Of a stretch of DNA of 64,000 bases, positions 1 through 64,000 are shown one piece after another. Below the pieces are notes generated by a model that was not told where the DNA came from, searched no databases, and worked only from the letters and a program-made list of their open reading frames with translations. A program made the position numbers and the translations under genes. The DNA lies in contig CP179889.1 of the NCBI GenBank assembly GCA_047456315.1, positions 56,966 to 120,965 of the forward strand, read 5' to 3'. Positions within the stretch are counted from its first letter, which is position 1. Each line of letters starts with the position of its first letter. Source of the DNA: Candidatus Nealsonbacteria bacterium (GTDB lineage: Bacteria; Patescibacteriota; Minisyncoccia; Minisyncoccales; JANBVM01).

Positions 1-1230
1 ATTCATCATGTTCATAACTTGTAACTTTAACAACTGGTCCCTGTCCCGGAACAGCACGAGGAGAATTACCGTCTTCTGTAATTTTGTATCCCCTATGATC
101 ATCTGAAGGATTTTCAACAATAAACCTATCAGAACTAACAGAAGACTTCTTTAGTTTATTAAAAGTATAATCACTTTCTGCTAAATGCTTATCAGAAATT
201 AATATCACTAAACTTCGATACTTATTGGCCAAATAAAACGCTTCTTGGGTTCTTGTAATTGCTTCTTGAGGATCGCCAGGAGCAACAACAATTCTAGTAA
301 ACTCACCTTGACCAATATTAACTGCAAACTTTAAATCAGCCTGAGCAGTATAAGTTGGAACACCGCTAGCAGGACCAGTTCTCTGAGCCAAGTATACAAC
401 TAAAGGAATTTCACCCATTCCAGCCAAGCTCATTGCCTCACCCATCAGAGCAAACCCTCCCCCTGAAGTTCCAACCATTGTTTTAGCGCCAGCAAAAGAA
501 GCACCAAGAGCAACATTAATAACTGCAATCTCATTTTCAAGCTGCAGAACTAATAAATTATGGTCTTTTTCTTTTGCTGCTAAATAATGCAGGATTGGAG
601 TAGCTGGAGTCATTGGATAAGCAACATAAACATCTACTCCTGAAGCTATAGCTCCAATTGAAACAGCTTTGTTTCCAGAAATAAAATACTTCTGATCACC
701 TAATTTTTCAAACTTTTCCTCTTCTTTGCCTAAATCATAACCAATCTTTGCTGCTTTTTTTATTAAATCAATTTTGCTGCCACCAAATCTTTCCTCTAAT
801 TCTTTCATTAAAAAATCCTCGCTCATGTCAAAAAACTTAAACAGCCAGCCAATAAAAACATCATTTTCTATTACTGGTTTAGCGTCTAAATCTTTTAAAA
901 TGGGTTGGATGTCAATAGGATAAAACTTTTTCTCTGTTTTTAAATCCTTGTCACCAATAATAAAGCCTTTTTCTTTTAAACCTTTAACATGTTTATCAAT
1001 TGTAGTTTGATCAAGCGCAACTATTAAATCATATTTATCGCTGTGGGAATAAACAGGCTTATCAGAGATTTTAATTACATTAAAGTTATGACCTCCCCTT
1101 ATTAAAGAAGGATAATCCCTGTAATTAAAAACATAATAACCTGAAGAAGAAAAAACCTCTCCTATAAAGCATGAGGTTACATTGGTTCCCTGGCCTGCTT
1201 TCCCTCCAATTAAAATTGTTTTTTCCATAA
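1..1230 (-). CDS. 2-oxoacid:ferredoxin oxidoreductase, fused gamma/alpha subunit. It is partial: the C-terminus runs off the window start.
   Basis: Manual minus-strand translation from the ATG at 1228-1230 gives MEKTILIGGKAGQGTNVTS (gamma-subunit GxGGQG-like start). Further in it gives VYVAYPMTPATPIL and TSGGGFALMGEAMSLAGMGEIPLVV, which match KorA/PorA alpha-subunit motifs. This ORF is not in the supplied ORF track. Confidence 0.6.
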
Positions 1231-1247
1231 ATTTTCTTTATTTTTAA

Positions 1248-3056
1248 TTACTCGACTGTTACGCTTTTCGCCAAATTGCGGGGCTTGTCTACATCTTTTC
1301 CAAGCGACACAGCCATATAATACGCAAAAAGATGAAGCGGGATAACTGATAACATAGGAGTTAACATTTCCAAGGTCTTTGGTATATATATTACATCATC
1401 AACTAGTTCTTTTATCCTTTCATTGCCTTCAGTAGCAATTGCAAGGACCAGTCCTTTTCTTGCTTTTACCTCTTCAACACCTAAAATCATTTTATCGTAT
1501 ACAGAATCAGAAGGACAAATCGCTATTGTTGGAAAATTCTCATCAACCAAAGCCAGGGGCCCATGTTTTAATTCACCGCTGGCTCCTCCTTCGGCATGAA
1601 GATAAGAAATCTCTTTTAGTTTTAGAGCTCCTTCTAAAGCAATAGGAAAATTATATTTTCTTCCAATAAACCAGAAGTTTTTAAAATCTTTGTATTTTTC
1701 GGCTATGGCTTTGATTTGTTCTTTATTTTCTAAAATCTGTTTAGCTAATTCTGGCAGCTTTTTCAATTCTGAGGTAATCCTCTGGCCAAAAACAAGCGAC
1801 ATATTGCGCTGCCTTCCTAAATAAACTGAAAGCATTGCCAAGGTTGCTAATTGACCTAAAAATACTTTAGTTGAGGCAACAGCTATTTCAGGACCTGAAC
1901 GAGTATAAACTCCAGCATCTGTTTCTCTGGCTTGGGTTGAACCAACAACGTTTGTAACGCCTATTGTTAAGATTCCTTTTTTCTTCATTTCTGTTAACGC
2001 TGCCAGAGTATCAGCAGTTTCTCCTGATTGGGAAACAAACACAGCAACAGTATTTTTATCAATAATTGGTTTTCTGTATCTAAATTCAGAACCAATCTCT
2101 GCTTCAGATAAAATGCCTGCGTATTCTTCCAGCATGTATTTGCCAATTCTAGAAGCATAACCAGCAGTGCCACATGCAACTAAAACAATCCTGTTAATCT
2201 TGTTTAACTTATCTCTTACGCTATCCAACCCGCCAAGCTTTACTGTCCCTTCATCAGGAATCAATCTGCCTCTAATCGCATTTTCAATTGTTTCTGGCTC
2301 TTCCATTATTTCTTTAAGCATGAAATGCTCATATCCTTTTTTTTGGGCATCTTCTGGAGTCCAGTCAATAGAAGTCATTGGTTTCTCTTTAAGAATGAAA
2401 AAATCTTCTGGTTTTAGAACAGCAACTTCATTATCATCTAGAGTAATAACTTGCCTGGTATGGGTTATTATTGCTGCTGGATCAGATGCAATCAAAAGTT
2501 CATCCTTACCAATGCCTAAAATCATTGGTGAAGATAAACGAGCTGCAACAATCTTTTGAGGCTCTTTTTTAGACATTAAAGCAATGCCATATGTTCCTCT
2601 AACATCTTTTAGTATTTTTCTAAGCGCTTCTTCTAAACTGCCATTATAATTATCCTCAACTAAATGGCACAATACTTCAGTGTCTGTTTTACTGGTAAAT
2701 TTATGGCCTTTTGAAATTAATTTTTCCTTAAGCTCCTTATAGTTTTCAATAATTCCATTATGAACCAGGAAAATATTTCTATTACAGTCAAAATGAGGAT
2801 GAGCATTTTCATCTGTCACACCTCCTGTAGTCGCCCAACGAACGTGACCAAGCCCAGTAACCCCCTCAACAGTTAAATTAGAAAGATTTTCTGATCTTGA
2901 AATCTTGCCCACCTTCTTATAAACAAAAGGTTCTTTGTCTTTATTAAAAACACAAAAACCGTAGCTGTCATAGCCGCGGTATTCCATTCGCTTAAGCCCG
3001 GATAATAAAATCGGGAAGGCGGGTTTTTTACCTAAATAACCTATAATGCCGCACAT
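1248..3056 (-). CDS. glmS: glutamine--fructose-6-phosphate aminotransferase (isomerising)
   Basis: 602-aa ORF with an N-terminal MCGIIGY class-II glutamine amidotransferase start, followed by two SIS domains. Confidence 0.93.
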   Translation of the reverse strand: MCGIIGYLGKKPAFPILLSGLKRMEYRGYDSYGFCVFNKDKEPFVYKKVGKISRSENLSNLTVEGVTGLGHVRWATTGGVTDENAHPHFDCNRNIFLVHNGIIENYKELKEKLISKGHKFTSKTDTEVLCHLVEDNYNGSLEEALRKILKDVRGTYGIALMSKKEPQKIVAARLSSPMILGIGKDELLIASDPAAIITHTRQVITLDDNEVAVLKPEDFFILKEKPMTSIDWTPEDAQKKGYEHFMLKEIMEEPETIENAIRGRLIPDEGTVKLGGLDSVRDKLNKINRIVLVACGTAGYASRIGKYMLEEYAGILSEAEIGSEFRYRKPIIDKNTVAVFVSQSGETADTLAALTEMKKKGILTIGVTNVVGSTQARETDAGVYTRSGPEIAVASTKVFLGQLATLAMLSVYLGRQRNMSLVFGQRITSELKKLPELAKQILENKEQIKAIAEKYKDFKNFWFIGRKYNFPIALEGALKLKEISYLHAEGGASGELKHGPLALVDENFPTIAICPSDSVYDKMILGVEEVKARKGLVLAIATEGNERIKELVDDVIYIPKTLEMLTPMLSVIPLHLFAYYMAVSLGKDVDKPRNLAKSVTVE

Positions 3057-3059
3057 TGT

Positions 3060-5456
3060 TTAAATTACAATGTTTATTAATTTTCCTGGAACAAAAATTA
3101 TCTTTTTAATGCTTTTACTTAATATTCTTTTTTTAACTTTTTCACGATTTAGTGTCAAATCGCGCGCTTCATCCTCAGAAATATCAGCCTCTACCTCAAT
3201 TTTATCCCGAACCCTGCCATTAATCTGAATTATTAAGGTAATTGTTTTTTCTTCTGCTAACTTTTTGTCATATTTTGGCCAGGATTGATCATGAACTGAA
3301 TCTTTGTTGCCAATTTTTCTCCAAAGCTCTTCAGCAATATGGGGTGCAAATGGAGCCAGTAGCAACAGCATCCTTTCAATCACATCCTTTCCAACGCTGT
3401 CCTTGTTTTTAAAACTAAAATTAATAAATTCCATAAAAGCAGCCACTGCTGTATTAAACTTCATTTTTTCCATGTCAGTTTCTACTTTCCTATTAAGTTT
3501 GTGAATTTCTTTTATTGCACTATCAGAATTTTTTTTATTCTCGAAACAATCTAAAGTTAATTGCCAGACTCTGTTTAGAAATCTGTTAACACCTTTTACT
3601 CCTTTACTGTTCCAAGAAATTGCCTGCTCAAAAGGACCCATAAACATTTCATAAACTCTTAAAGTATCAGCTCCATGTTCTTTAACAATATTATCAGGGT
3701 TAATAACATTACCAAATGATTTTGACATTTTCCTGTTATCTTCAGCTAAAACAATTCCATGGGAAGTTCTTTTCACATATGGTTCTGGATGGGAAACAAC
3801 TTTAATATCATAAAGAAACTTGTATATAAACCTAGAGTATAAAAGATGTAAAGTAGTATGCTCCATCCCGCCATTATACCAGTCAACTGGCATCCAATAA
3901 TTTAATTTTTTCTTGTCAGCTATTTGTTTGTCATTTTTAGAATCAACATATCTTAAAAAATACCAGTTAGAACCAGCCCAGTTAGGCATTGTGTCAGTTT
4001 CTCTTTTTGCGCTGCTCTTGCACTTAGGACATTTAACGTTAACCCAATCACTTATTCCAGCTAAAGGAGACTCTCCAGTATCAGTTGGTTCATATTTTTT
4101 CACATAAGGAAGCTCAACTGGTAAATCTTTTTCAGAAACAGGAACAATCCCGCATCTTTCACAGTGAATAATGGGAATGGGCTCTCCCCAATAATGCTGA
4201 CGGGAAAATATCCAGTCTCTTAATTTATAGCGAATTTGTTTTTTTCCTAATTTTTTATTCTCAAACCATTTAGTTATTTTTTTAATTGCCTCTCCTGACT
4301 TCAAACCATTGAATTCTCCTGAATTAACTAAAGTTCCATATTCAACAAAAGCTTGTTTTGAAACATCTCCTCCTTTTATTACTTCTCTTATTTCTAGATT
4401 ATACTTCTTAGCAAAATCATAATCACGTTTATCATGAGCAGGAACAATCATTACAGCCCCTCCTCCATAAGTTGCAACTACATAGTCGCCAATCCAGACA
4501 GGAATCTTTTCATTATTTATTGGATTAATACAATATGAACCAGTGAATATTCCTGTTTTTTCCTTTTCGAGTTTTGTTCTTTCAAACTCTGTTTTATTCT
4601 TTGATTGTTTAATGTATTTCTCAACCGCGCTTTTATTTTCATCAGTTATTAGTTTTTCAACTAATTTATACTCAGGAGCTAAAACAACAGCTGTTACCCC
4701 AAAAATAGTATCAGCCCTGGTAGTAAAAACAGAGATAACATCGCTGGAGTTTTCAATTTTAAAATCAATGTCCACTCCATAACTTCTACCAATCCATTCA
4801 AGCTGTTGAGCTTTAATTCTTTCTAAATAATCAACTTTCTCTAAATCTTCAATTAACCTATCAGCATATTTTGTGATTTTAAGCATCCATTGTTTTAGTT
4901 TTTTTTGTGAAACTTTTGCCTTGCATCTTTCACATTTTCCATCAATAACCTCTTCATTTGCCAGGCCAATTTTACATGATGGACACCAGTTAATAGGCAT
5001 TTCATCCTGATAAGCAAGATCGTTCTCAAAAAGCTTTAAAAATATCCATTGAGTCCATTTATAATATTTAGGATCAGTTGTATTAACTTCTCTTGACCAA
5101 TCAAAAGAAAGACCTAAACTTTTAAGCTGTCTTGTATAGTTAGCAATATTCTTTTTAGTTACTTCAATTGGATGGATACCAGTCTTAATTGCATAGTTCT
5201 CAGTCGGCAGACCAAAAGCATCCCAGCCAATTGGAAACATTACATTGAATCCCTGCATTCTGTATTTTCTTGCTATTGCATCAAATGCTGAATAAGACCT
5301 ACAATGGCCAACATGAAGACCAACTCCAGATGGATATGGAAATTCAATTAAAACGTATTTTTTAGGCTTTTTTGAAAAATCCTGAGCTTTATAAAAATCA
5401 TGCTTCTCCCAGTATTTTTGCCATTTAGATTCTATCTCTTGAGATTTGTATTGCAT
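3060..5456 (-). CDS. leuS: leucyl-tRNA synthetase
   Basis: 798 aa; HIGH-type motif (HVGHCRSY) and KMSKS motif; length and architecture typical of LeuRS. Confidence 0.93.
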   Translation of the reverse strand: MQYKSQEIESKWQKYWEKHDFYKAQDFSKKPKKYVLIEFPYPSGVGLHVGHCRSYSAFDAIARKYRMQGFNVMFPIGWDAFGLPTENYAIKTGIHPIEVTKKNIANYTRQLKSLGLSFDWSREVNTTDPKYYKWTQWIFLKLFENDLAYQDEMPINWCPSCKIGLANEEVIDGKCERCKAKVSQKKLKQWMLKITKYADRLIEDLEKVDYLERIKAQQLEWIGRSYGVDIDFKIENSSDVISVFTTRADTIFGVTAVVLAPEYKLVEKLITDENKSAVEKYIKQSKNKTEFERTKLEKEKTGIFTGSYCINPINNEKIPVWIGDYVVATYGGGAVMIVPAHDKRDYDFAKKYNLEIREVIKGGDVSKQAFVEYGTLVNSGEFNGLKSGEAIKKITKWFENKKLGKKQIRYKLRDWIFSRQHYWGEPIPIIHCERCGIVPVSEKDLPVELPYVKKYEPTDTGESPLAGISDWVNVKCPKCKSSAKRETDTMPNWAGSNWYFLRYVDSKNDKQIADKKKLNYWMPVDWYNGGMEHTTLHLLYSRFIYKFLYDIKVVSHPEPYVKRTSHGIVLAEDNRKMSKSFGNVINPDNIVKEHGADTLRVYEMFMGPFEQAISWNSKGVKGVNRFLNRVWQLTLDCFENKKNSDSAIKEIHKLNRKVETDMEKMKFNTAVAAFMEFINFSFKNKDSVGKDVIERMLLLLAPFAPHIAEELWRKIGNKDSVHDQSWPKYDKKLAEEKTITLIIQINGRVRDKIEVEADISEDEARDLTLNREKVKKRILSKSIKKIIFVPGKLINIVI

Positions 5457-5520
5457 ATAATTTTATGTTAGGCGATTAATCTTTATTTGTAAAATAATAA
5501 TGTATAATCAAAAATAAGAT

Positions 5521-6618
5521 ATGAAAACTGCTCTAATTTACAGTCCGGAATTAAAAAACTATAGTTTTGGCAAAAAACATCCTTTTACAAGTGATAGGTT
5601 TGAGAATTTTTTAGCTTTTTTAAAACAAAAACTGCCTGATTTGAATAATTTCTTTGAATTGATTGTTCCTAAACCAGCAAAAGATAAAGATTTAGAATTG
5701 TTTCACAGTAAAGAATATATTGAAGCAATGAAAAAAGCTTCAAAAGGAATTATTCTACCAAACATTTTTCAATACACAACCACAGATAACCTTGATCCAT
5801 CAACAGGATATCTACCAAAAGGAATTCATGAAGCTGGAAAGATTGTAGTTGGAACATCTTTAAAAGCTGCTGAATTAGTTTTTGAAGGAAAATTCAAAAA
5901 AGCAATTGCCTTAGGTGGAGGACTTCACCATGCTAAAAAAGAAAAAGGAGAGGGTTTCTGTATTTACAATGATGTTGTGATAAGCGCTAAAAAACTGCTT
6001 AAAATGGGAGCTAAAAGAGTTTTAGTTTTAGACACTGATGCTCATGCTGGAAATGGAACAGCTGAAGCTTTTTATCATGAAAATCAGGTCTTATTTATTG
6101 ATATCCATCAAGACCCAAGAACAATTTATCCGGGAACAGGATTTATCAATGAAATTGGAGAAGGAAAAGGAAAGGGTTTTACAGTCAATATTGCTCTTTC
6201 TCAAGGGGCTAGCGACAAATCTTACCAATATGTATTTGAAGAAATTATTTTCCCAATAACTAAAGAGTTTAAACCAGAAATAATTATTAGGAATGGAGGT
6301 TCTGATCCCTATTTTGGAGACGGATTAACAAATTTAGGTCTCACTTTAGATGGTTTCAGAATAATCGGGGAAAAAGTAAGAGAATTGGCTAATGAGGTTT
6401 GTAATAGTAAAGAAGTTGATTTGATTGCCTCAGGATACAATCAGAAAATCTTACCAGGTGCATGGCTGTCACTTGTCAGTGGGCTTTGTGATTTAGATAT
6501 AGAAATAAAAGAAGATAAAAAAGGATTTGTAAAAAAAGATTTTGGGTTGAAGGAAACAAAAAACATGATTGAAGGCCTCAAATTATATTTAAAAAGCTAT
6601 TGGAGATGCTTAAGCTAG
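5521..6618 (+). CDS. histone deacetylase / acetoin-utilisation (AcuC) family deacetylase
   Basis: GGGLHHAKKEKGEGFCIYNDVV and DTDAHAGNGT are characteristic of the class I/II HDAC fold. A TATAAT-like -10 element lies at ~5503. Confidence 0.8.
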   Translation: MKTALIYSPELKNYSFGKKHPFTSDRFENFLAFLKQKLPDLNNFFELIVPKPAKDKDLELFHSKEYIEAMKKASKGIILPNIFQYTTTDNLDPSTGYLPKGIHEAGKIVVGTSLKAAELVFEGKFKKAIALGGGLHHAKKEKGEGFCIYNDVVISAKKLLKMGAKRVLVLDTDAHAGNGTAEAFYHENQVLFIDIHQDPRTIYPGTGFINEIGEGKGKGFTVNIALSQGASDKSYQYVFEEIIFPITKEFKPEIIIRNGGSDPYFGDGLTNLGLTLDGFRIIGEKVRELANEVCNSKEVDLIASGYNQKILPGAWLSLVSGLCDLDIEIKEDKKGFVKKDFGLKETKNMIEGLKLYLKSYWRCLS

Positions 6619-7449
6619 CTATATATTAAAAAACTCTCTTGCGTTTTTTGTCGTTGCTTTTACTATTTTTTCAAAGCTTAACCTTTTGATTTTAGCAATC
6701 TCTTGAGCAATATATTTTACAAAAATAGGTTTATTGCGTTTTGTTTTTGTTTGAGGGGGAACTAAATAAGGGCAATCTGTCTCAATTAAAATTTTATCCA
6801 AAGGAGTTACTTCAATAACTTTTTTAAAATCAATATTTTCAATATTTTTAAAAATTATTCCATTAAAACCAATATAGTATCCAAATTCTAAATGCTTTCT
6901 AATATCTTCCTCTGTTCCAACAAAACTATGAGCAACTGCTTTTTTAGGCCTTAAATCAGGGTTCTCGGATAAAATTCTGAACAAATTATGATTAGCCATA
7001 CGACAGTGAAAAATCACTGGTAAATTCAGTTCTTTTGCTAATTCCAATTGTTTTAGTAATAAGTTTTCTTGCTTCTGTTTAAATAATTCCTTTTTGGTTT
7101 TTGGTCTCCAGTAATAATCCAGACCAATCTCGCCAATTGCTACTACTTTTTCGTTTTGAGCCAGTTCTTTGTACTTTTCATAATCAAATTCTTTTTCAAA
7201 ATAATCATCTCCAAATTCATCACTTCTTATTTTTACTAATCCAGTATCCAGAGCCATTGGGTGAAGTCCAACACTAGCATAAATTCCTTTTTCATAATTT
7301 TGAGCAAGCCTGACAACTTCTTCTGATGTTTTTAAATTTGTTCCAACATTAACAACCCAGACATTATTGTCCAGGCATTTTTTAATAACTTTCTCTCTGT
7401 CTTTATTAAAAGCAGGAAAATTTAAATGAGCATGAGTATCAATTAACAT
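6619..7449 (-). CDS. tatD: TatD-family metal-dependent hydrolase/DNase
   Basis: MLIDTHAHLNF start and later ETDCPYL are typical TatD motifs. The ORF-track N-terminal extension (MPRCCASDKIRI) is probably not translated. Confidence 0.85.
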   Translation of the reverse strand: MLIDTHAHLNFPAFNKDREKVIKKCLDNNVWVVNVGTNLKTSEEVVRLAQNYEKGIYASVGLHPMALDTGLVKIRSDEFGDDYFEKEFDYEKYKELAQNEKVVAIGEIGLDYYWRPKTKKELFKQKQENLLLKQLELAKELNLPVIFHCRMANHNLFRILSENPDLRPKKAVAHSFVGTEEDIRKHLEFGYYIGFNGIIFKNIENIDFKKVIEVTPLDKILIETDCPYLVPPQTKTKRNKPIFVKYIAQEIAKIKRLSFEKIVKATTKNAREFFNI

Positions 7450-7478
7450 GATTCTTATTTTATCCGAAGCACAACATC

Positions 7479-7673
7479 TTGGCAAAGGATTTATCTTATA
7501 ATAATATAACTGATGAGATATGTTTATCTAGTATTATGAATAAAAAAATAAAAAACGAGTTTATTTTCTATATTATTATTGTACTGTTTGTTATTTTAGG
7601 AATTCGATTATTTCCTGGAATTTGGTATGATCTCAAGCTCTATTTGTCTTTTCTTAAACAAATAATTCAATAA
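7479..7673 (+). CDS. small hydrophobic protein (possible single-TM peptide)
   Basis: 64-aa ORF with a strongly hydrophobic core (FIFYIIIVLFVILGI). Supported only by ORF and hydropathy. Confidence 0.25.
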   Translation: MAKDLSYNNITDEICLSSIMNKKIKNEFIFYIIIVLFVILGIRLFPGIWYDLKLYLSFLKQIIQ

Positions 7674-7684
7674 ACGAAAAAGTT

Positions 7685-8404
7685 GTGAAAAGAAGTTATC
7701 TAAAATTTATTCTCATTTCAATTGTTGTTTTTTTAATTGCTGGATTTTATTTTAAAGAAAGATTTTCTGACAGAATTCCTAAAGAGAATTATCAATATCA
7801 AGAAGTTAAGGAAAATGGAACAGGAATAATTAAAAAAGAAACTACTAAAATAGAGGAAAATTCAACAACAACAGAACCCAAGGAAGATTTAACTCCAAGA
7901 CAAGTAGTTGAAAGATTTATTGAGGCAGATACGCTTGGAACAAGACTAGGAGGAGAAATTGCCAAAGAAGCACCTAATATTGAGAATTATCGTTCTTCTA
8001 AATTCATGGATCCTGGATGGGATATAATAATGGTCATTAAAAATTATGAAATCGTTGATGAATATCTATCTAAAGAAGGAAATTCTTATTTTGTAAAGGT
8101 AAAATACTTTTGCAAAGAAGGAATTGCTTCTGGTTTCAGTGGAGCAAAAGATGAAAAAGTGATTATGACAACACCTAGTGATGTTCCTGGAGGAGAAGGA
8201 ATAATTGTAAGTTTTAACTGTGACAGCTTCTTCTCTCCATTAGCTGACCCTTCTATTATAAAGTATGATTTTGGATTCCAAACCGAAACTATAACTTTTG
8301 GATTGATAAAAGAGGAAGGAAGGTGGAAGATAGATTCACCTCTTAGTTGTCCTCGCATCTCAGAAGAAACTCTCAAAAAACATTTAGAGGATTTAAGTAA
8401 ATAA
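7685..8404 (+). CDS. hypothetical membrane-anchored protein
   Basis: 239-aa ORF with a GTG start and an N-terminal TM segment; followed by a GGGGCA/TGCCCC hairpin plus T-run terminator at 8407-8455. Confidence 0.5.
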   Translation: MKRSYLKFILISIVVFLIAGFYFKERFSDRIPKENYQYQEVKENGTGIIKKETTKIEENSTTTEPKEDLTPRQVVERFIEADTLGTRLGGEIAKEAPNIENYRSSKFMDPGWDIIMVIKNYEIVDEYLSKEGNSYFVKVKYFCKEGIASGFSGAKDEKVIMTTPSDVPGGEGIIVSFNCDSFFSPLADPSIIKYDFGFQTETITFGLIKEEGRWKIDSPLSCPRISEETLKKHLEDLSK

Positions 8405-8601
8405 AAAGGGGCAGTAAAAAAAATTGCCCCTGGATTGGAGGTTCTGTTTTTTTTAAAAAAAATCAAAAAACACCTAATGAGTTTAAAGATTATATTCAGA
8501 CAATAGAGGTTTGGAATATTTATAAAAACGAGAAATTTGGGTATATAATTCAATATCCACAAGATTGGACAATTATTAAAACCCAAGAAAATCATGGAAT
8601 A

Positions 8602-9051
8602 GTGCTTTCTAATGTAACATTTCAATCAAATAATTACGAAGAAAAAACAAACCCACAACCACAAACAGTAGAAGGTTTATGGCGAACACAGTTACTAACC
8701 AAAGGAACAACATTAATTTTTAATATCGTTAGAATTCCTCCTGATCCTAATTGGTGTATTGGTTTGTTTGAAGACAATCCACAAGAATGCACTTGGCATT
8801 ATTGGGCTAAAAGAGGAACTGATTGGCCATACGGCAAGATACTCAATCAAGAATTTATCACATTGAATGGAAGAGAGGTGTACAAGAAAGAGATAGAATA
8901 TCAAAATATAACCTCGATAGTAATTAGTTTCTCTGATCTAGAAGAAAAAACATTATTTGAGTTTATAATAGATACTCTTACAAAAGATAAAGAAAGAAAT
9001 TTAGAGCTCTTAGAACAAATAATTTCTAATTCTAAATTTTTAAAATCTTAG
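8602..9051 (+). CDS. hypothetical protein (start uncertain, possibly degraded)
   Basis: ORF with a GTG start. The same frame is open and protein-like back to 8401 with no ATG. A terminator hairpin (AGGAGT/ACTCCT plus T-run) follows at 9070-9100. Confidence 0.35.
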   Translation: MLSNVTFQSNNYEEKTNPQPQTVEGLWRTQLLTKGTTLIFNIVRIPPDPNWCIGLFEDNPQECTWHYWAKRGTDWPYGKILNQEFITLNGREVYKKEIEYQNITSIVISFSDLEEKTLFEFIIDTLTKDKERNLELLEQIISNSKFLKS

Positions 9052-9103
9052 TCTAGTTAAAGAAAGAAAGGAGTAAAAAAAACTCCTTTTATTTTAAAGC
9101 CTG

Positions 9104-9165
9104 GTTGTCTCTGTCTTTATTAAACGCAGAAAAATTTAGATGGGCATGAGTATTAATTCATTCGG
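9104..9165 (-). pseudogene. relic fragment duplicating the 5' end of tatD
   Basis: 9106-9160 is ~85% identical to 7395-7449. The minus-strand translation INTHAHLNFSAFNKDRD parallels TatD's LIDTHAHLNFPAFNKDRE, but no ORF continues from it. Confidence 0.5.
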
Positions 9166-9285
9166 CTTTGTTCAGGGTTGATGTTGGGTTTATCGAATCA
9201 TTAATTAGCATAATGTTTCATTTTATACTCTTTTTTGAATAAAAAAATATCCGCTAAAAGGCGGATTTTCATTTTTAAAAAATAA

Positions 9286-9663
9286 TTATTCTGCTTTGGC
9301 AAAGTTCACTCTGGGAACCTCAAAAAAATCAAGTTGATAGGACGAGCAAAAGCTCGTGATTATTTTAAGGTCAGCCGCGGTGGGATTGCGTAGAATAAAT
9401 TCATTTAGATTTGTTGTTGGGGATTTTTGGAAAAAAATAATAGAATTATCTCTTCCCCATAAAACCCAGTGTCTCCAATGTTTTATATTTTGAATCTCTT
9501 CTTCTACATTCTCTCCTGTCTTTGTTCTCTTCTCCAAGTCCCACTTTTTCTTTTCGGCCTTAAGATAGTCAGAGTAATACATTTTTTTGAAAACTTCTAA
9601 CAATCTTGTGGCCTCCCCTGAACTATACTCAAAAGGTTCCAGTCTTATTTCTTTCTTACTCAA
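9286..9663 (-). CDS. hypothetical protein
   Basis: 125-aa ORF; a bidirectional terminator (ATCCGC/GCGGAT hairpin flanked by A/T runs) lies at 9247-9285. Confidence 0.45.
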   Translation of the reverse strand: MSKKEIRLEPFEYSSGEATRLLEVFKKMYYSDYLKAEKKKWDLEKRTKTGENVEEEIQNIKHWRHWVLWGRDNSIIFFQKSPTTNLNEFILRNPTAADLKIITSFCSSYQLDFFEVPRVNFAKAE

Positions 9664-9747
9664 TATAAATCACTCTTTTATTATTTAATTTTTAATTATA
9701 TCCAATTTACTAAACTCAAACTACCATATTCTTTAAAAATGTCAATC

Positions 9748-11229
9748 TTATTTCACTCTCGGGAAAAGAGATTCTCTTTTTTCAATATCAAAAACATATT
9801 GTTTATCGTCGATTTTCATTCCAAGCTGGCATAAAATTTTCTCTGAAGTTTCAGGTAAAAATGGCTCTAATAATTGAGCAATATTAGTAATCGTATAAAG
9901 CAGATATAAAATATGTTTTTTTTGATTTTCGCTTTCTTCCCAGAGCTTATTCTTTTCAATACATTGATCGCAAAAACTAATTAATTCCCAAATTGAAATT
10001 AGAGCTTCATTGAATTTAAATTCTTTTAAAGCCTTTCTGTATTTTTCTTGAGCTTTATCTATTTTCTTCTGGAAATCTGTATTTTTAGCTTCCTCAACTC
10101 TTAAAACTTCAGTTTTTATTTCTGATTTCTCTGCCAAACTTAAAACTCTTGACACTAAATTACCAAGCCCTTTTGCTAAATCAGAATTATACCTTTCTTC
10201 AAGTCTTTCATAAGTAAAGTCACCGTCTTTAAATGGCGAGATTTCGCGCAGGAGAAAATATCTAACTGCTTCTGTGCCATATTTTTCAACTAGTTCAAAT
10301 GGATCAACAACATTGCCCAAAGATTTTGAAATCTTTTCGCCACCAACAGTTATGTATTCATGAATAAAGACTCTATCAGGCGCAGATAAACCAGCTGATA
10401 AAAGCATTCCTGGCCAGTAAACTGCGTGGAATCTTAAAATCCCTTTTCCAATGACATGAAGCTTATTATTGTTTTCTTGCCACCACTGCTTAAACTTTTC
10501 ATCATCTTCTGCATAGTTTAGGGCAGTAATATAATTTGCAAGTGCGTCAAACCAAACCCAGATAATCTGATTAGGATCACCAGGCACTGGAATACCCCAG
10601 CCATGAGCCCTTTCCTTTGAACGGGAAACACAAATATCTTTTAATCCTGAATTGATAAAACTTAAAACTTCATTTTTTCTGGTTTGAGGAATAATTTTAA
10701 TTTTATCTTTCTCGATTAATTCTTTTAATTGATTTTGATATTTAGAAAGTTTAAAAAAATAATTCTCTTCTTCAATTAACTCTGGCTTTTTCTTGTGTTC
10801 TGGACACAAACCATTAACAAGCTCTTTCTCTATATAAAACTCTTCACAATCAACACAATAAAGCCCCTTATACTTCTTCTTATAAATATCTTTTTTACAA
10901 GCAAGCCATAACTTTTCAACCCCTTTTACATGACGCTTCTCAGTTGTTCTGATAAAATCATCAAAGCTTAAATTAAGAACCTTTTTAAGGTTTTTAAAAA
11001 TTTCTGCATTTTTGCCAACAAACTCTTGAACCGGCACATTAGCTTTTTCAGCAGCCTGAACGTTTTTCAAACTATTTTCATCTACTCCGGTTAAAAACAA
11101 AACCTCCTCACCCAATGCTCTATGATAACGAGCTAGAACATCTGCCTGGATTTTTTCAAATGCATGGCCAATATGAGGGTTTGCATTCACATAATCTATT
11201 GCTGTTGTAATAAAAAACTTGCTTTTCAT
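9748..11229 (-). CDS. metG: methionyl-tRNA synthetase
   Basis: HIGH motif (HIGHAFEK), KISKS motif, and a Zn-knuckle CxxC...CPEH. Confidence 0.92.
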   Translation of the reverse strand: MKSKFFITTAIDYVNANPHIGHAFEKIQADVLARYHRALGEEVLFLTGVDENSLKNVQAAEKANVPVQEFVGKNAEIFKNLKKVLNLSFDDFIRTTEKRHVKGVEKLWLACKKDIYKKKYKGLYCVDCEEFYIEKELVNGLCPEHKKKPELIEEENYFFKLSKYQNQLKELIEKDKIKIIPQTRKNEVLSFINSGLKDICVSRSKERAHGWGIPVPGDPNQIIWVWFDALANYITALNYAEDDEKFKQWWQENNNKLHVIGKGILRFHAVYWPGMLLSAGLSAPDRVFIHEYITVGGEKISKSLGNVVDPFELVEKYGTEAVRYFLLREISPFKDGDFTYERLEERYNSDLAKGLGNLVSRVLSLAEKSEIKTEVLRVEEAKNTDFQKKIDKAQEKYRKALKEFKFNEALISIWELISFCDQCIEKNKLWEESENQKKHILYLLYTITNIAQLLEPFLPETSEKILCQLGMKIDDKQYVFDIEKRESLFPRVK

Positions 11230-11307
11230 ATTATTCCATTACTTCTTAATCCTTATATAAAAATTGGCCTATTTCAAGGCCTGTTCTTTGTTTAAAAAAG
11301 CATAACT

Positions 11308-12333
11308 TTAATCAACCAGACCGTCTTTTTTCCTTTCCTGCAGAAAATCTCTTAAAAACTCATAAATTATACTTGTCAAAGGAATTGCTAAAATTGCTCC
11401 TAAAAACCCTGCTAATCTTCCACCAACAAGTACAGCTATCAAAACTAAAATAGCAGGCAGTCCAACCAGCCTTCTAGTTAAAATTGGAGTGATAATATTT
11501 CCCTCTATTTGCTGAATCAAAATAAAAGCCAATAAAACAAACAGGGCTTTAAACCAGGAATCCAATGCTGCTAAAATAGTTATTATTGTGCCAGCAAAGA
11601 TAGGGCCCAGCACTGGAATAATGTCCATTACTCCTGCAAATAAACTTAGCATTGATGCATAATTTACATTTAAAACATTCAAGGTGATGTATGAAACTAG
11701 TCCAACAAACAAACTGCTTAAAATTCTTGTTCCAAACCAGGCAGCAGTTTTGTTCTGACACCTTTGCCATAAGTCCTGAAAATATCCTTCACTTTTTTTA
11801 GGAGCAAGGGCTTCAATTGCTTTTTTAACCTCCTTTTCTTCCATTGAAAAGAATATAGCAATAGCAAAAATAGTAACTGTTGAAAAGATTCCTCCAAAAA
11901 TAGAGACTAAAACCCCAAAAATACTTGAAGATGCTTGTATTAACCAGGTCTGCAAGGCCAAGGTAAAGGTTTCAAAATTCTCAAAAGCCTCCAGACCCAA
12001 TCCCCTTAGAGGAGGTGATAGTTTTCCGAAATACTGAGGAAAAAGCTGGGCAAATTGTTGTATTTCAAACACAAAAACAGGCACTGTCCAGTACAGAATA
12101 AAGCTCAGCAGTGCAAACACACTAACATAAACAAAAAGCGTGCCTATGACCCGAGGAATTCTTCTCCTCTCTAAAAAGTTGATTACTGGATTAAATAATA
12201 CTGAAATTACTAAAGCAAAAATAACTGAAACTAAAATGTCTCTTATCGAGTAAAGAGTGTAAAAAACTAAAATAGCAATGCTGATTTTTAGAATTGTTCC
12301 CCAAGATATATCTAAAACTCTTTCTTCGTCCAT
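11308..12333 (-). CDS. AI-2E family transporter (PerM-like permease)
   Basis: 341 aa with multiple TM segments and the typical AI-2E architecture. Confidence 0.7.
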   Translation of the reverse strand: MDEERVLDISWGTILKISIAILVFYTLYSIRDILVSVIFALVISVLFNPVINFLERRRIPRVIGTLFVYVSVFALLSFILYWTVPVFVFEIQQFAQLFPQYFGKLSPPLRGLGLEAFENFETFTLALQTWLIQASSSIFGVLVSIFGGIFSTVTIFAIAIFFSMEEKEVKKAIEALAPKKSEGYFQDLWQRCQNKTAAWFGTRILSSLFVGLVSYITLNVLNVNYASMLSLFAGVMDIIPVLGPIFAGTIITILAALDSWFKALFVLLAFILIQQIEGNIITPILTRRLVGLPAILVLIAVLVGGRLAGFLGAILAIPLTSIIYEFLRDFLQERKKDGLVD

Positions 12334-12341
12334 AGTTTAAA

Positions 12342-13607
12342 TTAAAGTTTTAATATTTTTTTAAATTTCTCTTTATTTTCAAATGGACCAATCAAAGCTA
12401 AGTTCAATTTCTGTGGCTGAAAAATATCTTTAGCAACTTTTAAAATATCGTTTGAACTAACTTTATCAACTTTTTTAAAAATCTCTTTTAAGGTTAAAAT
12501 CTTTCCCTCTAAAAGCTCTTGATTGGCAAAAAATGAAGCCAAAGCATCAGAAGGTTCCAACAGAAGCGCTGTTTTTCCTTTAATATAGTCCTTAGCTTTT
12601 TTTAATTCCAAAGTAGGAACTTTTTGTTTTGAAATTTTCTTGTATTCTTCTAAAACTGCTGAAATTACTATTTCTATCTTTTTATTATCCACTCCAATCT
12701 GGGTTAATAGATAACCAGAATCAGGATTTGCTTCAGAGATAGTACTGATGTAATAAGCTGCACCCAACTTTTCCCTTATTTTAGCAAATAAACGAGAACT
12801 CATCATTCCTCCTAAAATAACAGCTAATAGTTTTTGGGCGTGTCTTTGAACATGGAATAAATTATATGCCCTTACTCCTAAACATAAATGGGTCTGATCA
12901 GTTTTTCTTGTTTGAATAATTATTTCAGGACTGGATTGTCTTTCAACAACTGATTGTTTTTTTGCTGGCTCATCTTCTTTTATTTTTGAAAAGTATTTTT
13001 TAACTTTTTTAATCGCCAAATCACTATTTATGTTTCCAGCAACACAAACTATTGTGTTTGATGCCACATACTGACCACTCATATAATCAATCAACTTCTT
13101 TCTTGTCATCTTAGAAATATTCTCTTTTGTTCCAATAACATCCCAGCCAGCAGGCTGATCACCATATAAAAGCTTGGACCACAAAACATGAACATAGGTC
13201 ATTGGATGGTCTAATCGCATATTGACCTCTTCAGTAATTACTCCTTTTTCTTTTTGAATTTCTTTTTCAGCTAAGGTTGAATTTAGGAAAATATCAGAAA
13301 CCCAGTCCAGGGCTATCTCAAATTCTGTTGCAATTGTTTTTGCATAATAGCCGGTATACTCTTCAGAAGTAAAAGCATTGTATATTCCACCAATTTTATC
13401 CAGTGTTTCAGCAATGTCCATTGTTGAAGGTCTTTTTTTTGTTCCTTTAAAATACATATGCTCTAAGAAATGAGAGATTCCATTAACGTCTTTTTTCTCA
13501 TATTTAGAACCAGTCTTTACTAAAACTAAAACTGTGACAGCCTGGGTGCTTTTCTGAGGAACAGTGATAATCCGCAGTCCATTTTTAAGAGTTGTTTTTT
13601 TAAACAT
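12342..13607 (-). CDS. M16-family (insulinase-like) zinc peptidase
   Basis: HFLEHMYFKGT inverted zinc-binding motif (HxxEH). The likely true start is the ATG at 13607 (MFKKTT), because the ORF-track TTG start overlaps the upstream terminator T-run. Confidence 0.85.
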   Translation of the reverse strand: MFKKTTLKNGLRIITVPQKSTQAVTVLVLVKTGSKYEKKDVNGISHFLEHMYFKGTKKRPSTMDIAETLDKIGGIYNAFTSEEYTGYYAKTIATEFEIALDWVSDIFLNSTLAEKEIQKEKGVITEEVNMRLDHPMTYVHVLWSKLLYGDQPAGWDVIGTKENISKMTRKKLIDYMSGQYVASNTIVCVAGNINSDLAIKKVKKYFSKIKEDEPAKKQSVVERQSSPEIIIQTRKTDQTHLCLGVRAYNLFHVQRHAQKLLAVILGGMMSSRLFAKIREKLGAAYYISTISEANPDSGYLLTQIGVDNKKIEIVISAVLEEYKKISKQKVPTLELKKAKDYIKGKTALLLEPSDALASFFANQELLEGKILTLKEIFKKVDKVSSNDILKVAKDIFQPQKLNLALIGPFENKEKFKKILKL

Positions 13608-13630
13608 AACTATATATTTACATTCTATCA

Positions 13631-13800
13631 AAAAACCGCCTATTAAGCGATTTTATCTTAGCTCAGGCGGTAGGATTCGAACCCGCCTCGGTCGCCCTGT
13701 ATGCATAGGCGTCTCGGTCTCTCGAACAGTGCGCAAGATTGATGGAGACCCTGGACGATTTTCGAATCTTCAAGAAGGAAATTATTAGCAAGCGCCCGAA
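13631..13800 (-). ncRNA. GC-rich structured repeat element, copy A. It has a tRNA-T-arm-like core and an intrinsic-terminator-like 3' hairpin.
   Basis: Minus-strand sequence ...TTCGAGAGACCGAGACGCCTATGCATACAGGGCGACCGAGGCGGGTTCGAATCCTACCGCCTGAGC..., followed by CCGCC...GGCGG plus TTTTTT. It shares this core with 5 other loci in the window. Confidence 0.5.
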
Positions 13801-13834
13801 ATTTTAGGTATTCCTCTTTCCTATTTCTGGCTTC

Positions 13835-14413
13835 TTATTGAGAAGTCTCGATAGGAAGATTGTTTGGTGGAGAAACGATTTTCTTTCGTCTTTTAGTTCG
13901 CTCCTTAAGATACTTTTTTAAAAAGAATCCTCCCGAAAGAATCGCTAAAATTGCGAATATCCAAATTGAATTTTGGGAAATAAATCTTAAAACAGAAGCT
14001 AAAAATATTAGATTTTCTTCCTCAACATTTAATTGCACGGGGACTTTAACTCCAGGATTAACGCTAAAACTCTGACGATCTAATGGTTTAGCTAAAACCG
14101 AGAGATTAATCGCTTTTCTCCCCTCTTCTTTAGCCAAAAAAGTAATTTTAACTTCTTTATTTTCTCCTGCCTCTAAACGGAAATTGCTTGGCTCAATTTT
14201 TATCCACTCATTTAATTCATCAGGAAAAACCTGAAAAATTCCCGCTTCTTGGGAAATGTTATAAATTAAAATTTTAGCTTTTTTAGGCTGACCAACCTCT
14301 AATTCTAAGTCTAAAAATGAAGGTTTAGTTCCGATTCCAATAGCTAAAGCTGAATCAAAAGAGAAAAGGAAACAAAAAACAAAAAGTAGAATTGTTAAAA
14401 TCTTAAATTTCAT
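13835..14413 (-). CDS. hypothetical secreted/membrane-anchored protein
   Basis: 192 aa with an N-terminal signal peptide and a C-terminal TM plus basic tail. Confidence 0.5.
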   Translation of the reverse strand: MKFKILTILLFVFCFLFSFDSALAIGIGTKPSFLDLELEVGQPKKAKILIYNISQEAGIFQVFPDELNEWIKIEPSNFRLEAGENKEVKITFLAKEEGRKAINLSVLAKPLDRQSFSVNPGVKVPVQLNVEEENLIFLASVLRFISQNSIWIFAILAILSGGFFLKKYLKERTKRRKKIVSPPNNLPIETSQ

Positions 14414-16161
14414 TATTGATTAGCAATTGCCCAAAAAGTTAAATCACCCTCTTTAATTCCAAGATCTGTCCAGCCGGCAGGGATAGTTAATCCGACTAAA
14501 ACATTTTTCTCTGATCCAGTATTAATAATAGTGCTAAATTCTGGCCAATCTAATTCCTCTAAGGTAATATTTTCTCTAAAAATCTGCTCGCCACTAACAA
14601 TTCCCTCAAGATATATCCTGAGATCACCAGTATTAGTAATTACTAATAAATCACTGGCTTGAGCCCCGGGAGCTAATTGACCAAAATCAATCTGATTTTT
14701 GTCAATGATAAAAGCGATTTCTGGAACTGGTGGAGCTGGCTGGATTATCTCTACTCTCAACCCAACATTTTGACTAATTCCTTCTCCGACTAATAAACTT
14801 ACCTGATTAGTTTGGATAAAACCTGATTTTTCAGCATAAACTTGATAAATTCCTAGAGTATTAATGATTAAATCGGCTTCACCATCATTATCAGTGATAA
14901 AAGTCAGACTTCCAACATAAATTATAGCTTCAGCTAAGGGTTTCCATTCAGAATCTTCAAAATATTCCACTTTGGCTTCGAGATTATTTCCTGGATTAAC
15001 CTTTTGACCAGCCAGAGTTAATCTGATAGGTAACCAACCCCATTCACCAAAATACCACAAGACCTCATCGCCCGGTTCTAATGTATAGTCAGCTGCCCCA
15101 ATCATTGGTATTTCATAGTTAACAAAATAAAGCCAGCCAATTAAATCATGAGCTTCTTCTTCATTAATCTTTTTTAAATAAGGTCCCCAACTGGTTTCCT
15201 CAATCAAATAAGTATAGCTACAGACTTGGGCTCCATTTTCAATAATATCTAAGGCAGTAGTTGCTTTTACTTTTGCGTCACAAATATTGTTATTCTCTCC
15301 TTCAATTCTTAAATGATGTAACCTATTTATTGGATAATAATTTTCAGTTAGGGCAATTACTGCATAGGCAGTTAAAATTGGATAATCCTTATCTTCGGAG
15401 GCAATCCATTTAAAAGAGCCATCTGCTTTTTGTAATGATTTTAAGTGATCAACTGGATTTTGATCATTTTTCTGCCAATCGAAAGGATCCTGACCTAATT
15501 TATAAATTGCTGAGATGACCCAACCATCAGAGCCAGAATCGGATGGACCTGCAGGAAGATAAGGAAAACCACCATCATCATTCTGGCTTGATTTTAAATA
15601 ATCAATAGCTTTAATGATTGCTGGATCCTGAGAAGAAATCCCAGCTTCTAACAAAGCCATAATTGCAGCTGCTGTATCATTGGTGTCACTCTGGCCTAAA
15701 AGAGCATAACTCCAGCCACCATTTTCATTTTGATTATTTAAAATGAAATTTTTAGAATCTTGAATGATTTGATCGGAAATACTTTCACCAGCCGAAACTA
15801 AAGCCAAAATTCCCCAGAAATCATCATTTAATAAATCAGGAGAACCAATTTGATTATTTTGATAAAAGCTTTTCAGTTGAGTAACAAAATCAATATTGCT
15901 AAAAGTTTTTGGATTTTCGCCTGCAGCAATTAAGGCCAAAATAGTTTTTTCATAATCGGTGGCTAAGTTGCCTGTAACTTCTTTTAAATGGTTTAGATCT
16001 AAATCTATTTCGCCAGCCGCTACCAAAGCCATTGTTATCCAGGGATCGGGAGTCTGGGCTTTAAGGTAATTGATGGTAGAATTATCTATTTCCGCCAGAC
16101 CTGGTAAAACTAACGAAAAAATTAAGGTTCCTGCCAGAAAAAGTAAGATTGTTTTTTTCAT
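14413..16161 (-). CDS. secreted protein with terpenoid-cyclase/prenyltransferase-like (alpha/alpha toroid) repeats
   Basis: Signal peptide; repeated segments such as NENGGWSYAL, DDGGFPYLP and SDTNDTAAAIMALLEAG resemble PF00432/PF13243-type repeats; the C-terminus is beta-rich. Confidence 0.5.
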   Translation of the reverse strand: MKKTILLFLAGTLIFSLVLPGLAEIDNSTINYLKAQTPDPWITMALVAAGEIDLDLNHLKEVTGNLATDYEKTILALIAAGENPKTFSNIDFVTQLKSFYQNNQIGSPDLLNDDFWGILALVSAGESISDQIIQDSKNFILNNQNENGGWSYALLGQSDTNDTAAAIMALLEAGISSQDPAIIKAIDYLKSSQNDDGGFPYLPAGPSDSGSDGWVISAIYKLGQDPFDWQKNDQNPVDHLKSLQKADGSFKWIASEDKDYPILTAYAVIALTENYYPINRLHHLRIEGENNNICDAKVKATTALDIIENGAQVCSYTYLIEETSWGPYLKKINEEEAHDLIGWLYFVNYEIPMIGAADYTLEPGDEVLWYFGEWGWLPIRLTLAGQKVNPGNNLEAKVEYFEDSEWKPLAEAIIYVGSLTFITDNDGEADLIINTLGIYQVYAEKSGFIQTNQVSLLVGEGISQNVGLRVEIIQPAPPVPEIAFIIDKNQIDFGQLAPGAQASDLLVITNTGDLRIYLEGIVSGEQIFRENITLEELDWPEFSTIINTGSEKNVLVGLTIPAGWTDLGIKEGDLTFWAIANQ

Positions 16162-16445
16162 ATATTTTAAAACCCACTCTCTTCGAGTGGGTCAAATTAT
16201 TTCAAAATTAAAATAACCTTTTTCCCTTAGGCTCGAAGAGAAAATTAAAATTCATGATAGGCAGATCAGTTTTCTGGCTTATCCCATTTTGGGCTTCACA
16301 GCTGCGGCCCAGCGCCTGATTATAACAGGACTTTCCTGACTGTCCCTAAATATTAGGGCTGCCTTTTTTTTATTGTTTCAATTTTATCTTACTTTAGAAA
16401 ATGAACCTGTCAAGTGAATAACTTTGATGGTTTTTAATATAAAAA

Positions 16446-16640
16446 CCCTCGGGCGAAAAATCTCAGCTTTGCAGGCCGGACCCAAACCGGAGGCGGCTCG
16501 GTTGCCCAAACCGAACACAAGCCTGCTCCGGCGGTAGGACTTGAACCCCTCTCGGTCGCCCTAACGCCATAAGCGTCTCGGTTTCTCGAAAGGCTCGCTG
16601 CTGGGCTCCGGGGGCTGGACGAGGTTAGAGCCTGTTTTAT
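16446..16640 (-). ncRNA. GC-rich structured repeat element, copy B
   Basis: Minus strand carries ...TTTCGAGAAACCGAGACGCTTATGGCGTTAGGGCGACCGAGAGGGGTTCAAGTCCTACCGCCGGAGCAGGCTTGTGTTCGG... in strongly GC-rich intergenic DNA. Confidence 0.5.
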
Positions 16641-16842
16641 GACTTTTTCTCAGGTATGAAATAAATAAACCATACAAACCAAACAAGCCAAATGGCTCCT
16701 GAAAAATTTCCACTTAAAAGTCCTTGGATACCCCTTATCCCCATAAATCCGAGAAATCCTAACATCCAATTTTCTCTCATCATAAATATTTTAATTTTAA
16801 ATTTAATTAAAATATTTCAGACCTTTCATTTTCATTCTACCA

Positions 16843-16924
16843 AAAAACCGCCTGATTGGCGATTTTTAATGCGGCTCGGTCGCTCGAACCGAGTACAAGC
16901 CTGCTCCGGCGGTAGGACTCGAAC
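16843..16924 (-). ncRNA. GC-rich structured repeat element, copy C (3' module). It starts immediately after the glyS stop codon.
   Basis: Minus strand GTTCGAGTCCTACCGCCGGAGCAGGCTTGTACTCGGTTCGAGCGACCGAGCCGC...AATCGCCAATCAGGCGGTTTTTT. The 3' part is near-identical to the copy at 25642-25708. Confidence 0.5.
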
Positions 16925-16925
16925 T

Positions 16926-18326
16926 TTAACGCTCAATTTTCTTTTTTAAAAATTCAACTAACTCTTTTATTTTTACTCTAACTTGCTTTGTTGTATCACG
17001 ATCACGAACAGTGACATCATCTTGTTTTAATGAATCATAATCAATAGTAATACAAAATGGGGTTCCTATTTCATCTTGAGAATAATAACGTTTTCCAATA
17101 TTACCTCTATCATCCCAGGCAGTAGAGAATTCTGGCCTCAGTATTTCATAAACCTCTTTTGCTTTCTTAACCAGCTCTTCTTTATTGGCTAACAAAGGAA
17201 ATACTGCTACTTTATATGGAGCTAAATATGGTTTTAGTTTTAAAACAACTCTATCTTCTTTTTTTCCTTTTTCTTCAAAATAACTATCCAGTAAACAAAC
17301 CAGAAACGACCTGTCCATTCCAAAGGTTGGTTCCACTACATGAGGAATAAATTTTTCTTTTGTTTTTTCATCAGTATAACGCAAATCAACTCCTGATTTT
17401 TCCATATGATTCTTCAAATCAAAATCAGTCCTATAAGCTAAACCATAAAGCTCTTTAAAACTACCAAAAGGAAAATTATATTCTAAATCTTCTGTTTTTT
17501 TAGAATAATGAGATCTTTCATCATCTGTGTGTTCCCGCCACCTTAGATTCTTTTTATTTACACCCAAAATTTCAGTTGTCCATTTCCACATTTCTTTTTT
17601 CCAATAATCAAATAAATCCTGCCGTTTTTGTTTTTTAGGATTAAAGAAATATTCAAACTCAGACAGATTAAATTGAAGAGTTCTAAAAATAAAATTACCC
17701 AATGTTATTTCGTTTCTAAAAACAGCACCTGATTGGGCCAAACCAAAAGGTAATTCAGGTGATTGAGAATCTAGAACATTTTTAAAATTAATAAACATTC
17801 CCTGAGCAATCTCTCCCCTTAAATATGCCTTAGACCTGCTTTCATCAACAATACCAATATGAGTTTCAAATAAAAGATTAAATTGTCTTGGCTTTGTCCA
17901 ATTAAAAGCTTTACATGATGGACAAGCAACTTTCTCTTTATCAATAATCTCTTTCATCTTCTCAACACTAAAACCTTCAACTTTTATTTCTTTTCCTTTT
18001 TTCCTAAAATGATCTTCAATTAAATGATCAGCCCTGATTCTGCTTTTGCATTTCTTACAATCAATTAAAACATCAGTAAAACTATCAGTATGACCTGAAG
18101 CCTGCCAGACCTTAGGACTCATAATGATTCCTGAATCAAGGCCATAAATATCACTTCTCTTTTTAACAAAATGTTTCCACCAAAGATTTTTAATATTTCT
18201 CAAAAGCTCAACTCCTAAAGGACCGTAATCATAAGTATTAGCCAGCCCTCCATATATTTCAGAGCCAGGAAAAATAAAGCCTCGTCTTTTTGCTAATGAT
18301 GTAATTTTTGCCATTTTATCAGCCAT
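16926..18326 (-). CDS. glyS: glycyl-tRNA synthetase (alpha2 dimeric type)
   Basis: The N-terminus (MADKMAKITSLAKRRGFIFPGSEIYGGLANTYDYGPLG) is diagnostic of class II alpha2 GlyRS. Confidence 0.92.
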   Translation of the reverse strand: MADKMAKITSLAKRRGFIFPGSEIYGGLANTYDYGPLGVELLRNIKNLWWKHFVKKRSDIYGLDSGIIMSPKVWQASGHTDSFTDVLIDCKKCKSRIRADHLIEDHFRKKGKEIKVEGFSVEKMKEIIDKEKVACPSCKAFNWTKPRQFNLLFETHIGIVDESRSKAYLRGEIAQGMFINFKNVLDSQSPELPFGLAQSGAVFRNEITLGNFIFRTLQFNLSEFEYFFNPKKQKRQDLFDYWKKEMWKWTTEILGVNKKNLRWREHTDDERSHYSKKTEDLEYNFPFGSFKELYGLAYRTDFDLKNHMEKSGVDLRYTDEKTKEKFIPHVVEPTFGMDRSFLVCLLDSYFEEKGKKEDRVVLKLKPYLAPYKVAVFPLLANKEELVKKAKEVYEILRPEFSTAWDDRGNIGKRYYSQDEIGTPFCITIDYDSLKQDDVTVRDRDTTKQVRVKIKELVEFLKKKIER

Positions 18327-18328
18327 AT

Positions 18329-19990
18329 TTATTGAACCGCTCCGTTAGTTACTGTTGGATCATCGGGTAAAGTGGTATTAAGAGCTGAAGTTGAACCCTC
18401 AATTATGGCCTGAGTCCAGCTGTCTTCAGCCGTGATCTGTGCTTTATTAATTATATTTGGAATTAGACCTCTCTGATATGCAGCAGGAGTAAAGGTAACC
18501 TGGAAAGCAATTGTCAGAGGCTGCTGGGTAACCCCAATCCCTCTTTCTAAATCTCCTGCCAGCCAGACAATTTCTCTTGACTGAGAATCAAAGGTAAATC
18601 TCTCAAGCTCTGGTTCTGGAAAAACTCTGCCAGTCAATTCTATGTTTTGAGGCAAGGTTGCTTTTACTTTTGCGTTTTTCACATCTGAATAATAATTCCT
18701 AATATGCCACATAATCGTATAAGTAGTAGCTTGGCCTACTTGAGGCGGAACAGGACCAGAATTACCAAAAACCTCATCCTGAAAATATGCTTTTTGGTCT
18801 ATTCCAAGCTTTGAACCAATTTTTGTAACAAATTCTTCTTTAACCTGCCCAATAAATACTTTATTCTTTAAGACAGGGTTTTTAACACTGCCCAAGTCAT
18901 CTTTTAATTTTATGAAGAAATCAACCTTGCCCTCTTCCATTGGAATCAAGTATTGAAGGTCTGGAACCCTTCTCCAGTCAAAAACAATAGAATTATCTCC
19001 TGCCTGAAAAGCTCCGTAATCAGACTTTATTGTTTGAAAATCAAAAGCTTCTCCTTCTAATTGATTAACCATAAACAAATTACTGACACTATCTTCCCCC
19101 ACGTTTTTAAAGTAAATCTCATAGTGAAGCCAATCACCAGGCACAGCCACATATTGAGGATTACTGTTGATTTCTTGTCTGATATAAAGAGAATGCCTGA
19201 CCATTTCCACCCCTTTTATAGCTTCTTTTAGAATAATGAATTCACCATTTTTCCAGACACCTAGCTCAGCTTTAAAAACTTTTGCTTCCCCTAAGTCTCC
19301 AGAAAGCCTGCCTGATATCTCAATTCTTCCTCCCTCTGATTTGTTTAAAACAGGAATTTCCCATTCTGTCTGCTCAATTGATTTAGGAGTGGAGTTAATA
19401 AACTCAAAACCATAAGGATATTCAATCTGACACCTTAAATTAGTTAAAAGATGCTCAATATTTGAAAAATAATTAATGCGAAAAATAAAATCCTTGCCTG
19501 ATGCAACCTTAGAAGGCAAATCAAAATCAAATGTCAGGGGAGCTGATTTAATCTGACTGGTAAACTCAGAAGATGACTGGTACCTTGCTTTTAAGTCCTT
19601 TGGCTGATAGCTCAAAGATGCTTTGGTAATTTTAATATCTCCCTCTTTTCCCAAAATACTTATCTTGAATGAAAATGTCTTTTCTTCTCCTGGATAAATT
19701 GCCTCGCCCAATTCTTCTGGACCTAAAATCTGTCTTTCAAAAAATTCTCCGTCCTTTATAGAATATTCAGGCGCTTCAAAAACAAGCTCCGGGTTGTCTA
19801 AACGAAACTCTCCCTTGTTCTGGTACCTGACAACATATTCCACTTCTTCTCCTAAAGTAATTTCAGACGGCCCCAAAATATCCAATCTTAAAAGTTCTTT
19901 TGAATAAACATTCTTTTGCCAATTCCAAGCAAACCAGATTGCTCCTGATAATATGACTGCAATAACTAAATAATTTAAAATCTTTTTCAT
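18329..19990 (-). CDS. hypothetical membrane-anchored extracellular protein
   Basis: 553 aa with an N-terminal TM and a long beta-rich ectodomain. Confidence 0.5.
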   Translation of the reverse strand: MKKILNYLVIAVILSGAIWFAWNWQKNVYSKELLRLDILGPSEITLGEEVEYVVRYQNKGEFRLDNPELVFEAPEYSIKDGEFFERQILGPEELGEAIYPGEEKTFSFKISILGKEGDIKITKASLSYQPKDLKARYQSSSEFTSQIKSAPLTFDFDLPSKVASGKDFIFRINYFSNIEHLLTNLRCQIEYPYGFEFINSTPKSIEQTEWEIPVLNKSEGGRIEISGRLSGDLGEAKVFKAELGVWKNGEFIILKEAIKGVEMVRHSLYIRQEINSNPQYVAVPGDWLHYEIYFKNVGEDSVSNLFMVNQLEGEAFDFQTIKSDYGAFQAGDNSIVFDWRRVPDLQYLIPMEEGKVDFFIKLKDDLGSVKNPVLKNKVFIGQVKEEFVTKIGSKLGIDQKAYFQDEVFGNSGPVPPQVGQATTYTIMWHIRNYYSDVKNAKVKATLPQNIELTGRVFPEPELERFTFDSQSREIVWLAGDLERGIGVTQQPLTIAFQVTFTPAAYQRGLIPNIINKAQITAEDSWTQAIIEGSTSALNTTLPDDPTVTNGAVQ

Positions 19991-19995
19991 AATAA

Positions 19996-20724
19996 TTAAA
20001 TTTGTCCGCTTATTTCTAGAATAAAGGATAAATAATGTTTTGAAAACTCCTCTAACCCTTTTAACTCCTTATCATTTATCTTTAATCGAGAAATTGTTTT
20101 TAGTTCTTTTTCAGTAATAAAGCGTATTATTTTAATTGTCGCTGGGCTCACCAATATATCTAATTTATCTTTTGAAAAGCAATTTTTACAAATTATGCCT
20201 TGTTTTTTGGGGCTGAAATAAATACTTTCAGGTTTAAGCTTTTTTTCACAGGCCAGGCAATTATATAAGTTAGGTTTATAGCCCAAAACAGATAAAAATT
20301 TCCAAAGAAAATAATAATAAATTATTTCTGTGTTCTTGAAATTATTGTCATTTAACTTCTCAAAAACCTCCAGTAATAAACTCCAAATACTTTCATCGGG
20401 CTCCTGTCCCTTAATCAAATCATCTAGAACTTCTCCTATATTATATACAATATCAATCCTTTTTAAATCTTTCCTTAAATTCTTAAATTTTTCAATTACT
20501 ATTGCATCAGTTAATGTCTTGTAGTTTTTCCCTTGAATAAACTCAATTTCTGACAGGTAAAAAATCTCGATTCCTACTCTCAGCTTTGAGGTGGTTTTCC
20601 TTATTGCTCTTGCCAGAATTTCTAATCTTCCAAAGTCCTTTGTGTAAATACTAAATAACTGATCAGCTTCTTTCCTGTTAAGCTTTCTGAAAATAATACC
20701 TTTTGTTCTATGATGAACAAACAT
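19996..20724 (-). CDS. recO: DNA repair protein RecO
   Basis: N-terminal OB-fold region (GIIFRK...DQLFSIYTKDFGRLEILARA) and a C-terminal CxxC...CxxC zinc motif (CLACEKK...ICKNC). Confidence 0.75.
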   Translation of the reverse strand: MFVHHRTKGIIFRKLNRKEADQLFSIYTKDFGRLEILARAIRKTTSKLRVGIEIFYLSEIEFIQGKNYKTLTDAIVIEKFKNLRKDLKRIDIVYNIGEVLDDLIKGQEPDESIWSLLLEVFEKLNDNNFKNTEIIYYYFLWKFLSVLGYKPNLYNCLACEKKLKPESIYFSPKKQGIICKNCFSKDKLDILVSPATIKIIRFITEKELKTISRLKINDKELKGLEEFSKHYLSFILEISGQI

Positions 20725-20730
20725 TTAAAT

Positions 20731-21144
20731 CTATTTTTCTCCTAAGGCGTTCTTTAAAGTTTTGATCTTTTTCTCTATCCTCCATTTTTCCTTAGGATTC
20801 CTGTACTGCTCTTTTTGTAAATCTTTTATCACCTTTATTAATTTCTGTCTAGTTATGTGGGTTCCGTACTTCTGATGGGGGAAAATCTCTTTTTCCAACT
20901 CAACTCTTTCTTTTTCTTTTAAACCATGCTTAAAAAGAGACTGGCTTCTTAATCTCTGCCTAAGTTCTGATCTTGTAAGATGGCCCTTGCTCCCCCAGAC
21001 GCCTTTATCTACTCCCGGCTTTTTAATATCTGGTCTGGTTTCTGGTTTTTTTAATCTTACTGGTAAGCCATATTTTCTTGAGGAGCCTGACGATTCACCC
21101 CACATCTGTCGTCCGAATTGTCCACTTTTGTTTTCTAAAACCAT
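20731..21144 (-). CDS. hypothetical basic protein
   Basis: 137-aa ORF, lysine/arginine-rich, located in the ileS-recO-glyS operon. Confidence 0.4.
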   Translation of the reverse strand: MVLENKSGQFGRQMWGESSGSSRKYGLPVRLKKPETRPDIKKPGVDKGVWGSKGHLTRSELRQRLRSQSLFKHGLKEKERVELEKEIFPHQKYGTHITRQKLIKVIKDLQKEQYRNPKEKWRIEKKIKTLKNALGEK

Positions 21145-21159
21145 AATTATATATATAAA

Positions 21160-24100
21160 TTAGCTTCCGACCTTTTTAATAAATAACTGCAGTTTCTGGC
21201 CGTTAATAATAACCTGTTTTCCTTTTTTCAATTCTTTAACTAAATCCAGGTCCTTTGCCTTTGTTTCTTTGTTAATCATCTTTTCTTTTCTTAGCAACAG
21301 CTCGCTCATATCATGCTCTGCCTTGAATTGAATTATAATAACATCTTTTGGAGTTAGTTTCCTGCTCTTTCTCATTTCTTGAATGTTTCTAATAACCTCT
21401 CTTGTTATTCCCTGCTCTTGCAGTGATTTAGTGATTTCTGTGTTTAGTTTTATCTGTTCTCCAAAACCAATGTCTAAAACATTGACTTCCTTTTTAATTA
21501 AATCTAAAAGCTCTTTTTCATTTTTTAATTCTTTATCTTTGATTGTTAATTCTTGCAGAGCCTGTCTTACTTTTATTTGAGCTTTTGCTCTTTCAGCTAA
21601 ACCTAGTTTTACTATTTCTCTTGCTTTTTCCATCTTTTTATTCAATTCCTCATCAATAGATTTTTTAGTTGCTTTAGGCCAATCCTCTAAATGAATTGAT
21701 TCTTTTGTTTCTAATCCTGATTTTTTAAAATCCTGATATATATATTCAGTAAAAAAAGGAATAAAGGGAGCTGATAATTTTATTGTTTGAAAGATTACAA
21801 AACTCAGAGTTCCAGCAGCATCTCTTAATTCTTCTTCATTCTCAGGCTGCTGAAATCTTTTCCTTGACCTTCTGATGTACCACAAAGAAAGTTCATTCAT
21901 AACAAACTTTTCAATACTTCTGGCTGCACCGGTTATATCATAACTTTCCAGCAATTTAGTGGTTTTTACAACCAACTCATTAAGTTTAGAAATAATCCAT
22001 TTGTCTAAAATATGCTTGGAGCAGGGATTTTCAAAACTCAAGAACTCATCATCAGCATAAGTTTTTAAAAATATATAAGAATTCCATAAAGGAAGAATGA
22101 ATTTTCTTAAAACATTTTCAGGATCTTTCTCCGAGAATAGCTTAGAATCACCAGGATGACTAGAAGTGTAAAATGACCACCTTAAGGCATCAGTTGAGTA
22201 TTTTTCAATAATATACCAGGGATCAATTATATTTCCTTTTGATTTTGACATTTTTTCACCTTTTTCATCCAAAATATGGCCCAAAGAAACAACGTTTTTA
22301 TATGCTGGCCCTTTTCCAAGCAAAGTAGAAATAGCAAGCAAAGTATAAAACCAGCCCCTAGTCTGGTCTATTGCCTCGCAGATATAATCAGCAGGAAACT
22401 GCTTGTTTTCGTCAATCAGTTTTCTATTCTCAAAAGGATAATGATATTGAGCAAAAGGCATTGCTCCTGAATCAAACCAGCAGTCAATTACTTCTTCAAC
22501 TCTTTCCATTAAAGCTTGGCAGCTTGGACACTGAAACTTTACATTATCAATAAAAGGCCTGTGCAAATCCAACTCTAAGTTTTTATTAAAAGGCAATATC
22601 CTAAACTCTATGTTTTCTAATTTGCCTGTTTTTGTTCTATTTCCTTTTTCCCGCCACTTTAAAATCTTTTCAAGCGACCATCCTTCTAAGGTTTTCTTTA
22701 AAATAGCTAAAGGAAGTCCATGAGAAATAATTAAAATATTCTTTCCTTTGTATTTCTCATCAGTTTCCTTTAAGAAACTGTACATTCTTTTTTTAATATC
22801 TCTTACACTTTCACCTTTTGGAGTTTTTGTTTCTGTTAAACTTCCTTGTTTTTTAAAATAATCCCAAACTAATTTTGGCGCCTTGCCGTTAAAAATACCA
22901 ACATTAAACTCCCTTATTTTTTTGCTGAATTTAACTGGAGCTTTGGTTATTTCAGCTATAATCTCAGCAGTTTGTTTTGTTCTTAATAAGTCAGAAGAGA
23001 AAATAAGGTCCAAGCCCTGTTTTTCCAATTTATCTCCTACTTTTTTTGATTCTTCTTTCCCTTTATCAGTTAAAGGGCATTGAAATTTCTCAGGCCAGCA
23101 CGATGTAACTCCTTTCACTTGTTTTACACTTTCACCATGACGAACTGTAAAATAATTATTATTAGTGAACCTCTGCTTCAACAAATCATCAACACCGCCA
23201 ATTACCACCTGGTTTTTACAATGAGCGCACTGCCAGATAGGAAGAGGGGTTCCCCAATATCTTTCTCTTGAAATTGCCCAGTCTTTAACCTCTTTTAACC
23301 ATCCGCCAAATCTTCCTTTTTTAAGATAAGATGGATACCAATTTATCTTTAAATTATTAGCAATTAAGTCCTTTTTAACTTTTGTCATTTCTATAAACCA
23401 GCTCTTTTTTGCGTAATAAAGAAGCGGTGTCTTGCATCTCCAGCAAAATGGATAATCATGTTCATAAAGTTCTTGCTTGAACAACAACCCTCTTTCTTCT
23501 AAATCTTCAATTATCAATGGGTCAGCTTCTTTGAAATACATTCTTGCCCATTTTTCAACATTTAATCTAAATCTCCCCTCGTCATCAATATTCAATAAAA
23601 TTGGCAGTTTATTCTTTTTACCAGCTTCCATATCATCTATGCCATAAGCAGGAGCGATATGAACAAGGCCTGTTCCTTCATCTAAAGAAACAAAATCTCC
23701 CCCAATAACCTTGTAAGCATTTCTTGAAACTTCATCTTCCGCTGGATACAGAACTTCGTACCTTAAATTAAACAAATCCTTTCCTTTGAATTCCTGGATA
23801 ATTTCACCTTCAAGCCCTAATTCCTTAATTCTTTCTTTTGCTAATATTAAATACTCCTCATTAATTTTGATTTTTGCATAAATAAATTTAGGATTTACTG
23901 CCACAGCTACATTTCCAGGCAATGTCCAGGGAGTAGTTGTCCATACTAAAAAAGAAGTATTCTTAAAATTAGGGCTGATAATCTTAAGCTTGATAAAAAC
24001 TGATGGTTCTTTTATCTTTTTATACCCTTGAGCCACTTCATGAGACGAAAGAGGAGTCCCGCATCTGGGACAATAGGGAACAACCTTAAAGTCCTGAATT

Positions 24101-24597
24101 AAGAGCTTTTTCTCCCAGATTTGTTTTAATATCCACCATAATGACTCAACATATTCAGCATTATAGGTAATGTAAGGATTATTAATATCAACCCAGTAAC
24201 CGATTTTCTCTGTTAAATCTACCCAGTCCTTTGTAAAATTCCAAACAGATGTTTTACATTTTTTATTGAACTTAGAAATACCATATTTTTCAATGTCTTT
24301 TTTTGATTTAAGCCCTAGTTTTTTTTCAATCTGAAGTTCAACAGGAAGACCATGGGTGTCCCAGCCACCTTTTCTTAAAACCCTGAAACCCTTCATTGTC
24401 TTGTATCTGCAGATTATGTCTTTAAAAATTCTGGCTAAAACATGATGAAGTCCTGGAGGCGCATTAGCAGTAGGAGGGCCTTCATAAAACACAAAATCAC
24501 GAGCTTTAGCTCGTTGTTTTATGCTTTTTTCAAAGATTTTATTATCTTTCCAGAATTTTAAAATTTTCTTCTCTGTTTTAGTAAAATTGAAATTCAT
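21160..24597 (-). CDS. ileS: isoleucyl-tRNA synthetase (type 2) with an inserted histidine-phosphatase (PGAM-like) domain
   Basis: 1145 aa. It has a HIGH-region, the RERYWGTPLPIW and DLHRPFID motifs, WFDSGAMPFAQ and KMSKSKGN. About 200 aa between residues ~478-675 carry RHGES...SSDLLRTKQTAEII...ISHG. Confidence 0.93.
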   Translation of the reverse strand: MNFNFTKTEKKILKFWKDNKIFEKSIKQRAKARDFVFYEGPPTANAPPGLHHVLARIFKDIICRYKTMKGFRVLRKGGWDTHGLPVELQIEKKLGLKSKKDIEKYGISKFNKKCKTSVWNFTKDWVDLTEKIGYWVDINNPYITYNAEYVESLWWILKQIWEKKLLIQDFKVVPYCPRCGTPLSSHEVAQGYKKIKEPSVFIKLKIISPNFKNTSFLVWTTTPWTLPGNVAVAVNPKFIYAKIKINEEYLILAKERIKELGLEGEIIQEFKGKDLFNLRYEVLYPAEDEVSRNAYKVIGGDFVSLDEGTGLVHIAPAYGIDDMEAGKKNKLPILLNIDDEGRFRLNVEKWARMYFKEADPLIIEDLEERGLLFKQELYEHDYPFCWRCKTPLLYYAKKSWFIEMTKVKKDLIANNLKINWYPSYLKKGRFGGWLKEVKDWAISRERYWGTPLPIWQCAHCKNQVVIGGVDDLLKQRFTNNNYFTVRHGESVKQVKGVTSCWPEKFQCPLTDKGKEESKKVGDKLEKQGLDLIFSSDLLRTKQTAEIIAEITKAPVKFSKKIREFNVGIFNGKAPKLVWDYFKKQGSLTETKTPKGESVRDIKKRMYSFLKETDEKYKGKNILIISHGLPLAILKKTLEGWSLEKILKWREKGNRTKTGKLENIEFRILPFNKNLELDLHRPFIDNVKFQCPSCQALMERVEEVIDCWFDSGAMPFAQYHYPFENRKLIDENKQFPADYICEAIDQTRGWFYTLLAISTLLGKGPAYKNVVSLGHILDEKGEKMSKSKGNIIDPWYIIEKYSTDALRWSFYTSSHPGDSKLFSEKDPENVLRKFILPLWNSYIFLKTYADDEFLSFENPCSKHILDKWIISKLNELVVKTTKLLESYDITGAARSIEKFVMNELSLWYIRRSRKRFQQPENEEELRDAAGTLSFVIFQTIKLSAPFIPFFTEYIYQDFKKSGLETKESIHLEDWPKATKKSIDEELNKKMEKAREIVKLGLAERAKAQIKVRQALQELTIKDKELKNEKELLDLIKKEVNVLDIGFGEQIKLNTEITKSLQEQGITREVIRNIQEMRKSRKLTPKDVIIIQFKAEHDMSELLLRKEKMINKETKAKDLDLVKELKKGKQVIINGQKLQLFIKKVGS

Positions 24598-24647
24598 ATA
24601 TATCTTAAAATATCATTTTAAGAGTAAAAATGCAATCAAACTTAATA

Positions 24648-24845
24648 GTTCGAGTCCTACCGCCGGAGCCAAGCTGTGAGGCTTTCGAGAGACCGATTTG
24701 CCTCATATTTTTGGAAAAAGTTCGAAAAAAAATCGCCCTACCCCGACTGGAATCGAACTTTGTTCGAGACAGGGAGTAGCGGTTTGAATCCTAGCCCCGC
24801 AGAATTTGAAGCCCGAGATTGTTCCTCGGGTTTGACTTTTTAAAA
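24648..24845 (+). ncRNA. GC-rich structured repeat element, copy D
   Basis: GTTCGAGTCCTACCGCCGGAGC...GGCTTTCGAGAGACCGA... followed by a second tRNA-like segment (AGCGGTTTGAATCCTAGCCCCGCAG) and a CCCGAG/CTCGGG hairpin plus T-run. Confidence 0.45.
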
Positions 24846-24914
24846 AATGCTTTGTAAGATTTATTTGATAAACAAGCAAAAAGATCTTTACCAATAAAAA
24901 AGAGGTAGAAAAAA

Positions 24915-25508
24915 ATGGATTTGGTTAAAAGTGAAGTTAAGAAAGAATTCCATAGAGGTGCGTGGGAATCTCCCGGTTTACGTGATGATCAAATTAGAAA
25001 CTACTTTGAGGAATTAGCTAAAAAGAAGGAAATAGAAATTTTCTCTGTTTCTATTGATGATAGGAAAACCTTAAAAAATGATAAGGACAAAAGAATAGTT
25101 GAAGTCAAAAAAGGGGCAACCTTGCACCCCAAAGAAAAATTAGAGAGTTATTTGAATTACATAATTAAAACTCGGCAGGGGGTAATGTATACTTTAGAGA
25201 TTAAAGGTGGTTATTTCTGTATCGGTGCAGAAGGACCTGGCAGCGCAAGCTGTAGTTGTTGTCTGGATAGGCTTAACAGAAAGCTTGATTTGAGGAAAGT
25301 AAAAGAAACAAGCGGTGGGTTATCTCTTCCCAGTTTGTCTTTCCCTAAGGATACAATAGTTGCTAAGTTTTATTTTTCTTACCATGAATATGATCCTTAT
25401 CATTCCAAGCAATGGACATCGTCTGTTTATTTTTACGGGAAAAGAAGTGTTAGAAACAAGCTATTCAAGAATGTATATGAATTCTTTAAAGAAAATTTAA
25501 AAATCTAA
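24915..25508 (+). CDS. hypothetical protein with a Cys cluster (CIGAEGPGSASCSCC)
   Basis: 197-aa ORF. Confidence 0.45.
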   Translation: MDLVKSEVKKEFHRGAWESPGLRDDQIRNYFEELAKKKEIEIFSVSIDDRKTLKNDKDKRIVEVKKGATLHPKEKLESYLNYIIKTRQGVMYTLEIKGGYFCIGAEGPGSASCSCCLDRLNRKLDLRKVKETSGGLSLPSLSFPKDTIVAKFYFSYHEYDPYHSKQWTSSVYFYGKRSVRNKLFKNVYEFFKENLKI

Positions 25509-25599
25509 TTTTTTTAATATCGTTGAGCCAAGAACTTTATTCTTGGTTTTTTTATTCAGACATTTGCTAAAATATACTCCAAATCCCCAAGACTTTCCC

Positions 25600-25708
25600 T
25601 AATTTCTGCCCAATCTACGGTTCTAAACGCGTCCAATAGGGGGAGCAGGCTAGTGCTCGGTTCGAGCGACCGAGAGGCATAAAAATCGCCATTAGGGCGG
25701 TTTTTTTT
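25600..25708 (+). ncRNA. GC-rich structured repeat element, copy E (3' module)
   Basis: GGAGCAGGCTAGTGCTCGGTTCGAGCGACCGAGAGGCATAAAAATCGCCATTAGGGCGGTTTTTTTT; near-identical to the 3' part of copy C. Confidence 0.45.
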
Positions 25709-25746
25709 GTTACTTTTTTCTCTCTCAATCGTAATATTAAATAGAA
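25709..25746 (+). promoter_or_regulatory. conserved upstream motif (copy 1) preceding the chagasin-like gene
   Basis: GTTACTTTTTTCTCTCTCAATCGTAATATTAAATAGAA lies ~40 nt upstream of the ATG at 25783; a near-identical copy is at 26431-26468. Confidence 0.5.
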
Positions 25747-25782
25747 AGGTCATTAAGACATATAATTAATTATTAAAAGAAT

Positions 25783-26301
25783 ATGTTAAAGCTAATTACT
25801 ACCGTTTTTATTTCATTGCTTATTATTGTCGGTATAAGCTACGGAGCAAACCATTATATCGTTGCTCCAGCAACAGAAAACACAAAAGACGCTGGCATTC
25901 AAATAATAGAAAAGGAGGTTGGCGAAGATTTTGAAATAGTCTTGGAGGCCAATCCCACTACCGGCTATCAGTGGACAGTGGAGTTTGATGAAGAATTTAT
26001 TGAATTGGTTGACAGAAACTATATTGTCCAGGAGCCAACCTTTTCAAAAGATGCAATGGTTGAATCTGTTATGGCTTCCAGAGATGGAGAAATTCCGACC
26101 GAGGATCTTCCTGATGGAGCAAGAGAGATTATTGACAGCGAGATTGAAGAGGGAACAATAGGGTTAGTCGGAGCAGGCGGCCAGGAATTCTTCAAATTCC
26201 TTGCCCTGAAAAAAGGAGATGTAGAAATAAGGTTTTCTTACGAGAGATCTTGGGAGGAAGAACCTATTAAAATCCTGACCTACAAAGTGATAATCAAGTA
26301 G
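25783..26301 (+). CDS. chagasin-family (MEROPS I42) cysteine-protease inhibitor, secreted
   Basis: Signal/TM N-terminus, the NPTTGYQW signature motif, a GAGG loop; size of 172 aa; followed by an AGCAGGG/CCCTGCT terminator at 26310-26340. Confidence 0.75.
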   Translation: MLKLITTVFISLLIIVGISYGANHYIVAPATENTKDAGIQIIEKEVGEDFEIVLEANPTTGYQWTVEFDEEFIELVDRNYIVQEPTFSKDAMVESVMASRDGEIPTEDLPDGAREIIDSEIEEGTIGLVGAGGQEFFKFLALKKGDVEIRFSYERSWEEEPIKILTYKVIIK

Positions 26302-26362
26302 GATTACAAAAAGCAGGGATAAGAGCCCTGCTTTTTGCTCCAAGATAGTGTAGGATACAGTA

Positions 26363-26465
26363 ATGGAGCAAGAAATTGTTGAGCAATGCAAAAAAGGAAA
26401 TTTGGAAAAGTTTGAAAAACTCTACAACAGTGTTACCTTTTTCTCTTTCAATCGTTATATTAAGT
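26363..26465 (+). pseudogene. possible remnant of an ECF/sigma-70 family sigma factor N-terminus
   Basis: 34-aa ORF beginning MEQEIVEQCKKGNLEKFEKLYNS resembles the start of sigma-70 region 2. It terminates inside the conserved upstream motif of the next gene. Confidence 0.25.
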
Positions 26466-26468
26466 AGA
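26431..26468 (+). promoter_or_regulatory. conserved upstream motif (copy 2) preceding the Cys-rich protein gene
   Basis: GTTACCTTTTTCTCTTTCAATCGTTATATTAAGTAGAG lies ~40 nt upstream of the ATG at 26510. Confidence 0.5.
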
Positions 26469-26509
26469 GGAATCGAAAAATATATAGAAACTTAATTTTT
26501 AAAAATAAT

Positions 26510-27550
26510 ATGTCTAAAATAATCATTGCAATCATTTTTATAATAATTGGAATTGTAGCAGGATTAGGTTATTGGTTTTATCAATCAATGTCCGAAGAGC
26601 TAACTGAAATAGAACAAGCCTGTGTACACTCTGGAGGAACAATCTCCACATCATTGTGTTGTAAAGCAACTGGTGATTTTCCTAACCTGTGCCTTGTTGG
26701 TCCTTGTGGTTGTTCACCAGATAATAGTCATCAGGTAAAGATTTGCGATTGCGGACCTGATAAATGTTTTGATGGAAGTGAGTGCGTATCTTTAGATGAA
26801 GTTTCAGTTCTTCTTGAAAGCATTGAACAAGAAACTGGGATAGATTTTTCAGAAGCACAACCAGTTGATTTTAAATGGGTAGTTAAAGTAACTCCAAAAG
26901 TAGAAGAGGAAGCTGTGTCTGGGAAAGGATTTGAAGCTGAACGTATATCAAGCGAGCAGTACGATAGTGTTGAGTCTTTTCTCATAGATAGAGGTTTTAA
27001 AAAGGACCTTTATAATATAGCTGATGGCACTTTTGTTGGATTGAAAGGATATAAAAAAGACCAGATTATTTGTACTGTTTCTGGAGGGTCTACTCCGCAA
27101 GAACCTGATATCAATGATGTAACAGTGAAATGCGGGAAGTTAGAGATAATTATTGATCTGGAAGAACTCTCTCAGTGTGCAAAAGATGGAGAAACATTCT
27201 CAACAATCGATGATGGATACCCAGTCCGTTGCTGTGAAGGTCTAAAAGAATGGTCACCTATTCCAGATACACGTTTTTCAATCGCAGATGTATGTTATGA
27301 AGTTGGGTTACCATTGGAATCTAACATAGGACTTTGTATAAAGTGTGGGGACGGGGTTTGTGAAAACCATCCGCAATATGATGAAAATCCATGCAATTGT
27401 CCTGAAGATTGCGCAGGAAAGGACAAATCGCATTTTTCCAGTATAGAAGAATTTTGCCAGAGCAATGACTGGAAAATGTCTCTTTCCAAAGCCTGCGAAG
27501 AACAAGAACCTATTAAGGGTTCTCCAATATGTGAATTATGCGCTTTTTAA
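26510..27550 (+). CDS. Cys-rich membrane-anchored secreted protein with an internal duplication
   Basis: 346 aa with an N-terminal TM. There are two Cys-rich modules, each beginning CxxSGG(T/S) (CVHSGGT... and CTVSGGS...), and a CGDGVCENHPQYDENPCNCPEDC block. Confidence 0.6.
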   Translation: MSKIIIAIIFIIIGIVAGLGYWFYQSMSEELTEIEQACVHSGGTISTSLCCKATGDFPNLCLVGPCGCSPDNSHQVKICDCGPDKCFDGSECVSLDEVSVLLESIEQETGIDFSEAQPVDFKWVVKVTPKVEEEAVSGKGFEAERISSEQYDSVESFLIDRGFKKDLYNIADGTFVGLKGYKKDQIICTVSGGSTPQEPDINDVTVKCGKLEIIIDLEELSQCAKDGETFSTIDDGYPVRCCEGLKEWSPIPDTRFSIADVCYEVGLPLESNIGLCIKCGDGVCENHPQYDENPCNCPEDCAGKDKSHFSSIEEFCQSNDWKMSLSKACEEQEPIKGSPICELCAF

Positions 27551-27559
27551 AGAAATAGT

Positions 27560-27680
27560 GAGTAACGAGGCGTGGAATACCTGCTCTAGAGATTGAACTA
27601 TTTCCGAGACCGAGCCGTCCATCCTGCTAGGGCGACTGAGAGGGGTTCGAGTCCTACCGCCGGAGCAGGCGGTTTTTAAA
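27560..27680 (+). ncRNA. GC-rich structured repeat element, copy F, ending in an intrinsic terminator
   Basis: TTTCCGAGACCGAGCCGTCCATCCTGCTAGGGCGACTGAGAGGGGTTCGAGTCCTACCGCCGGAGCAGGCGGTTTTT. CCTGCT pairs with AGCAGG, and CCGCC...GGCGG plus T-run forms the terminator. Confidence 0.5.
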
Positions 27681-27698
27681 TTCTCCTAATTTTAATCT

Positions 27699-29285
27699 CT
27701 ACATTTTTTCAGGAGCTGAAATTCCCATCAAGTCAAAAGTTTCTTTAAGTGTAATTTTAACAGCTGATATCAAAGATATCCTAGCCTGCTGTAGTTTTTT
27801 ATCATCAGTTAAGACCTTGCAGTTTTGATAGAACTGATGAAAAGCAGTTGCCAGATCAAAAGCATACTGAGGCAATCTCTGAACTTGATAATCTTTGCTT
27901 ATTTGCTCAATAATTCCCGGGAATCTAATAAGTTGCTTTATTAATAAGGCCTCGGAAGCGTGATTTAATAAAGAAAAATCAGGCTCTGTTTTTTTTGCTT
28001 TAATTTTTTTTAAAATACTGCAAATTCTTGCATAAGCATACTGAACGTAGTAAACCGGGTTTTTCTGTGATTGTTCCCTTGCTAAATCCATATCAAAATT
28101 CAAGTGGGTGCTAGCTGATCTTTGAAGGAAAAAGAATCTAACAGCATCTTTACCAACCATATCAATCAAATCATCCATTGTTACATAATGACCTGCTCTT
28201 TTGGACATTCTTAATTTTTCCCCTTTTTCAAAAAGGGTAATAAACTGCAGAATTATGATTTCAAGCTTGTTTTTGTAACCAAGCACCTCAACAATTGCTT
28301 TAAGTCCAGCTATATCCCCATAATGATCAGCTCCCCAAACATTAATCACCTTGTCAAACTTCTTGTCTTTAAACTTATACTCATGAAGAGCCATGTCTCC
28401 TGCTAAATAGGTTTTCCATTTATCTGATTTTACTATCACCCTGTCTCTGTCATCGCCGTATTGCTTTGATTTGAACCATAGGGCTCCATCTTTTTCATAC
28501 AGAAAGCACTTTTCCTTTAATTTATCTATTACCTTGTCAACCCGTCCTGACTTATGGAAACTTGTTTCTGAAATCCATTCATCATACTTTATTCCCATAT
28601 TGTCAGTGGTTTTTTTAATCATTTCTTTAATAATAATCTTGGCTGCTTTTTCACCAGCCTTGTAAACATCCTTTTCTTTTATTCTTTTACTCAAATCATC
28701 AATATAGTCTCCCTTGTATTTGGCATCTTTATCTTTTAAAACAGAATGCCCTAAAGTCATAATCTGCATTCCATAATCATTTATGTAATAAGCTTTTTCT
28801 GTTTCATAGCCAGCTTTTTTCAAAACATTTGCCAGCACATCACCAAATGCCCCGCCCCTGGCATTGCCAACTGTTAGAGGTCCTGTTGGATTTGCAGAAA
28901 TAAATTCAACCTGAACTTTTTGATTTCTGCCAATATCCAGCTGACCGAATTTTTCTTTTTTCTTAAGGATTTTTTTAACTCGCTCCTCTAAATATTTACT
29001 TGAAACAAAAAAATTAATGAATCCTGGTTTTAATATCTTAATCCTTCTAAATAAATCTGGTATTTTAATTTTGAAATTTTCAGTTAACAATTCCGCTGTT
29101 TCTATTGGGTTTTTCTTTGTTTTTTTTGCAATTATCATTGCAATATTAGTAGAATAATCACCATGAATTTCTTGTTCAGGACACTCAACTTTAATCTCGC
29201 TAATATCAAAAACAGGAATCTTCTTTTGTTTCTGAAGCTTAGTTATTGATTCTTTTATTAATTTTTTAATATCTTCTTTAATCAT
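27699..29285 (-). CDS. argS: arginyl-tRNA synthetase
   Basis: SANPTGPLTVGNARGGAFGD (the ArgRS HIGH-equivalent region) and a C-terminal DALR anticodon-binding domain. Confidence 0.92.
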   Translation of the reverse strand: MIKEDIKKLIKESITKLQKQKKIPVFDISEIKVECPEQEIHGDYSTNIAMIIAKKTKKNPIETAELLTENFKIKIPDLFRRIKILKPGFINFFVSSKYLEERVKKILKKKEKFGQLDIGRNQKVQVEFISANPTGPLTVGNARGGAFGDVLANVLKKAGYETEKAYYINDYGMQIMTLGHSVLKDKDAKYKGDYIDDLSKRIKEKDVYKAGEKAAKIIIKEMIKKTTDNMGIKYDEWISETSFHKSGRVDKVIDKLKEKCFLYEKDGALWFKSKQYGDDRDRVIVKSDKWKTYLAGDMALHEYKFKDKKFDKVINVWGADHYGDIAGLKAIVEVLGYKNKLEIIILQFITLFEKGEKLRMSKRAGHYVTMDDLIDMVGKDAVRFFFLQRSASTHLNFDMDLAREQSQKNPVYYVQYAYARICSILKKIKAKKTEPDFSLLNHASEALLIKQLIRFPGIIEQISKDYQVQRLPQYAFDLATAFHQFYQNCKVLTDDKKLQQARISLISAVKITLKETFDLMGISAPEKM

Positions 29286-30461
29286 TTATTTTTTTATTCT
29301 ATTGTGCAGTCTCATATGACCCTCTTGAATTCCTTCTGAGACCAAAGCTCTTAGCGCTGCTAGGTTTTGAGCCAGACCAACACCAGCCATCACACAAGCT
29401 AATTCCTGGGCTGATTTCACGTTTAATATCTTTAAAGAAACCCTTGCTACTGGATTAGCTGATACTGTTCCCCCAATTATTCCAACTGCTATTGGAACTG
29501 TCATCTCTCCAATTAAATCTCCGCTACTGCTCTTTGTCCATCTGGTCAAGGGCAAGTATTTCCCTGATTTTGCTGCATAACCATGGGCTCCTGCTTCAAG
29601 AGCTCTCCAATCATTTGAAATGGCTAAAGCAACTGCCCCCATTCCATTTAAAATACCTTTATTATTAGTCACAGCCCTATAGATATCAATTTCAGCTATA
29701 GCTTGAGCTTTAATAATATCTTCAACTACTTGTTTACCTTTAAATCCTTTTGTTGTTAAAGATTCTTTTAAAACTTTTCCTTTAACTTTTACTAATCTTT
29801 TGTCAGCTAAATTAGAAACAATTTTAAGAACTGCTTTTTTGTTGACAATCTTTTCAATCAAAGGAGAAACACCTTCGAGCATTGTGTCTACTGTATTAGC
29901 TCCCATAGCATCTTTAGTATCTACCAGCAAATGAATTCTTAAAATTGCCCCTATATTTTTATTATTTAAAACAGTTATTTCTAAATCTTTTGCACCAGCG
30001 CCCATTCTTATTAAATCAGGTTGTTTGGAATTAGCTAGTTTAATAATCTCTTTTTTATTTTCTAAAATCTTTTCTTTAATTTTTTGAATATTTTCTATTT
30101 CCGTTAAATAAATCTGTCCTATCATCTGATTACCCAAATTCTCAGCTTCAATCCCTCCATTTTCTCTTAAAAGCTTTGCTCCATAGCAGGCTGCAGCAAC
30201 TACAGAAGGCTCTTCAGTTACCATTGGCACCAGATAATCCTTTTTATTTATCAAAAAGTTTACAGCAATACTATAAGGAAGCGAGAAAACACCAATCACA
30301 TTTTCAGCCATCCTGTCTCTTATTTCTGGCTTTAATGTGCCCTTTTCAATGATTTCAATTTCCTTGTCAGTTAAATCAGCAAATTCTTTTACTTTTTTAA
30401 GTTTTTGTTCTTTGTTTAGCTTAAAAAAACCAGGGATTCTGCTGTTTTTTTTCTTATCCAT
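29286..30461 (-). CDS. mvaA: hydroxymethylglutaryl-CoA reductase, class II
   Basis: ENVIGVFSLPYSIAVNFLINKKDYLVPMVTEEPSVVAAACYGAKL matches class II HMGR. The start is assigned to MDKKK (the ORF-track start is 84 nt further upstream). Confidence 0.88.
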   Translation of the reverse strand: MDKKKNSRIPGFFKLNKEQKLKKVKEFADLTDKEIEIIEKGTLKPEIRDRMAENVIGVFSLPYSIAVNFLINKKDYLVPMVTEEPSVVAAACYGAKLLRENGGIEAENLGNQMIGQIYLTEIENIQKIKEKILENKKEIIKLANSKQPDLIRMGAGAKDLEITVLNNKNIGAILRIHLLVDTKDAMGANTVDTMLEGVSPLIEKIVNKKAVLKIVSNLADKRLVKVKGKVLKESLTTKGFKGKQVVEDIIKAQAIAEIDIYRAVTNNKGILNGMGAVALAISNDWRALEAGAHGYAAKSGKYLPLTRWTKSSSGDLIGEMTVPIAVGIIGGTVSANPVARVSLKILNVKSAQELACVMAGVGLAQNLAALRALVSEGIQEGHMRLHNRIKK

Positions 30462-30500
30462 TAATTTAAGCTTATCCGATTTTTCTGCTAAAATCAAAGT

Positions 30501-30941
30501 ATGAAAATAATTACTGAGAACAAAAAAGCATATTTTAATTACCAAGTCCTGGAAAAATTTGAAGCAGGCATTTCTTTAATTGGACAGGAAGTAAAATCAA
30601 TTAAACTGGGAAAAATCAACCTGGCCGGAGCTTATGTCGTTCTAAGAAGGGAAGAAATCTATTTAATTGGAGCTAATGTTCCACCCTATCAGCCAAAAAA
30701 TGCACCTAAAGATTACGACTCTAAAAGGCCAAGAAAACTTCTTCTCAGAAAAAAAGAAATTAAATATTTAATAGGAAAATCAAGGCAAAAAGGTTTGACA
30801 ATGATACCTTTAATAATCTATACTAGGAAAGGTAAAATAAAGCTGGAATTCGGTTTAGCTAAGGGAAAGCGAAAATTTGATAAAAGAGAAGCTATAAAAA
30901 AAAGAGAAGTTCAAAGAGAAATCAAAAGAACATTAGGATAA
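30501..30941 (+). CDS. smpB: SsrA-binding protein SmpB
   Basis: 146 aa with NKKAYFNYQVLEKFEAGISLIGQEVKS, typical of SmpB. Confidence 0.92.
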   Translation: MKIITENKKAYFNYQVLEKFEAGISLIGQEVKSIKLGKINLAGAYVVLRREEIYLIGANVPPYQPKNAPKDYDSKRPRKLLLRKKEIKYLIGKSRQKGLTMIPLIIYTRKGKIKLEFGLAKGKRKFDKREAIKKREVQREIKRTLG

Positions 30942-30945
30942 AAAT

Positions 30946-31285
30946 GGGGACGTCAAGATTCGACAGGAATTTGAATAAAAAATGCAAGTCGAGCTTCGAA
31001 TCTCGTAAATCTTCGAAACAACATTAAGTGCCAATAACTTATTTGCACCCGCATTAGCTACTGCTTAATGCCGTCTGCCTTACTGATTCTCGATAGGTAA
31101 AAGCGGGCGTGATATTATCGGGATAGATAGTTTTTTAGGAACTGGGAAAACTATCAAAAATCAACAGAACAAAAATCAGAAAAATTTTGTCCAGTTTAAA
31201 TTTTCTGAGTTCAACTAACTGGGCTAAACTTGTAGAGTTATTTTAGAATAATTCCTGGACAAGGGGGCAGATCCCTTCGTCTCCA
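30946..31285 (+). ncRNA. ssrA: tmRNA (transfer-messenger RNA, ssrA)
   Basis: 5' GGGGACGUCAAGAUUCGACAGG (compare consensus GGGGCUGAUUCUGGAUUCGACGGG). The 3' end AAGGG-GGCAGAU-CCCUU-CGUCUCC-A gives an acceptor stem GGGGACG/CGUCUCC with a G3-U70 pair and discriminator A. It sits directly downstream of smpB. Candidate tag frame: GCC AAT AAC TTA TTT GCA CCC GCA TTA GCT ACT GCT TAA. Confidence 0.8.
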
Positions 31286-31287
31286 CT

Positions 31288-31788
31288 ATGTTTAAAATGG
31301 TAAAAACAAGTTATGGGAAAATAAAAAACCTTTCTAGCCCAGAGGCGGCTTATACGGCTGGCTTAATTGATGGAGACGGTACAATTGCTTTGAGTCGCTC
31401 TCAAAGCAAGAATCGAAATAAAAAAGAGTATCGCAGATTAGAAGTTAAAATAAGCAATACAGATTTTAATCTACTTAGTTATATTAAAAATATAGTCGGT
31501 GCCGGACAGATATCAAAGAAAAGGCCGCGCAATGAAAGACAGTCAATATCTTACGCATACAGAATCTGTAATCGACAAGCATTCAATCTTTTAACTCAGA
31601 TTTCATCCTGTCTTAAAACCTATAAGCAAAAACGTGCGAGGCTAGTTTTAGAAAATTATATAGAATTAACTCCCCGCAACGGAAAGTATTCCCAGGAAAT
31701 CCTTGCCAGAAAAAAACGATTCGTGAAAGCTTTTTTCGCTATACCATCGACAATGAAAATAAAGCCGAAAATCGCAAAATATTATTAG
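31288..31788 (+). CDS. LAGLIDADG-family homing endonuclease (single-motif, I-CreI-like size)
   Basis: 166 aa with AAYTAGLIDGDGTIAL (the LAGLIDADG motif). It starts 3 nt after the tmRNA 3' end. Confidence 0.75.
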   Translation: MFKMVKTSYGKIKNLSSPEAAYTAGLIDGDGTIALSRSQSKNRNKKEYRRLEVKISNTDFNLLSYIKNIVGAGQISKKRPRNERQSISYAYRICNRQAFNLLTQISSCLKTYKQKRARLVLENYIELTPRNGKYSQEILARKKRFVKAFFAIPSTMKIKPKIAKYY

Positions 31789-31798
31789 TTTTATTGCA

Positions 31799-32335
31799 TT
31801 GATTAAAAAACCATTAGTAAACAACAGAATAAGGGCTCGTGAAGTAAGGCTGATTGATGAGACCGGAAAGCAAGTCGGGGTTGTTCTATTGGAAAAAGCG
31901 CTCCAGATGGCTCAAGAGCGCAATTTAGACTTAGTTCAGGTTACAGATAAAGTTGAACCACCTGTCTGTAAGATTACAGATTATGGAAAATATCTTTACA
32001 AGCTTCAGAAAAAAGAGAAGAAAGAGAAAAAAACCAGCGAAATAAAGGGAATAAGATTAAGATTTAATATTTCTCCTCATGATATGGAAACAAGAGCCAA
32101 TCAGTCAGAAAAATTCTTAAGAAAAGGAAATCTGGTAAAAATAGAGATGTTGCTGCGAGGAAGAGAAAAAGGGCTTGGTCACTTTGCCAGAAAAAAGATA
32201 AATGACTTTGTACAAATCCTAAATGAGAAAATCCCAGTGAAAATTGAAAGCGCTTTAAAAAGAGCTCCCAATAAATTCATAATGATTGTTTCAAAAGATC
32301 AAAAACAGGAGGAAAGAAAGGAAGAAAATAAATAA
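31799..32335 (+). CDS. infC: translation initiation factor IF-3
   Basis: NNRIRAREVRLIDETGKQVGVV is typical of IF-3. It uses a non-AUG (TTG/ATT) start, as is common for infC. Confidence 0.9.
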   Translation: MIKKPLVNNRIRAREVRLIDETGKQVGVVLLEKALQMAQERNLDLVQVTDKVEPPVCKITDYGKYLYKLQKKEKKEKKTSEIKGIRLRFNISPHDMETRANQSEKFLRKGNLVKIEMLLRGREKGLGHFARKKINDFVQILNEKIPVKIESALKRAPNKFIMIVSKDQKQEERKEENK

Positions 32336-32336
32336 T

Positions 32337-32528
32337 ATGAAAACAAGAAAATCAGTAGCAAAACGTTTTAAAATAACAAGAACTGGCAAAGTTTTAAGAA
32401 GGGCGGTTGGCCTTTGTCATTACAGAGCTAAAAAATCAGGCAAACAAATCAGGAAAAGAAGAAAGCTTGTTCCTTTAGCGCCTGCTGAAGCAAAAAAAAT
32501 AAAAAAGATTCTTAAATACCAAAGATAA
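32337..32528 (+). CDS. rpmI: 50S ribosomal protein L35
   Basis: MKTRKSVAKRFKITRTGKVLRR; in the infC-rpmI-rplT operon context. Confidence 0.88.
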   Translation: MKTRKSVAKRFKITRTGKVLRRAVGLCHYRAKKSGKQIRKRRKLVPLAPAEAKKIKKILKYQR

Positions 32529-32530
32529 CT

Positions 32531-32902
32531 ATGACAAGAGTAAAAAGGGGAAAAACTGCACACAAAAGAAAAAAACGTATTTTAAAACTTACCAAAGGTT
32601 ATCGTTGGGGAAGAAAATCAAAATACAGACTGGCAAAAGATGCCCTATTTCATGCCTGGACTCATGCATATAAGCACAGGAGAACTAAAAAAAGAGTTTT
32701 CAGAGGCCTCTGGCAAATCCAGATTAATGCTGCAGCTCGTGAAAAAGGAATCTCATATAGCAAGTTCACTAATCTTTTAAAAAAGAATAAGATTGGAATT
32801 GATAGAAAAATATTATCCCAGTTAGCACAAAAACACCCTAAAATATTTGAAAAGATTCTTGAGAAAGTAATTGTAAAAAAAGAATCAAAAAAAGCCGCCT
32901 AA
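32531..32902 (+). CDS. rplT: 50S ribosomal protein L20
   Basis: MTRVKRGKTAHKRKKRILKLTKGYRWGRKS; followed by a bidirectional terminator (GCCGCC/GGCGGT hairpin) at 32893-32925. Confidence 0.92.
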   Translation: MTRVKRGKTAHKRKKRILKLTKGYRWGRKSKYRLAKDALFHAWTHAYKHRRTKKRVFRGLWQIQINAAAREKGISYSKFTNLLKKNKIGIDRKILSQLAQKHPKIFEKILEKVIVKKESKKAA

Positions 32903-32920
32903 AAGGCGGTTTTAAAATAG

Positions 32921-33343
32921 CTACAGTTTGTTTTTAATAATGAGATCATTAACTTTTTTTAAAACTTTCTTGGCATTTTCAAATGTTAATTGTTCTAGGG
33001 CTTTGTCATAAGGAAGCCATTTAAAACCAACATGTTCATAAGAAAGCTTGATTTCTTTTGTTTTGGTTTCAGCTAGAAAAAATATCACTGTTTTAAAAAT
33101 TGTTTTGCCTTGTTTTTTAAAAAAATACTCTATTTTTTCTTCAAGATTTTCAATAAATCTTAAATCATCAATCCCAGTCTCTTCTTTGGTCTCTCTCGTG
33201 ATTGTTTGTTTTAAATCTTCATTCCTTTCAATCTTGCCTTTAACAAAATCCCAATGCCCTAATTCATAATGCAAAACAAGGTAATAAATATTATTTTTGT
33301 CTTTTCTAAAGATTACTGCTCCAGCTGATTTTTCTACTGGCAT
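32921..33343 (-). CDS. NUDIX hydrolase
   Basis: Nudix box GKIERNEDLKQTITRETKEETGI (Gx5Ex7REUxEExGU). Confidence 0.8.
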   Translation of the reverse strand: MPVEKSAGAVIFRKDKNNIYYLVLHYELGHWDFVKGKIERNEDLKQTITRETKEETGIDDLRFIENLEEKIEYFFKKQGKTIFKTVIFFLAETKTKEIKLSYEHVGFKWLPYDKALEQLTFENAKKVLKKVNDLIIKNKL

Positions 33344-33344
33344 A

Positions 33345-35063
33345 CTACTGAAAATTCTTTAGTAATTTATTTAAAGGTTGAGTGTTTATAATATCTTTTT
33401 TTTCTGCCCAACCACGACGGGCCTGAGCTACTCCTAAGTTCATAAATTTCATATGTTCTTTGTGATGCGAATCTGTATTAATAATCATTTTCACTCCAGT
33501 TTCTTTAGACCTTCTAATATTTAAATCATTTAGGTCTAATCTTAGAGGATAAGCATTAATCTCTAAAACAACTCCAAACTCTTTTGCAGCTTTTAAAATT
33601 TTATCAAAATCTATTTCATACTCTTCTCTTTGTTTAAGCAGTCTTCCTGTTGGATGAGAAATTATATTAATGTGTCTATTTTTCATTGCCTTGATTATTC
33701 TTTTAGTCATTTCATCTTTTTTCATCTTAAGGCTTGAATGAATTCCAGCAATAACATAATCTAATTTTTTCAAGGCCTCGTCATTAATATCAATTGAACC
33801 GTCTTTTAAAATATTTGTTTCAGCGCCCTGAAGTACTTTAAACTTCTTCTTTGCAAACTTTTTATTCAACTTATCAATTTCTTTGCGTTGTTCTGATAAT
33901 TGCTTTTCATTTAAACCATGTTCAATTCTTAAAAACTTGGTGTGGTCTGAAATGCCGATGTATTCATAACCCATTTCCATTGCTTTTCTAGCCATTTCTG
34001 AAATTGAGTTTTCTCCTCCATTCCAGCTTGAGTGACAATGTAAATCTCCTTTAATGTCTTTTAACTGCAGTAATTTAGGAAGATTTCCTTTTAAAGCTGC
34101 TTCAATTTCTCCCTGGTCTTCTCTGAGTTCTGGGGGAACCCAGTCCATACCCAATAATCTATAAATTTCTTTTTCGTTTTTCCCTGCAATTTTTCTTTTT
34201 CCTTTAAATAAACCGTATTCATTAAGTTTTAGTCCTTTAGAAATTGCAATCTTTCTTGTAGCAATATTGTGTTCTTTTGAACCAATAAAATATTGAAGAG
34301 CAGCTCCATAGCTTTCTCTTGGAACAACTCTGATGTCAATATCAAAACCAGTTTTCATTCTTACTGATGCCCTGGTAGTTCCTTTGCTCCATACTTTTTC
34401 AATTCCATCTAAATTTACAAAAAAATCCATTACTTTTTTTGGTTTTTTAGAAGCCACCAAAATATCAATATCCTTTATTGTTTCTCTCATTCTTTTTAAA
34501 GAGCCAACTATATCAATTTTTTCAACTTCTTTTAATCTTTCTAATCTTTCATAAATTTCTTGAGCTACTGGTAGAATTTCTCCCAATAAAAATCTTCCTT
34601 TTCCTTTTTTCAAAAACTCAATACCCTCTAAAATGTTTTTTTCTGTTTTTTCTCCAAAGCCAAAAAGAGGCGCGATTTTATGCGCCTTAGCTGCTTTTTC
34701 TAATTGCTTAACATTTCTAATTCCTATTTTTTGATATAGTGTCTTGATTTTTTTAGGACCCAATCCTTCAACAGCAGTTAAAGCGCTCAAGTCAACTGGA
34801 GATCTTTTTTTAAGATTTTCGTATTCTTTAATTTTTCCAGTTTTTAAATACTCTTCAATCTTTAAGGCAATATTCTTACCCACACCAGGTATTTTATCGA
34901 GCCCTTTTAATCCTTCTTTAAAATAAATATCAGAAACACTTCTTTCTAAATTCTCCAAAGTTAAAGCAACTCTCTGATAAGCACGGGGTTTAAAAGGAAC
35001 TTCTTCCATTTCTAAATATTCTGAGATTTCGTAAAATATTTTGGCAATTTCTTGGTTTTTCAT
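33345..35063 (-). CDS. polX: DNA polymerase X family protein with a PHP domain
   Basis: N-terminal HhH motifs (GIGKNIALKIEEYL, GLGPKKIKTLY), a Pol beta-like core, and a C-terminal PHP domain (DLHCHSSWNGGENSI...TDSHH). Confidence 0.85.
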   Translation of the reverse strand: MKNQEIAKIFYEISEYLEMEEVPFKPRAYQRVALTLENLERSVSDIYFKEGLKGLDKIPGVGKNIALKIEEYLKTGKIKEYENLKKRSPVDLSALTAVEGLGPKKIKTLYQKIGIRNVKQLEKAAKAHKIAPLFGFGEKTEKNILEGIEFLKKGKGRFLLGEILPVAQEIYERLERLKEVEKIDIVGSLKRMRETIKDIDILVASKKPKKVMDFFVNLDGIEKVWSKGTTRASVRMKTGFDIDIRVVPRESYGAALQYFIGSKEHNIATRKIAISKGLKLNEYGLFKGKRKIAGKNEKEIYRLLGMDWVPPELREDQGEIEAALKGNLPKLLQLKDIKGDLHCHSSWNGGENSISEMARKAMEMGYEYIGISDHTKFLRIEHGLNEKQLSEQRKEIDKLNKKFAKKKFKVLQGAETNILKDGSIDINDEALKKLDYVIAGIHSSLKMKKDEMTKRIIKAMKNRHINIISHPTGRLLKQREEYEIDFDKILKAAKEFGVVLEINAYPLRLDLNDLNIRRSKETGVKMIINTDSHHKEHMKFMNLGVAQARRGWAEKKDIINTQPLNKLLKNFQ

Positions 35064-35078
35064 AACCAGTAGAGAATT

Positions 35079-35753
35079 TTAAAATGGTAACCTGGAACGG
35101 GGAACTCTTGGAAGAACTTTGTCGTGAGGAGCTACCTCTTTACGTATTAAAAGAAGCAGTAAAGCTGAAACAAAAGTAAAAGCACTTACTAAAACAAAAA
35201 TAATTTTAAAACCAAATATTGCAACTAAAATACCACCTGTAGCGCCTGCAATTCCTGAGCCAAAACCCAGTGCAGTGCTTCTTAATCCCCACTCATATGC
35301 CTCCTCTCCCTTATCAATGTGTCTTGTAAACACAGCCGACCAAGAAGGTATTACCATGGCCATAGCAACAGCCTGAACACATTGAGCAGCATAGATGTGC
35401 AAAGGTTCTGATGAAAACATAAAAATAAAAGGAACAAAAGCGCTTAAAAATGTTCCAGAAAACATAAACCAAAAATCATCCTGCTCGCCATGGTTTTTAT
35501 CTAAATATCTGCCAATTGGAATCTGGAGAATTGATTTTAATAGCCAATAAGTTAAAGAGGCAAAACCAGCAACCTGAGCAGCATGAGCAGTACTGTCAAT
35601 GGCAATATTTTGAACAATAAATATTGCAAAGATAGGACCAACAAATCCCCAGCCAGCAGCCATTACAAGGTCGCTTGTTATCAGAACTCTAATAATTTTG
35701 TTAATAGATTTTGACATATTCTTTATTATACTAAGTCCTTGTTTTAATCTCAA
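35079..35753 (-). CDS. hypothetical integral membrane protein (MFS-half-like, ~6 TM)
   Basis: 224-aa hydrophobic ORF. Confidence 0.5.
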   Translation of the reverse strand: MRLKQGLSIIKNMSKSINKIIRVLITSDLVMAAGWGFVGPIFAIFIVQNIAIDSTAHAAQVAGFASLTYWLLKSILQIPIGRYLDKNHGEQDDFWFMFSGTFLSAFVPFIFMFSSEPLHIYAAQCVQAVAMAMVIPSWSAVFTRHIDKGEEAYEWGLRSTALGFGSGIAGATGGILVAIFGFKIIFVLVSAFTFVSALLLLLIRKEVAPHDKVLPRVPRSRLPF

Positions 35754-35855
35754 ACCTTGCTAGATAATAATAAAAAGGGGCCGAGGGATAATCCTCGACT
35801 TTTTAAAAGACTATATCTCTATATTCAAAATAACAGCTACGTATAAACTGTCAAT

Positions 35856-36884
35856 CTATAACTTATCTTTCTCTATAAACTCACCAACTCTTTCAATCTT
35901 CTTAGAAAACATATCTTTAAAAAATCCCACTCCAACCCGAAACACTATTATAATTCCAAGCAAAGCAACTAATAGCTCTGCTCCTCTGATTATCATTGTA
36001 AAAGCAGTTGCTGATGAAAGAGTCAGCCCTAAAGATTTAAAAGCAAAAATTTGAATTACTTCATGAGAACCTAAAGATGTAGGAATTGGAATCATTGCTG
36101 CTAAATATGTAAAACCTAAAACAGACAGCGATGATAAAAATTCAATATTTCTTCCTAAAAAAAGAATCAAAACCCAGGCCCTTAAACACATTACCCCTGC
36201 CCGTAAAAATGAAAGGGTAAAGCTTTTTTTCATGAATTTATTTTCCCATTTGAAAAAATCAAAAATCTCCTTTTCAGCTTCAAAAAGAAGATTGTTCTGA
36301 TTGTATTCTTTAAAACCGCTGACTTTAAAAAGAAACCTAACAATGCTTTCTTTTTTTGAAACTTTAAAATAGAAATATGCGATTGCTAAAAAGAAAGCTA
36401 AAAATATACTGCCAAAAATCATTAACAAGTTTTTAGAAGGCAGACCTATTTTATAAAGAAAATAAAAGCTTCCTAAAACAATTACTATTAAGTTAATTGT
36501 CCACTCTAGAATTCTGTCAATAAAAACAGAAGCCATTATTTTTGACCAAGCAACTTTGTTTTTCCTTCTTATAATATAGCCTCTTAAAAGCTCCCCAGCC
36601 CAAACAAGCACAGGGGCTAAAAACATTACAGAAAAACCGGCTAAAAAAGCCTTGAAAAGCTCAAAAAATGAAATCTCAACATCTTGAGCTTTTAAGATTA
36701 CCTGCCATTTTCTATTACCAATAAGCAATACAAGAAGCGTTAAAGAAAAAATAATTATACCGTGAATACCAGTAAAAAGCAGAAAAGCAGAACTTATTTC
36801 GCTCCAGCCAACAGTTTTTCCAATCCATAAAAAAATTCCGATTCCAATGAAAAGAGAAATTAAAAAAAGAAACAGTTTTTTCAT
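35856..36884 (-). CDS. hypothetical integral membrane protein (UPF0104/flippase-like)
   Basis: 342 aa with multiple TM segments; an operon terminator hairpin (AACTCCT/AGGAGTT) lies upstream at 36921-36950, on the minus strand downstream of mvk. Confidence 0.5.
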   Translation of the reverse strand: MKKLFLFLISLFIGIGIFLWIGKTVGWSEISSAFLLFTGIHGIIIFSLTLLVLLIGNRKWQVILKAQDVEISFFELFKAFLAGFSVMFLAPVLVWAGELLRGYIIRRKNKVAWSKIMASVFIDRILEWTINLIVIVLGSFYFLYKIGLPSKNLLMIFGSIFLAFFLAIAYFYFKVSKKESIVRFLFKVSGFKEYNQNNLLFEAEKEIFDFFKWENKFMKKSFTLSFLRAGVMCLRAWVLILFLGRNIEFLSSLSVLGFTYLAAMIPIPTSLGSHEVIQIFAFKSLGLTLSSATAFTMIIRGAELLVALLGIIIVFRVGVGFFKDMFSKKIERVGEFIEKDKL

Positions 36885-37062
36885 ATTCTAAATTATATCA
36901 GCAATAAAAAGTAAAACAAAACTCCTCAAAATCAAGGAGTTCTGTTTCCTTTACGCCTCAATCTATTAATAATTAAATTCCACCGTATAGTTTCTGAATC
37001 CCTTCTATATCGCCACTCTCAAAAACTGTTTCTTTTTTTTATTCCCTCTTTTTTAGAAAGAT

Positions 37063-38016
37063 TCATTCTATTCTAACCCCTTCAGCTAGAATCTTTGCTT
37101 TAATTATGACGCCTCCTGTCTTTTCTATCGCTTTTTCTACATTATGAAAATTTTCTTTACTAGTTATAGCAATCATACAATCCCCTCCACCAGCTCCTGA
37201 TAGTTTAGCACCATAAGCACCAGCATCTAAAGCTGCTTTTATTAAACCCTCAAGCTCTTTAGAACTAACATCAAGTTTTCTTAAAAAATCCTGGTTTAAA
37301 TTCATAAGTTTTCCAACTTGTTTCCAATTTTCAGTTTTCAATTCATTTCTTGCCAAATTCACAATATTTTCAATCTCATTAAAAATATTATTTATTTTAT
37401 CAGGGTCTTTTGACTTTTTCTCAGAAACCATTTTCACTAAAGTTGGCGTATCAGCTTTAATACCAGTATAACCAATAACTAAAGGAATGCTTTTAATATC
37501 AATAGGTTTAATAATTTCCCCGCCTGTTTTAAAAAATAAGATTCCTCCATAAACTGCAGCTGCCACATCAAACCCTGAGCCCAATCCCTGAACATCTAAA
37601 ACAGTCTTATATGAAAGATTAAAGATTTCTTTTTCATTCATCTTTATCTTAAATAACTCTGATAGTCCTTTAATAGCTGCCACAACCACAGCAGAAGAAC
37701 TACCCAGACCAATCTTATCTGAAAATTCACTTTTAGTTTTAATATCCAGGCCGGATTTAACATCATATTTTTTAAAAAAATTCCTTATGGCAGTTAAAAT
37801 AAAGCTCACCTTTTTAAGATGAGTTTTTTCTAAATCAGATATATTTTTATTCTCAATATTAAGCTCTGGTGCATCTAGAATAAGGTTGTTGTCATTTCTT
37901 TTTTCAATAGAAACACTAATTCTATGCTCAACAGAAGCCACAATACATGGCTTATTATAAATAACAGCGTGTTCACCAAATAGCATTAGTTTTCCTGGTG
38001 CTGAAGTTTTAATCAT
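37063..38016 (-). CDS. mvk: mevalonate kinase (GHMP kinase)
   Basis: APGKLMLFGEHAVIYNKP and the GHMP motif GLGSSSAVVVA. Confidence 0.85.
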   Translation of the reverse strand: MIKTSAPGKLMLFGEHAVIYNKPCIVASVEHRISVSIEKRNDNNLILDAPELNIENKNISDLEKTHLKKVSFILTAIRNFFKKYDVKSGLDIKTKSEFSDKIGLGSSSAVVVAAIKGLSELFKIKMNEKEIFNLSYKTVLDVQGLGSGFDVAAAVYGGILFFKTGGEIIKPIDIKSIPLVIGYTGIKADTPTLVKMVSEKKSKDPDKINNIFNEIENIVNLARNELKTENWKQVGKLMNLNQDFLRKLDVSSKELEGLIKAALDAGAYGAKLSGAGGGDCMIAITSKENFHNVEKAIEKTGGVIIKAKILAEGVRIE

Positions 38017-38017
38017 C

Positions 38018-39010
38018 TTAAAACAAATGTTTCTTAATTAATTCTGGACCTTGTCCGGGCTTACAAATAATAACTTGTTTTACACCATTAAGAGATTGCA
38101 GTCTCTTTTTAACTTCTTCAGCCTGATTTTCTAAACAAATAACCTTAACCTGAGGGCCAGCGTCTATAGTAAAATAACACTCTAAACCTTGTTCTCTCCA
38201 TTCTAATATTGAGTGTATTATTTTTAATGTTACTGGATGCCAATAAATTATTGGAGGATTTGTTGTAATCATTGTTGAATGCATTTTTAAGCAATTCATC
38301 TCAGCTGTGCTTCCAACCAGAGTAATGTCTTTTTTAAGAATGCCTTGCTTTACGTTATCTAAATCTCTTTCTATTGTATTAAGCCAGGATTTATACATAG
38401 GTGAAGTTTCAACAGTTTTAGCCATGCCAGCACGGCTGGAAACTTTCTTGGCTTTAGTTGAAACAATAGTGACAATCATTCGAAATTCTGGCCAATAATC
38501 AGCGAGAGCAATTTGTTTAGCGTAACTGTCAGTCCCGTTTCGTTTTTCTCCTTTAACCCACTCTACAAATCCCTCTAAACAGCTTCTCGTAGAGGAACCG
38601 CTTCCCTGACGAGAAACAATAGATAATTCCTTTGAATCTAAATTCATTCCAAGTGCTTTTGTTGCAGCAAGGGTTAGGGCTGCAAAGCCTGAAGCTGAGC
38701 TTGCCAATCCTGCTGCTGTTGGAAAATTGTTTTTGCTGACAATTCTTGCTTTTTTATTAACTCCTGCTATTTTTTTGATTAAATCCAGATGACGGATTAA
38801 CTTTTCCAGTTCTTTCCCTTTTTTGATTTCCTGACCATCTAGAATAAAAACATCTTGGTCATATCCATTAAACTCAACGGTTGTAATAGTGCTTAATCCA
38901 TCCAAAGTCAAAGAAATAGAGCTGTTATAAGGCAAGAATAGTTCTGGATCTCTTTTGCCCCAGTATTTTACAAGAGCAATATTGGCATTAGCTATAGCTG
39001 TTTTTTTCAT
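38018..39010 (-). CDS. mvaD: diphosphomevalonate decarboxylase
   Basis: NIALVKYWGKRD...PTAAGLASSASGFAALTLA matches MVD family motifs. Confidence 0.88.
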   Translation of the reverse strand: MKKTAIANANIALVKYWGKRDPELFLPYNSSISLTLDGLSTITTVEFNGYDQDVFILDGQEIKKGKELEKLIRHLDLIKKIAGVNKKARIVSKNNFPTAAGLASSASGFAALTLAATKALGMNLDSKELSIVSRQGSGSSTRSCLEGFVEWVKGEKRNGTDSYAKQIALADYWPEFRMIVTIVSTKAKKVSSRAGMAKTVETSPMYKSWLNTIERDLDNVKQGILKKDITLVGSTAEMNCLKMHSTMITTNPPIIYWHPVTLKIIHSILEWREQGLECYFTIDAGPQVKVICLENQAEEVKKRLQSLNGVKQVIICKPGQGPELIKKHLF

Positions 39011-40020
39011 ATAATCTCAACTCCTTTTACTCCAATTTTTGCCTGGAAAGACTTAAAACCATTGTTCCTGAAAACATTTTTTAAGTTAAGTATGCTTTCT
39101 TTATCTTTTGTCAAAATCAAGCAGCACCCTCCGCCCCAGGCCCCGGTTGGCTTGACTCCCAGGGCATTGTTTTCTAAAGCAATCTCAACTATTTTATCTA
39201 GTTCGGGAATTGAAATATCTAACTTTTTTAACTCTTTGTAATACTGCGTCATTAAAACGCCCAAATCATTTAAGTTTTTTGAAATTAAAACATTTAAAGC
39301 TTTTTTTGAAATATCATCTAAAGAATTCAAAACAGAATTAACAAACCGAGGATTTTCTTCTCTTTGTTTTCTAACAAAAGAAACCATCTCAGATGTTTTA
39401 ACTTTTTTATCACTATCAACTATTAACAAGGGAATTTCAAAGTTAATTGTTAAAGGATCCACGCCTTCTGACTTTTTATACTTTACATAGCCCCCAAAAG
39501 TAACAGCATTATTATCAATACCAGAAGGAGTGCCTCCGTGAGCTATTACATCGCCCTGGTAGGCAAAATCAGAAACATCTGTTTTAGAAAAATCTTTTGT
39601 TAAATAGTTTAGCGCTCCTAAACTAATGGCTGAGAAAACTGATGAGCTTGAGCCTAAGTTCTTGGGCACTTGAGAATTAATTTCAATATCTAAACCCTTA
39701 AATCCATGTTTTTGAAAAATACTGCTGAGAACAAAAAAGCTTGGAATTAATTCATTGTCCTTATAAATTTCTTTTATTTTATCAAAGTTCTTTTCTTTTA
39801 TGAGAACGCTTATTTCTTTATATAAGTCAAAAAGCTCTTTTTCTTTTAAAGAGCGGTTCATATTCAAGTTTTTGGAATTTATTAAAACTACTCCCTTATC
39901 AGAAAGAGAAAACCTTACATTGCACCTTTTATCAATGCTACAAGCAATGCCTAGTTTATCATAAACAACTGCATGTTCTCCAAACAGAATGATTTTACCC
40001 GGAGAAGATGTAGTTATCAT
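39007..40020 (-). CDS. GHMP-family kinase, probable phosphomevalonate kinase (second mevalonate-pathway kinase)
   Basis: SPGKIILFGEHAVVYDK and GHMP motif PKNLGSSSSVFSAISLGA; overlaps the mvaD start by 4 nt (operon). Confidence 0.7.
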   Translation of the reverse strand: MITTSSPGKIILFGEHAVVYDKLGIACSIDKRCNVRFSLSDKGVVLINSKNLNMNRSLKEKELFDLYKEISVLIKEKNFDKIKEIYKDNELIPSFFVLSSIFQKHGFKGLDIEINSQVPKNLGSSSSVFSAISLGALNYLTKDFSKTDVSDFAYQGDVIAHGGTPSGIDNNAVTFGGYVKYKKSEGVDPLTINFEIPLLIVDSDKKVKTSEMVSFVRKQREENPRFVNSVLNSLDDISKKALNVLISKNLNDLGVLMTQYYKELKKLDISIPELDKIVEIALENNALGVKPTGAWGGGCCLILTKDKESILNLKNVFRNNGFKSFQAKIGVKGVEII

Positions 40021-40040
40021 TCTTAAAGATTATCAATAAT

Positions 40041-40790
40041 TCAAAATAATGCAAACCTGGCTTCAAGAAAAGATTCCACCTCTAAAGCAACATTGTCCCA
40101 GCTATAATAATGACCAGGCAGATAAAGGGCTTCTGAAAAAGAAAGTTCTTCTCGTAAAATCTGAGCTGAAATCCATTTGCAAGGTGATTTCAAAAAAGCG
40201 GAAATCAGTATCTTTAAATTCATCTCAGAAAGAGCATCTTTGCCTTTATTGTTGAGCAAAAGAACATTGTCAGAATCTAAAACCTTTTCCCAGAAAGGAG
40301 TGCCCACTTCAACAGCAAAAACACTGTTCCTTTGATTTTCTGAAACCTTCATTATTGTTCTGTTAACAAATATTGCTCCATTTGAGAGCCCAGCCATAAT
40401 TATCTTATTCTCAGGATGACTCTTTATAAACACCTCAATCTCATTAGCTAGTTTTTGAGACTGCTTGGGAAATAAGCTCAATGTTTCCCTAACTCCCTCA
40501 ACTCTGCCTAAAAAACTCTCTTTGGTTCTTGTGTAAGGAACAACTATTGAATTGTATCCTAAATGACTTAAGGTCTCTTGAATACCATCAATAATTGGAG
40601 TAAGGTCGCTGGCCTCTTCTGGAGGCGTATCTCCCCAGCCGCCAGAGTTAAAAATAATAACTATATTATTTTCTGAAATTGAACTTAAAGCAGCTTCAAA
40701 CCTTGAATTATCAGGAACTTCCCCTAATAGAAAAAACAATCCTGTTAAAAGGATTATGAAGGTAATTAATTTTGTATTTTTTCTGTTCAT
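40041..40790 (-). CDS. hypothetical secreted protein (possible alpha/beta-fold)
   Basis: 249 aa with a signal peptide. Confidence 0.45.
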   Translation of the reverse strand: MNRKNTKLITFIILLTGLFFLLGEVPDNSRFEAALSSISENNIVIIFNSGGWGDTPPEEASDLTPIIDGIQETLSHLGYNSIVVPYTRTKESFLGRVEGVRETLSLFPKQSQKLANEIEVFIKSHPENKIIMAGLSNGAIFVNRTIMKVSENQRNSVFAVEVGTPFWEKVLDSDNVLLLNNKGKDALSEMNLKILISAFLKSPCKWISAQILREELSFSEALYLPGHYYSWDNVALEVESFLEARFALF

Positions 40791-40793
40791 TGG

Positions 40794-42104
40794 TTATTTA
40801 TAGAACTTTTTTTTCATTTCGTCCATAAGCTTAAAATTTGTTTCATTATCAGAAATCTCAAAAGCCCATTCCCAGATTGGAGCGGCAGAAAATTTCTTAT
40901 TCTTTTTCTCGTATATAAGAGCCTGGAGTAAAACTGCCATAACGTTTAATTGTGAGAGAAAACGACCCTCAACAGTGCTTTTGGTCCTATATTCATGCCA
41001 AAGGTTAAATATCTCTTTTCTGGAAGGACCTCTTAATCTCAAACTAAGCCTTTTAAAAGCTTTTTTTTCTTTTTTAAAATCTTCAATATACTTTCTCATC
41101 TTTTCTTTTTTTGAAAGCCGTGGCCATTTTTTCAGAATCTTTTTTTCTTTTCCTTTTGATTTACTTAGAATCCTATCGTAAGGAGTTGAATCGCCGGTGT
41201 AAACAGCAGAAATCTCATGGATTAAAGCCATTTTAAGAAGTTTCTCTGTATTATAGGTTCTTTTTTTAGGGCTTCCAAAAAGCCAAGCCATTAAACTCAG
41301 TGTAAAAATATGCTCTGCAACTGTTTCAGGATTTTTCACATCTCTAACTGTCCAGTATAAACGAGGCATATGTTTTAACTTTCCTATCTCTAAAAGAAAA
41401 TCTAAAATACGTATCAATTCTTTTTCTCTTTTTTTAAAATATTTTGAAACTTTAACTTTTTCTCCAAAAACTCTTCTATAGCGACGATAAAGCCTTCTTT
41501 TAATGACAGCCAAGAAATCTAAAAGCAAAGGGTCTTCCACTACTTCTTCAGTCCCTTCCCACCAACTATCTCCTCCTATGCTCTTATCGCTCCCGAAGTA
41601 TTCAATTGACTGAAGAAGAGTTTCGATTCTGTCTAACTGTCTAACAAATTTTGCCTCTTTACTTATCCTTTTTTCATTATCATACCAATGAGAATAAAGT
41701 TCATTTCTTAATTTTGTTTCAAGGGAGCCAGTTAATTTTAAAAAAGCTTTTTTTTCTCTCCTGAATTTTACCTTCTCTCTTTTTTCTTTTTCATTTTTTG
41801 AAAGACGCACCCATTTCATTAATAACTCTTTATCTTTTTTCTTTTTCACGGAAAGTCCTTGATAATAACCAAAAGGAGTGATATCTCCAGTATAAACTTC
41901 AGCAAGTTCATGAAAAAGAGCAATTTTAATTGCTCTTTCTACGTTTAATCCGGCTTTTTCACCCATTAACCAAGCAGTAACTGCAACCCGAAAAGTATGA
42001 CCTGCAATTGATTCTGGATTCTTAACCCCCAGTAAAACCCAACCGGTTCGAGGCATTTCTTTTAATTTATTCACCTCAGTTAAAAATTTGAGAGTATTTT
42101 TCAT
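40794..42104 (-). CDS. tandem HD-domain phosphohydrolase (two YfbR-like 5'-deoxynucleotidase-type HD domains)
   Basis: Two repeats of the H...HD...D pattern: AGHTFRVA...LFHELAEVYTGDITP and AEHIFTLS...LIHEISAVYTGDSTP. Confidence 0.7.
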   Translation of the reverse strand: MKNTLKFLTEVNKLKEMPRTGWVLLGVKNPESIAGHTFRVAVTAWLMGEKAGLNVERAIKIALFHELAEVYTGDITPFGYYQGLSVKKKKDKELLMKWVRLSKNEKEKREKVKFRREKKAFLKLTGSLETKLRNELYSHWYDNEKRISKEAKFVRQLDRIETLLQSIEYFGSDKSIGGDSWWEGTEEVVEDPLLLDFLAVIKRRLYRRYRRVFGEKVKVSKYFKKREKELIRILDFLLEIGKLKHMPRLYWTVRDVKNPETVAEHIFTLSLMAWLFGSPKKRTYNTEKLLKMALIHEISAVYTGDSTPYDRILSKSKGKEKKILKKWPRLSKKEKMRKYIEDFKKEKKAFKRLSLRLRGPSRKEIFNLWHEYRTKSTVEGRFLSQLNVMAVLLQALIYEKKNKKFSAAPIWEWAFEISDNETNFKLMDEMKKKFYK

Positions 42105-42107
42105 GAG

Positions 42108-42581
42108 CTAAAATGAAAAATATTTAATTTTTTTAATTTTATAGGCTATTTCAATAGGCGAAGTAACTTCTATCGTTTCATTGACCTTATGTCCCAATAA
42201 AATTTTCCCTATTGGAGATGATGAAGAAATCTTGCCTTCGTTGGGATTGGCTTCTAGCGTGCCAACAATTGTAAACTCATTAATCTCGCCATCAGCTTCC
42301 TCTAAGGTAACTGTTGCCCCTAAATGAACAATATTGCGCTGGTTTTTTGGAGGCAGTTTAATCAACTCAATATTCTTTAAAACATGTTCTAATTCAACAA
42401 TTCTACTTTCTAAAAAACTCAAATCTTCCCGAAAGACAATGAATTCAGGATTTAGATCATCAGACTGCAAAAGCTGAGGAGATTCTCCTTTTGTTTTTGC
42501 CATTCTGATTCTTTTCAAATTTTCGTATTCTTTCTTTACTCTATCTATTCCTTTTTTTGTTAGATAGTATTTTTTTAGCAT
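42108..42581 (-). CDS. greA: transcription elongation factor GreA family
   Basis: N-terminal coiled-coil and a C-terminal FKBP-like domain (ISSSSPIGKILLGHKVNETIEV). Confidence 0.75.
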   Translation of the reverse strand: MLKKYYLTKKGIDRVKKEYENLKRIRMAKTKGESPQLLQSDDLNPEFIVFREDLSFLESRIVELEHVLKNIELIKLPPKNQRNIVHLGATVTLEEADGEINEFTIVGTLEANPNEGKISSSSPIGKILLGHKVNETIEVTSPIEIAYKIKKIKYFSF

Positions 42582-42840
42582 ATGAACGTTAAAAGGCCTC
42601 ATGTTTTAGAGGCCCAGTAGATTTCTTTTATTTTTCAAATTCAGACCCTCGTCATTCTACTGAACCCGTCTTTGTTCTTGTTTTATAAATTGTAGTTAAA
42701 AAACAAATTACAAAATCAACAGAAAAAATGGTCTTAAAAATAAAAGGATTCAGTTTTTTTCTTTTAACCATAGTAATTTAACACTTTTATTATAGACAGA
42801 TAAAAACCTGTGTCAAGAACTCTTGTCTATATTCAAATAA

Positions 42841-43815
42841 TTAACTTGATTCTTCGCCTGTCAGATTTGACCACTTACCGCATCTGTCTCCCCAACGAGC
42901 AATAACTTTTCCATCTATTCTTGCCTCAATAACTTCGCATTGATTAGGACAGCCCTTACAATCAAAAGAAGTGCATTTAATATCCTTGTCAGAAATCTCA
43001 AAACCCAAGAATTTTGTTATTGATGGAGGATTCTCCTTAACTAAGAGAGCAACTCCAAAAGCTCCCATCACAGTATTGTATTCTGGAACAACAATCTTCT
43101 TTTCTAGAGCGTTTTCAAATGCTTTTCTCATTCCTATGTTCTCAGAAACTCCTCCTAAGAATATAACTGGGTCTTTGATATTCTTGCCCTTAGCTACATT
43201 AGCTAAAAAGTTTCTAGCCAAACCCTGACAAAGACCTGCTACAATATCTTCTATTTTATGACCAATCTGTTGTTTATGAATCATATCTGATTCGCAAAAC
43301 ACCGTACATCTCGAGCCGATAGTGGTTGGGTTTTCTGAACTCAAGGCCAGGCTCCCAAATTTTTCAATTGGGATTTTCAGTCGAAATGCCTGAGCATCAA
43401 GAAAGGATCCTGTACCCGCTGCACAAACGAGATTCATAGCAAAATCAACTGCTACTTTATCTTCTAAAATAATAATTTTTGAATCCTGTCCGCCAATTTC
43501 AATTATGGTTCTAGCATCAGGAACAATAAAAGAAGTTCCTTTGGCATGAGCAGTAATTTCATTTTTTATCAAGTCAGCGCCTGTTATTACGCCAGATAAA
43601 TGCCTGGCTGAACCTGTTGTCCCTACTCCAGCAATCTCAACTTCTAATTGACCTTGTTTAATTTTAGCCTTTAATCCTCTTAAACCTTCCTGAACAGCAG
43701 TAATTGGGTTTCCTTTTGTACGAAGATAAGAAGAGTAGATGATCTTGCTCTTATCATTAATTAAAACTATTTTCGTGGAGATAGAGCCCACATCAATACC
43801 TAAATATGTTTTCAT
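42841..43815 (-). CDS. BadF/BadG/BcrA/BcrD (HgdC-type) ATPase, 'CoA-substrate-specific enzyme activase'
   Basis: MKTYLGIDVGSISTKIVL, GVGTTGSARH, and a C-terminal Cys pair typical of the [4Fe-4S]-bridging activase. Confidence 0.75.
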   Translation of the reverse strand: MKTYLGIDVGSISTKIVLINDKSKIIYSSYLRTKGNPITAVQEGLRGLKAKIKQGQLEVEIAGVGTTGSARHLSGVITGADLIKNEITAHAKGTSFIVPDARTIIEIGGQDSKIIILEDKVAVDFAMNLVCAAGTGSFLDAQAFRLKIPIEKFGSLALSSENPTTIGSRCTVFCESDMIHKQQIGHKIEDIVAGLCQGLARNFLANVAKGKNIKDPVIFLGGVSENIGMRKAFENALEKKIVVPEYNTVMGAFGVALLVKENPPSITKFLGFEISDKDIKCTSFDCKGCPNQCEVIEARIDGKVIARWGDRCGKWSNLTGEESS

Positions 43816-44915
43816 GCTTTCTTGTTTTTAAAATAATTCAATATTACATCAACAAAAGCTTCAAGACGGGTATTAATTCCAGCCTCAGCCACTTGTTCAT
43901 CTATTGATAATGAGAGAAATGGAATTCCTTTTTCTTTATGAATCTTTTCCAGAATTGGTCTGACAGTAACCTCAGGCATGCAAGCCATTGGCAGTATCTG
44001 GATTACTCCGTCAAATCCCTTCTCGCAGTAATCAAGCATTTCATAGATTGCATCTCTTCCATGGCCCCCAACAGTTGATTTTAAATATGGATTTATTTTC
44101 TTTTGAATTATCCAATCTTTCCAGGGAAAAAGTATTTTTTTTAAATGATAACTGAGATCCATTTGCCTGTGAACTTCTATTCCCTCCAAACCAAGCTTTC
44201 TTTCAGTTTCAAAATTAATAGCTGGGTCACAAACCGTATAAATCTCTCCTATTAAAGCTATTCTTGGCAATATTTTGCTTTTATCAAGCTTAACTTTAGA
44301 AAATCTCCTTAAAATCTCCCTCTTTATCCCATTAAAATCTTTCTGATCTTTTAAATTTTCAAGCTCAAGAAACGACCATAAAAGAATCTTATCAGTTTTA
44401 CCTTTTTTAATTTCCCTTGGTCTATAATACTGACATTTTCTTTCTAATCCTTCAATTAAGTTTAGTTTTTTAAAGAAAAACACTGCTACTTTAAATAATT
44501 CCCAGGAAGAGACACCAGATATTTTTTTTAGTTTTGTGAAAATATCTTTAGCGCTTGTTCTTAAATCTATAAAATCAACCTCCCAGCCAGCTTCCTTTAA
44601 GATTTTGCGTTGAATTGCTCCATAATATCTCTGACGACAAGAACCACCAACATTCTGCACCATAAAAACAGTATTAGCTCCTTTTTTTAAAGCAGGCAAA
44701 TAACTGCCGACAGTAGCCTTCATTGGAAAACAAAACATCTCTGGCGTTAATTTAGAGCCCTCAATAATTGTTGATGGATTTGCCTTTTCAGGGGGAATAA
44801 CTTCCAGGCCTAATTGCCTCAGTAAAGAAGCAAAAGCAATACTATAGTTTCCCCAACGGGCAAAAGTGACTATTGGTTTTTTCATAATTTTAAATTGAAG
44901 AGATTGTATCAACAA
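43812..44915 (-). CDS. uncharacterised activase-partner protein (2-hydroxyacyl-CoA dehydratase-like / DUF2229-like)
   Basis: 367 aa; C-terminal IDEQVAEAGINTRLEAFVDVI motif shared with the next ORF; 4-nt overlap with the activase gene. Confidence 0.5.
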   Translation of the reverse strand: MLIQSLQFKIMKKPIVTFARWGNYSIAFASLLRQLGLEVIPPEKANPSTIIEGSKLTPEMFCFPMKATVGSYLPALKKGANTVFMVQNVGGSCRQRYYGAIQRKILKEAGWEVDFIDLRTSAKDIFTKLKKISGVSSWELFKVAVFFFKKLNLIEGLERKCQYYRPREIKKGKTDKILLWSFLELENLKDQKDFNGIKREILRRFSKVKLDKSKILPRIALIGEIYTVCDPAINFETERKLGLEGIEVHRQMDLSYHLKKILFPWKDWIIQKKINPYLKSTVGGHGRDAIYEMLDYCEKGFDGVIQILPMACMPEVTVRPILEKIHKEKGIPFLSLSIDEQVAEAGINTRLEAFVDVILNYFKNKKA

Positions 44916-45804
44916 AAGCTTCTAACCTCGTTTGAAGCCCTGCCTCTCCGGTATGTTCATCAATAATAATATATAAAAAGGGAATTTTCTTTGTTTTAAA
45001 TTCTTTTTCAACAATCTCTTTTAATACTGAATCACAACCACACTGAAAAGAAGATAGCTGAATAGCTCCAATAATATCATATTGAAAAATCTTTCTTATT
45101 TTTTCAATTATCTCATTTCCGAATTCCCAATGAAAATCTATTAAAAAAGGTTCCTCATTTTTAACTGTTTGGGTTAAATCAGAGCTTTTAAGCTCAACCT
45201 CATCTATGAATATTGACTCCACTCCTAATTTCTCTAATTTTTCTTTTGTCCTCAGATTAACATAATCATCGTAAAGATTATATGGGTGAGATATTAAAAC
45301 AATTTTTTGTTTTTTTGAAGACATCTTTTTAAAAAAATCTTGCTGCTCTTTCTTTTTTAATTCTTCTTCTTTTAAATTGGCTGTTTTAAACGCCTTGCTG
45401 ACTTGTTGGCTGTTTTTCTTTAATTTTCTTCCTAATTTTCTAATGCTCTTCTCAAATGATTCTTTTTTCTCATCAAAGGTCTTGGTTAAAATCGGGGTCT
45501 TTACCAGAATTTTTGCTAAGTCAGGCAGAGCAAAAAACTTAGGGCAGTATTCAAGTTTTTCTTTATTGGTTTTCAATCTTGGAACAAAAATTAAATCACA
45601 TTTTTCATCAAGCCACAATAAGTGGCCCCAATAAACCTTATTTGAAAAACAGGTTTCAGGATCAGCAACCTTTATTCCTTCTTCAACAATTCGTTTATTT
45701 GTTAAAGGAGAAAGCAAAATTTCAAAACCAAGCTCCTTAAAAAAGGTCTCCCAGAAGTATGGTCTTTTAAAATAGATTAAAGCTCGAGGAATGCCTATTT
45801 TCAT
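44890..45804 (-). CDS. uncharacterised activase-partner protein (paralog of the 43812-44915 product)
   Basis: 304 aa; C-terminal IDEHTGEAGLQTRLEAFVDTI. Confidence 0.5.
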   Translation of the reverse strand: MKIGIPRALIYFKRPYFWETFFKELGFEILLSPLTNKRIVEEGIKVADPETCFSNKVYWGHLLWLDEKCDLIFVPRLKTNKEKLEYCPKFFALPDLAKILVKTPILTKTFDEKKESFEKSIRKLGRKLKKNSQQVSKAFKTANLKEEELKKKEQQDFFKKMSSKKQKIVLISHPYNLYDDYVNLRTKEKLEKLGVESIFIDEVELKSSDLTQTVKNEEPFLIDFHWEFGNEIIEKIRKIFQYDIIGAIQLSSFQCGCDSVLKEIVEKEFKTKKIPFLYIIIDEHTGEAGLQTRLEAFVDTISSI

Positions 45805-45806
45805 AA

Positions 45807-47054
45807 TTAAAAAAGTGTTGTCTGTTTTGATGTTTTTTTTGGCTCTTGTTGGGAAAAAATCCTTACTGTTCCATAAACACCGTCATAACCCGGCTCAATA
45901 AAAACTTTCCCTTCTTTTACTCTTAATATTCCTTCAGCAATTTCAGACCCAGCAACTTCTTCTATATCTTTTTGAGAAACATCAAGTAAAATATTAAGCT
46001 CGCTGCCAAGCTTTTCTATCAAATTATTATACCCTTGTTCAACTTTTTTGGAAGCAACTGTAAATCCTAAAGATTCAGCAATTATCTCTCTTAACGGAAC
46101 CAAACTTTTAAAAGGAATTACGTTGTCTGGCTTAAATCCTTCTGGTTTCACTGATATATCTTCAATTCTATTTAAAACCCCAACTGTTAAAGGTTTACCA
46201 CAGTTAGGACAAATATTATTATATTTCTTTGTTTCACTCGGTGAAAGCCTAATTTGACAAGCCCGATGGCCATCAAAATGGTATTTTCCTTCCTGAGGAA
46301 AGAATTCAATTGTATAAAGAAATTTTTTCTTGTCTTTTGATTTTATAACTTCAAAAATAGCTGGGTAGCTTAACTCTGTATCAAAAACATTTGCTTCTCT
46401 TCCTATCTTCTCGGGCGAATGGGCATCTGAATTTGAGATAAGTGTTAATCTTTGACCTTCAGGTGTGCGCCAAAGCATTGAAGGATTAGCAGAAAGCCCG
46501 GTTTCCAATGCATAAATATGTTTTGTATATTCTTCAAAACACTCTTCAATTGAATCAAATCCTGATTTTGAACCAAATAAAGAAAACCAGGGAGTCATCA
46601 CATGAGCTGGGATAACCAAACATTCTTCTGAAACATCTAAAACAATCTTTGCCAATTCTTTTGCGTCTAATCCTAAAATTGGTCTGCCATCAGCTTTCAG
46701 GTTTCCAATAAAATCCAGATGGCTATTAATCTTTTCAACAATCTTAAAAGAAGGAGCAAGAATAACAATATGAACTTTTCTAACCCTGCCTTTCTTTGAA
46801 TAAATGCAACTAATTTCAGCAGTTAAGATAAACCTAATTCCTTTATTGTTGTTTTTAATCTTAAAAAGCCCGCTTTCAGCAGGTTCTAATTTTTCTTTTA
46901 ATTCTTTGAGCCAAACAGGATGAGTAAAATCACCTGTGCCTAAAACATTGATTCCTTTAATTCGTCCCCACTTATCAAGATTTTCCAAGTCCATTCGGGG
47001 AGAAGTGGCTCGTGAGAATTTGGAATGTAAATGAAAATCAGCAACAAATTTCAT
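45807..47054 (-). CDS. PHP-domain Zn-ribbon protein, endonuclease Q (EndoQ)-like
   Basis: N-terminal ADFHLHSKFSRATS (PHP metal site) and a C-terminal CPNCGKPL zinc ribbon. Its ~415 aa length matches EndoQ/TIGR00375-type proteins. Confidence 0.55.
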   Translation of the reverse strand: MKFVADFHLHSKFSRATSPRMDLENLDKWGRIKGINVLGTGDFTHPVWLKELKEKLEPAESGLFKIKNNNKGIRFILTAEISCIYSKKGRVRKVHIVILAPSFKIVEKINSHLDFIGNLKADGRPILGLDAKELAKIVLDVSEECLVIPAHVMTPWFSLFGSKSGFDSIEECFEEYTKHIYALETGLSANPSMLWRTPEGQRLTLISNSDAHSPEKIGREANVFDTELSYPAIFEVIKSKDKKKFLYTIEFFPQEGKYHFDGHRACQIRLSPSETKKYNNICPNCGKPLTVGVLNRIEDISVKPEGFKPDNVIPFKSLVPLREIIAESLGFTVASKKVEQGYNNLIEKLGSELNILLDVSQKDIEEVAGSEIAEGILRVKEGKVFIEPGYDGVYGTVRIFSQQEPKKTSKQTTLF

Positions 47055-47476
47055 TAATCTCTTTTAAAAAGCTTGACTTCAAGAAAACCAAAACCAATAA
47101 AAACTATAAGTGATAAAAAAGTGGCAACAATAGCTATGGAATAAAATCCGACTCCAACAGCTATTCCTATGGCGGAAGAAACCCACAAACCAGCAGCAGT
47201 AGTTAATCCTATTACACCTGATGATTGTTGAAAAATAACTCCACCGCCAATAAAACCAATTCCAATCGCAACAGCCTGAATTATTCTTAGGATATCAAAA
47301 TTTCCTGGAAAAGTCCTGCTTATCTCTAATGCTACGATTGCAAAAAGACAAGTGCCCAGCGACACTAAGCTATAGGTTTGAGGTCCGGCTTCCCTTTTTT
47401 TATACCTCCTTTCCAAACCAAGCAAGCTTCCTAAAATAACAGATAAAAACAATTGACAAATTATTTCATTGCTCAT
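47054..47476 (-). CDS. MgtC/SapB family membrane protein
   Basis: 140 aa; GLERRYKKREAGPQTYSLVSLGTCLFA is the MgtC N-terminal signature. Confidence 0.7.
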   Translation of the reverse strand: MSNEIICQLFLSVILGSLLGLERRYKKREAGPQTYSLVSLGTCLFAIVALEISRTFPGNFDILRIIQAVAIGIGFIGGGVIFQQSSGVIGLTTAAGLWVSSAIGIAVGVGFYSIAIVATFLSLIVFIGFGFLEVKLFKRD

Positions 47477-47500
47477 ATTTTAAAAAATTATTAAATAAAA

Positions 47501-47770
47501 TTACAATTTATATACTTTATAGCCCTGTCTTGCTTTTTCCTGGATTTTTAAACCCACTGAATCTCCTGACTTAGCCTGCTCAATTTTCTTATGATCAACC
47601 TCCATCGATTCAACTGTCTGGCTGAAATCAGTTTCTCCTCCCACTATTCTTATCTCATCTCCAACTTTCAAGCTATCAGTTATCTTAATAACTACAACTG
47701 AAATCTTGCCAAAATAATGGGTAACTTCTCCTATTAATTTCCCTTCTTCTGAAGGTGCTTTATTTGGCAT
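47501..47770 (-). CDS. small beta-barrel protein (EF-Tu domain-2-like)
   Basis: 89-aa ORF; GDEIRIVGGETDFSQTVESMEVDHKKIEQAKSGDSVGLKI resembles a translation-factor beta-barrel domain. Confidence 0.4.
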   Translation of the reverse strand: MPNKAPSEEGKLIGEVTHYFGKISVVVIKITDSLKVGDEIRIVGGETDFSQTVESMEVDHKKIEQAKSGDSVGLKIQEKARQGYKVYKL

Positions 47771-47788
47771 ATTTAAAAAATTAATAAA

Positions 47789-48343
47789 TTATTTGCCGAC
47801 CTTTAATTTTTGTTTTTTAATGTCATTAATCAAATTCTCCACCAAAGCTTTAGGTTCTCTTTCATAAAAAACCCGCCTGTATCCTCTGAACGGACCTTTG
47901 GCAATCTGCCTTATCTTATCAGCTGTTCCTCCTGTTCCTTCTAAAACACCAACAGGTTTTTGAATTTCAAAAGCAGTAAAAAATTCATGAAAAGTGCCCA
48001 TCCTTCCGCAGATCACCAAAACACCATCAGCAGCTTTTGTCATTATCATATTTCTGCCAGTATAATCAGCGCCAGTATAAATCATTACATCAAAAGGCTT
48101 TGTGGGAAGCTTATAGGTTTTTATATGAGCAGCTTCAGAAATAGCAGGAGAAAAGCCAACCGTAAATCCGCCCACTTCTTTAAAACCCAGGGTGGCAAAA
48201 TAAGGAACACCAGTAGTGCCTCCTGTAATTAAAACGCATTTATGGCGAGCAATTTCTCTGCCAACTTCTTTAGAGATTTCCTCTATTTCTTCACAACAAT
48301 GATCGGTTTTAGCTGCGCCTGAGACCACAATTTTATAACTCAT
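47789..48343 (-). CDS. LOG/TIGR00725-family Rossmann-fold protein
   Basis: KCVLITGGTTGV...PVGVLEGTGGTAD pattern typical of SLOG/LOG proteins. Confidence 0.65.
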   Translation of the reverse strand: MSYKIVVSGAAKTDHCCEEIEEISKEVGREIARHKCVLITGGTTGVPYFATLGFKEVGGFTVGFSPAISEAAHIKTYKLPTKPFDVMIYTGADYTGRNMIMTKAADGVLVICGRMGTFHEFFTAFEIQKPVGVLEGTGGTADKIRQIAKGPFRGYRRVFYEREPKALVENLINDIKKQKLKVGK

Positions 48344-48583
48344 AATAATATAATTTTATCCTTGTTTTTGGCAAAAATCAAACTAAAAAACAAAAGCTTT
48401 GTACTTTTGTTTCTTAGCGAGGAGGGAACAATCTTCTATGAACTTGGCCCACGCCTGACAGGATTGGACAAATCCCGGAATTCCTTAAGACCTCCTCCAT
48501 TAAACATTGTTTGTCCTGCACGAATTTATCGCACACCCCCCTCAGTTTCTAATTTTAATTTAGTGGCAAATATTGTCAAGTAA

Positions 48584-49345
48584 TCAGTGATTTATGAAAT
48601 TTTGCTCATCAATGACGATGGTTGACTTTGAAGGTACTGCTTTTTGAACTACTAACTTCTTTGCAACTATGTAAATGTTTTGACGATACTTTCCTTTGTT
48701 TTTAATAATTCCTAATTTTTCAATTTCAAAACCTGCCTCTTTAATTAATTTCCCAAGTTCTCTTTTTGAAAACCAATGATAATATCTCTGAGCTTTTTTA
48801 CCCCAGGGCTCAAAAAGATCTTTCCAGTCTAGTTTTGATTTTCCAATTAGTTTTAAAAGTGTATATTTAACTAATAAAAATATTTCTTTTATTTGATGGA
48901 ATTGCCAGACAGTTAAAATTAACAAGCCTCCTGGCTTTAACACTCTTTTTGCCTCATTTAAAAACTGGAGTCTTAATTCTTTTGATGGAATATGATGAAG
49001 CACTGCAATGTTGTAAACTGCGTTAAAGTAACTGTCAGGGAAAGAAAGCTTTAAAGCATCCTCAACCCTAAAATCTGCTTCAGGATATCTTTCCCTTGTA
49101 AGTTCAACTAATCTTTTAGAACTATCAATACCAATGTATTCAACCTGCTTTTCTTTAAAAAGAGGGTAATATCTTCCATTACCGCAGCCTGAATCCAATA
49201 CCTTGTCACCAGGAACTAAGTAGTCATCAAATAAAAATATAATTTCTTCCCATGTTTTTTCCCTGGTTCTTGAAAATTCTTCAGCAATTAAGTTGTAATC
49301 CTCCCTGGTTTTAACTAATAAATAATGTGCGTATTCTAGATTCAT
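48584..49345 (-). CDS. class I SAM-dependent methyltransferase
   Basis: Motif I VLDSGCGNGRY. Confidence 0.75.
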   Translation of the reverse strand: MNLEYAHYLLVKTREDYNLIAEEFSRTREKTWEEIIFLFDDYLVPGDKVLDSGCGNGRYYPLFKEKQVEYIGIDSSKRLVELTRERYPEADFRVEDALKLSFPDSYFNAVYNIAVLHHIPSKELRLQFLNEAKRVLKPGGLLILTVWQFHQIKEIFLLVKYTLLKLIGKSKLDWKDLFEPWGKKAQRYYHWFSKRELGKLIKEAGFEIEKLGIIKNKGKYRQNIYIVAKKLVVQKAVPSKSTIVIDEQNFINH

Positions 49346-49346
49346 A

Positions 49347-50909
49347 ATGAAATATCAAAAATTAATAATTGAAGATTTAATTGAGAGAAGAATTAAAAAC
49401 TCTTCTGATTTGGCTGTCTTTAAAAGGCGGATTTCAAAAAAGTATAAGATTCTTACTCCAAGTAATATCCAATTATTAAAAGCTTATCATGAATTAGCAA
49501 GGAAAAAAAGTATTAAAAAATCAAAAGCTATTGAAGAGCTGCTTAAAACAAGACCTATCCGTTCTTTATCAGGAATTGTAAATATCTCAGTTTTAACAAA
49601 ACCTTATCCTTGCCCAGGAAAATGTATTTACTGCCCCTTAGAAAAAGGGCTTCCAAAAAGCTATTTATCAGGGGAGCCAGCAGTCCAGCGCGCCAAGGCA
49701 TTAAACTTTGATCCTTACAATCAAACAAAACAACGCATTAAAATGCTGAGGCAAGCTGGTCATCCAACTGATAAAATTGACTTTAGGGTTATTGGAGGAA
49801 CATGGTCATATTATCCCAAAAACTATCAGACAAGGTTTATTAAAAGATGCTTTGATGCTTGCAATAAAAAAACAAGCAATAACTTAACCCAAGCCCAGAA
49901 GCTAAATGAATCAGCGAAGCATAGAATAATTGGTCTGTCTGTTGAAACAAGGCCTGATTTTATTAATGAGAATGAAATTAAAAGATTAAGAAATTTAGGA
50001 ATTACAAAAGTAGAGCTTGGTGTCCAAAGCACAGATGATAATGTTTTGAAACTAAACCTTAGAGGACACAAGGTTAAAGAAACCATAAAAGCCACTAAGC
50101 TATTAAAAAATGCTGGTTTTAAAATCTCTTATCAAATAATGCCTAACTTGCTTGGCTCAACCCCTAAGAAAGATATTAAATCGATTAAGACCATTTTCTC
50201 TGATGAAAGATTCAGGCCAGATTTAATTAAAATATATCCCTGCGCCCTAGTAAAAGAAGCTCCTCTTTATAGGTTGTATAAAAAAGGAAAGTACAGACCA
50301 TATTCTTTAAAAGTATTAATTAAAATACTTTGTGAGATAAAAAAACAAATCCCATATTACACAAGGATTGAAAGAATCATCAGAGATATTCCTGCGCCAA
50401 AAATAGTAAAAGGACCTGTTAAAATATCTAATTTAAGAGAGGTTGTTGGTGAACAGTTAGAAAAACAAGGGTATAAATGTAAATGCATCAGGTGCAGAGA
50501 AATAAAAGCGAAATATGATTCAAAAGAAAAAATATACTTGTTCAGAGAAGATTATAATGCTTCAGGAGGAAAAGAAATCTTTCTAACTTTTGAAAATAAA
50601 AACAGAACCAAGCTTTACAGTTTGTTAAGGTTGAGGATTCTATCTGGCAAGATGTTTCTACCTGTTTTAAGAAATAGCGCTATAATTCGTGAAATTCATA
50701 CTTACGGACAGCTTATTCCAATCTCTAAAAAAGGAGCTTCGGCCCAGCATAAAGGATTGGGTAAAAAACTAATTCAAAAAGCTGAAAATATTACTGAAAA
50801 TGAATTTGGTCTTAAAAAAATTACTGTTATTTCAGCAGTGGGCGCCAGAGGTTACTGGAGAAAATTCAACTATAAGCTAAAAGAAACCTACATGGTTAAG
50901 CTGCTCTAA
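49347..50909 (+). CDS. elp3: Elp3-like radical SAM / GNAT acetyltransferase (tRNA U34 carboxymethyluridine synthase homolog)
   Basis: 520 aa with a radical-SAM cluster motif (CPGKCIYCP) and a C-terminal GNAT domain. Confidence 0.8.
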   Translation: MKYQKLIIEDLIERRIKNSSDLAVFKRRISKKYKILTPSNIQLLKAYHELARKKSIKKSKAIEELLKTRPIRSLSGIVNISVLTKPYPCPGKCIYCPLEKGLPKSYLSGEPAVQRAKALNFDPYNQTKQRIKMLRQAGHPTDKIDFRVIGGTWSYYPKNYQTRFIKRCFDACNKKTSNNLTQAQKLNESAKHRIIGLSVETRPDFINENEIKRLRNLGITKVELGVQSTDDNVLKLNLRGHKVKETIKATKLLKNAGFKISYQIMPNLLGSTPKKDIKSIKTIFSDERFRPDLIKIYPCALVKEAPLYRLYKKGKYRPYSLKVLIKILCEIKKQIPYYTRIERIIRDIPAPKIVKGPVKISNLREVVGEQLEKQGYKCKCIRCREIKAKYDSKEKIYLFREDYNASGGKEIFLTFENKNRTKLYSLLRLRILSGKMFLPVLRNSAIIREIHTYGQLIPISKKGASAQHKGLGKKLIQKAENITENEFGLKKITVISAVGARGYWRKFNYKLKETYMVKLL

Positions 50910-50941
50910 ATCTTTCTTCCTATCACTTGAGTTTTTCTTTA

Positions 50942-51814
50942 TTAGAAAAGTTTTGTTATAAAATAACCGATTATTGAAAATAGCGCAATGGACGGCAAGG
51001 CTGGAATTGCTTTTCGATGTTTTTGAGAAATAAAAAACAAAAAACCAGCTAAAAGTCCAAGCAAAGAAAATAAAGCAACAATTAAGGACTTAATAATTCC
51101 ATGAGGAATTAAAGAAACGCTAAAAAGCAACGGGAAAACTATATCCCCTGCGCCCAAAACCATAAATTTCCCGCCAGGAGTTATTTCTTTTAAATTACTA
51201 CTAAAAGAAACTATGTCAGGAGGAATAACCAGTCCCAAAATAGCACGACTCTCAATCATTCCTTTTGCAATTTCAACCATGTGCTTTGTCTTATAAACCG
51301 CAATAACATCATAGATTGAAAAAACCACCAATAACACTGCTACCACTCCAGGGGTAAAACTCAAGCCCAAGACACTGCCAGCTCCTGCTACTGCTAAAAT
51401 CATTAACAAATCCTGAATAAAAATAGATGGCCGTTTAATCCACCAGAAAATTAAAAGACCCATTAAAACTAAAGCATAAATATCTGAAATCCAAATACTT
51501 AACGTTAATATTCCACCCATCAAAACAGTTGAAATAAAAAGTAATTTAAAGACAGCTGTTTTTTGTTTTCGGAACTTAATAAAACGAGTTAAAAGAAAAA
51601 TAAATAAGGTGGCTAGAAGAAAATAAACAATGAATTGAATAAAAGGGAATTCAACAACTTCAATTTTTTCAATTTCTAAAACCCTGGTAATTTTCAATGA
51701 GTTAATAATTCCCAGACCTAAAGCTGAAAGAAATAAAAAGCCCTCAATAATAAAAACTTTCCATGTTAAAACAGGGAATCTATCAGAAGAATTATCTGAA
51801 GTAGAATCAGGCAT
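50942..51814 (-). CDS. presenilin/signal-peptide-peptidase-like (A22 family) intramembrane aspartyl protease
   Basis: Polytopic membrane protein carrying YD (FSIYDVIAVY), GxGD (LGAGDIVFP) and PAL (AIPALPSIALF) motifs in the canonical order. Confidence 0.7.
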   Translation of the reverse strand: MPDSTSDNSSDRFPVLTWKVFIIEGFLFLSALGLGIINSLKITRVLEIEKIEVVEFPFIQFIVYFLLATLFIFLLTRFIKFRKQKTAVFKLLFISTVLMGGILTLSIWISDIYALVLMGLLIFWWIKRPSIFIQDLLMILAVAGAGSVLGLSFTPGVVAVLLVVFSIYDVIAVYKTKHMVEIAKGMIESRAILGLVIPPDIVSFSSNLKEITPGGKFMVLGAGDIVFPLLFSVSLIPHGIIKSLIVALFSLLGLLAGFLFFISQKHRKAIPALPSIALFSIIGYFITKLF

Positions 51815-51815
51815 C

Positions 51816-52013
51816 TTATTTTTCTTTGGTCAATTTCAAAATCTCGCTAGCTGGATAATGAGGCGCTATTCTCTTAATTTTATCTAAAATCTTTTCTTTT
51901 TCAGATTTACTTTTTGCCTCAAGATACCCGTCTTTCAGCTTTTTGATCTTCTGCCTTTTCTTTCTCTTAGCCCTTATTTCAAATTGTCTTCTTTTAACAG
52001 AACCTTTACCCAT
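51816..52013 (-). CDS. small lysine-rich protein
   Basis: 65-aa ORF immediately downstream of the Nif3 gene. Confidence 0.35.
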   Translation of the reverse strand: MGKGSVKRRQFEIRAKRKKRQKIKKLKDGYLEAKSKSEKEKILDKIKRIAPHYPASEILKLTKEK

Positions 52014-52019
52014 AATTCG

Positions 52020-52976
52020 TTATTTATTAATTCGTGAAATCCTAATTAAACCTGAACATGAAATAATTTCAATTCCTCTACGTTCAAGTTCATCTAAAAA
52101 AAGATTAATGCCCAGGGAGTCTGAACTCATGTGTCCGGCAATAACAACATTGACATTAGCTGCTTCAGCCTCTTTTTTATGTTCCTCTGAAATGTGCATT
52201 CCGATTGTTGTTCCAACTCCAGCTATGGCAATTTTCTCGTATAGCTTGGAAGAACCCTCTGTTCCACCGGTTATTTCTGTTAAAGCTATCTTGCCGCAGC
52301 GGTTTTCTTTGTTTCCAGCAAATATCTTAGGACCTGCTCCGATTTTCATTGCGTGTCTGTACTCTGGAATTGTTTTTAGAAATTCAACTAAATCCTCAAT
52401 CCTTATTAAATCATGCTTTTTTTCTTCAATTTTGTCTTTTAAAAACTTAGCTGCTAAATTATCACAGGCTGTATGAAGACACATTAAATTAAAGCCTAAT
52501 AGCTTTGCCGCATCAATTGTTCTTTGGTGATTTAGCTTGTTAACACCGCGAGCCACTTCTGAGATTTTTTCTCTCATCAAACCCTCAGCAACATTTATTG
52601 GAACTCCATACATATTTAAAATATCACACTGCAGGTCCATTACATCGTATAGATTAGCCAGGGCCTTGCCCAATGGATGATGGGAAATAACTAAATCAAT
52701 ATTTCCAAGCTCTTTGGCTAACAGAATTTCAGCTGGTTCAATATCAATACCCATTAAGATTCTTTTTATTTCTTTATCTTGGGCAATATATAGAATCTGG
52801 GAATCAGAATAAGGATTTTTTAAAGTTTCTTTATCAAAAAACTGCTTTTGTTTTTCAGACAGCTTTTCATATTTCTTTCTTCTTCTTTGAAGAAGTTTCT
52901 CAATAAACTCTCTTCCCCTGAAATCAGCCTCAATCCCTTTATTTATTGCCAGATTATATATTTCTTGAATCCTCAT
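52020..52976 (-). CDS. Nif3-family (DUF34/YqfO-like) dinuclear-metal-centre protein
   Basis: 318 aa; LVISHHPLGKALANLYDVMDLQ is the Nif3 signature; a domain is inserted in the middle. Confidence 0.7.
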   Translation of the reverse strand: MRIQEIYNLAINKGIEADFRGREFIEKLLQRRRKKYEKLSEKQKQFFDKETLKNPYSDSQILYIAQDKEIKRILMGIDIEPAEILLAKELGNIDLVISHHPLGKALANLYDVMDLQCDILNMYGVPINVAEGLMREKISEVARGVNKLNHQRTIDAAKLLGFNLMCLHTACDNLAAKFLKDKIEEKKHDLIRIEDLVEFLKTIPEYRHAMKIGAGPKIFAGNKENRCGKIALTEITGGTEGSSKLYEKIAIAGVGTTIGMHISEEHKKEAEAANVNVVIAGHMSSDSLGINLFLDELERRGIEIISCSGLIRISRINK

Positions 52977-53110
52977 TTTTTTTTGAAAAATCTCTGGTAC
53001 AACTCTTGGATTAATTCTTCTTGTTTTTTAGCATCTGAAAACCCGCGCCTGATTCTGGCTTTCTCTTTTCGAATATATTTCTTTACTGATTTTGGCAGTC
53101 TTTTCTTCAT
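52974..53110 (-). CDS. small basic protein (45 aa), translationally coupled to the Nif3 gene
   Basis: Manual minus-strand translation from the ATG at 53110 gives MKKRLPKSVKKYIRKEKARIRRGFSDAKKQEELIQELYQRFFKKK. The stop TGA overlaps the Nif3 ATG (ATGA). This ORF is not in the ORF track (<60 aa). Confidence 0.35.
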
Positions 53111-53167
53111 AAACTAAAAAACAATTTGATTCAGAATTGTAGTAATTTAATAATTTTTTCATTTTAA

Positions 53168-54607
53168 TTATTCACCTTTGACTACAGCTAAAGGTACTAA
53201 TTTTGCCACTTTTTTAGACAACTTAGCGTTGTGAACCACATCAATCACACTTTCAATGTCCTTGTATGCTTGGGGAGCTTCCTCAGCAATTCCACGATTG
53301 CTCCAGCACTTAACAATAATTCCTTTTTGTTTTAACGTTTTTACAACATTTTGTCCAGAGATTGTTCTTGTCGCCTGTTTTCTTGACATTGTTCTTCCAG
53401 CACCATGACAAACACTGTGCCAAGCTTCTTTAGACCCTTTAGTCCCTGCTAAAACGTATGATGATGTTCCCATGCTCCCTGGCACTAACACAGGTTGTCC
53501 GCTCTCTTGATATTCTTTGGGAATCTCAGGATGATTTGGGGGAAAAGCTCTAGTTGCTCCTTTTCTATGAATACATAACTTCATAGTTTTACCATCAATC
53601 TCATGTTCTTCGATTTTAGCAATGTTATGAGCAACATCATAAAGAAGACGCAGATTTTGTTTTTCTCCTAATATTTTCTTCCACACTTGCCTTATATAAA
53701 AAGTTATCATTTGACGATTAGCCCAGGCATAGTTTGCGCCGGCAGACATTGCCTGGAAAAATCTTTTGCCTTCTTCAGAATTAAAAGGAACGCATGATAA
53801 TTCTCTATCTGGGACCTTAATTTTATACCTTGACATAGCTTGAGCCGTTACTCTTAAATAATCTGAACAATTTTGATGGCCAAGTCCACGAGAGCCGGTA
53901 TGTATCATTATTACAACCTGGTCTTTGAATAATCCAAACACATTAGCTATATCTTCATCAAAAATAGCATCTACCCTTTGAATTTCACAGAAGTGGTTGC
54001 CACTACCAAGAGTTCCAACTTGATTCCTTCCTCTGTTCTTAGCTCTATCAGAAACAAAAGAAGAATCTGCTTCTTCTAATTTTCCCCTAGACTCACAATT
54101 TTCAATATCTTCTTTATTGCCATATCCTTGTTTAACCAAATATTGAACCCCTTCTTCTAAGATTTTATTAATTTGAGCAATACTTAATTTAATTTTCCTT
54201 CCTCTTCCCAATCCTGATGGAATCTGCGCCTGAATTCCTGTAGCAAGTTCATCAAGGTGGTTTTTAATTTCTTCATAAGTTAAGCTTGATTTTAATAACC
54301 GAACGCCGCAGTTTTGATCAAAACCTATTCCAGAAGGTGAAATTACTCCGCTTGGAAACTTAGTCGCAGCCACACCACCAATAACAAATCCGTAGCCTGT
54401 ATGAATATCTGGCATGGCTAAAGAATATTTCACAATGCCTGGTAAAGCACAAACATTAATAACTTGTTCTAAAGCACCAGGCTCTATGGATTCCAACATT
54501 CTTTCTGAAGTATAAATTCTAGCTGGGACACGCATATCAGGCCTAAAGCTTTTAGGTATTTCCCATAACCAATTAGATATTTTTTTAAAATTATTTTTTG
54601 ATACCAT
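53168..54607 (-). CDS. rtcB: RNA-splicing ligase RtcB
   Basis: 479 aa with HTGYGFVIGG, CHGAGR and the Mn-binding His pattern. Confidence 0.9.
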   Translation of the reverse strand: MVSKNNFKKISNWLWEIPKSFRPDMRVPARIYTSERMLESIEPGALEQVINVCALPGIVKYSLAMPDIHTGYGFVIGGVAATKFPSGVISPSGIGFDQNCGVRLLKSSLTYEEIKNHLDELATGIQAQIPSGLGRGRKIKLSIAQINKILEEGVQYLVKQGYGNKEDIENCESRGKLEEADSSFVSDRAKNRGRNQVGTLGSGNHFCEIQRVDAIFDEDIANVFGLFKDQVVIMIHTGSRGLGHQNCSDYLRVTAQAMSRYKIKVPDRELSCVPFNSEEGKRFFQAMSAGANYAWANRQMITFYIRQVWKKILGEKQNLRLLYDVAHNIAKIEEHEIDGKTMKLCIHRKGATRAFPPNHPEIPKEYQESGQPVLVPGSMGTSSYVLAGTKGSKEAWHSVCHGAGRTMSRKQATRTISGQNVVKTLKQKGIIVKCWSNRGIAEEAPQAYKDIESVIDVVHNAKLSKKVAKLVPLAVVKGE

Positions 54608-55859
54608 AATTTAGTTTTTCGAATTCTTGTTTTACTATTTTTTTATCATCCCATGGGATTTTCTTGCCTTTTTCAATACATATCCAGGGCTCGCAACCTT
54701 TTCCTGTTATTATGACAACGTCATTGGTTTTTGCTTTTTTTAAAGCACTGTTTATTGCTTTTTCCCTGTCCATAATCTTTTCTGCCTTATTTTCAGCGCC
54801 TTGGGCAACTTGATCAATAATATCTTTTGGATTTTCATCATAAGGGTCTTCGTTTGTAATTATAATATGCTGGCAGTATTTTGCTGCAATTTTTCCCAAA
54901 ACAGGTCTTTTCCACTTATCCCTTCCTCCGCCAGCTGCACCCAGAACACAAATCATTTTAGGAGAATTAAAATTATTTTTAATTGAGCTGTAAACCTTTT
55001 CAAGAGCATTAGGAGTAAATGCATAATCAACAATAACCTTAAAAGGTGATGCAACAACTATTTCCATTCTGCCTGGTATATATTTTATCTTTTCTAAAGC
55101 TTTTTTACAGGTTTCTAAACTAATATCTTCCGACAAACCAACACAGATTGCTGCCAGGGCATTATAGACGTTAAACTTACCAATAAGATTAAGCTTAAAA
55201 TCAATGTTATTAACTTTAAAAATAGTGCTGTTTGGATTAGCTTCATAGTTTGTAGCAATCAGCTGATGGTCAATGTTTTTATTAGCTGTCAGACCATAAC
55301 CATATTTTTTATCAGCTTTATACTTTAAAAAATGATTAACATTTTTATCATCAGTATTAAGAACATGAACATCTTTTGTGATTTTAAAAAGTTCTTCTTT
55401 TGCCTGACGATATTTTTCAAAAGAGCCGTGCGCTTCAATATGCTCTGGGCTAAGATTTGTAAAAACTGCCAAGCTAAAATCAATAAATCTGTGGCGGTGC
55501 TGTTTTATACCCTCTGAAGTCACTTCTATAACAGCGTACTGGCACTTTGAATTAACTGCTCGCTTTAAAAGTTTCTGCAAAGTAAAACGCCCTGGCATTG
55601 TCATTTTAAGCATGTTTATCTCTTCTTTGTCAGCTATTTTAAATTTAATTGAGGACAAGGCAGCTATTTTAAAACCAGCTTGTTCTAAAATACTGGATAT
55701 CATCTCAATGACAGTTGATTTTCCATTGGTTCCAGTAACTCCAATAACTTTTAATTTTTTAGAAGGAAAACCATAAAGCACAGCTCCCAAAAAAGCTAGT
55801 AAAAAATGATACCAGTCCAATAAGAAATAAGGGATAAGTTTTTTAATAATTTGTTTCAT
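54591..55859 (-). CDS. Mur ligase family protein
   Basis: P-loop VIGVTGTNGKSTV plus Mur ligase middle and C-terminal domains; 422 aa. Confidence 0.65.
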   Translation of the reverse strand: MKQIIKKLIPYFLLDWYHFLLAFLGAVLYGFPSKKLKVIGVTGTNGKSTVIEMISSILEQAGFKIAALSSIKFKIADKEEINMLKMTMPGRFTLQKLLKRAVNSKCQYAVIEVTSEGIKQHRHRFIDFSLAVFTNLSPEHIEAHGSFEKYRQAKEELFKITKDVHVLNTDDKNVNHFLKYKADKKYGYGLTANKNIDHQLIATNYEANPNSTIFKVNNIDFKLNLIGKFNVYNALAAICVGLSEDISLETCKKALEKIKYIPGRMEIVVASPFKVIVDYAFTPNALEKVYSSIKNNFNSPKMICVLGAAGGGRDKWKRPVLGKIAAKYCQHIIITNEDPYDENPKDIIDQVAQGAENKAEKIMDREKAINSALKKAKTNDVVIITGKGCEPWICIEKGKKIPWDDKKIVKQEFEKLNYGIKK

Positions 55860-55957
55860 TATTCCTTATTTTTACATAAATCTAGGAAATTATGAAAAGA
55901 ATAAAAAAGTCTTGATTTAATAATTGAAATAACATAGAATATATTTGATTTAATATT

Positions 55958-56221
55958 ATGCCAATTAAAAAATCTGCAAAAAAAGCTCTGAGACAAAGTA
56001 AAAAAAGAAGAACAAGAAATAGGGCTCAAAAACAAAAAATTAAAACCCTTTTAAAAGAAGTGAAGGGTTTTATTTCAGAAAAGAAAACCAGTGAAGCAAA
56101 AAAGCTTTTACCTAAAGTATATAAATCCCTGGATAAAGCAGCTAAAGTTAATTTAATGAAAAAAAACACTGTTTCAAGAATAAAATCAAGGTTAACAAAA
56201 GCTCTTACTAAATCCCAGTAA
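55958..56221 (+). CDS. rpsT: 30S ribosomal protein S20
   Basis: MPIKKSAKKALRQSKKRRTRNRAQKQKIKTLLK. Confidence 0.88.
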   Translation: MPIKKSAKKALRQSKKRRTRNRAQKQKIKTLLKEVKGFISEKKTSEAKKLLPKVYKSLDKAAKVNLMKKNTVSRIKSRLTKALTKSQ

Positions 56222-57152
56222 TTAACAAATCCAAAGCCGCCTCAGGATCAGATTTCCCTGTTTTAATACTAAGGTCTATCTCAAATATTTTTTGGTAGAT
56301 CTTTTTAAGTTCTAAAAAATCAAATTTTCTTGCCAGGACAGAGCTTTTTTTAATGACAAAAGGATGAAGTCCCGAAGAATAAGGAGAAAGGTTTTTAATA
56401 AGCAGGTCCTTAATAATTAATAAATTCCTGAACTGATAGTTAATCATTGAAAACAAATAAAAAGGACTGTCTCCTTTTTTTATATGATCCCTCAAAAGCT
56501 TTAGGGCTCTTTTTTTATCTTTTGAAGCTATGGCATCAATAGTGTTAAATATATTTGGTTCAACATAAGGCTTTATTAAAAGCTCAATATCTTTTACTTC
56601 TATTTCCTCGCCGTTCTTAAAATGAGCCAGTTTTTGAACCTCATTTATCATTTGCCAGGGGTTATTCTCAACAAAAGCTATAAATTTATCTAAGGCCTGC
56701 TCTTTGATTTTTGCTTTTCGCTCTTGAAATTCTTTTTTTAACCAATTCCTTAATTTTAAACCCTCAAGTAATTGGAACTCCTGGTTCTTGGCATATTTAT
56801 TTAAAAACTTAAGCAAAGCATCTCTTTTATCAACCTTGTCTGCTTCATAAAACAGAATTGTATTGTCAGATTCAATGAATTTTTTTCCTTTCTTCACAAA
56901 GCTTTTTTTAAAATCAGTATTTGAAAAAACATTTGTCAGTATTAATAATTTTTTCTCCTTAAATATTGAGGTTTGCTTAAGCTCATCTTCCAGTTCCTTA
57001 AAACTCAACTTCCTCACATCAAGATACTTCAAACTAAGCCCAGTTTTATGGATTTTCCTGTAATGCTCAGTTAATTCTTTTAGCTTCTTCCCAGACCTAT
57101 AATTATCTTGACCGTAAAGAAAAATAATCATAATTTTTGACACTGAGGGCAA
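56208..57152 (-). CDS. holA: DNA polymerase III delta subunit
   Basis: MIIFLYGQDNYRSGKKLKEL N-terminus; 314 aa; HolA-like architecture. Confidence 0.7.
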   Translation of the reverse strand: MPSVSKIMIIFLYGQDNYRSGKKLKELTEHYRKIHKTGLSLKYLDVRKLSFKELEDELKQTSIFKEKKLLILTNVFSNTDFKKSFVKKGKKFIESDNTILFYEADKVDKRDALLKFLNKYAKNQEFQLLEGLKLRNWLKKEFQERKAKIKEQALDKFIAFVENNPWQMINEVQKLAHFKNGEEIEVKDIELLIKPYVEPNIFNTIDAIASKDKKRALKLLRDHIKKGDSPFYLFSMINYQFRNLLIIKDLLIKNLSPYSSGLHPFVIKKSSVLARKFDFLELKKIYQKIFEIDLSIKTGKSDPEAALDLLITGI

Positions 57153-58009
57153 AAATGAGCTGACCTCCCTCCTATTTTTTTTCTTTTAATTTCACTTTTG
57201 CATCTAGGACATTTTTCTCCCTCTTTTCGATAAACTTTTCGTTTCAATTCATAAAATCCTTTTGTTCCATCAACTAATCTAAAATCAGAAATACTTGTTC
57301 CTTTAAGCTCAACTGCTTTTTTTAGAATTACTTTCATTGACTGATAAATTCTTTTAAGCTCTGTATTTGACAGATTTGAAACATCTTTGAAAGGATGAAT
57401 TTTTGAACGCCATAAAATCTCATCAGAATAAATATTTCCAATCCCAACAATAACATTCTGATTCATTAAGACTTGCTTGATTTTACCTTTTCTCTTTTTA
57501 CCAAGCGCTTGTTTGAATTTTTCAAAAGTAAAGTTTTTTTCTAATGGTTCAGGGCCTAGTTTTTTAAAACTTTCAGAAACTTTTAATTCATTTTTATCCC
57601 AAAGCTCAATTTTTGCAAACTTTCTTAAATCTGATAAAGCTAGTTGTTTTCCATCTTCGAAAAAAATAATGAAACGTAAATAATCATTTCTTGAATCATT
57701 TAGCATAGGGCCTTTTATCTTAGAAATCCATTTTCCCTTTTTCATCTGCCATTTACCAAAAAGTAAATGCCCTGTCATTTTTTGATGAATTAAAAGTATT
57801 TTATTACCTGACAAATTAATTAAAATATTCTTTCCTCTTCTTTTTATCTTTTCTGCTTTCCTTCCTTTAAGATGCTGCTTGAAATTTTCAAAACTGCCTG
57901 GTTTCTTTACAAGCTTTTTAGCATCTATCCAGACATCCTTGATTCTTTTGCCAATAATTGTTCTTCTTAATCCTCTTACTGTTGATTCTACTTCTGGCAG
58001 CTCTGGCAT
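57128..58009 (-). CDS. mutM: formamidopyrimidine-DNA glycosylase (Fpg/Nei family)
   Basis: MPELPEVE N-terminus (catalytic Pro2), an H2TH domain, and a C-terminal CxxC...CxxC zinc finger. Confidence 0.9.
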   Translation of the reverse strand: MPELPEVESTVRGLRRTIIGKRIKDVWIDAKKLVKKPGSFENFKQHLKGRKAEKIKRRGKNILINLSGNKILLIHQKMTGHLLFGKWQMKKGKWISKIKGPMLNDSRNDYLRFIIFFEDGKQLALSDLRKFAKIELWDKNELKVSESFKKLGPEPLEKNFTFEKFKQALGKKRKGKIKQVLMNQNVIVGIGNIYSDEILWRSKIHPFKDVSNLSNTELKRIYQSMKVILKKAVELKGTSISDFRLVDGTKGFYELKRKVYRKEGEKCPRCKSEIKRKKIGGRSAHFCPQCQKL

Positions 58010-58145
58010 AATACTTTTTTATTAACATAATTGGTGTTAAATAAAAAGACCAGCACCATAATCCTCTATCAATTAAAAAACCACCCTCTAGACTGAATAT
58101 TAAAATATTAACAGCCAAAAGGGTGGCCTTTTTATAAGATCTCAA

Positions 58146-58514
58146 TTATTTCAAATTATTCTTAATTTTTGAAATAATCTCTCCAGGAGTAAAGTGGGCC
58201 TTAATTAAATAATCAACAGCTCCCATTTTTAAACCCTTCTCAACCTCTTCTTTTTGTCCAAGGTTAGATAATATAATTACTGGAATGGATTTTACACTCT
58301 CATCTTTTTTTATCCGGGACAAAACCTCAAACCCATCGATACTAGGCAGAATCAAGTCAAGTAAAATCAAATCAGGTTTTTCCTCTTTAACTTTTTTGAT
58401 TCCCTCTTCTCCGTCCGCTGCTCCAACTGCGTCAAAACCCTCATCTGTAAGTTTACGAGAGATAAGTTCTCTTAAGAATCTGTCGTCTTCAATAATTAAT
58501 ATTTTTTTTGCCAT
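58146..58514 (-). CDS. stand-alone response regulator receiver domain (CheY-like)
   Basis: 122 aa; DD...D phospho-acceptor pattern (ILIIEDD...LILLDLILP) and a conserved K. Confidence 0.85.
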   Translation of the reverse strand: MAKKILIIEDDRFLRELISRKLTDEGFDAVGAADGEEGIKKVKEEKPDLILLDLILPSIDGFEVLSRIKKDESVKSIPVIILSNLGQKEEVEKGLKMGAVDYLIKAHFTPGEIISKIKNNLK

Positions 58515-58534
58515 ATTAACTAATAATTATAATA

Positions 58535-58903
58535 TTATTGACCAATTTGCTTTCTTACCTTATCAACAACCTCTTGAGGATCAAATTCTGTTTTAATTAA
58601 CCAATCTCTTGCCCCAAGATACTTAGCCTTATCAAGCTCCACTGGTTGGCCTGAATTGGAGATAACGATAATAGGTATTTTCTTCAGTTCTGGATCTTTA
58701 CCCATTTCTTCCATCACTTCATAACCGCTCTTTTTAGGCATAACAATATCCAATAAAACAATATCTGGCTTTGTTTCTCTTAAGGCCTTCAATCCTTCTT
58801 CTCCATTATGAGCTACTGAAACATCATATCCTTCCTGAAGCAGCTTTTTTTTAAGAAGGTCAATTATTATTTCTTCATCCTCGACTATTAAAACTTTTTT
58901 CAT
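58535..58903 (-). CDS. stand-alone response regulator receiver domain (CheY-like), paralog
   Basis: 122 aa with VLIVEDEE...IVLLDIVMP. Confidence 0.85.
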   Translation of the reverse strand: MKKVLIVEDEEIIIDLLKKKLLQEGYDVSVAHNGEEGLKALRETKPDIVLLDIVMPKKSGYEVMEEMGKDPELKKIPIIVISNSGQPVELDKAKYLGARDWLIKTEFDPQEVVDKVRKQIGQ

Positions 58904-58975
58904 GGTTATAACTATATATTAGCATTAATTAACGGTTTTATTATAACAAACTAGTAAAAAGAAGCCAATGTCAAG

Positions 58976-60532
58976 CTAGGCCTTCTTTAAGCGCTTATTG
59001 ATTTGATTCCTGATCGGGATAGTAAAATAAAAAGTAGTGCCTTTCTTTGGCCCGGATTCAAACCAAATTCTGCCGTCATGGGATGAAATAATGTTTTTAG
59101 TGATAAAAAGACCAAGGCCTGAACCATCGGTTTCCATTTTTATAACATTTGCTCCTCTGAAAAATTTTGTAAACACCCTTTCTTGTTGCTTCTCTGGAAT
59201 ACCCACACCAGAGTCCTTTACTGAAACAATAACTTCTTTACCGTTGCTGTCTAAGGTGACCACTACTTTACCCTTGGCAGAAGTATATTTTAAGGCATTA
59301 TCTACAAGATTCTGGAAAGCTAGTTTCATTTTTTCAACATCCAATAAAACTTTTGGAATTCTTTTTTTAATTTGTTTAAATTCAAGAGTTACCTGTCTTT
59401 TCTTTGCATCTCCTTGACAAGAATTAATCACAAATTGAAGAACCGGACCAATGTCGTTTAAGGCGGGCCTATGCAAATATCTTCCTTCTTCAATTCTTGT
59501 TACATTCAAAAGGTCGTTAATCAAAATTATCATTCTTTCGTTTGAACGATAGGTTTTGTTTAAAAACTCACGTTGCTCTGTTGATATTTCTCCTAAATCC
59601 CCGTCCAGCATCATTTTTAATGTCCACTTTATTGCAGAAAGAGGAGTTCTTAACTGATGAGCAGCAATAGAAACAAATTCAGTTTTCATGCGTTCAACTA
59701 TTTTTTCACGGCTGACATCGTGAAGTATTACCAAAGACCCAATTTTTGTCCCGTTTGTCATTAAGGGAACTGTGGAAACTTCCAAGATAAAATTCTCTGT
59801 TAATTTCAGTTCTCTTCTAGACAAACCTTCTCTTATTTCTCCGCCAATTAAATCTGCTAAATTTTTAACCGGATCAAACTTAAAAAAATCTACAGCTCTT
59901 TGCCCGATTAATTTCTCTCTTTCAATCATTAATAAGCTTTCAGCCCGTGGGTTCATTAAAGCCAAATAGTTTGTTTTATCAAAAACCAACAAACCATCAG
60001 TAAGATTGTTAATGATTTCCTGGGTTTTGCTTCTTTCTTCTTCAGCCACTTGTCTTGCGCCTTCAGTGTCTTCCAAGATATTCATTAAAGCTAATTGAGC
60101 CTCTCTTAACTCTCTTTCACCTTCTTTGATTTTTGTTAAATCAAAAAGCCCTAAAAAATAACCAACTACTTCTCCTTTTTCATCTTTTCTTACTCTTGTA
60201 AAAGCCTGAATAAATATCTTTTCTTTTCCTTTGGGAGAGAAAGTCATTTCTTTCCCCTTAACAATTCCTTTTTCTAAAGTGTCTTTTGTTAAATTTTCTG
60301 CTTCATCCTTCTTAAATACTTTCTCAATAGCTTCCCCGATGATCTCATAAGATTTAAATCCTGAAATATTTTCAAAAGCAGGATTGATTTCTAGAACCAC
60401 ACCAATCGGGCTAACAAAACAAATCGGCAAAGGAGAAAAACTAAAAAGATCATGAATGTAGCTTTCAAGTGATGCTAAGTCATCAGCTAAAAGAGATAGC
60501 TTTTTTTCTTCTGATGGTTCTGTTACTGCCAT
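58976..60532 (-). CDS. sensor histidine kinase with PAS domain(s)
   Basis: HisKA H-box SIAAHQLRTPLSAIKW and HATPase_c G-boxes (DSGVGIP, GSGLGL); N-terminal PAS-like regions. Confidence 0.85.
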   Translation of the reverse strand: MAVTEPSEEKKLSLLADDLASLESYIHDLFSFSPLPICFVSPIGVVLEINPAFENISGFKSYEIIGEAIEKVFKKDEAENLTKDTLEKGIVKGKEMTFSPKGKEKIFIQAFTRVRKDEKGEVVGYFLGLFDLTKIKEGERELREAQLALMNILEDTEGARQVAEEERSKTQEIINNLTDGLLVFDKTNYLALMNPRAESLLMIEREKLIGQRAVDFFKFDPVKNLADLIGGEIREGLSRRELKLTENFILEVSTVPLMTNGTKIGSLVILHDVSREKIVERMKTEFVSIAAHQLRTPLSAIKWTLKMMLDGDLGEISTEQREFLNKTYRSNERMIILINDLLNVTRIEEGRYLHRPALNDIGPVLQFVINSCQGDAKKRQVTLEFKQIKKRIPKVLLDVEKMKLAFQNLVDNALKYTSAKGKVVVTLDSNGKEVIVSVKDSGVGIPEKQQERVFTKFFRGANVIKMETDGSGLGLFITKNIISSHDGRIWFESGPKKGTTFYFTIPIRNQINKRLKKA

Positions 60533-61131
60533 TTTACTGTGAATTCATGATAAGGATCTCCTTTAAAAACACATTTTGTTTCTCGGGAATCTATTTTTGA
60601 TGCTTTAACTAGCATCTGCACGATTCCTGCAAAATACCCTTCTAAATAAATACAATACACAGGATGAAGGTCAAATTCCTCCACTCTTATAACAGCGTAT
60701 TTTTGCTTTTCATCCAGCTCTACTGGAACCAGTTTTCCAACTGTCCAGTGCTTGCTCCATATTTTAGGGGATTCCTTCATGACAACCCTTTTCACGGAAA
60801 GAAAATATTTCGTAAAAAGTCTGATAATTAAAGACATCTTTGTTGCAAAGGTTCCCATTTTCCTGATATCATTATCATTAAAATTAAAAATCTCTTTAAT
60901 TACTAAAAGAGAAAGGACTCTTAATCCAACAGGGTAAAACCCCATAGTGCTTATCTGATTGTACTTAATTGGATGACCAAGCTCTTCTAGTTTCTTCTCC
61001 AGCTGCGCTATTCCTTTTTTTCCTTTTTCTTTAAGAATGTATTCTTCATCAGTTTTTAAAACAACACCTCTCACTTCACCCTTAATTTGCATTAGCTGGT
61101 CAATTGTTTCCTTATTAATAGTTTCACTCAT
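60523..61131 (-). CDS. hypothetical sensory/accessory protein upstream of the histidine kinase
   Basis: 202-aa ORF overlapping the HK start; has a C-terminal Cys/His-containing region. Confidence 0.4.
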   Translation of the reverse strand: MSETINKETIDQLMQIKGEVRGVVLKTDEEYILKEKGKKGIAQLEKKLEELGHPIKYNQISTMGFYPVGLRVLSLLVIKEIFNFNDNDIRKMGTFATKMSLIIRLFTKYFLSVKRVVMKESPKIWSKHWTVGKLVPVELDEKQKYAVIRVEEFDLHPVYCIYLEGYFAGIVQMLVKASKIDSRETKCVFKGDPYHEFTVKWQ

Positions 61132-61133
61132 AA

Positions 61134-62036
61134 TTAAGATTGCTTATTATTTTTATTATTTTTTTGAAGTTCTTTTAACTTTTTCTTTAATTCTACCATC
61201 TTTATTTCTCTTCCCACAGCAAACTTCTGGAATCTTTCCAGTTCCTGAACCTTTTTTTGAATTTCTTTTGTTCTTTTTTTAACTTTTTCTTCAAGACCTT
61301 GAGTTAATTCTTCCAGCTCATTAACTCTAGCTCTTACCCTTACTTCTAAAGTTTTTTTAGTATCTTCTAAAATAGCTCGCGTGCTTTCTATCTCTTTTAC
61401 TTTTTGTTTTAAATCTTTGTTGGTTTTTTCCAACTCAACTTGTGTTGCTGATATACTACTGCTTTGTTTTCTTATTATTTTCGAATAGCGATTTGCAACC
61501 AGCACTGACAATATAAAAATCACAGAAATTGTAAAAACTCTTGAAAAAATATGATATGGGTCTTTATAAACTCCAGTAGGTCCAAAAGGAGCTGCATGAG
61601 GAATAATATCAAAATATTCTAAAGCAACTAGAGCTGAAAAGGATAGTATGGATAAAAAGGTTATGATAAGGCTTCTTTTTTCGGACAAAAGAAAAACTGA
61701 ATAAATTATTATCGTAGAATATAAAAGAGGAACAAAAGATTCTATTCCTCCAAGATAATAAACAATCATTGTTAGAATTAAAATATGGATAATAAAAAAC
61801 CTAAAATGAGCCCTATTAATAACATCTATCTTCTTTTTTCTTTCTATATAAAAACGAAAAACCAATAAAGCTGCTATCCAGAAAATCAGCCAGAAAAAAA
61901 CTTGAAAAGGAAGAGGAACTTCAAAAACATATTTTAAAATAAACAAAACAACAAGAAAAACTACTAAGGTAATCGTTGTCGAAATAATGGCCCAGACCAC
62001 TTTTTTTAATAAAGGTTTTATCTTCTCGTTATTCAT
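61134..62036 (-). CDS. hypothetical membrane protein with a C-terminal coiled-coil
   Basis: 300 aa; ~6 TM helices followed by a charged, heptad-like tail (ELEKTNKDLKQKVKEIE...). Confidence 0.5.
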   Translation of the reverse strand: MNNEKIKPLLKKVVWAIISTTITLVVFLVVLFILKYVFEVPLPFQVFFWLIFWIAALLVFRFYIERKKKIDVINRAHFRFFIIHILILTMIVYYLGGIESFVPLLYSTIIIYSVFLLSEKRSLIITFLSILSFSALVALEYFDIIPHAAPFGPTGVYKDPYHIFSRVFTISVIFILSVLVANRYSKIIRKQSSSISATQVELEKTNKDLKQKVKEIESTRAILEDTKKTLEVRVRARVNELEELTQGLEEKVKKRTKEIQKKVQELERFQKFAVGREIKMVELKKKLKELQKNNKNNKQS

Positions 62037-62054
62037 ATATTTCTTTTAAATATT

Positions 62055-63002
62055 TTACCATAATGTTAATTTTTGAACACTTTTTTCTTTTTCTTGCTCC
62101 GGCTCTTTAATTCTTTTAATTAAAGTATAAAATTCAAACTTCTCAAGTATCGAAATTGCTTTATTTTCATCATAATTCTCCCACTTATACTTTTGAGGAC
62201 TAACTTCAATTGGGACATTTTTATAAATCGTAGCCAGCTCCTGGCTGAAAAAAGCTTGTTCTTTGTATTTAGTTAAAAGCTCTTTTATTCTGGGCTTTAT
62301 TTTCTCTGATTCTTCTGTTCTTTCTTCTAACTGCTTGTAAATATTTTCCAGTGTTCCAAATTCTTTTAAAAGACGTATTGCAGTTTTTTCTCCTATTCCT
62401 GTTATTCCTGGAATATTATCTGAAGGATCACCCCTTAAAGCTCTTAAATCAATTAACTGATCAGAATTCAAACCCTCATATCTTTCCCTGACTAAATCCT
62501 CATCATAAAGTACAGTATTTTTAACTCCTCTTTTTAAAAGATAAACCTTGGTTTGCTTGTCAACTAATTGGAGAGTGTCCAAATCTCCACTTAAAATGAT
62601 TGTTTCAATTTCAGGAAAAATTTGTTTTTTAGAAAACTTTTTACTAATTGTCCCTATAATATCGTCTGCTTCAAACCCCTCTTTTTCTATAACTTGAACA
62701 TCAAAAGCTTTTAAAACCTGTTTTACTTTTGGAATCTGCTCATAAAGCTCATCTGGCGCTTTTGGTCTTTTTGCCTTGTATTCTTTAAATTTCTTATGGC
62801 GAAAAGTAGGGGCAGGGAAATCAAAGCAGGCTGCAATATAGTCTGGTTTGAATTCTTTAATTGCTTTTAGAAAAACAAGTAAAAACCCATAAATTGCATT
62901 AACTATTTCCCCTTTTTTGGTTGTTAAAGGGGGTAGAGCATGAAAAGCTCTATGAATCACTGAATTGCTGTCAATAATAATTAAGCGTTTTTTTTTGGCC
63001 AT
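62055..63002 (-). CDS. 5'-3' exonuclease (Pol I N-terminal / FEN-like)
   Basis: RLIIIDSNSVIHRAFHALPP plus H3TH motifs; 315 aa. Confidence 0.85.
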   Translation of the reverse strand: MAKKKRLIIIDSNSVIHRAFHALPPLTTKKGEIVNAIYGFLLVFLKAIKEFKPDYIAACFDFPAPTFRHKKFKEYKAKRPKAPDELYEQIPKVKQVLKAFDVQVIEKEGFEADDIIGTISKKFSKKQIFPEIETIILSGDLDTLQLVDKQTKVYLLKRGVKNTVLYDEDLVRERYEGLNSDQLIDLRALRGDPSDNIPGITGIGEKTAIRLLKEFGTLENIYKQLEERTEESEKIKPRIKELLTKYKEQAFFSQELATIYKNVPIEVSPQKYKWENYDENKAISILEKFEFYTLIKRIKEPEQEKEKSVQKLTLW

Positions 63003-63445
63003 TTAATTGTTATCTTTCTTTTATTTTTATTATAAAACTCAAAATTAATAAAGGTTGTGCTTGGGGGTAGTATTTTTTCAATACGCTTAGCCCACTCAAT
63101 AGCAACAATGTTTTTAGAACCAGTAATAATTTCTTTAAATCCTAAATCTGAAATCTCTTTCGGTTCTTTAATACGGTAGCAGTCAATATGAAAAAAGAAT
63201 TTAAAGTTTGGATGTTTAATTTTGAATTTTTTCAGAATAACAAAGGTCGGGCTTAAAATCTTTTCTCTTATTCCCATACCCCTAGCAAAACCCTGCAGGA
63301 ATGTGGTTTTTCCTCCACCTAATTCACCCTCTAAAGCCAGAACATGTGCTTTTCTTTTACTCTTTGTTTTTAGAATTTTTTCTGCCAAGCCTTTGCCTAA
63401 ATCTCTTGTTTCTTTGGCAGTATTGGTAATATATTTAAATTTCAT
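62981..63445 (-). CDS. tsaE: tRNA threonylcarbamoyladenosine biosynthesis protein TsaE
   Basis: Walker A LEGELGGGKTTFLQGFARGMGI is typical of TsaE/YjeE. Confidence 0.85.
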   Translation of the reverse strand: MKFKYITNTAKETRDLGKGLAEKILKTKSKRKAHVLALEGELGGGKTTFLQGFARGMGIREKILSPTFVILKKFKIKHPNFKFFFHIDCYRIKEPKEISDLGFKEIITGSKNIVAIEWAKRIEKILPPSTTFINFEFYNKNKRKITIKWPKKNA

Positions 63446-63549
63446 TTTTGAACTAAAAATTAGTGAAATTGACTTTTAAATGAAGATAATATAAATTCAA
63501 TTAATACTGACTTATCAATTATTTCTCGCTTTATCTATTTTAGATTTTT

Positions 63550-64000
63550 ATGCAAGAAATTTCAAAAAAAATTACAGGAGAGACAGAAATAACAAAAGAT
63601 ATTTTCTCTGAAATCAAAAAGGAGGTAGAAAACATCTCTGGCTTTAAAAAGAAAATTGAAGACTCGCTTAAAGGAAGATTAACGGGAATATTAGAGATTA
63701 TTTTAGGAGGAACGATATTTCTTAAGGCCTCTGACATCCATTTTGAACCAAAAGAGGAAAGTATGGATCTTCGTATTAGAATAGATGGACTTTTGCAAAG
63801 CGTTTTGTCTTTAGATAAAAAGACATACCAATCAATAATATCAAGAGTAAAGCTTCTTTCAAAGCTGCAATTAAATATTACAGATCGACCTCAGGATGGT
63901 CGGTTTTCTATTTTAATGCCACCTGAAAAAGCAGATGAGAAACCTTTGCTAATAGAAATTAGAACCTCAATCCTTCCATCTGAATACGGAGAAACAATAG
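63550..64000 (+). CDS. type II/IV secretion system ATPase (GspE/PilB family), N-terminal part. It is partial and continues beyond the window end.
   Basis: ASDIHFEPKEESMDLRIRIDGLL matches the conserved GspE N-terminal-domain motif. Confidence 0.7.
   Translation, partial: MQEISKKITGETEITKDIFSEIKKEVENISGFKKKIEDSLKGRLTGILEIILGGTIFLKASDIHFEPKEESMDLRIRIDGLLQSVLSLDKKTYQSIISRVKLLSKLQLNITDRPQDGRFSILMPPEKADEKPLLIEIRTSILPSEYGETI

What the first reader, a model, noticed from the sequence alone, without database searches (positions are those of the whole stretch)
13631..27680. Family of at least six GC-rich, tRNA-T-arm-like structured repeat elements scattered through intergenic regions on both strands
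Copies lie at 13631-13800(-), 16446-16640(-), 16843-16924(-), 24648-24845(+), 25600-25708(+) and 27560-27680(+). They share a conserved core: TTYCGAGARACCGAGMCGYC, then N7-9, then AGGGCGACYGAGRSGGGTTCRARTCCTACCGCCKGAGCAGG. Some also carry a second module, GCAGGCTTGTRYTCGGTTCGAGCGACCGAG, then AAAATCGCC, then N4-6, then GGCGG and a T-run. They are strongly GC-rich in a ~33% GC genome, contain nested complementary segments (e.g. CCTGCT...AGCAGG and GGCG...CGCC in copy F), and most end in a GC hairpin plus T-run. The GGTTCGARTCC stretch mimics a tRNA T-loop. I could not fold any copy into a canonical cloverleaf, because the T-stem and acceptor do not pair and there is no D-arm. Sharing acceptor-side sequence across copies also argues against ordinary tRNA genes. 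The copies sit next to aaRS genes (glyS, ileS, argS) and to the secreted-protein island. Possible identities are a paralogous small-RNA family, tRNA-derived SINE/MITE-like mobile elements, or a novel cis-regulatory RNA.
Basis: seen in the sequence. Interest (0 to 1): 0.75.

Follow-up and report, generated by a model that had tools for sequence, protein, structure and literature searches.

The report
tRNA-Asn tail copies bounding mobile cassettes
The six GC-rich repeats are most likely not RNA genes: they are copies of the last 22 bases of the asparagine tRNA gene plus its trailer and terminator, and they mark the edges of small, strain-variable gene cassettes that move between a few hot spots in these tiny CPR (Nealsonbacteria-like) genomes.

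Summary
Five copies carry an exact 22-mer (0 expected by chance), and a sixth carries a diverged version.

The "T-arm-like" core is the true 3' end of tRNA-Asn(GUU), running from the T-loop to the discriminator plus C. The "second module" is the native trailer hairpin/terminator of that tRNA gene in related genomes.

ARAGORN and Rfam find no tRNA or known RNA family at these loci. Only one terminator-type hairpin shows covariation.

All copies lie in two strain-variable hot spots: GlyRS|M16 peptidase and ArgRS|IleRS. Their layout reads attL-like, then cargo, then a junction, then cargo, then attR-like.

Synteny with sister genomes breaks exactly at the end of the core (GGAGC|). A perfect 22-bp direct repeat flanks a 3-kb insert that two relatives lack.

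The same cassettes sit directly after the real tRNA-Asn in another Nealsonbacteria genome. There they are 88-92% identical, against about 72% for core DNA.

One relative has a large serine recombinase gene overlapping the tRNA-Asn 3' end. No recombinase is present in the window.

Best reading: these are att-type boundary sequences of trans-mobilised, integrase-less mini-islands. This is a new variant of tRNA-gene-targeted integration.

The parts
13623..13800 (-). Copy A, attR-like. In sense order: M0-like remnant (~13745-13770), module M1 (13683-13726, two GACCGAG repeats), tRNA-Asn 3' core (13661-13682), then hairpin AAAATCGC..GGCGG plus a T-run plus GATAGAAT (M4, 13623-13654), ending about 15 nt before the M16 peptidase ATG.
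   Evidence: Homology to the sister genome L165 starts exactly at 13661. M1b plus core is 100% identical to L165 14559-14619. The orthologous site in L135 has M0+M3 instead, followed by the same M4/promoter.
16446..16640 (-). Copy B, junction (attP-like). In sense order: M0 (16605-16636), M1 (16547-16590), core (16525-16546), trailer hairpin variant M3' (16493-16528), then a GC hairpin plus T-run (16446-16490). It lies just upstream of an AdoCbl-riboswitch-like element.
16835..16924 (-). Copy C, attL-like. The core begins inside the T-loop, 2 nt after the GlyRS stop codon (16903-16924). It is followed by trailer hairpin M3 (16869-16906) and by the M4 terminator plus TCGCCA-17-TGgTAGAAT promoter-like site (16835-16866).
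   Evidence: GlyRS plus core is conserved in L165, L166, L167, L168 and L170, and all homology stops at the end of the core.
24648..24845 (+). Copy D, attL-like. The core, with CCA encoded, begins in the T-loop (24648-24669). It is followed by an M1a hairpin, then M5 (further degenerate T-loop/acceptor-like units), then the terminator 24809-24833.
   Evidence: The same core+M1a+M5 string follows a genuine tRNA-Asn in L158. Conserved in L165.
25560..25708 (+). Copy E, junction. Extended M0 variant (25560-25646, ending GGGGGAGC), then trailer hairpin M3 (25643-25679), then M4 terminator (25681-25705).
   Evidence: The left breakpoint of the chagasin block lies at G|GAGCAGGC. The antisense strand reads as the conserved peptide LPLLDAFRTVDW...
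27551..27680 (+). Copy F, attR-like. M1 (27601-27644), then the core (27645-27666). The ACCGCC of the core pairs with GGCGGT of the ArgRS terminator to form the terminator 27656-27673.
   Evidence: Homology to L165 ends exactly at 27666/27667 on both sides. The junction sits inside the ArgRS terminator loop.
13683..16902 (-). Hot spot 1 cargo, between GlyRS and the M16 peptidase. It holds a small membrane ORF (16645-16785), an AdoCbl-like riboswitch (16215-16357), a DUF4430/prenyltransferase-like protein (14413-16161) and a 192-aa secreted protein (13835-14413).
   Evidence: The gene content between GlyRS and M16 differs in L165, L167 and L170.
24670..27644 (+). Hot spot 2 cargo, between IleRS and ArgRS. 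It holds a 197-aa ORF, a chagasin-type inhibitor and a 346-aa Cys-rich protein. It is flanked by the perfect 22-bp direct repeat at 24648-24669 and 27645-27666.
   Evidence: In L167 and L170, ArgRS and IleRS are 90 nt apart. In L165 the chagasin-p346 block is at hot spot 1. In L189 the chagasin cassette lies after tRNA-Asn.

Best explanation
The elements are mosaic boundary (att-type) sequences of small, integrase-less gene cassettes or islets. They are not RNA genes.

**Shown**
1. The shared core is the last 22 nt of tRNA-Asn(GUU): T-loop, 3' T-stem strand, 3' acceptor strand, discriminator G and C.
2. The second module (AGGC + hairpin GGUUCG[AGNGAC]CGAGCC + terminator) is the native 3' trailer/terminator of the tRNA-Asn gene in related genomes.
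3. The copies occur only in two strain-variable hot spots, all co-oriented with their cargo. The order is core+trailer (left end), then M0 or M1+core+trailer (internal junctions), then M1+core (right end). This is the arrangement expected for a tandem array of elements integrated at a tRNA 3' end.
4. Synteny between close genomes breaks exactly after GGAGC, or inside the T-loop.
5. The same cassettes occur after the genuine tRNA-Asn, after GlyRS, or between ArgRS and IleRS in different genomes. They are much more similar to each other than the core genome is.

**Inferred**
- Cassettes are moved by site-specific recombination at the T-arm/acceptor DNA of tRNA-Asn and at copies of it.
- The recombinase is supplied in trans. 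The best candidate is a large serine recombinase like the one that overlaps the tRNA-Asn 3' end in relative L188.
- The GC-rich hairpins act as transcription terminators.
- The T-run+GGTAGAAT piece acts as the promoter of the next cassette.
For: **The core is the tRNA-Asn 3' end.** In a scan of genomes the 22-mer sits at the 3' end of ARAGORN-called tRNA-Asn genes across many phyla.

**The second module is the tRNA's own trailer.** In L126/157, L134, L138, L148, L164 and L172 an intact tRNA-Asn is followed directly by AGGCTAGTGC...M3. In L172 the M3 hairpin plus T8 is the tRNA's own terminator.

**A split tRNA-Asn exists in the sister genome.** It has a decayed tRNA-Asn 5' part ending in the T-loop (..GTAGGTTCGA|). 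This is the complement of window copies C and D, which begin |GTTCGAGTCC.

**Breakpoints fall at the core.**
- Homology stops at the last base of the core after GlyRS in five genome comparisons.
- It also stops there at W27666 and W13661, and at the tRNA end in L188 vs L189.

**Insertion and empty site.** A 3.1-kb ArgRS-IleRS interval with a perfect 22-bp direct repeat compares with a 90-nt interval in L167 and L170.

**Cassette mobility.**
- The chagasin-p346 block sits at different hot spots and in different orientations in the window and in L165. Both of its ends lie at GAGC junctions.
- The small-ORF and chagasin cassettes lie directly after tRNA-Asn in L189, at 88% and 92% identity, against 72% for dnaG-rpoD DNA.
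- An identical M3-downstream block occurs behind different M0 copies in one metagenome.

**Array geometry.**
- Core-type sites have a median spacing of 1.28 kb.
- In 22 of 24 loci with more than one site, all sites are on one strand.
- The upstream gene is on the same strand 73 times against 7.

**Candidate enzyme.** A 535-aa Resolvase+Recombinase+Zn_ribbon_recom gene overlaps the tRNA-Asn 3' end by 13 nt in L188 and is followed by mobile-element genes.

**Phage junction.** GC-rich phage DNA starts right after the GGAGC of an M0 site in L171.

**General precedent.** Partial tRNA-Asn 3' pieces are common on viral contigs. The displaced-fragment concept is described in PMC4383910.
Against: - No recombinase or transposase was found in the 64-kb window (Pfam). 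A crude motif scan of about 443 kb of element-bearing CPR loci also found none.
- The empty ArgRS-IleRS site in L167 and L170 contains no core-like attB sequence. That insertion is therefore not a textbook attP x attB event.
- Serine integrases normally need only a 2-bp overlap and do not create 22-bp direct repeats.
- Breakpoints at repeat edges are also what homologous recombination between dispersed repeats would give.
- Several copies stand in tandem without cargo (copy D, L143).
- The M0 variant has a conserved antisense peptide-like pattern that this model does not explain.
- The L171 junction could be an assembly chimera.
Confidence: 0.55

Rival explanations
1. This is a passive mosaic repeat family of the REP/BIME/BOX type. 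Pieces of the tRNA-Asn 3' end and trailer were duplicated locally. They now persist as intergenic terminator/promoter 'punctuation'. The rearrangements arise from ordinary homologous or illegitimate recombination between the repeats, with no dedicated site-specific recombinase.
For: - Modules are shuffled in many combinations.
- At the orthologous site upstream of the M16 peptidase, the window has M1+core while L135 has M0+M3.
- One exchange breakpoint lies inside M1, at GACCGAG|.
- No recombinase is found next to the elements.
- RecO is encoded in the region.
- The M4 module looks like a terminator plus an extended -10 promoter for the next gene.
Against: - Some joined sites share only about 16 of 23 nt (M0y versus core A), which is too short for RecA-type exchange.
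- The left edge of truncated copies falls in the T-loop and the right edge at the tRNA end. These are the classic limits of an integrase identity block.
- Cassettes are 88-92% identical between genomes whose core DNA is 72% identical, which needs horizontal transfer plus targeted insertion.
- A recombinase-bearing element and a phage abut the same junction.
Confidence: 0.25
2. The elements act at the RNA level. They are 3'-UTR or stand-alone small RNAs carrying a tRNA-Asn-like 3' domain. That domain would serve processing (RNase Z/P-like cleavage after the discriminator), stabilisation or regulation. The association with variable genes would be secondary.
For: - Strong co-orientation with the upstream gene: 73 against 7.
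- Every copy ends in a terminator-like hairpin.
- The M3/M1a hairpin keeps pairing through GC<->CG and GC<->UA double changes. Its G-U pairs occur on the sense strand only. The covariation score is 0.172 against 0.123+-0.013, with 0 of 500 shuffles reaching it.
- The conserved block boundary coincides with the RNase Z-type cleavage position of a CCA-less tRNA precursor.
- RtcB is encoded in the window.
Against: - No tRNA-like fold: the 5' acceptor strand, D arm and anticodon arm are missing, and the T-stem is unpaired.
- No Rfam family matches at E<=10.
- RNAalifold on 15 M1+core copies gives a covariation term of -0.02.
- MFE folds of the six copies are mutually inconsistent.
- The covarying hairpin is explained as the tRNA-Asn terminator.
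- Elements are absent from the other 50 kb of the window, although that region has many operon ends.
Confidence: 0.12
3. The loci are ordinary tRNA genes, simple tRNA pseudogenes, or an assembly artefact.
For: The core is 100% tRNA-Asn sequence. The sister genome does contain a decayed tRNA-Asn.
Against: - ARAGORN finds 0 tRNAs.
- Only the last 22 nt are tRNA-derived.
- The same architecture is present in independent assemblies, including two closed or near-closed genomes.
Confidence: 0.02

Closest known systems
Genomic islands or prophages integrated into tRNA genes, with a displaced 3' tRNA fragment marking the far end (Islander-type tDNA islands; PMC4383910)
   Same: - The repeat equals the 3' part of a tRNA gene.
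- Its left edge is in the T-loop and its right edge is at the tRNA end.
- Direct repeats flank strain-variable DNA.
- Tandem arrays show attL-like, junction and attR-like sites.
- tRNA-Asn is a frequent target.
   Different: - There is no integrase in the islets.
- The islets are only about 0.3-3 kb, one to three genes each.
- The window sites are not at the tRNA gene but at copies of its tail next to GlyRS and between ArgRS and IleRS.
- The empty site lacks a recognisable attB.
SCC / pseudo-SCC composite arrays at the 3' end of rlmH (orfX) in staphylococci, moved by the large serine recombinases CcrAB (from my own knowledge; not tested here)
   Same: - Arrays of cassettes, many without their own recombinase.
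- Each cassette is bounded by a short direct repeat derived from the 3' end of a housekeeping gene.
- Mobilisation is in trans.
- A large serine recombinase sits at the same junction in relative L188.
   Different: - The target here is a tRNA tail, not a protein gene.
- The cassettes are far smaller.
- There are several hot spots per genome.
- No link between the L188 enzyme and the window's cassettes has been shown.
Integron gene cassettes with attC sites, and attC clusters lacking an integrase (CALINs)
   Same: - Co-oriented arrays of single small accessory genes, each followed by a structured recombination-type repeat.
- Median spacing is 1.3 kb.
- No recombinase is adjacent.
- The same cassette is found in different arrays.
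   Different: - No R''-L''/L'-R' inverted-repeat architecture and no GTTRRRY core.
- The cassettes carry their own promoter-like and terminator modules.
- No IntI has been found.
Mosaic intergenic repeats (BIME/REP in E. coli, BOX in pneumococcus)
   Same: - Modular units in variable combinations.
- Intergenic location.
- Orientation bias.
- Hairpins that can terminate transcription or stabilise transcripts.
   Different: - These elements derive from a tRNA tail and trailer.
- They are confined to variable hot spots rather than being spread genome-wide (0 copies in the other 50 kb of the window).
- They coincide with cassette boundaries.

Membership tests
Functional tRNA gene (tRNA-Asn) | Complete cloverleaf detectable by a tRNA finder or Rfam RF00005 | tested here: not met
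   ARAGORN finds 0 genes in the window. There is no tRNA hit at gathering threshold or at E<=10.
Functional tRNA gene (tRNA-Asn) | 5' acceptor strand, D arm and GUU anticodon arm present upstream of the T-arm | tested here: not met
   Alignment to intact tRNA-Asn shows homology only from the T-loop onward.
att site / displaced fragment of a tRNA-gene-targeted integrative element | The repeat is identical to the 3' part of a tRNA gene, running from an anticodon-loop or T-loop crossover to the tRNA 3' end | tested here: met
   The 22-mer equals the tRNA-Asn 3' end. Copies C and D start in the T-loop. All copies end at GGAGC.
att site / displaced fragment of a tRNA-gene-targeted integrative element | Direct repeats flank DNA that is absent or different in close relatives | tested here: met
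   A perfect 22-bp direct repeat flanks 3 kb that L167 and L170 lack. Cargo differs in L165.
att site / displaced fragment of a tRNA-gene-targeted integrative element | An intact target tRNA gene at one end of the array | tested here: not met
   There is no tRNA in the window. This feature is met only in relatives: arrays lie directly downstream of tRNA-Asn in L152, L189 and L172.
att site / displaced fragment of a tRNA-gene-targeted integrative element | An integrase or recombinase gene inside the element next to an att site | tested here: not met
   None in the window. None in about 443 kb of related loci by motif scan. One large serine recombinase lies at the tRNA-Asn end in L188.
att site / displaced fragment of a tRNA-gene-targeted integrative element | The empty site (attB) carries the core sequence | tested here: not met
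   The ArgRS-IleRS spacer of L167 and L170 has no core-like sequence.
Integron attC / cassette array | Imperfect inverted repeats R''-L''...L'-R' with a GTTRRRY core site | tested here: not met
   Inspection of the aligned junctions shows a conserved left part (GTTCKAR...GGAGC) and a variable right part, with no dyad architecture.
Integron attC / cassette array | IntI-type tyrosine recombinase with an attI site | not testable with these tools
   The whole genome is not available. None was seen in the fetched loci.
MITE / SINE-like transposable element | Terminal inverted repeats and a target-site duplication around a self-contained unit | tested here: not met
   No terminal inverted repeats or target duplications appear in the alignments. 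Only the 5' edge of M0 and the 3' edge GGAGC are sharp.
Structured small RNA / cis-regulatory RNA family | A conserved secondary structure supported by covariation across the element | tested here: inconclusive
   The M1+core region has a covariation term of -0.02. Only the trailer hairpin covaries, and it serves as the tRNA-Asn terminator in L172.
T-box leader (considered because of the aaRS neighbours) | A match to the T-box model, located upstream of the aaRS gene on the same strand | tested here: not met
   No T-box hit at E<=10. Copy C is downstream of GlyRS, copy D is on the strand opposite IleRS, and copy F is convergent with ArgRS.

The most novel reading that the evidence does not exclude
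Nealsonbacteria-like CPR bacteria may possess an integron-like or SCC-like gene-cassette system. In it, single accessory genes, each with its own terminator/promoter module, would be captured, excised and shuffled in trans by a recombinase, possibly a large serine recombinase. That enzyme would recognise the T-arm/acceptor DNA of tRNA-Asn and degenerate mimics of it (M0). The genuine tRNA-Asn 3' end would be the primary site, and copies next to GlyRS and between ArgRS and IleRS would be secondary sites.
Probability: 0.3. Interest if true: 0.8.

Novelty: new variant of a known kind. Interest (0 to 1): 0.55.

Why it matters
CPR/Patescibacteria have tiny, streamlined genomes, and little is known about how they gain and exchange accessory genes. 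In these loci the accessory genes encode secreted proteins, protease inhibitors, nucleases and cell-wall enzymes.

If these tRNA-Asn-tail repeats are the recombination sites of a trans-mobilised cassette system, three things follow:
- They give a concrete, testable mechanism for strain-level variation in these symbionts.
- They give a simple sequence tag (GTTCKAR..GGAGC) for finding the flexible gene pool in metagenomes.
- They may point to a compact recombinase/att pair.

The result also warns annotators that GC-rich "structured" intergenic repeats in AT-rich genomes can be att scars and terminators rather than new RNA genes.

Tried and rejected
- **Ordinary tRNA, tmRNA, SRP RNA or RNase P RNA.** ARAGORN and Rfam find only the tmRNA at 30946-31288.
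- **T-box or other leader of the aaRS genes.** No model hit, and the positions and strands are wrong.
- **A common RNA fold.** Single-sequence MFE folds are inconsistent between copies. RNAalifold on M1+core shows no covariation. The alternative register of the M3 hairpin shows no covariation.
- **Integrase within the islands.** All window ORFs of at least 110 aa were scanned with Pfam. Tyrosine- and serine-recombinase motif scans of related loci found nothing.
- **Phage origin of the trailer module.** There were 0 hits in viral contigs. There was one M0 hit (L171), with no integrase on the visible part. Phage relatives of the L188 recombinase have no tRNA-Asn core nearby.
- **Antisense protein gene as the source of M0.** Only tiny ORFs of 29-84 aa without conserved starts or domains were found. 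This remains unresolved.
- **Integron attC architecture.** Not present.
- **The 67-aa ORF fragment after the decayed tRNA-Asn in L172.** No Pfam hit and no similarity to the window's LAGLIDADG ORF.
- **Literature.** Searches found nothing on such repeats in CPR.

Full report

Yes. The degenerate 22-mer GTTCRARTCCTACCGCCKGAGC matches exactly five times in the window. The positions are 13661-13682(-), 16525-16546(-), 16903-16924(-), 24648-24669(+) and 27645-27666(+). No match occurred in 100 shuffles.

The flanking motif TTCGAGNGACCGAGNCG occurs five times against 0.01 expected. An unbiased repeat search recovers the same pairs: 54-66 nt at 81-89% identity, plus one perfect 26-mer.

The sixth copy (E, 25600-25708) lacks the 22-mer. 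It carries a diverged version of it plus the second module.

All copies lie between 13.6 and 27.7 kb. The other 50 kb of the window has none.

ARAGORN finds no tRNA in the whole window. Rfam finds only the tmRNA at 30946-31288, and nothing on the repeats even at E<=10.

**2. What the core is.**

Almost every hit was the 3' end of an ARAGORN-called tRNA-Asn(GTT) gene, in Chloroflexota, Alphaproteobacteria, Patescibacteria and other phyla.

The "T-arm-like" stretch is therefore a literal copy of the tRNA-Asn tail. It comprises the T-loop, the 3' strand of the T-stem (CCTAC), the 3' acceptor strand (CGCCGGA), the discriminator G and a C. Nothing upstream of the T-loop is tRNA-like. That is why no cloverleaf can be drawn.

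**3. What the second module is.**

A metagenome scan with the core/second-module junction returned 44 low-GC contigs. In several of them an intact tRNA-Asn is followed directly by AGGCTAGTGCTCGGTTCGAGCGACCGAG and a terminator. These are L126/L157, L134, L138, L148 and L164.

In the closed genome closest to the window, this hairpin followed by T8 is the tRNA's own intrinsic terminator (L172). That genome is Ca. Nealsonbacteria CP179890.1, with GlyRS 99% identical to the window's.

The hairpin, in the register GGUUCG[AGNGAC]CGAGCC, keeps pairing through GC<->CG and GC<->UA double changes. Its covariation score is 0.172 against 0.123+-0.013, and 0 of 500 shuffles reach it. The alternative register shows no covariation.

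The last module (M4) is AAAATCGCC-N5-GGCGG, then a T-run, then GGTAGAAT. It is a hairpin terminator followed by a -35/extended -10-like site, 15-30 nt before the next ATG. Its role as a promoter is an inference from the consensus.

**4. Further modules.**

- **M0** (AACAGGTTCTAACATCGTCC-N7-GGAGC) is the commonest partner of the trailer. It has a sharp 5' edge and looks like a diverged core with a 5-nt insertion.
- **M1** lies upstream of the core in copies A, B and F. It consists of a trailer-like hairpin (M1a) and a conserved stretch carrying a second GACCGAG.
- RNAalifold on 15 M1+core copies gives no covariation: the covariation term is -0.02.
- MFE folds of the six window copies disagree with one another.

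**5. Genomic context.**

Pfam annotation gives this gene order:

MetRS - AI-2E - M16 peptidase - [A] - 192 aa - DUF4430 protein - AdoCbl-like riboswitch - [B] - small ORF - [C] - GlyRS - 553 aa - RecO - 137 aa - IleRS - [D] - 197 aa - [E] - chagasin inhibitor - 346 aa - [F] - ArgRS - HMG-CoA reductase.

In relatives the conserved backbone is HMGR-ArgRS-IleRS-..-GlyRS-[variable]-M16-AI2E-MetRS. The six copies therefore occupy exactly two variable hot spots.

Their order reads like a tandem array at a tRNA tail:
- Hot spot 1: GlyRS | C (core+trailer) - cargo - B (M0+M1+core+trailer) - cargo - A (M1+core) | M16 promoter.
- Hot spot 2: IleRS upstream | D (core+trailer-like units) - cargo - E (M0+trailer) - cargo - F (M1+core) | ArgRS terminator.

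Across 360 kb of related loci, core-type sites lie a median of 87 nt after a stop codon. The upstream gene is on the same strand 73 times against 7. Consecutive sites are a median of 1.28 kb apart. In 22 of 24 loci with more than one site, all sites are on one strand.

**6. Breakpoints.**

After GlyRS, all relatives keep TAAAG|GTTCGAGTCCT..GGAGC. Immediately after GGAGC, each genome has a different module and a different gene. BLAST homology ends at that base in every comparison.

Against the 97-98% identical sister genome, homology also ends at W27666/27667 and starts at W13661. Both positions are core ends.

The chagasin-p346 block lies between GlyRS and M16 in the sister genome. In the window it lies inverted between IleRS and ArgRS. 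Its two ends are at G|GAGCAGGC and GGAGC|.

The M1b+core segment of copy A is 100% identical to the copy that follows p346 in the sister genome, so copies have been exchanged.

In L167 and L170, ArgRS and IleRS are 90 nt apart. The window has 3.1 kb there, bracketed by a perfect 22-bp direct repeat. That empty site shows no core-like sequence, which does not fit a textbook attB.

**7. The real tRNA-Asn locus.**

In relatives, tRNA-Asn follows dnaG-rpoD and is itself followed by arrays of small genes separated by the same modules (L152, L189, L172).

In the sister genome, a decayed tRNA-Asn 5' part ends inside the T-loop (..TTGTAGGTTCGA|). A second, intact tRNA-Asn lies about 240 nt downstream of it. 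The truncated piece is the exact complement of window copies C and D, which begin in the T-loop.

In CP179892.1 (L189), the small ORF and the chagasin cassette lie directly after tRNA-Asn. They are 88% and 92% identical to the window copies. The dnaG-rpoD DNA of the two lineages is only 72% identical.

The same cassettes therefore occur at three different hot spots in three genomes. They are far more alike than the core genome, which indicates mobility and horizontal exchange.

**8. Candidate enzyme and foreign DNA at the junction.**

In CAYVDD010000001.1 (L188), an intact tRNA-Asn has a 3' end identical to the window core. It is overlapped by 13 nt by the end of a 535-aa large serine recombinase gene (Resolvase, Recombinase, Zn_ribbon_recom). 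Typical mobile-element genes follow. Homology to L189 stops at the tRNA end.

One viral contig (L171: terminase, portal and capsid genes, 52% GC) ends in 120 nt of AT-rich host-like DNA. That DNA holds a terminator and an M0, and the GC-rich phage DNA starts right after GGAGC. This single case could be a chimera.

No recombinase is encoded in the window. Motif scans of about 443 kb of related loci found none.

**9. Interpretation.**

The best-supported reading is that the repeats are att-type boundary sequences of small, recombinase-less cassettes. These cassettes are inserted and exchanged at the tRNA-Asn tail and at copies of that tail. Their hairpins serve as terminators, and M4 serves as the promoter of the next gene.

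- Shown: the origin of the core and trailer, the architecture, the breakpoints, and the relocation and high similarity of cassettes.
- Inferred: site-specific recombination, the trans-acting enzyme, and promoter activity.

The main rival is a passive mosaic repeat family rearranged by homologous recombination. It explains module shuffling and the lack of a nearby enzyme. It does not explain junctions between sites that share only about 16 of 23 nt, the T-loop and tRNA-end limits, or the cross-lineage similarity of cassettes.

An RNA-level function beyond termination is not excluded, but it has no positive support.

**10. Unexplained.**

The antisense strand of the extended M0 reads as a conserved peptide, LPLLDAFRT[IVL][DN]W..I[KR]EEL..L. 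Its substitutions are conservative and often synonymous. A search of 5.8 billion proteins finds only 63 tiny ORFs without conserved starts or domains.

The antisense strand of core+trailer ends ..STSLLRR*. This resembles the ..SPTLLRR* end of the L188 recombinase. However, LLRR* is dictated by the core itself, so this is only a lead.

**11. Novelty and score.**

tRNA-gene-targeted islands with displaced fragments are well known. Four features go beyond the standard picture:
- arrays of one-gene, recombinase-less cassettes;
- bounding by a tRNA-Asn tail or a degenerate mimic of it;
- several hot spots per genome;
- occurrence in a CPR lineage.

I found no description of this in the searchable literature. 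I rate it a new variant of a known kind, with interest 0.55.

Noticed in passing
window 21160-24597 (-): The IleRS (1145 aa) carries a histidine-phosphatase (His_Phos_1) domain inserted at residues 485-648 inside the synthetase. The insertion is conserved in relatives L165, L167 and L170.
   Followed up: partly
window 16215-16357 (-): AdoCbl riboswitch-like element (45.1 bits, family cut-off 50, E=1.2e-5). It lies upstream of a secreted DUF4430/prenyltransferase-like protein (14413-16161), inside the variable island.
   Followed up: no
window 30946-31788 (+): The tmRNA gene (139 bits) is followed immediately by a LAGLIDADG endonuclease ORF (31288-31788), which starts at the last base of the tmRNA. 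SmpB lies just upstream.
   Followed up: no
window 25560-25646 (antisense) and many related loci: The antisense strand of the extended M0 module encodes a conserved peptide-like pattern, LPLLDAFRTxDW..IKEEL..L. Database hits are only 29-84 aa hypothetical ORFs with non-conserved N-termini. Whether this is coding or a pyrimidine-tract constraint is unresolved.
   Followed up: partly
L172 11289-11656 (CP179890.1, sister genome): Downstream of rpoD lies a decayed tRNA-Asn truncated in the T-loop. It is followed by a 67-aa ORF fragment with no Pfam hit, and then by a second, intact tRNA-Asn with a different acceptor stem.
   Followed up: partly
L188 11261-12928 (CAYVDD010000001.1): A large serine recombinase gene overlaps the 3' end of tRNA-Asn by 13 nt. 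Its 3' coding region contains further GGTTCGAAC motifs. The other end of this element is outside the fetched locus.
   Followed up: partly
L171 14698-14819 (IMGVR_UViG_3300009529_003397): A 52% GC phage contig ends in AT-rich CPR-like DNA with an M0 site. The composition switches right after GGAGC. This is either a prophage junction or an assembly chimera.
   Followed up: partly
window 53168-54607 (-): An RtcB RNA ligase gene is present. It could be relevant if any tRNA-like RNA processing or repair occurs, but no link was tested.
   Followed up: no
window 29286-30545 and 37063-40020 (-): Mevalonate-pathway genes are present: HMG-CoA reductase, two GHMP kinases and diphosphomevalonate decarboxylase. 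A PolX-type polymerase with a PHP domain lies at 33345-35063.
   Followed up: no

Follow-up and report, generated by a model that had tools for sequence, protein, structure and literature searches.

A histidine-phosphatase domain nested in the isoleucyl-tRNA synthetase of a Nealsonbacterium, and its free and inserted relatives in Patescibacteria

Aminoacyl-tRNA synthetases (aaRS) are among the best-studied enzymes, and to our knowledge the editing domain is essentially the only additional catalytic domain nested in their Rossmann fold. This CP1 domain, universal and ancient in isoleucyl-, valyl- and leucyl-tRNA synthetases (IleRS, ValRS, LeuRS), deacylates mischarged tRNA, and because it is nested in a connective peptide of the fold, the IleRS scaffold evidently tolerates nested catalytic domains. 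There is also a precedent for a bacterial IleRS with an additional enzyme domain and its own annotation class, ileS_w_GNAT (NF040702), the added domain there being a GNAT. The synthetase described here shares family and fold with the type-2 G/AXHH IleRS (PMC10485003; structures 8C8U/8C8W and 1ILE; Foldseek TMt 0.75-0.84), with which it has in common the GLHH-type swapped motif, KMSKS, the CP1 editing domain and the type-2 C-terminus. Yet the zinc knuckle that follows its WGTPLP strand houses an enzyme domain of ~200 aa that solved or described IleRS do not have. Like CP1, this is a (predicted) hydrolytic domain nested in a connective peptide, but it is lineage-restricted, occupies another loop and has an unrelated phosphatase fold.

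The closest described relatives of the inserted domain are PhoE (1H2E), PspA (4IJ5), CobC (6NRU, 6E4B) and Rv2419c (4QIH). They have its fold (Foldseek E 1e-11 to 4e-14, TM ~0.7), its size class and its R-H-R-E-H catalytic set, whereas the insert is much more basic and is nested in, or operonic with, an aaRS. Another parallel is the RNase H/acid phosphatase family NF005567, which matches the insert at 60-64 bits, below its cut-off of 326. This family is the M. tuberculosis Rv2228c type, a bifunctional RNase H plus CobC-type phosphatase. It likewise joins a CobC-like histidine phosphatase covalently to a nucleic-acid enzyme, but does so end to end with RNase H and not by insertion inside a catalytic fold, and it is unrelated to aminoacylation.

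The window, that is the whole 64-kb stretch of DNA analysed, contains an uninterrupted ORF of 1145 aa at 21160-24597 (minus strand, as are all features located below unless stated otherwise), which, judging by its motifs, encodes the working type-2 IleRS, in its GLHH variant, of this ultra-small patescibacterium. The protein reaches the TIGR00392 equivalog for isoleucine--tRNA ligase (924.2 bits versus a cut-off of 621.4), the match consisting of two stretches cleanly divided by the insert. The N-terminal part (residues 1-476, 23170-24597) comprises the first Rossmann half, the CP1 editing domain and the first half of the zinc knuckle, residues 4-476 aligning to chain residues 9-479 of T. thermophilus IleRS (1ILE). 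Within it, residues 191-383 correspond to the editing domain of T. thermophilus as solved in isolation (1WK8, E=2e-45), and WTTTPWT is found at residues 219-225. The C-terminal part (residues 676-1145 and the stop codon, 21160-22572) aligns over residues 676-1006 to chain residues 488-819 and holds the second halves of the zinc knuckle and Rossmann fold, KMSKS, and the anticodon-binding and type-2 C-terminal domains. It matches Pfam Anticodon_1 and DUF5915, and its type-2 C-terminus is without the IleRS1 zinc-binding domain. GLHH (residues 49-52, 24442-24453) is the non-canonical G/AXHH form of the HIGH signature of class I enzymes and lines up with HVGH in T. thermophilus IleRS; this form has been described in bacterial IleRS2 and is active there (Brkic et al., 2023, PMC10485003). 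KMSKS (residues 782-786, 22240-22254) is intact, and WTTTPWT, CAHC/CPSC, WFDSG and DQTRGW are unbroken as well. The full-length AlphaFold model is confident (pLDDT 90.6, pTM 0.85), and its best matches among solved structures are IleRS2 8C8U and 1ILE. Given the intact motifs, the syntenic housekeeping position and the dN/dS of the IleRS parts (0.075-0.091), the protein would be expected to aminoacylate tRNA-Ile. It falls short of the models for mupirocin-resistance IleRS of the MupA or MupB type (NF000257 and NF000258, 815 and 811 bits versus cut-offs of 1900 each) and of that for ileS_w_GNAT (NF040702, 322 bits versus 1999), and Pfam finds no GNAT domain in it. An exact-sequence search of the assembly collection returned no record of this IleRS.

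A first reading of the DNA, made from the sequence alone, had reported about 200 inserted residues in a segment that normally spans only a few tens. Both figures hold: in the 1ILE alignment ~200 aa replace a linker of ~8 aa, and the segment from WG..P..W to DLHRP measures ~30-45 aa in related insert-free IleRS. The first half of the host zinc knuckle, CAHC (C457, C460; 23218-23229), aligns to the T. thermophilus 'CQAC', and the second half, CPSC (C690, C693; 22519-22530), to 'C-AC'; the phosphatase sits between them, inside the CxxC...CxxC knuckle, which belongs to the second Rossmann half. By its position the host loop would be a CP3-type connective peptide, a provisional name; Chen et al. 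(2024) name the CP core, ED, CP2 and CP3. The insert joins its host at ...KQR|FTNNNY and ...KNLE|LDLHRP. Its C-terminal linker, FRILPFNKNLELDLHRP (22555-22605), bears a motif, LP[YF]N..E.D[LF]HRP, that two types of IleRS conserve where they carry the insert and that insert-free IleRS lack. In the full-length model this linker has a pLDDT of 92-93, with high values at both junctions, and the prediction has the phosphatase packed rigidly against the synthetase. An intein or other self-splicing insert was rejected, as Pfam finds no Hint or intein domain in the protein. We found no DNA repeats flanking the insert that would be a sign of recent mobile insertion, and the GC content is even along the gene, with no composition anomaly.

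The insert with its linkers (residues 477-675, 22573-23169) belongs to branch 1 of the histidine phosphatases (HP). PF00300 (His_Phos_1, cut-off 21.7) is matched at 111.5 bits in the full protein (E=5e-32) and at 115.8 bits in the excised insert (E=2.6e-33), which confirms the intact PGAM-like domain initially proposed at 22573-23166 (residues 478-675). The three hallmark motifs likewise lie where they had been placed: RHGES at residues 486-490, with R486, the nucleophile H487 and G488 (RHG, 23134-23142); SSDLLRTKQTA at 534-544, with the phosphate-binding R539 (22966-22998); and SHG at 625-627, with the second catalytic histidine H626 (22717-22725). E563 (22909-22911) is the presumed general acid/base. 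AlphaFold modelling of the insert, which the sequence-only reading had suggested, is confident (pLDDT 91.3, pTM 0.89), and the model has the predicted alpha/beta/alpha fold of branch-1 histidine phosphatases. Its top Foldseek matches are PspA, TIGAR, CobC and PhoE, with a probability of 1.00 against PspA, CobC, PhoE, dPGM and TIGAR, and in the predicted structure the cap is of PhoE/CobC size and does not leave an open, SixA-like site. The domain is thus complete and, by its residues, apparently active.

No specific phosphatase could be assigned, the insert reaching none of the NCBIfam equivalog cut-offs for phosphatases. CobC alpha-ribazole phosphatase (TIGR03162) is the best-scoring named model, yet it stays below threshold (83.6-88.1 bits versus 162.9). 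The 2,3-BPG-dependent phosphoglycerate mutase (TIGR01258, 45.3 versus 81.7), dPGM_arch (NF038349, 70-74 versus 225), GpmB (NF002901, 74-80 versus 261) and SixA phosphohistidine phosphatase (TIGR00249, 31.5 versus 74.5) were rejected in the same manner, as was PspA phosphoserine phosphatase (NF045917, 64.8-69.7 versus 350), though it is the closest solved fold. A PHROGs search gave only a family without assigned function, PADLOC detected no defence system, and no further His_Phos gene was found in the 64-kb window.

A related-locus scan seeded with six close insert sequences recovered the same inserted architecture in at least 60 species-level Patescibacteria genomes from independent assemblies, spread over dozens of 50%-identity clusters. 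Phosphatase-bearing IleRS thus occur across a large part of the Patescibacteria, where the sequence-only reading had proposed to look for them, and such recurrence in independent assemblies excludes chance or assembly error. Among 208 HP domain copies the catalytic set R486/H487/R539/E563/H626 is near-invariant: in the aligned copies R486 is present in 191/191, H487 in 190/191, S535 in 203/203 and R539 in 202/203, the E563 position is E or D in 200/203, and the H626 position is H in 197/200. Some IleRS carry the phosphatase at two further sites and in up to four tandem copies, and in multi-copy proteins every copy retains the full catalytic set. Compared with L001, the insert has a dN/dS of 0.14 and the IleRS parts one of 0.075-0.091, showing that the phosphatase domain is under purifying selection. 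These observations bear on the idea that the insert is an artefact or a relic, be it an assembly chimera, a frameshifted pseudogene, an intein-like selfish element or a dead structural spacer. Essentially nothing speaks for it, the only odd relative being P0157, in which the editing domain is missing and Ala replaces the nucleophile His. The continuous ORF, the at least 60 assemblies, the selection on the insert, the invariant catalytic residues, the missing Hint domain and flanking repeats and the even GC content have already refuted it, leaving it a negligible probability. The earlier view of a continuous frame with intact IleRS motifs, and not a pseudogene, stands accordingly on HMM scores, catalytic conservation, purifying selection, structural models and recurrence.

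The most informative fact beyond that first reading is that the same phosphatase is alternatively found as a free gene in an argS-hp-ileS operon. Over 79 loci we recognized a conserved gene block, argS-[hp]-ileS-recO. Its upstream member in the window is argS (27699-29285; ArgRS of 528 aa with Pfam Arg_tRNA_synt_N, tRNA-synt_1d and DALR_1), separated from ileS by three ORFs on the plus strand, and its downstream member is recO (19996-20724; RecO_N, RecO_C), which follows ileS in 53/79 loci. At 19 of the 79 loci a gene of ~190 aa, hp, lies between argS and an uninterrupted ileS; at the other 60 the phosphatase is within IleRS and there is no free hp between argS and ileS. The two states were never found together at the argS-ileS locus (0/79). 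Of 20 free copies retrieved, 19 adjoin ileS, and at the argS-hp-ileS loci the intergenic gaps are tiny, with argS and hp overlapping or abutting. The phosphatase stays linked to ileS even though the IleRS encoded at this locus is of three different types. Since related species carry the phosphatase gene directly before the synthetase gene, the association of the phosphatase with ileS in the genomes of Parcubacteria-group Patescibacteria is a long-standing one. The whole block from argS to recO is syntenic, however, and the adjacency of hp and ileS may therefore be historical.

Free and inserted forms interleave on both trees (neighbour-joining, without support values), certain free copies share 69-73% identity with inserted ones, and two deeply divergent IleRS types have the insert at the identical site. 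It seems that the domain switches between a separate gene and several positions within ileS, perhaps in the form of a recombining cassette. It offers a natural example of a whole enzyme moved from an adjacent gene into the internal loops of its neighbour, and such moves are relevant to protein evolution and to engineered domain insertions.

Other fusions are of less help. A fusion of TsaC with HP is real and recurrent (four clusters), but patescibacterial TsaC is also fused to Ogt, TruB, a 2H phosphoesterase, GNAT and NUDIX, and because of these many unrelated partners we give it less weight as functional evidence. Patescibacterial genes fuse promiscuously, so that fusion alone is weak evidence of a shared function. 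A fusion of ArgRS with HP is represented by one protein of 689 aa, P0139; as argS and hp overlap or abut, it could be a read-through or a sequencing artefact, and a junction search revealed no further case among the matches listed, all of which are at most ~600 aa. We do not rely on this single case as a second aaRS fusion. The HP domain is also markedly basic, with a charge per residue of +0.106 in the free and +0.067 in the inserted form, versus +0.030 for the IleRS body and a median of +0.031 for the ORFs of the window (90th percentile 0.086). This would fit RNA binding. CPR proteomes are basic in general.

We rather favour the view that the phosphatase cooperates with the synthetase instead of riding along as an unrelated passenger, and give about even chances to the best overall explanation, in which a working IleRS and an intact phosphatase act jointly. 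Gene neighbourhood and domain insertion together make strong genomic evidence for an uncharacterised functional partnership, in minimal genomes where little is dispensable, and the pattern points to a further step connected with tRNA charging or, at the least, with IleRS. By the family mechanism, His487 would attack a phosphomonoester held by Arg486, Arg539 and His626, giving a phospho-histidine intermediate, with Glu563 serving as acid/base. In the specific version that we prefer, speculative and rather unlikely as it is, a 'heal-and-charge' synthetase, the domain would be an RNA-end phosphatase stripping a blocking terminal 2'- or 3'-phosphate from a tRNA whose acceptor end is bound by the synthetase, so that the damaged tRNA could be charged; repair on IleRS would thereby be coupled to aminoacylation, and the free form would do the same job as a strongly basic partner protein. 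We know of no member of the histidine-phosphatase superfamily that acts on RNA ends, and this would, if true, be the first RNA-directed one and a new class of aaRS accessory activity. For coupling speak the catalytic residues retained by both enzymes, the mutual exclusion of free and inserted states with a linkage that outlasts changes of IleRS type, the purifying selection on the insert, the additional insertion sites and tandem copies, the conserved linker motif, the confident junctions and the markedly basic charge of the domain. Against it stand the nearest solved structures, all of them small-molecule phosphatases, the unmatched equivalog models, the promiscuous fusions, the synteny of the entire block and the basic character of CPR proteomes.

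The main rival, less probable but serious, is that the domain is a neutral hitch-hiker, a general metabolic or scavenging phosphomonoesterase without a role in aminoacylation. With hp lying directly upstream of ileS, local rearrangements would repeatedly drop copies into tolerant surface loops of IleRS, and the free copy, being redundant, would be lost in a constructive-neutral ratchet. The small-molecule affinities of its fold and nearest relatives, the cheapness of fusions in patescibacterial genomes, the several different IleRS loops that tolerate the insert and a gene block that is syntenic whatever the HP state would all agree with this, and the Rv2228c fusion of RNase H with a CobC-type phosphatase is a precedent with a seemingly unrelated nucleic-acid enzyme. 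Drift alone, however, hardly explains an in-frame insertion at the same site of an essential catalytic core in two IleRS types, nor two further sites and up to four intact tandem copies; the adjacency of nearly all retrieved free copies to ileS, the conserved docking linker with its rigid predicted packing and the unusually high positive charge also argue for cooperation.

Two further proposals assign the phosphatase other substrates. It might hydrolyse PPi, AMP or a related nucleotide on site and so pull activation forward, which we consider improbable. All fusion and operon partners observed split ATP, whether with release of PPi and AMP or in another way (IleRS, ArgRS, TsaC/Sua5, a QueC-like PP-loop protein and a metK-like neighbour in L044), CobC-like relatives act on a ribose-5'-phosphate, and phosphoanhydride hydrolysis exists in branch 2 of the superfamily (AppA, the PPIP5K phosphatase domain). 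Yet we know of no branch-1 pyrophosphatase, the partner list may merely reflect neighbourhood fusions among translation genes, with ArgRS a single case, and for a cell that scavenges nucleotides, breaking down AMP would be a waste. A scan for canonical pyrophosphatase motifs found none in the window and 80 loci, a small sample. Less probable still, indeed very improbable, is a protein phosphatase that would dephosphorylate the synthetase, for instance after inactivation by a HipA-like kinase, or another protein, or a sensor of phosphometabolites tuning IleRS. The superfamily does include protein phosphatases (SixA, PGAM5, Sts), Hip-type toxins phosphorylate class I synthetases near KMSKS, and the predicted rigid docking would suit action in cis. 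The sub-threshold SixA score and the PhoE/CobC-size cap in place of an open SixA-like site count against this, as do the lack of a kinase in the conserved neighbourhood and of any PADLOC match. The partnership of phosphatase and synthetase is directly testable with recombinant protein.

Our searches of the literature on IleRS or aaRS with a histidine phosphatase or PGAM, CPR/Patescibacteria, fusion and RNA repair found nothing relevant, and the word 'phosphatase' does not occur in a 2026 preprint surveying 96,219 IleRS domain architectures. As we found no paper on it, a phosphatase-bearing IleRS, in which the catalytic core of an essential synthetase encloses a second and unrelated hydrolase, has apparently no published description. 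The first reading's statement that no such IleRS was known thus holds for the literature searched, but the architecture itself is common in public sequence data, where the inserted proteins are annotated as plain IleRS or as 'class I tRNA ligase family protein'.

The ileS gene of the window is an uninterrupted ORF on the minus strand (21160..24597) encoding 1145 aa, in which Pfam recognizes tRNA-synt_1 in two stretches (E=1.7e-112), Anticodon_1 and DUF5915, and, between the two tRNA-synt_1 stretches, His_Phos_1 (PF00300, residues 485-648, E=5.1e-32, 111.5 bits for a cut-off of 21.7). A sequence-only reading had placed a histidine phosphatase domain at 22573-23166, and this span alone indeed matches PF00300 (E=2.6e-33). 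The protein belongs to the type 2 IleRS and matches the isoleucine--tRNA ligase family TIGR00392 in two stretches (NCBIfam, 924 bits versus a cut-off of 621); the insert belongs to branch 1 of the histidine phosphatase superfamily, and it scores below the cut-offs of the NCBIfam equivalogs CobC, dPGM, PspA, SixA and GpmB. When aligned to the Thermus thermophilus IleRS (1ILE), residues 4-476 pair with 9-479 and residues 676-1006 with 488-819, so that about 200 residues replace a linker of about 8. The insert sits inside a zinc knuckle that follows the WGTPLPIW strand, between its halves CAHC (457-460) and CPSC (690-693). Judging by its position, the host loop would be a connective peptide of the CP3 type (for IleRS, Chen et al., 2024, PMC11685878, name CP core, ED, CP2 and CP3). 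GC content is even along ileS, and no DNA repeats flank the insert.

Both enzymes appear intact. The phosphatase motifs read from the sequence are all present (RHGES, 486-490; SSDLLRTKQTA, 534-544; SHG, 625-627), and the continuous frame and preserved flanking motifs that had been claimed were borne out, the ORF being unbroken and WTTTPWT, WFDSG, DQTRGW and KMSKS being kept. The HIGH motif reads GLHH (24442-24453, minus strand; HVGH in T. thermophilus IleRS), the swapped G/AXHH form that is catalytically competent in IleRS2 and confers mupirocin hyper-resistance (Brkic et al., 2023, PMC10485003). This form is common to most IleRS at the same locus in related genomes. In an alignment of 208 phosphatase-domain copies pooled from all searches, the catalytic residues are nearly invariant: R486 is found in 191/191 aligned copies, H487 in 190/191, R539 in 202/203 and H626 in 197/200, with E or D at position 563 in 200/203. 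Compared with the closest relative of the window IleRS (L001, same length, 87% identity), dN/dS (Nei-Gojobori) is 0.140 for the insert, versus 0.075 and 0.091 for the N and C parts of IleRS. AlphaFold2 modeled the insert alone with a pLDDT of 91.3 (pTM 0.89) and the full protein with 90.6 (pTM 0.85). Since pLDDT stays at 88-96 in 10-residue blocks across both junctions of the full model, the insert is predicted to dock rigidly on IleRS, without floppy tethers. Its closest solved folds are the phosphoserine phosphatase PspA, TIGAR, CobC, Rv2419c and PhoE; for the full model the matches are IleRS2 structures (8C8U, TMt 0.80; 1ILE, TMt 0.84), and no solved structure among these matches covers the insert. 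The insert is an intact histidine phosphatase under selection, and an artefact, intein or dead spacer can be excluded.

This architecture, surprising to anyone who specializes in synthetases, is widespread. An exhaustive phmmer search of 1.84 billion cluster representatives with the insert gave 26 matches at E<=1e-30. Of the best 150 matches, around 35 are complete proteins (1090-1420 aa) whose phosphatase domain lies near residue 480-700; many others are pieces of such proteins, and the remainder are free-standing proteins of ~190 aa (best 44% identity). A junction-spanning query matched dozens of partial proteins carrying both PF00133 and PF00300, from Nealson-, Uhr-, Niyogi-, Magasanik- and Sungbacteria, Paceibacterota and others, taxa of the Patescibacteria/Parcubacteria group. 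The database used for this query listed no match longer than ~640 aa, though full-length relatives of 1100-1400 aa exist in the representative library, so its negatives on long fusions call for caution. Many such proteins are present in public databases, where their only label is IleRS or "class I tRNA ligase family protein". IleRS-phosphatase genes also occur in MAGs named Pacearchaeota archaeon, Nanoarchaeota archaeon, Humimicrobiaceae and Binatia (loci L059 (DAOSAR010000002.1), L027 and L063, and protein P0007), L059 and L063 lacking the usual synteny; these could be mis-binned Patescibacteria contigs or real lateral transfers.

Taking one genome per GTDB species, 233 stretches encode a relative, and the best 80 of these loci were analyzed. 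They share a syntenic block, also found in the window: an IF3 gene and a gene x (both on the minus strand), argS, ileS, a small ORF, recO, a DUF7619 protein and a class II aaRS. At 19 of the 80 loci a free phosphatase gene (hp, 187-211 aa) lies directly in front of a gene for an uninterrupted IleRS (928-1006 aa), separated by gaps of a few nucleotides or overlapping, with the exact order argS-hp-ileS in 16 of the 19. At 60 loci the phosphatase is embedded in IleRS; 29 of them have argS immediately upstream, and another 11 have it close by. None of these 60 has a free hp between argS and the insert-bearing ileS, and only one free hp (L044) is located elsewhere than in front of ileS. A fragment of a second phosphatase gene, cut by the locus edge (L080:1-273), lies ~4 kb upstream of an insert-bearing ileS, beyond argS; the two states therefore exclude each other only in the argS-ileS interval. 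Phosphatase and ileS have long been partners in these genomes. Where relatives have a free hp or nothing, the window carries three plus-strand ORFs (24915-27550) between ileS and argS (27699-29285). Two of their products lack a Pfam match, a 197-aa protein and a Cys-rich one of 346 aa whose N terminus carries a hydrophobic segment; the other is a chagasin-family peptidase inhibitor (I42).

IleRS of three types are found at this locus: GxHH, HYGH (eukaryote-like), and MGxHH with GMHKS replacing KMSKS. The third (L040:5142-7982, also L046, L049, L061) reads PITANNPMG[IV]HH, has KGMHKS for KMSKS and EMRAQISTWYY for EAIDQTRGWFY, passes TIGR00392 at 789 bits, and in every case has a free hp upstream. 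In a neighbor-joining IleRS tree the GxHH and HYGH clades each hold free and inserted states, and on the domain tree free and inserted phosphatases are intermixed (both trees are without support values), some free copies sharing 69-73% identity with inserted copies that go with a different type of IleRS. Insert boundaries are identical in both IleRS types, and a conserved C-terminal linker, LP[YF]N..E.D[LF]HRP, accompanies the inserted form and is absent from insert-free IleRS. The interleaved states, shared boundaries and linker together imply either repeated insertion into the same loop or recombination of a cassette (phosphatase plus knuckle flanks) between ileS alleles.

The phosphatase has entered further sites. 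A second lies at residue ~731 (window numbering), in the loop that connects DSGAMP with PADYI..DQTRGW (proteins P0150, P0248, P0251, P0260; loci L034, L035), and a third, at ~850-864, comes after the catalytic body and ahead of the anticodon-binding domain (P0152, P0248, P0251). Tandem copies also occur, up to four in P0146. IleRS of 1087-1419 aa can hold two to four phosphatase domains (P0146, P0150, P0152, P0248, P0251, P0260, P0263; L034 2166-6248; L035 4567-8649), and the catalytic set is intact in every copy where the catalytic positions are present. One IleRS-phosphatase relative (P0157, 1030 aa), possibly a degenerate paralogue, is missing the entire CP1 editing domain (window residues ~197-385), and Ala replaces the nucleophilic His of its phosphatase. 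Other partners of the phosphatase subfamily are TsaC/Sua5 (four clusters), a QueC-like PP-loop protein, GNAT and, in one C-terminal fusion, ArgRS; no second ArgRS fusion was found in the database without listed matches above ~640 aa. Patescibacterial TsaC/Sua5, a t6A enzyme, is itself joined (P0204, P0268-P0386) to strikingly varied partners, among them Ogt-type DNA methyltransferase (commonest), TruB, 2H cyclic phosphodiesterase/RNA-ligase-like, methylpurine glycosylase, GNAT and NUDIX domains besides the present phosphatase. Because TsaC combines with so many unrelated domains and the ArgRS fusion lacks a second example, these fusions are weak evidence.

What role would such a domain have? 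By the mechanism of the family, His487 would attack a phosphomonoester to form a phospho-enzyme, Arg486, Arg539 and His626 would bind the phosphomonoester, and Glu563 would act as acid/base. We favor, by a modest margin over even chances, a phosphatase coupled to aminoacylation, given its lasting linkage to ileS, its recurrent insertions and its basic character. Charge per residue is +0.106 in the free form and +0.067 in the inserted form, versus +0.030 for the IleRS body and a median of +0.031 (90th percentile 0.086) for window ORFs, the untethered form being the more basic. This unusual basicity, like the persistent linkage and recurrent insertion, leans towards a function connected with the synthetase and the RNA it handles. 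Our preferred specific guess, doubtful as it is, would be that the domain takes a terminal 2'/3'-phosphate off the acceptor end of the tRNA.

The domain might instead be a general metabolic phosphatase hitch-hiking neutrally, a reading to which we give appreciably less credit than to coupling with aminoacylation. Its fold is of the small-molecule type and fusions are cheap in these genomes, but under pure neutrality one would not expect an essential enzyme to receive in-frame insertions into its core again and again. That all partners are adenylate-forming enzymes would suit a clearing of PPi or AMP-type products, which we hold improbable, and a protein-phosphatase or regulatory role seems more improbable still.

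The sequence-only reading knew of no described IleRS with this architecture, and the combination is likewise absent from the literature searched; the word "phosphatase" does not occur in a 2026 preprint annotating domain architectures of 96,219 IleRS sequences. Precedents exist in the CP1 editing domain, itself nested in IleRS, in the NCBI class "ileS_w_GNAT", an IleRS with an accessory domain, and in bifunctional proteins of the RNase H/CobC type. We rate the window protein as a synthetase with an accessory domain, unusual in nesting a second hydrolase in the catalytic core and in the alternation between free gene and embedded domain.

In the same neighborhood, an HMG-CoA reductase gene (29286-30545, minus strand) lies directly upstream of argS, as in L001 and L005. 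Upstream of argS there is also, at six loci, an amino-acid-kinase-family gene (225 aa; e.g., L046:3754-4428) for what is possibly isopentenyl phosphate kinase. These genes belong to the mevalonate pathway, here in a Patescibacterium. Across the 64-kb window ARAGORN listed neither tRNA nor tmRNA genes, and so missed a tmRNA gene that Rfam places at 30946-31288 on the plus strand (RF00023, 139 bits).

Follow-up and report, generated by a model that had tools for sequence, protein, structure and literature searches.

A predicted pair of ECF sigma factor promoters at a chagasin-type inhibitor locus of Candidatus Nealsonbacteria, the second apparently assembled by a rearrangement that removed the sigma factor gene

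The window analysed in this study is a 64-kb stretch of the genome of a Candidatus Nealsonbacteria member. Two of its genes, encoding a chagasin-type protease inhibitor and a Cys-rich protein, are each preceded by a copy of the same short motif, and what remains of a sigma factor gene is found between them. The features of this locus are the following, with coordinates referring to the window:

24647-24669, + strand: direct copy of a tRNA-Asn 3′-end repeat
25642-25706, + strand: left border module, made up of GGAGC, a AGGCTAGTGCTCGG...CCGAG hairpin, and a terminator (25681-25705); start of the identity with locus L087
25708-25747, + strand: P_ECF1, predicted ECF-type promoter (-35 TGTTAC, 25708-25713; T-tract, 25714-25719; 16-nt spacer; -10 CGTA, 25730-25733), with orthologous sites in relatives
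25783-26301, + strand: gene of a chagasin-family (I42) cysteine-protease inhibitor of 172 amino acids
26308-26336, no strand assigned: terminator-like hairpin after the I42 gene and before the sigma remnant (stem GCAGGG/CCCTGC with flanking A-run and T-run, as read from the letters)
26351-26356, + strand: -10-like hexamer TAGGAT, 6 nt before the ATG of the sigma remnant, likewise read by eye
26363-26467, + strand: remnant of an ECF sigma factor gene, with codons 1-23 at 26363-26431 and the frame continuing through P_ECF2 to a TAG at 26465-26467
26431-26470, + strand: P_ECF2, second predicted ECF-type promoter (-35 TGTTAC, 26431-26436; -10 CGTT, 26453-26456), identical in L087
26510-27550, + strand: gene of a Cys-rich membrane-anchored protein of 346 amino acids, with 214 homologues
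27644-27673, + strand: right border, where a tRNA-Asn 3′-end copy (GGTTCGAGTCCTACCGCCGGAGC, 27644-27666) and a terminator hairpin (27656-27673) overlap

The first gene product can be assigned to the peptidase inhibitor family I42, since Pfam PF09394 (Inhibitor_I42) is matched with 76.3 bits against a cut-off of 27.2 (E = 2.4e-21) and the loop motifs NPTTGYQW, GAGG, and RSW are all present. In these loops (NPTTG, GxGG, RxW) it resembles the chagasin/ICP inhibitors (MEROPS I42), from which it differs in being membrane-anchored and in possessing a variable insert between the first two motifs. An N-terminal hydrophobic segment, which would be an anchor or a signal, is seen in both this protein and the Cys-rich protein upon reading of their sequences. 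The initial annotation, which had named a chagasin-type inhibitor gene downstream of the first motif copy and had described both products as signal-anchored, is supported on these points. The same amino acid sequence as that of the inhibitor (100% identity) is found in XOB41191.1, which belongs to a Ca. Nealsonbacteria genome of 647,540 bp; this genome encodes a second I42 paralogue, which belongs to the same 90% cluster as the I42 protein of L087. Searches by exact protein sequence led to no contig, neither with the window inhibitor nor with its paralogue P0126. In comparison to orthologues of 193 amino acids, the window protein has two in-frame deletions (9 and 11 amino acids), and the centre of its gene (about 25990-26170) is highly divergent from that of L087, including indels, while the flanks are about 95% identical. 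This central divergence may be due to diversifying selection or mosaic recombination.

For the Cys-rich protein, searches of Pfam and NCBIfam gave no significant match, DUF2180 appearing only under its cut-off, and no match was obtained among the PDB sequences. The named sources of its 214 homologues are Ca. Nealsonbacteria, Minisyncoccales, and Patescibacteria. Some of the homologues carry I42, DUF333, or GerMN domains; the fusions to I42 and DUF333 suggest that the parts of the operon described below are tied functionally. Homologues elsewhere are preceded by promoters of the TGnTAGAAT type, without the ECF motif.

Several other features of the window were recorded. Just upstream of the I42 gene and its promoter, between two tRNA-like repeats, lies an ORF of 197 amino acids (24915-25508, +) without a match in Pfam or NCBIfam, and further upstream, on the other strand, an isoleucyl-tRNA synthetase of 1145 amino acids (21160-24597, -) contains an inserted histidine-phosphatase domain, as judged from an RHGE motif in the window translation and from Pfam His_Phos_1 in the counterpart of L087, which is also 1145 amino acids long. 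A cobalamin riboswitch (RF00174; 16247-16377, -; 40.6 bits versus a gathering score of 31.5, E = 4e-8), missed by the default gathering-threshold scan of the whole window, is located upstream of a 582-amino acid ORF (14413-16161) with a DUF4430 domain. The tmRNA gene (30946-31288, +; 139 bits) is directly followed by an ORF for a LAGLIDADG homing endonuclease of 166 amino acids (31288-31788, +).

A degenerate 37-mer representing the motif has two exact matches in the window, both on the + strand (25709-25745 and 26432-26468); none would be expected in the shuffled window (100 shuffles), and the third-best site on either strand has 14 mismatches. The copies are identical at 33 of 37 positions, and 37 nt separate the first copy from the ATG at 25783 and 41 nt the second from the ATG at 26510. 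The initial annotation had described a motif of about 38 nt, occurring twice with four mismatches some 40 nt upstream of an ATG; the number of copies, the mismatches, and the distances are borne out, while in each copy one of the two end coordinates must be shifted by a single base. When extended by one base at the 5′ end, both copies read TGTTAC-Y-TTTT-N11-CGTW, that is, TGTTAC-N16-CGTW. A check for -35/-10 spacing of the ECF type had been proposed in the same annotation, and precisely such an arrangement of TGTTAC, T-tract, 16-nt spacer, and CGTW is found. An exact scan with the degenerate 37-mer gave no match in a genome contig collection that contains neither the window genome nor CP179890.1.

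The sigma factor remnant in front of the second copy, already suspected as a decayed gene start, is clearly recognizable. It encodes MEQEIVEQCKKGNLEKFEKLYNS, corresponding to residues 1-23 of an intact ECF sigma factor with 83% identity to that of locus L001 (tblastn), and is detected by a profile of 73 related sigma factors with E = 4.5e-5 (hmmsearch). The P_ECF2 motif starts at the base where the homology to the sigma factor stops. No functional sigma factor is encoded by this 23-residue remnant, and no other sigma factor was found in the 64-kb window by hmmsearch with the sigma profile.

L001, the locus located through a close relative of the Cys-rich gene of the window, encodes a complete sigma factor of 180 amino acids. 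It matches Pfam Sigma70_r2, r4_2, and Sigma70_ECF as well as TIGR02937 (100 bits versus a cut-off of 42.9) and thus possesses regions 2 and 4 without region 3, which makes it an ECF sigma factor. Among solved structures it is closest to the ECF sigma factor 6dxo (E = 7e-26) and to SigW from the SigW-RsiW complex (5wuq; E = 6e-16); its top match in NCBIfam is the BldN family, with 129 bits against a cut-off of 206, and the protein stays under the cut-off of every NCBIfam equivalog model. A literature search for a BldN promoter consensus found none. The stop codon of the L001 sigma gene overlaps the start of a gene for a membrane protein of 204 amino acids that has a DUF333 domain and a Cys cluster on its extracellular side. 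Because of this overlap the membrane protein is taken as the putative anti-sigma factor, although, different from SigW-RsiW-type pairs, it displays no recognised anti-sigma domain but only DUF333 and the Cys cluster.

The operon is intact in L001, L004, and the complete Ca. Nealsonbacteria genomes CP179892.1, CP179891.1, and CP061210.1 (loci L086, L088, and L090). In L001, L086, L088, and L090 the order is promoter, I42 gene, terminator-like hairpin, ECF sigma gene, DUF333 membrane protein gene, and a next gene, which in L001 is the Cys-rich gene. A site orthologous to P_ECF1 is located upstream of the I42 gene in all five of these loci and in L087; the promoters of the intact operons score 33-36 bits each in the weight matrix described below. 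The terminator-like hairpin following the I42 gene is kept in L001 and L087. Its loop reads ATAAGAG in the window (26319-26325) and CTCTTAT in L087 (8590-8600), which are exact reverse complements, so that one genome has the hairpin in inverted orientation relative to the other.

With the L001 sigma factor as query, a sample of 80 metagenomic loci was assembled, encoding sigma factor relatives with 31-90% identity; according to the names of the protein matches, the clade includes Nealsonbacteria, Buchananbacteria, Jacksonbacteria, and Woesebacteria. Of the 75 loci in which 100 nt or more precede the sigma gene, 61 (~80%) have GTTAC-N15-17-CGT on the coding strand within 400 nt upstream of the sigma start. 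The sites lie mostly at -50 to -75 from the sigma start, with N16 in nearly all of them. Loci without a sigma-proximal site mostly encode distant sigma factors (≤40% identity); L001 and L004 have no site within these 400 nt because in both the I42 gene intervenes after the promoter. Exact GTTAC-N16-CGT occurs 2.3 times per kb in the sigma upstream stretches, compared to 0.044 per kb on the rest of the + (sigma) strand and 0.0026 per kb on the - strand, corresponding to an enrichment of ~50-fold and ~900-fold, respectively. The GTTAC/CGT pattern as found in the window is present in 64 related loci, and the core of the spacer is variable.

A weight matrix was built from 60 distinct sigma-proximal sites of the related loci. 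The invariance of GTTAC and CGT is partly imposed by the way in which these sites were collected. Beyond the search pattern, conservation extends to a T before GTTAC, to YTTTT after it, and to W after CGT, whereas the 11 central bases of the spacer are free; at each of the positions +2 to +5 counted from AC, 46-53 of the 60 sites have a T, which is not imposed by the search pattern. A purine-rich AGTAGAAG is found at about the expected transcription start. The resulting consensus, T-GTTAC-Y-TTTT-N11-CGT-W, can be read as -35 element, -35-proximal T-tract, 16-nt spacer, and -10 element; in P_ECF1, transcription would start near 25739-25744. In the window the matrix assigns 36.9 bits to P_ECF1 and 40.6 bits to P_ECF2, with all other sites below 12 bits; each of 20 shuffled windows gave 0-1 matches of at least 12 bits. 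Across 85 loci the matrix gave 63 matches scoring 18 bits or more, all of them on the sigma strand and none on the other. As a negative control served the 80 unrelated I42 loci (696 kb) from an I42-based contig scan in which L092 was the only close relative; apart from L092, they yielded one weak match. Promoters of the same type also precede the gene of a combined SLH and I42 protein in L057, a distant member of the clade, and an anti-sigma-like gene in L050.

The location upstream of the sigma gene and on its strand in 61 of 75 loci, together with the varying spacer, argues for the motif being the autoregulatory promoter of the clade. Both window copies exhibit what is typical of ECF promoters, namely a bipartite -35/-10 arrangement at a fixed spacing of 16-17 nt and a -35-proximal T-tract. 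The third characteristic, a position upstream of the cognate sigma gene, is seen in the relatives, while the window keeps only the sigma remnant. It is therefore quite probable, as far as can be judged from sequence comparison, that each of the copies represents an ECF sigma promoter. A housekeeping sigma-70 promoter (TTGACA-N17-TATAAT or TGnTATAAT) was considered and rejected, since neither site was called in a consensus scan of 24500-27800 and such a model leaves the conserved G of TGTTAC and the CGT unexplained; promoters of the housekeeping type have the form TGGTAGAAT or TGATAGGAT in these genomes. A shared leader motif, GAAAGGTC, was likewise discarded, since its 5 occurrences in the window do not exceed the 7 expected and it is confined to homologous promoter modules.

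An operator for a repressor or activator, or a structured leader RNA, might be suspected from the length of 37 nt and the good conservation between the copies, yet the bipartite conservation with its free spacer does not fit either of them, and both must be regarded as highly improbable. An operator is disfavoured by the lack of dyad symmetry on inspection and by the strand specificity (63 matches versus 0), an RNA element by the fact that both regions fold worse than their shuffles (z = +1.28 and +1.44) and find no Rfam match better than E = 0.2. From the original wording, "promoter or operator", the first term is retained on the strength of the ECF architecture and the sigma-proximal, strand-bound placement, and the second is abandoned.

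Comparison to L001 allows the rearrangement between the sigma remnant and the Cys-rich gene to be mapped. Homology extends to position 26431, that is, sigma codon 23, with window 26291-26431 aligning with L001 4710-4850, and resumes at 26456. In place of L001 4851-5952 (1102 bp), comprising sigma codons 24-180, the DUF333 gene, and its 3′ spacer, the window contains the 24 nt GTTACCTTTTTCTCTTTCAATCGT (26432-26455), which are without counterpart in L001. At the left junction, sigma stub and promoter share at most one base (T 26431). The right junction is located inside the -10/leader region, where TATATT-AAGTAGAGGAATC of the window aligns with the housekeeping-type TAGAAT-AAGAGTGAAAGGTC of L001; P_ECF2 would, therefore, consist of a -35/spacer/CGT segment joined to an already existing -10/leader. 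In the closest intact relatives, no ECF promoter is found in front of the downstream gene. From this alignment, P_ECF2 appears to have been created by the very rearrangement that removed the sigma and the putative anti-sigma genes.

Locus L026 offers a further case. An M23-like peptidase gene and the sigma gene are each preceded there by a full promoter copy, with the same spacer in both, and a third copy is cut off after the T-tract; at each of the three places (3570-3605, 4440-4465, and 4893-4930) the T-run of a terminator is combined with TGTTACCTTTTTGCT. Promoter copying thus recurs in the sigma clade.

The same truncated cassette, with a 23-codon stub fused to an identical P_ECF2, is present in a second Ca. 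Nealsonbacteria genome (locus L087 of CP179890.1; 675,639 bp), there at another chromosomal site, beside glyS and a peptidase S66 gene. Over 25642-27666 the cassettes of the two genomes share about 95% identity, apart from the central part of the I42 gene. The identity begins at GGAGC/AGGCTAGTG and ends right after GGTTCGAGTCCTACCGCCGGAGC, following GAGC. The left border module has a fold energy of -36 kcal/mol (z = -2.1), and the T-run of its terminator, which was called by the scan, abuts P_ECF1. The repeats at 24647-24669 and 27644-27666 flank a 3-kb stretch including the 197-amino acid ORF and the cassette with the I42 and Cys-rich genes. A real tRNA-Asn(GTT) with the same 3′ end is located upstream of the intact operon in L086. 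In the window there are six tRNA-Asn 3′-end repeats, and ARAGORN found no tRNA gene.

The repeats look like attachment sites of a cassette or island system. The cassette shares with tRNA-bounded genomic islands that it is bounded by copies of a tRNA-Asn 3′ end and that its shared borders follow right after GGAGC; it is unlike them in that no integrase was found among the 20 neighbouring window ORFs scanned, that six repeats occur within 64 kb, and that the window has no tRNA gene. It might be imagined that a self-contained cassette, consisting of border hairpin, P_ECF1, I42 gene, sigma stub, P_ECF2, Cys-rich gene, and tRNA-Asn 3′-end copy, moves or is copied between tRNA-Asn 3′-end repeats of Nealsonbacteria genomes after having shed its own sigma and anti-sigma genes, while keeping two ECF promoters that another ECF sigma factor serves in trans. 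This extended reading is considered unlikely; if it were true, the cassette would constitute a portable "regulon module", and to this module a rapid diversification of the inhibitor in its central segment would be coupled.

With regard to the repeats themselves (GGTTCGARTCCTACCGCCGGAGC), the copies in the window are at 13683 (-), 16547 (-), 16925 (-), 24647 (+), 24781 (+, degenerate), and 27644 (+); further copies were seen in L087 (6715 and 9910) and in L091 (3247, 9864, and 11225). They often precede a AGGCTWGTGCTCGG...CCGAG hairpin with terminator, and they border gene blocks that differ between sister genomes, such as the interval from glyS to the M16 peptidase gene and the I42 cassette. 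At about 2910-3005 in L088 and 3175-3270 in L091, a tRNA-Asn-like T-arm and acceptor end occur, with a 5′ part that ARAGORN does not call; these sequences might represent a tRNA that is disrupted or contains an intron, or else some other tRNA-like RNA.

Considering the exact coincidence of the second motif copy with the rearrangement junction, and an apparently mobile, repeat-bounded cassette around it, the motif could also be a scar left by recombination or duplication, for instance a border of the cassette or an attachment site, without any role in transcription. There is very little probability in this explanation, given that the cassette borders are GGAGC and the tRNA-Asn 3′-end copies, both different from the motif, and that in ~60 other loci the motif occurs once, at a fixed distance before the sigma gene and with a variable spacer, which is unlike a scar.

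The reading of both copies as clade-specific ECF promoters, derived from an ancestral operon in which the replacement of 1.1 kb by 24 nt produced the second promoter, is considered very probable as a whole. Each copy would be read by RNA polymerase with an ECF (group IV) sigma factor of a clade widespread in Patescibacteria. In the ancestral operon, a single ECF promoter would drive the genes of the I42 inhibitor, the sigma factor, and the membrane protein with DUF333 domain and Cys cluster. The membrane protein would hold the sigma factor back as long as its DUF333/Cys-cluster domain is not acted upon by an extracellular cue; this cue might be proteolysis, since the first gene of the operon encodes a cysteine-protease inhibitor. 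The freed sigma factor would then raise transcription of the inhibitor gene and, by read-through of the hairpin, also its own, read-through being necessary for autoregulation in the intact operons because the terminator-like hairpin separates the I42 and sigma genes. Finally, 24 nt with GTTAC, spacer, and CGT would have joined the -10/leader of the Cys-rich gene to give the second ECF promoter. A sigma factor supplied in trans could still co-induce both secreted proteins, but with the genes of the cognate sigma factor and anti-sigma factor deleted, co-regulation of the two genes in the window genome is not assured.

Whether P_ECF1 and P_ECF2 are still in use in the window genome appears about evenly balanced. 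The cluster of intact-type sigma factors has members from genomes of 653,831, 694,748, and 661,413 bp, while neither in this cluster nor in the ten largest related clusters is there a member from the two genomes with the truncated cassette (647,540 and 675,639 bp); as the cognate sigma factor was not found, both sites may be unused. They would then be fossil promoters, unread since the loss of the sigma and anti-sigma genes, and the downstream genes would be silent or transcribed by the housekeeping machinery from TAGGAT or from TAATAT/TATATT within the motif. For this somewhat doubtful alternative speak, besides the lack of a sigma gene in the window, the conservation of the TAGGAT/TAGAAT hexamer before the sigma start (TAGGAT in the window, TAGAAT in intact L001) and the TGnTAGAAT-type promoters of Cys-rich homologues elsewhere. 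The hexamer, which was not called in the consensus promoter scan, would be a possible housekeeping promoter reading through into the Cys-rich gene. In favour of continued use, no core base has been lost in any of the four promoter copies that the two truncated cassettes contain, and P_ECF2 is identical in both, even though this test has little power because the divergence is only about 5%. Moreover, two tiny genomes have retained the truncated cassette, each at a site of its own, and the genome of the window encodes a second I42 paralogue. The sister genome CP179887.1 (L091 20700-20770) encodes another ECF sigma factor, 38% identical to the L001 type and preceded by GCAAC-CTTTT-N11-CGTTATA, in which the -10 and the T-tract match the motif and the -35 differs. 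ECF sigma factors of Bacillus subtilis share promoters (PMC5758882), and with such a related promoter at hand, cross-recognition of the window sites by a factor of this kind is possible.

As ECF promoters, the two sites are of a well-known kind. The consensus for B. subtilis SigW, SigX, SigM, and SigV is tGAAACnTTTt - spacer - CGTA/CGTC, with a functional T-tract (PMC5758882). Common to both are a -35 element ending in AC, a free base, a tract of four to five T, a gap of 16 nt between AC and CGT, and CGT(A/T), as well as a site before the sigma factor's own gene and a membrane anti-sigma gene after it. Different is the -35 element, which is TGTTAC in the present, predicted consensus and TGAAAC or TGTAAC there; the systems described here also belong to Patescibacteria with genomes of 0.65 Mb, and the window has no sigma gene. 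Literature searches for ECF sigma factors in Patescibacteria or Parcubacteria and for a link between I42/chagasin and ECF sigma factors gave nothing, and we could not find a description of a CPR-specific consensus. Unusual about the present locus are the loss of the cognate sigma factor, the new assembly of a second promoter, and the apparent mobility of the cassette between tRNA-like repeats.

To our knowledge, almost nothing is known about transcription control in Patescibacteria (CPR). For one clade of their ECF sigma factors, a promoter consensus derived from locus comparison is now given, and with it a small set of targets is defined, comprising the sigma operon, chagasin-type inhibitors, and a few secreted proteins. 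In the window, a regulator has been lost by natural deletion while its promoters were kept, one of them even being newly assembled. That a cysteine-protease inhibitor is linked to a sigma factor of envelope signalling may point to a defence by protease sensing in an epibiotic bacterium.
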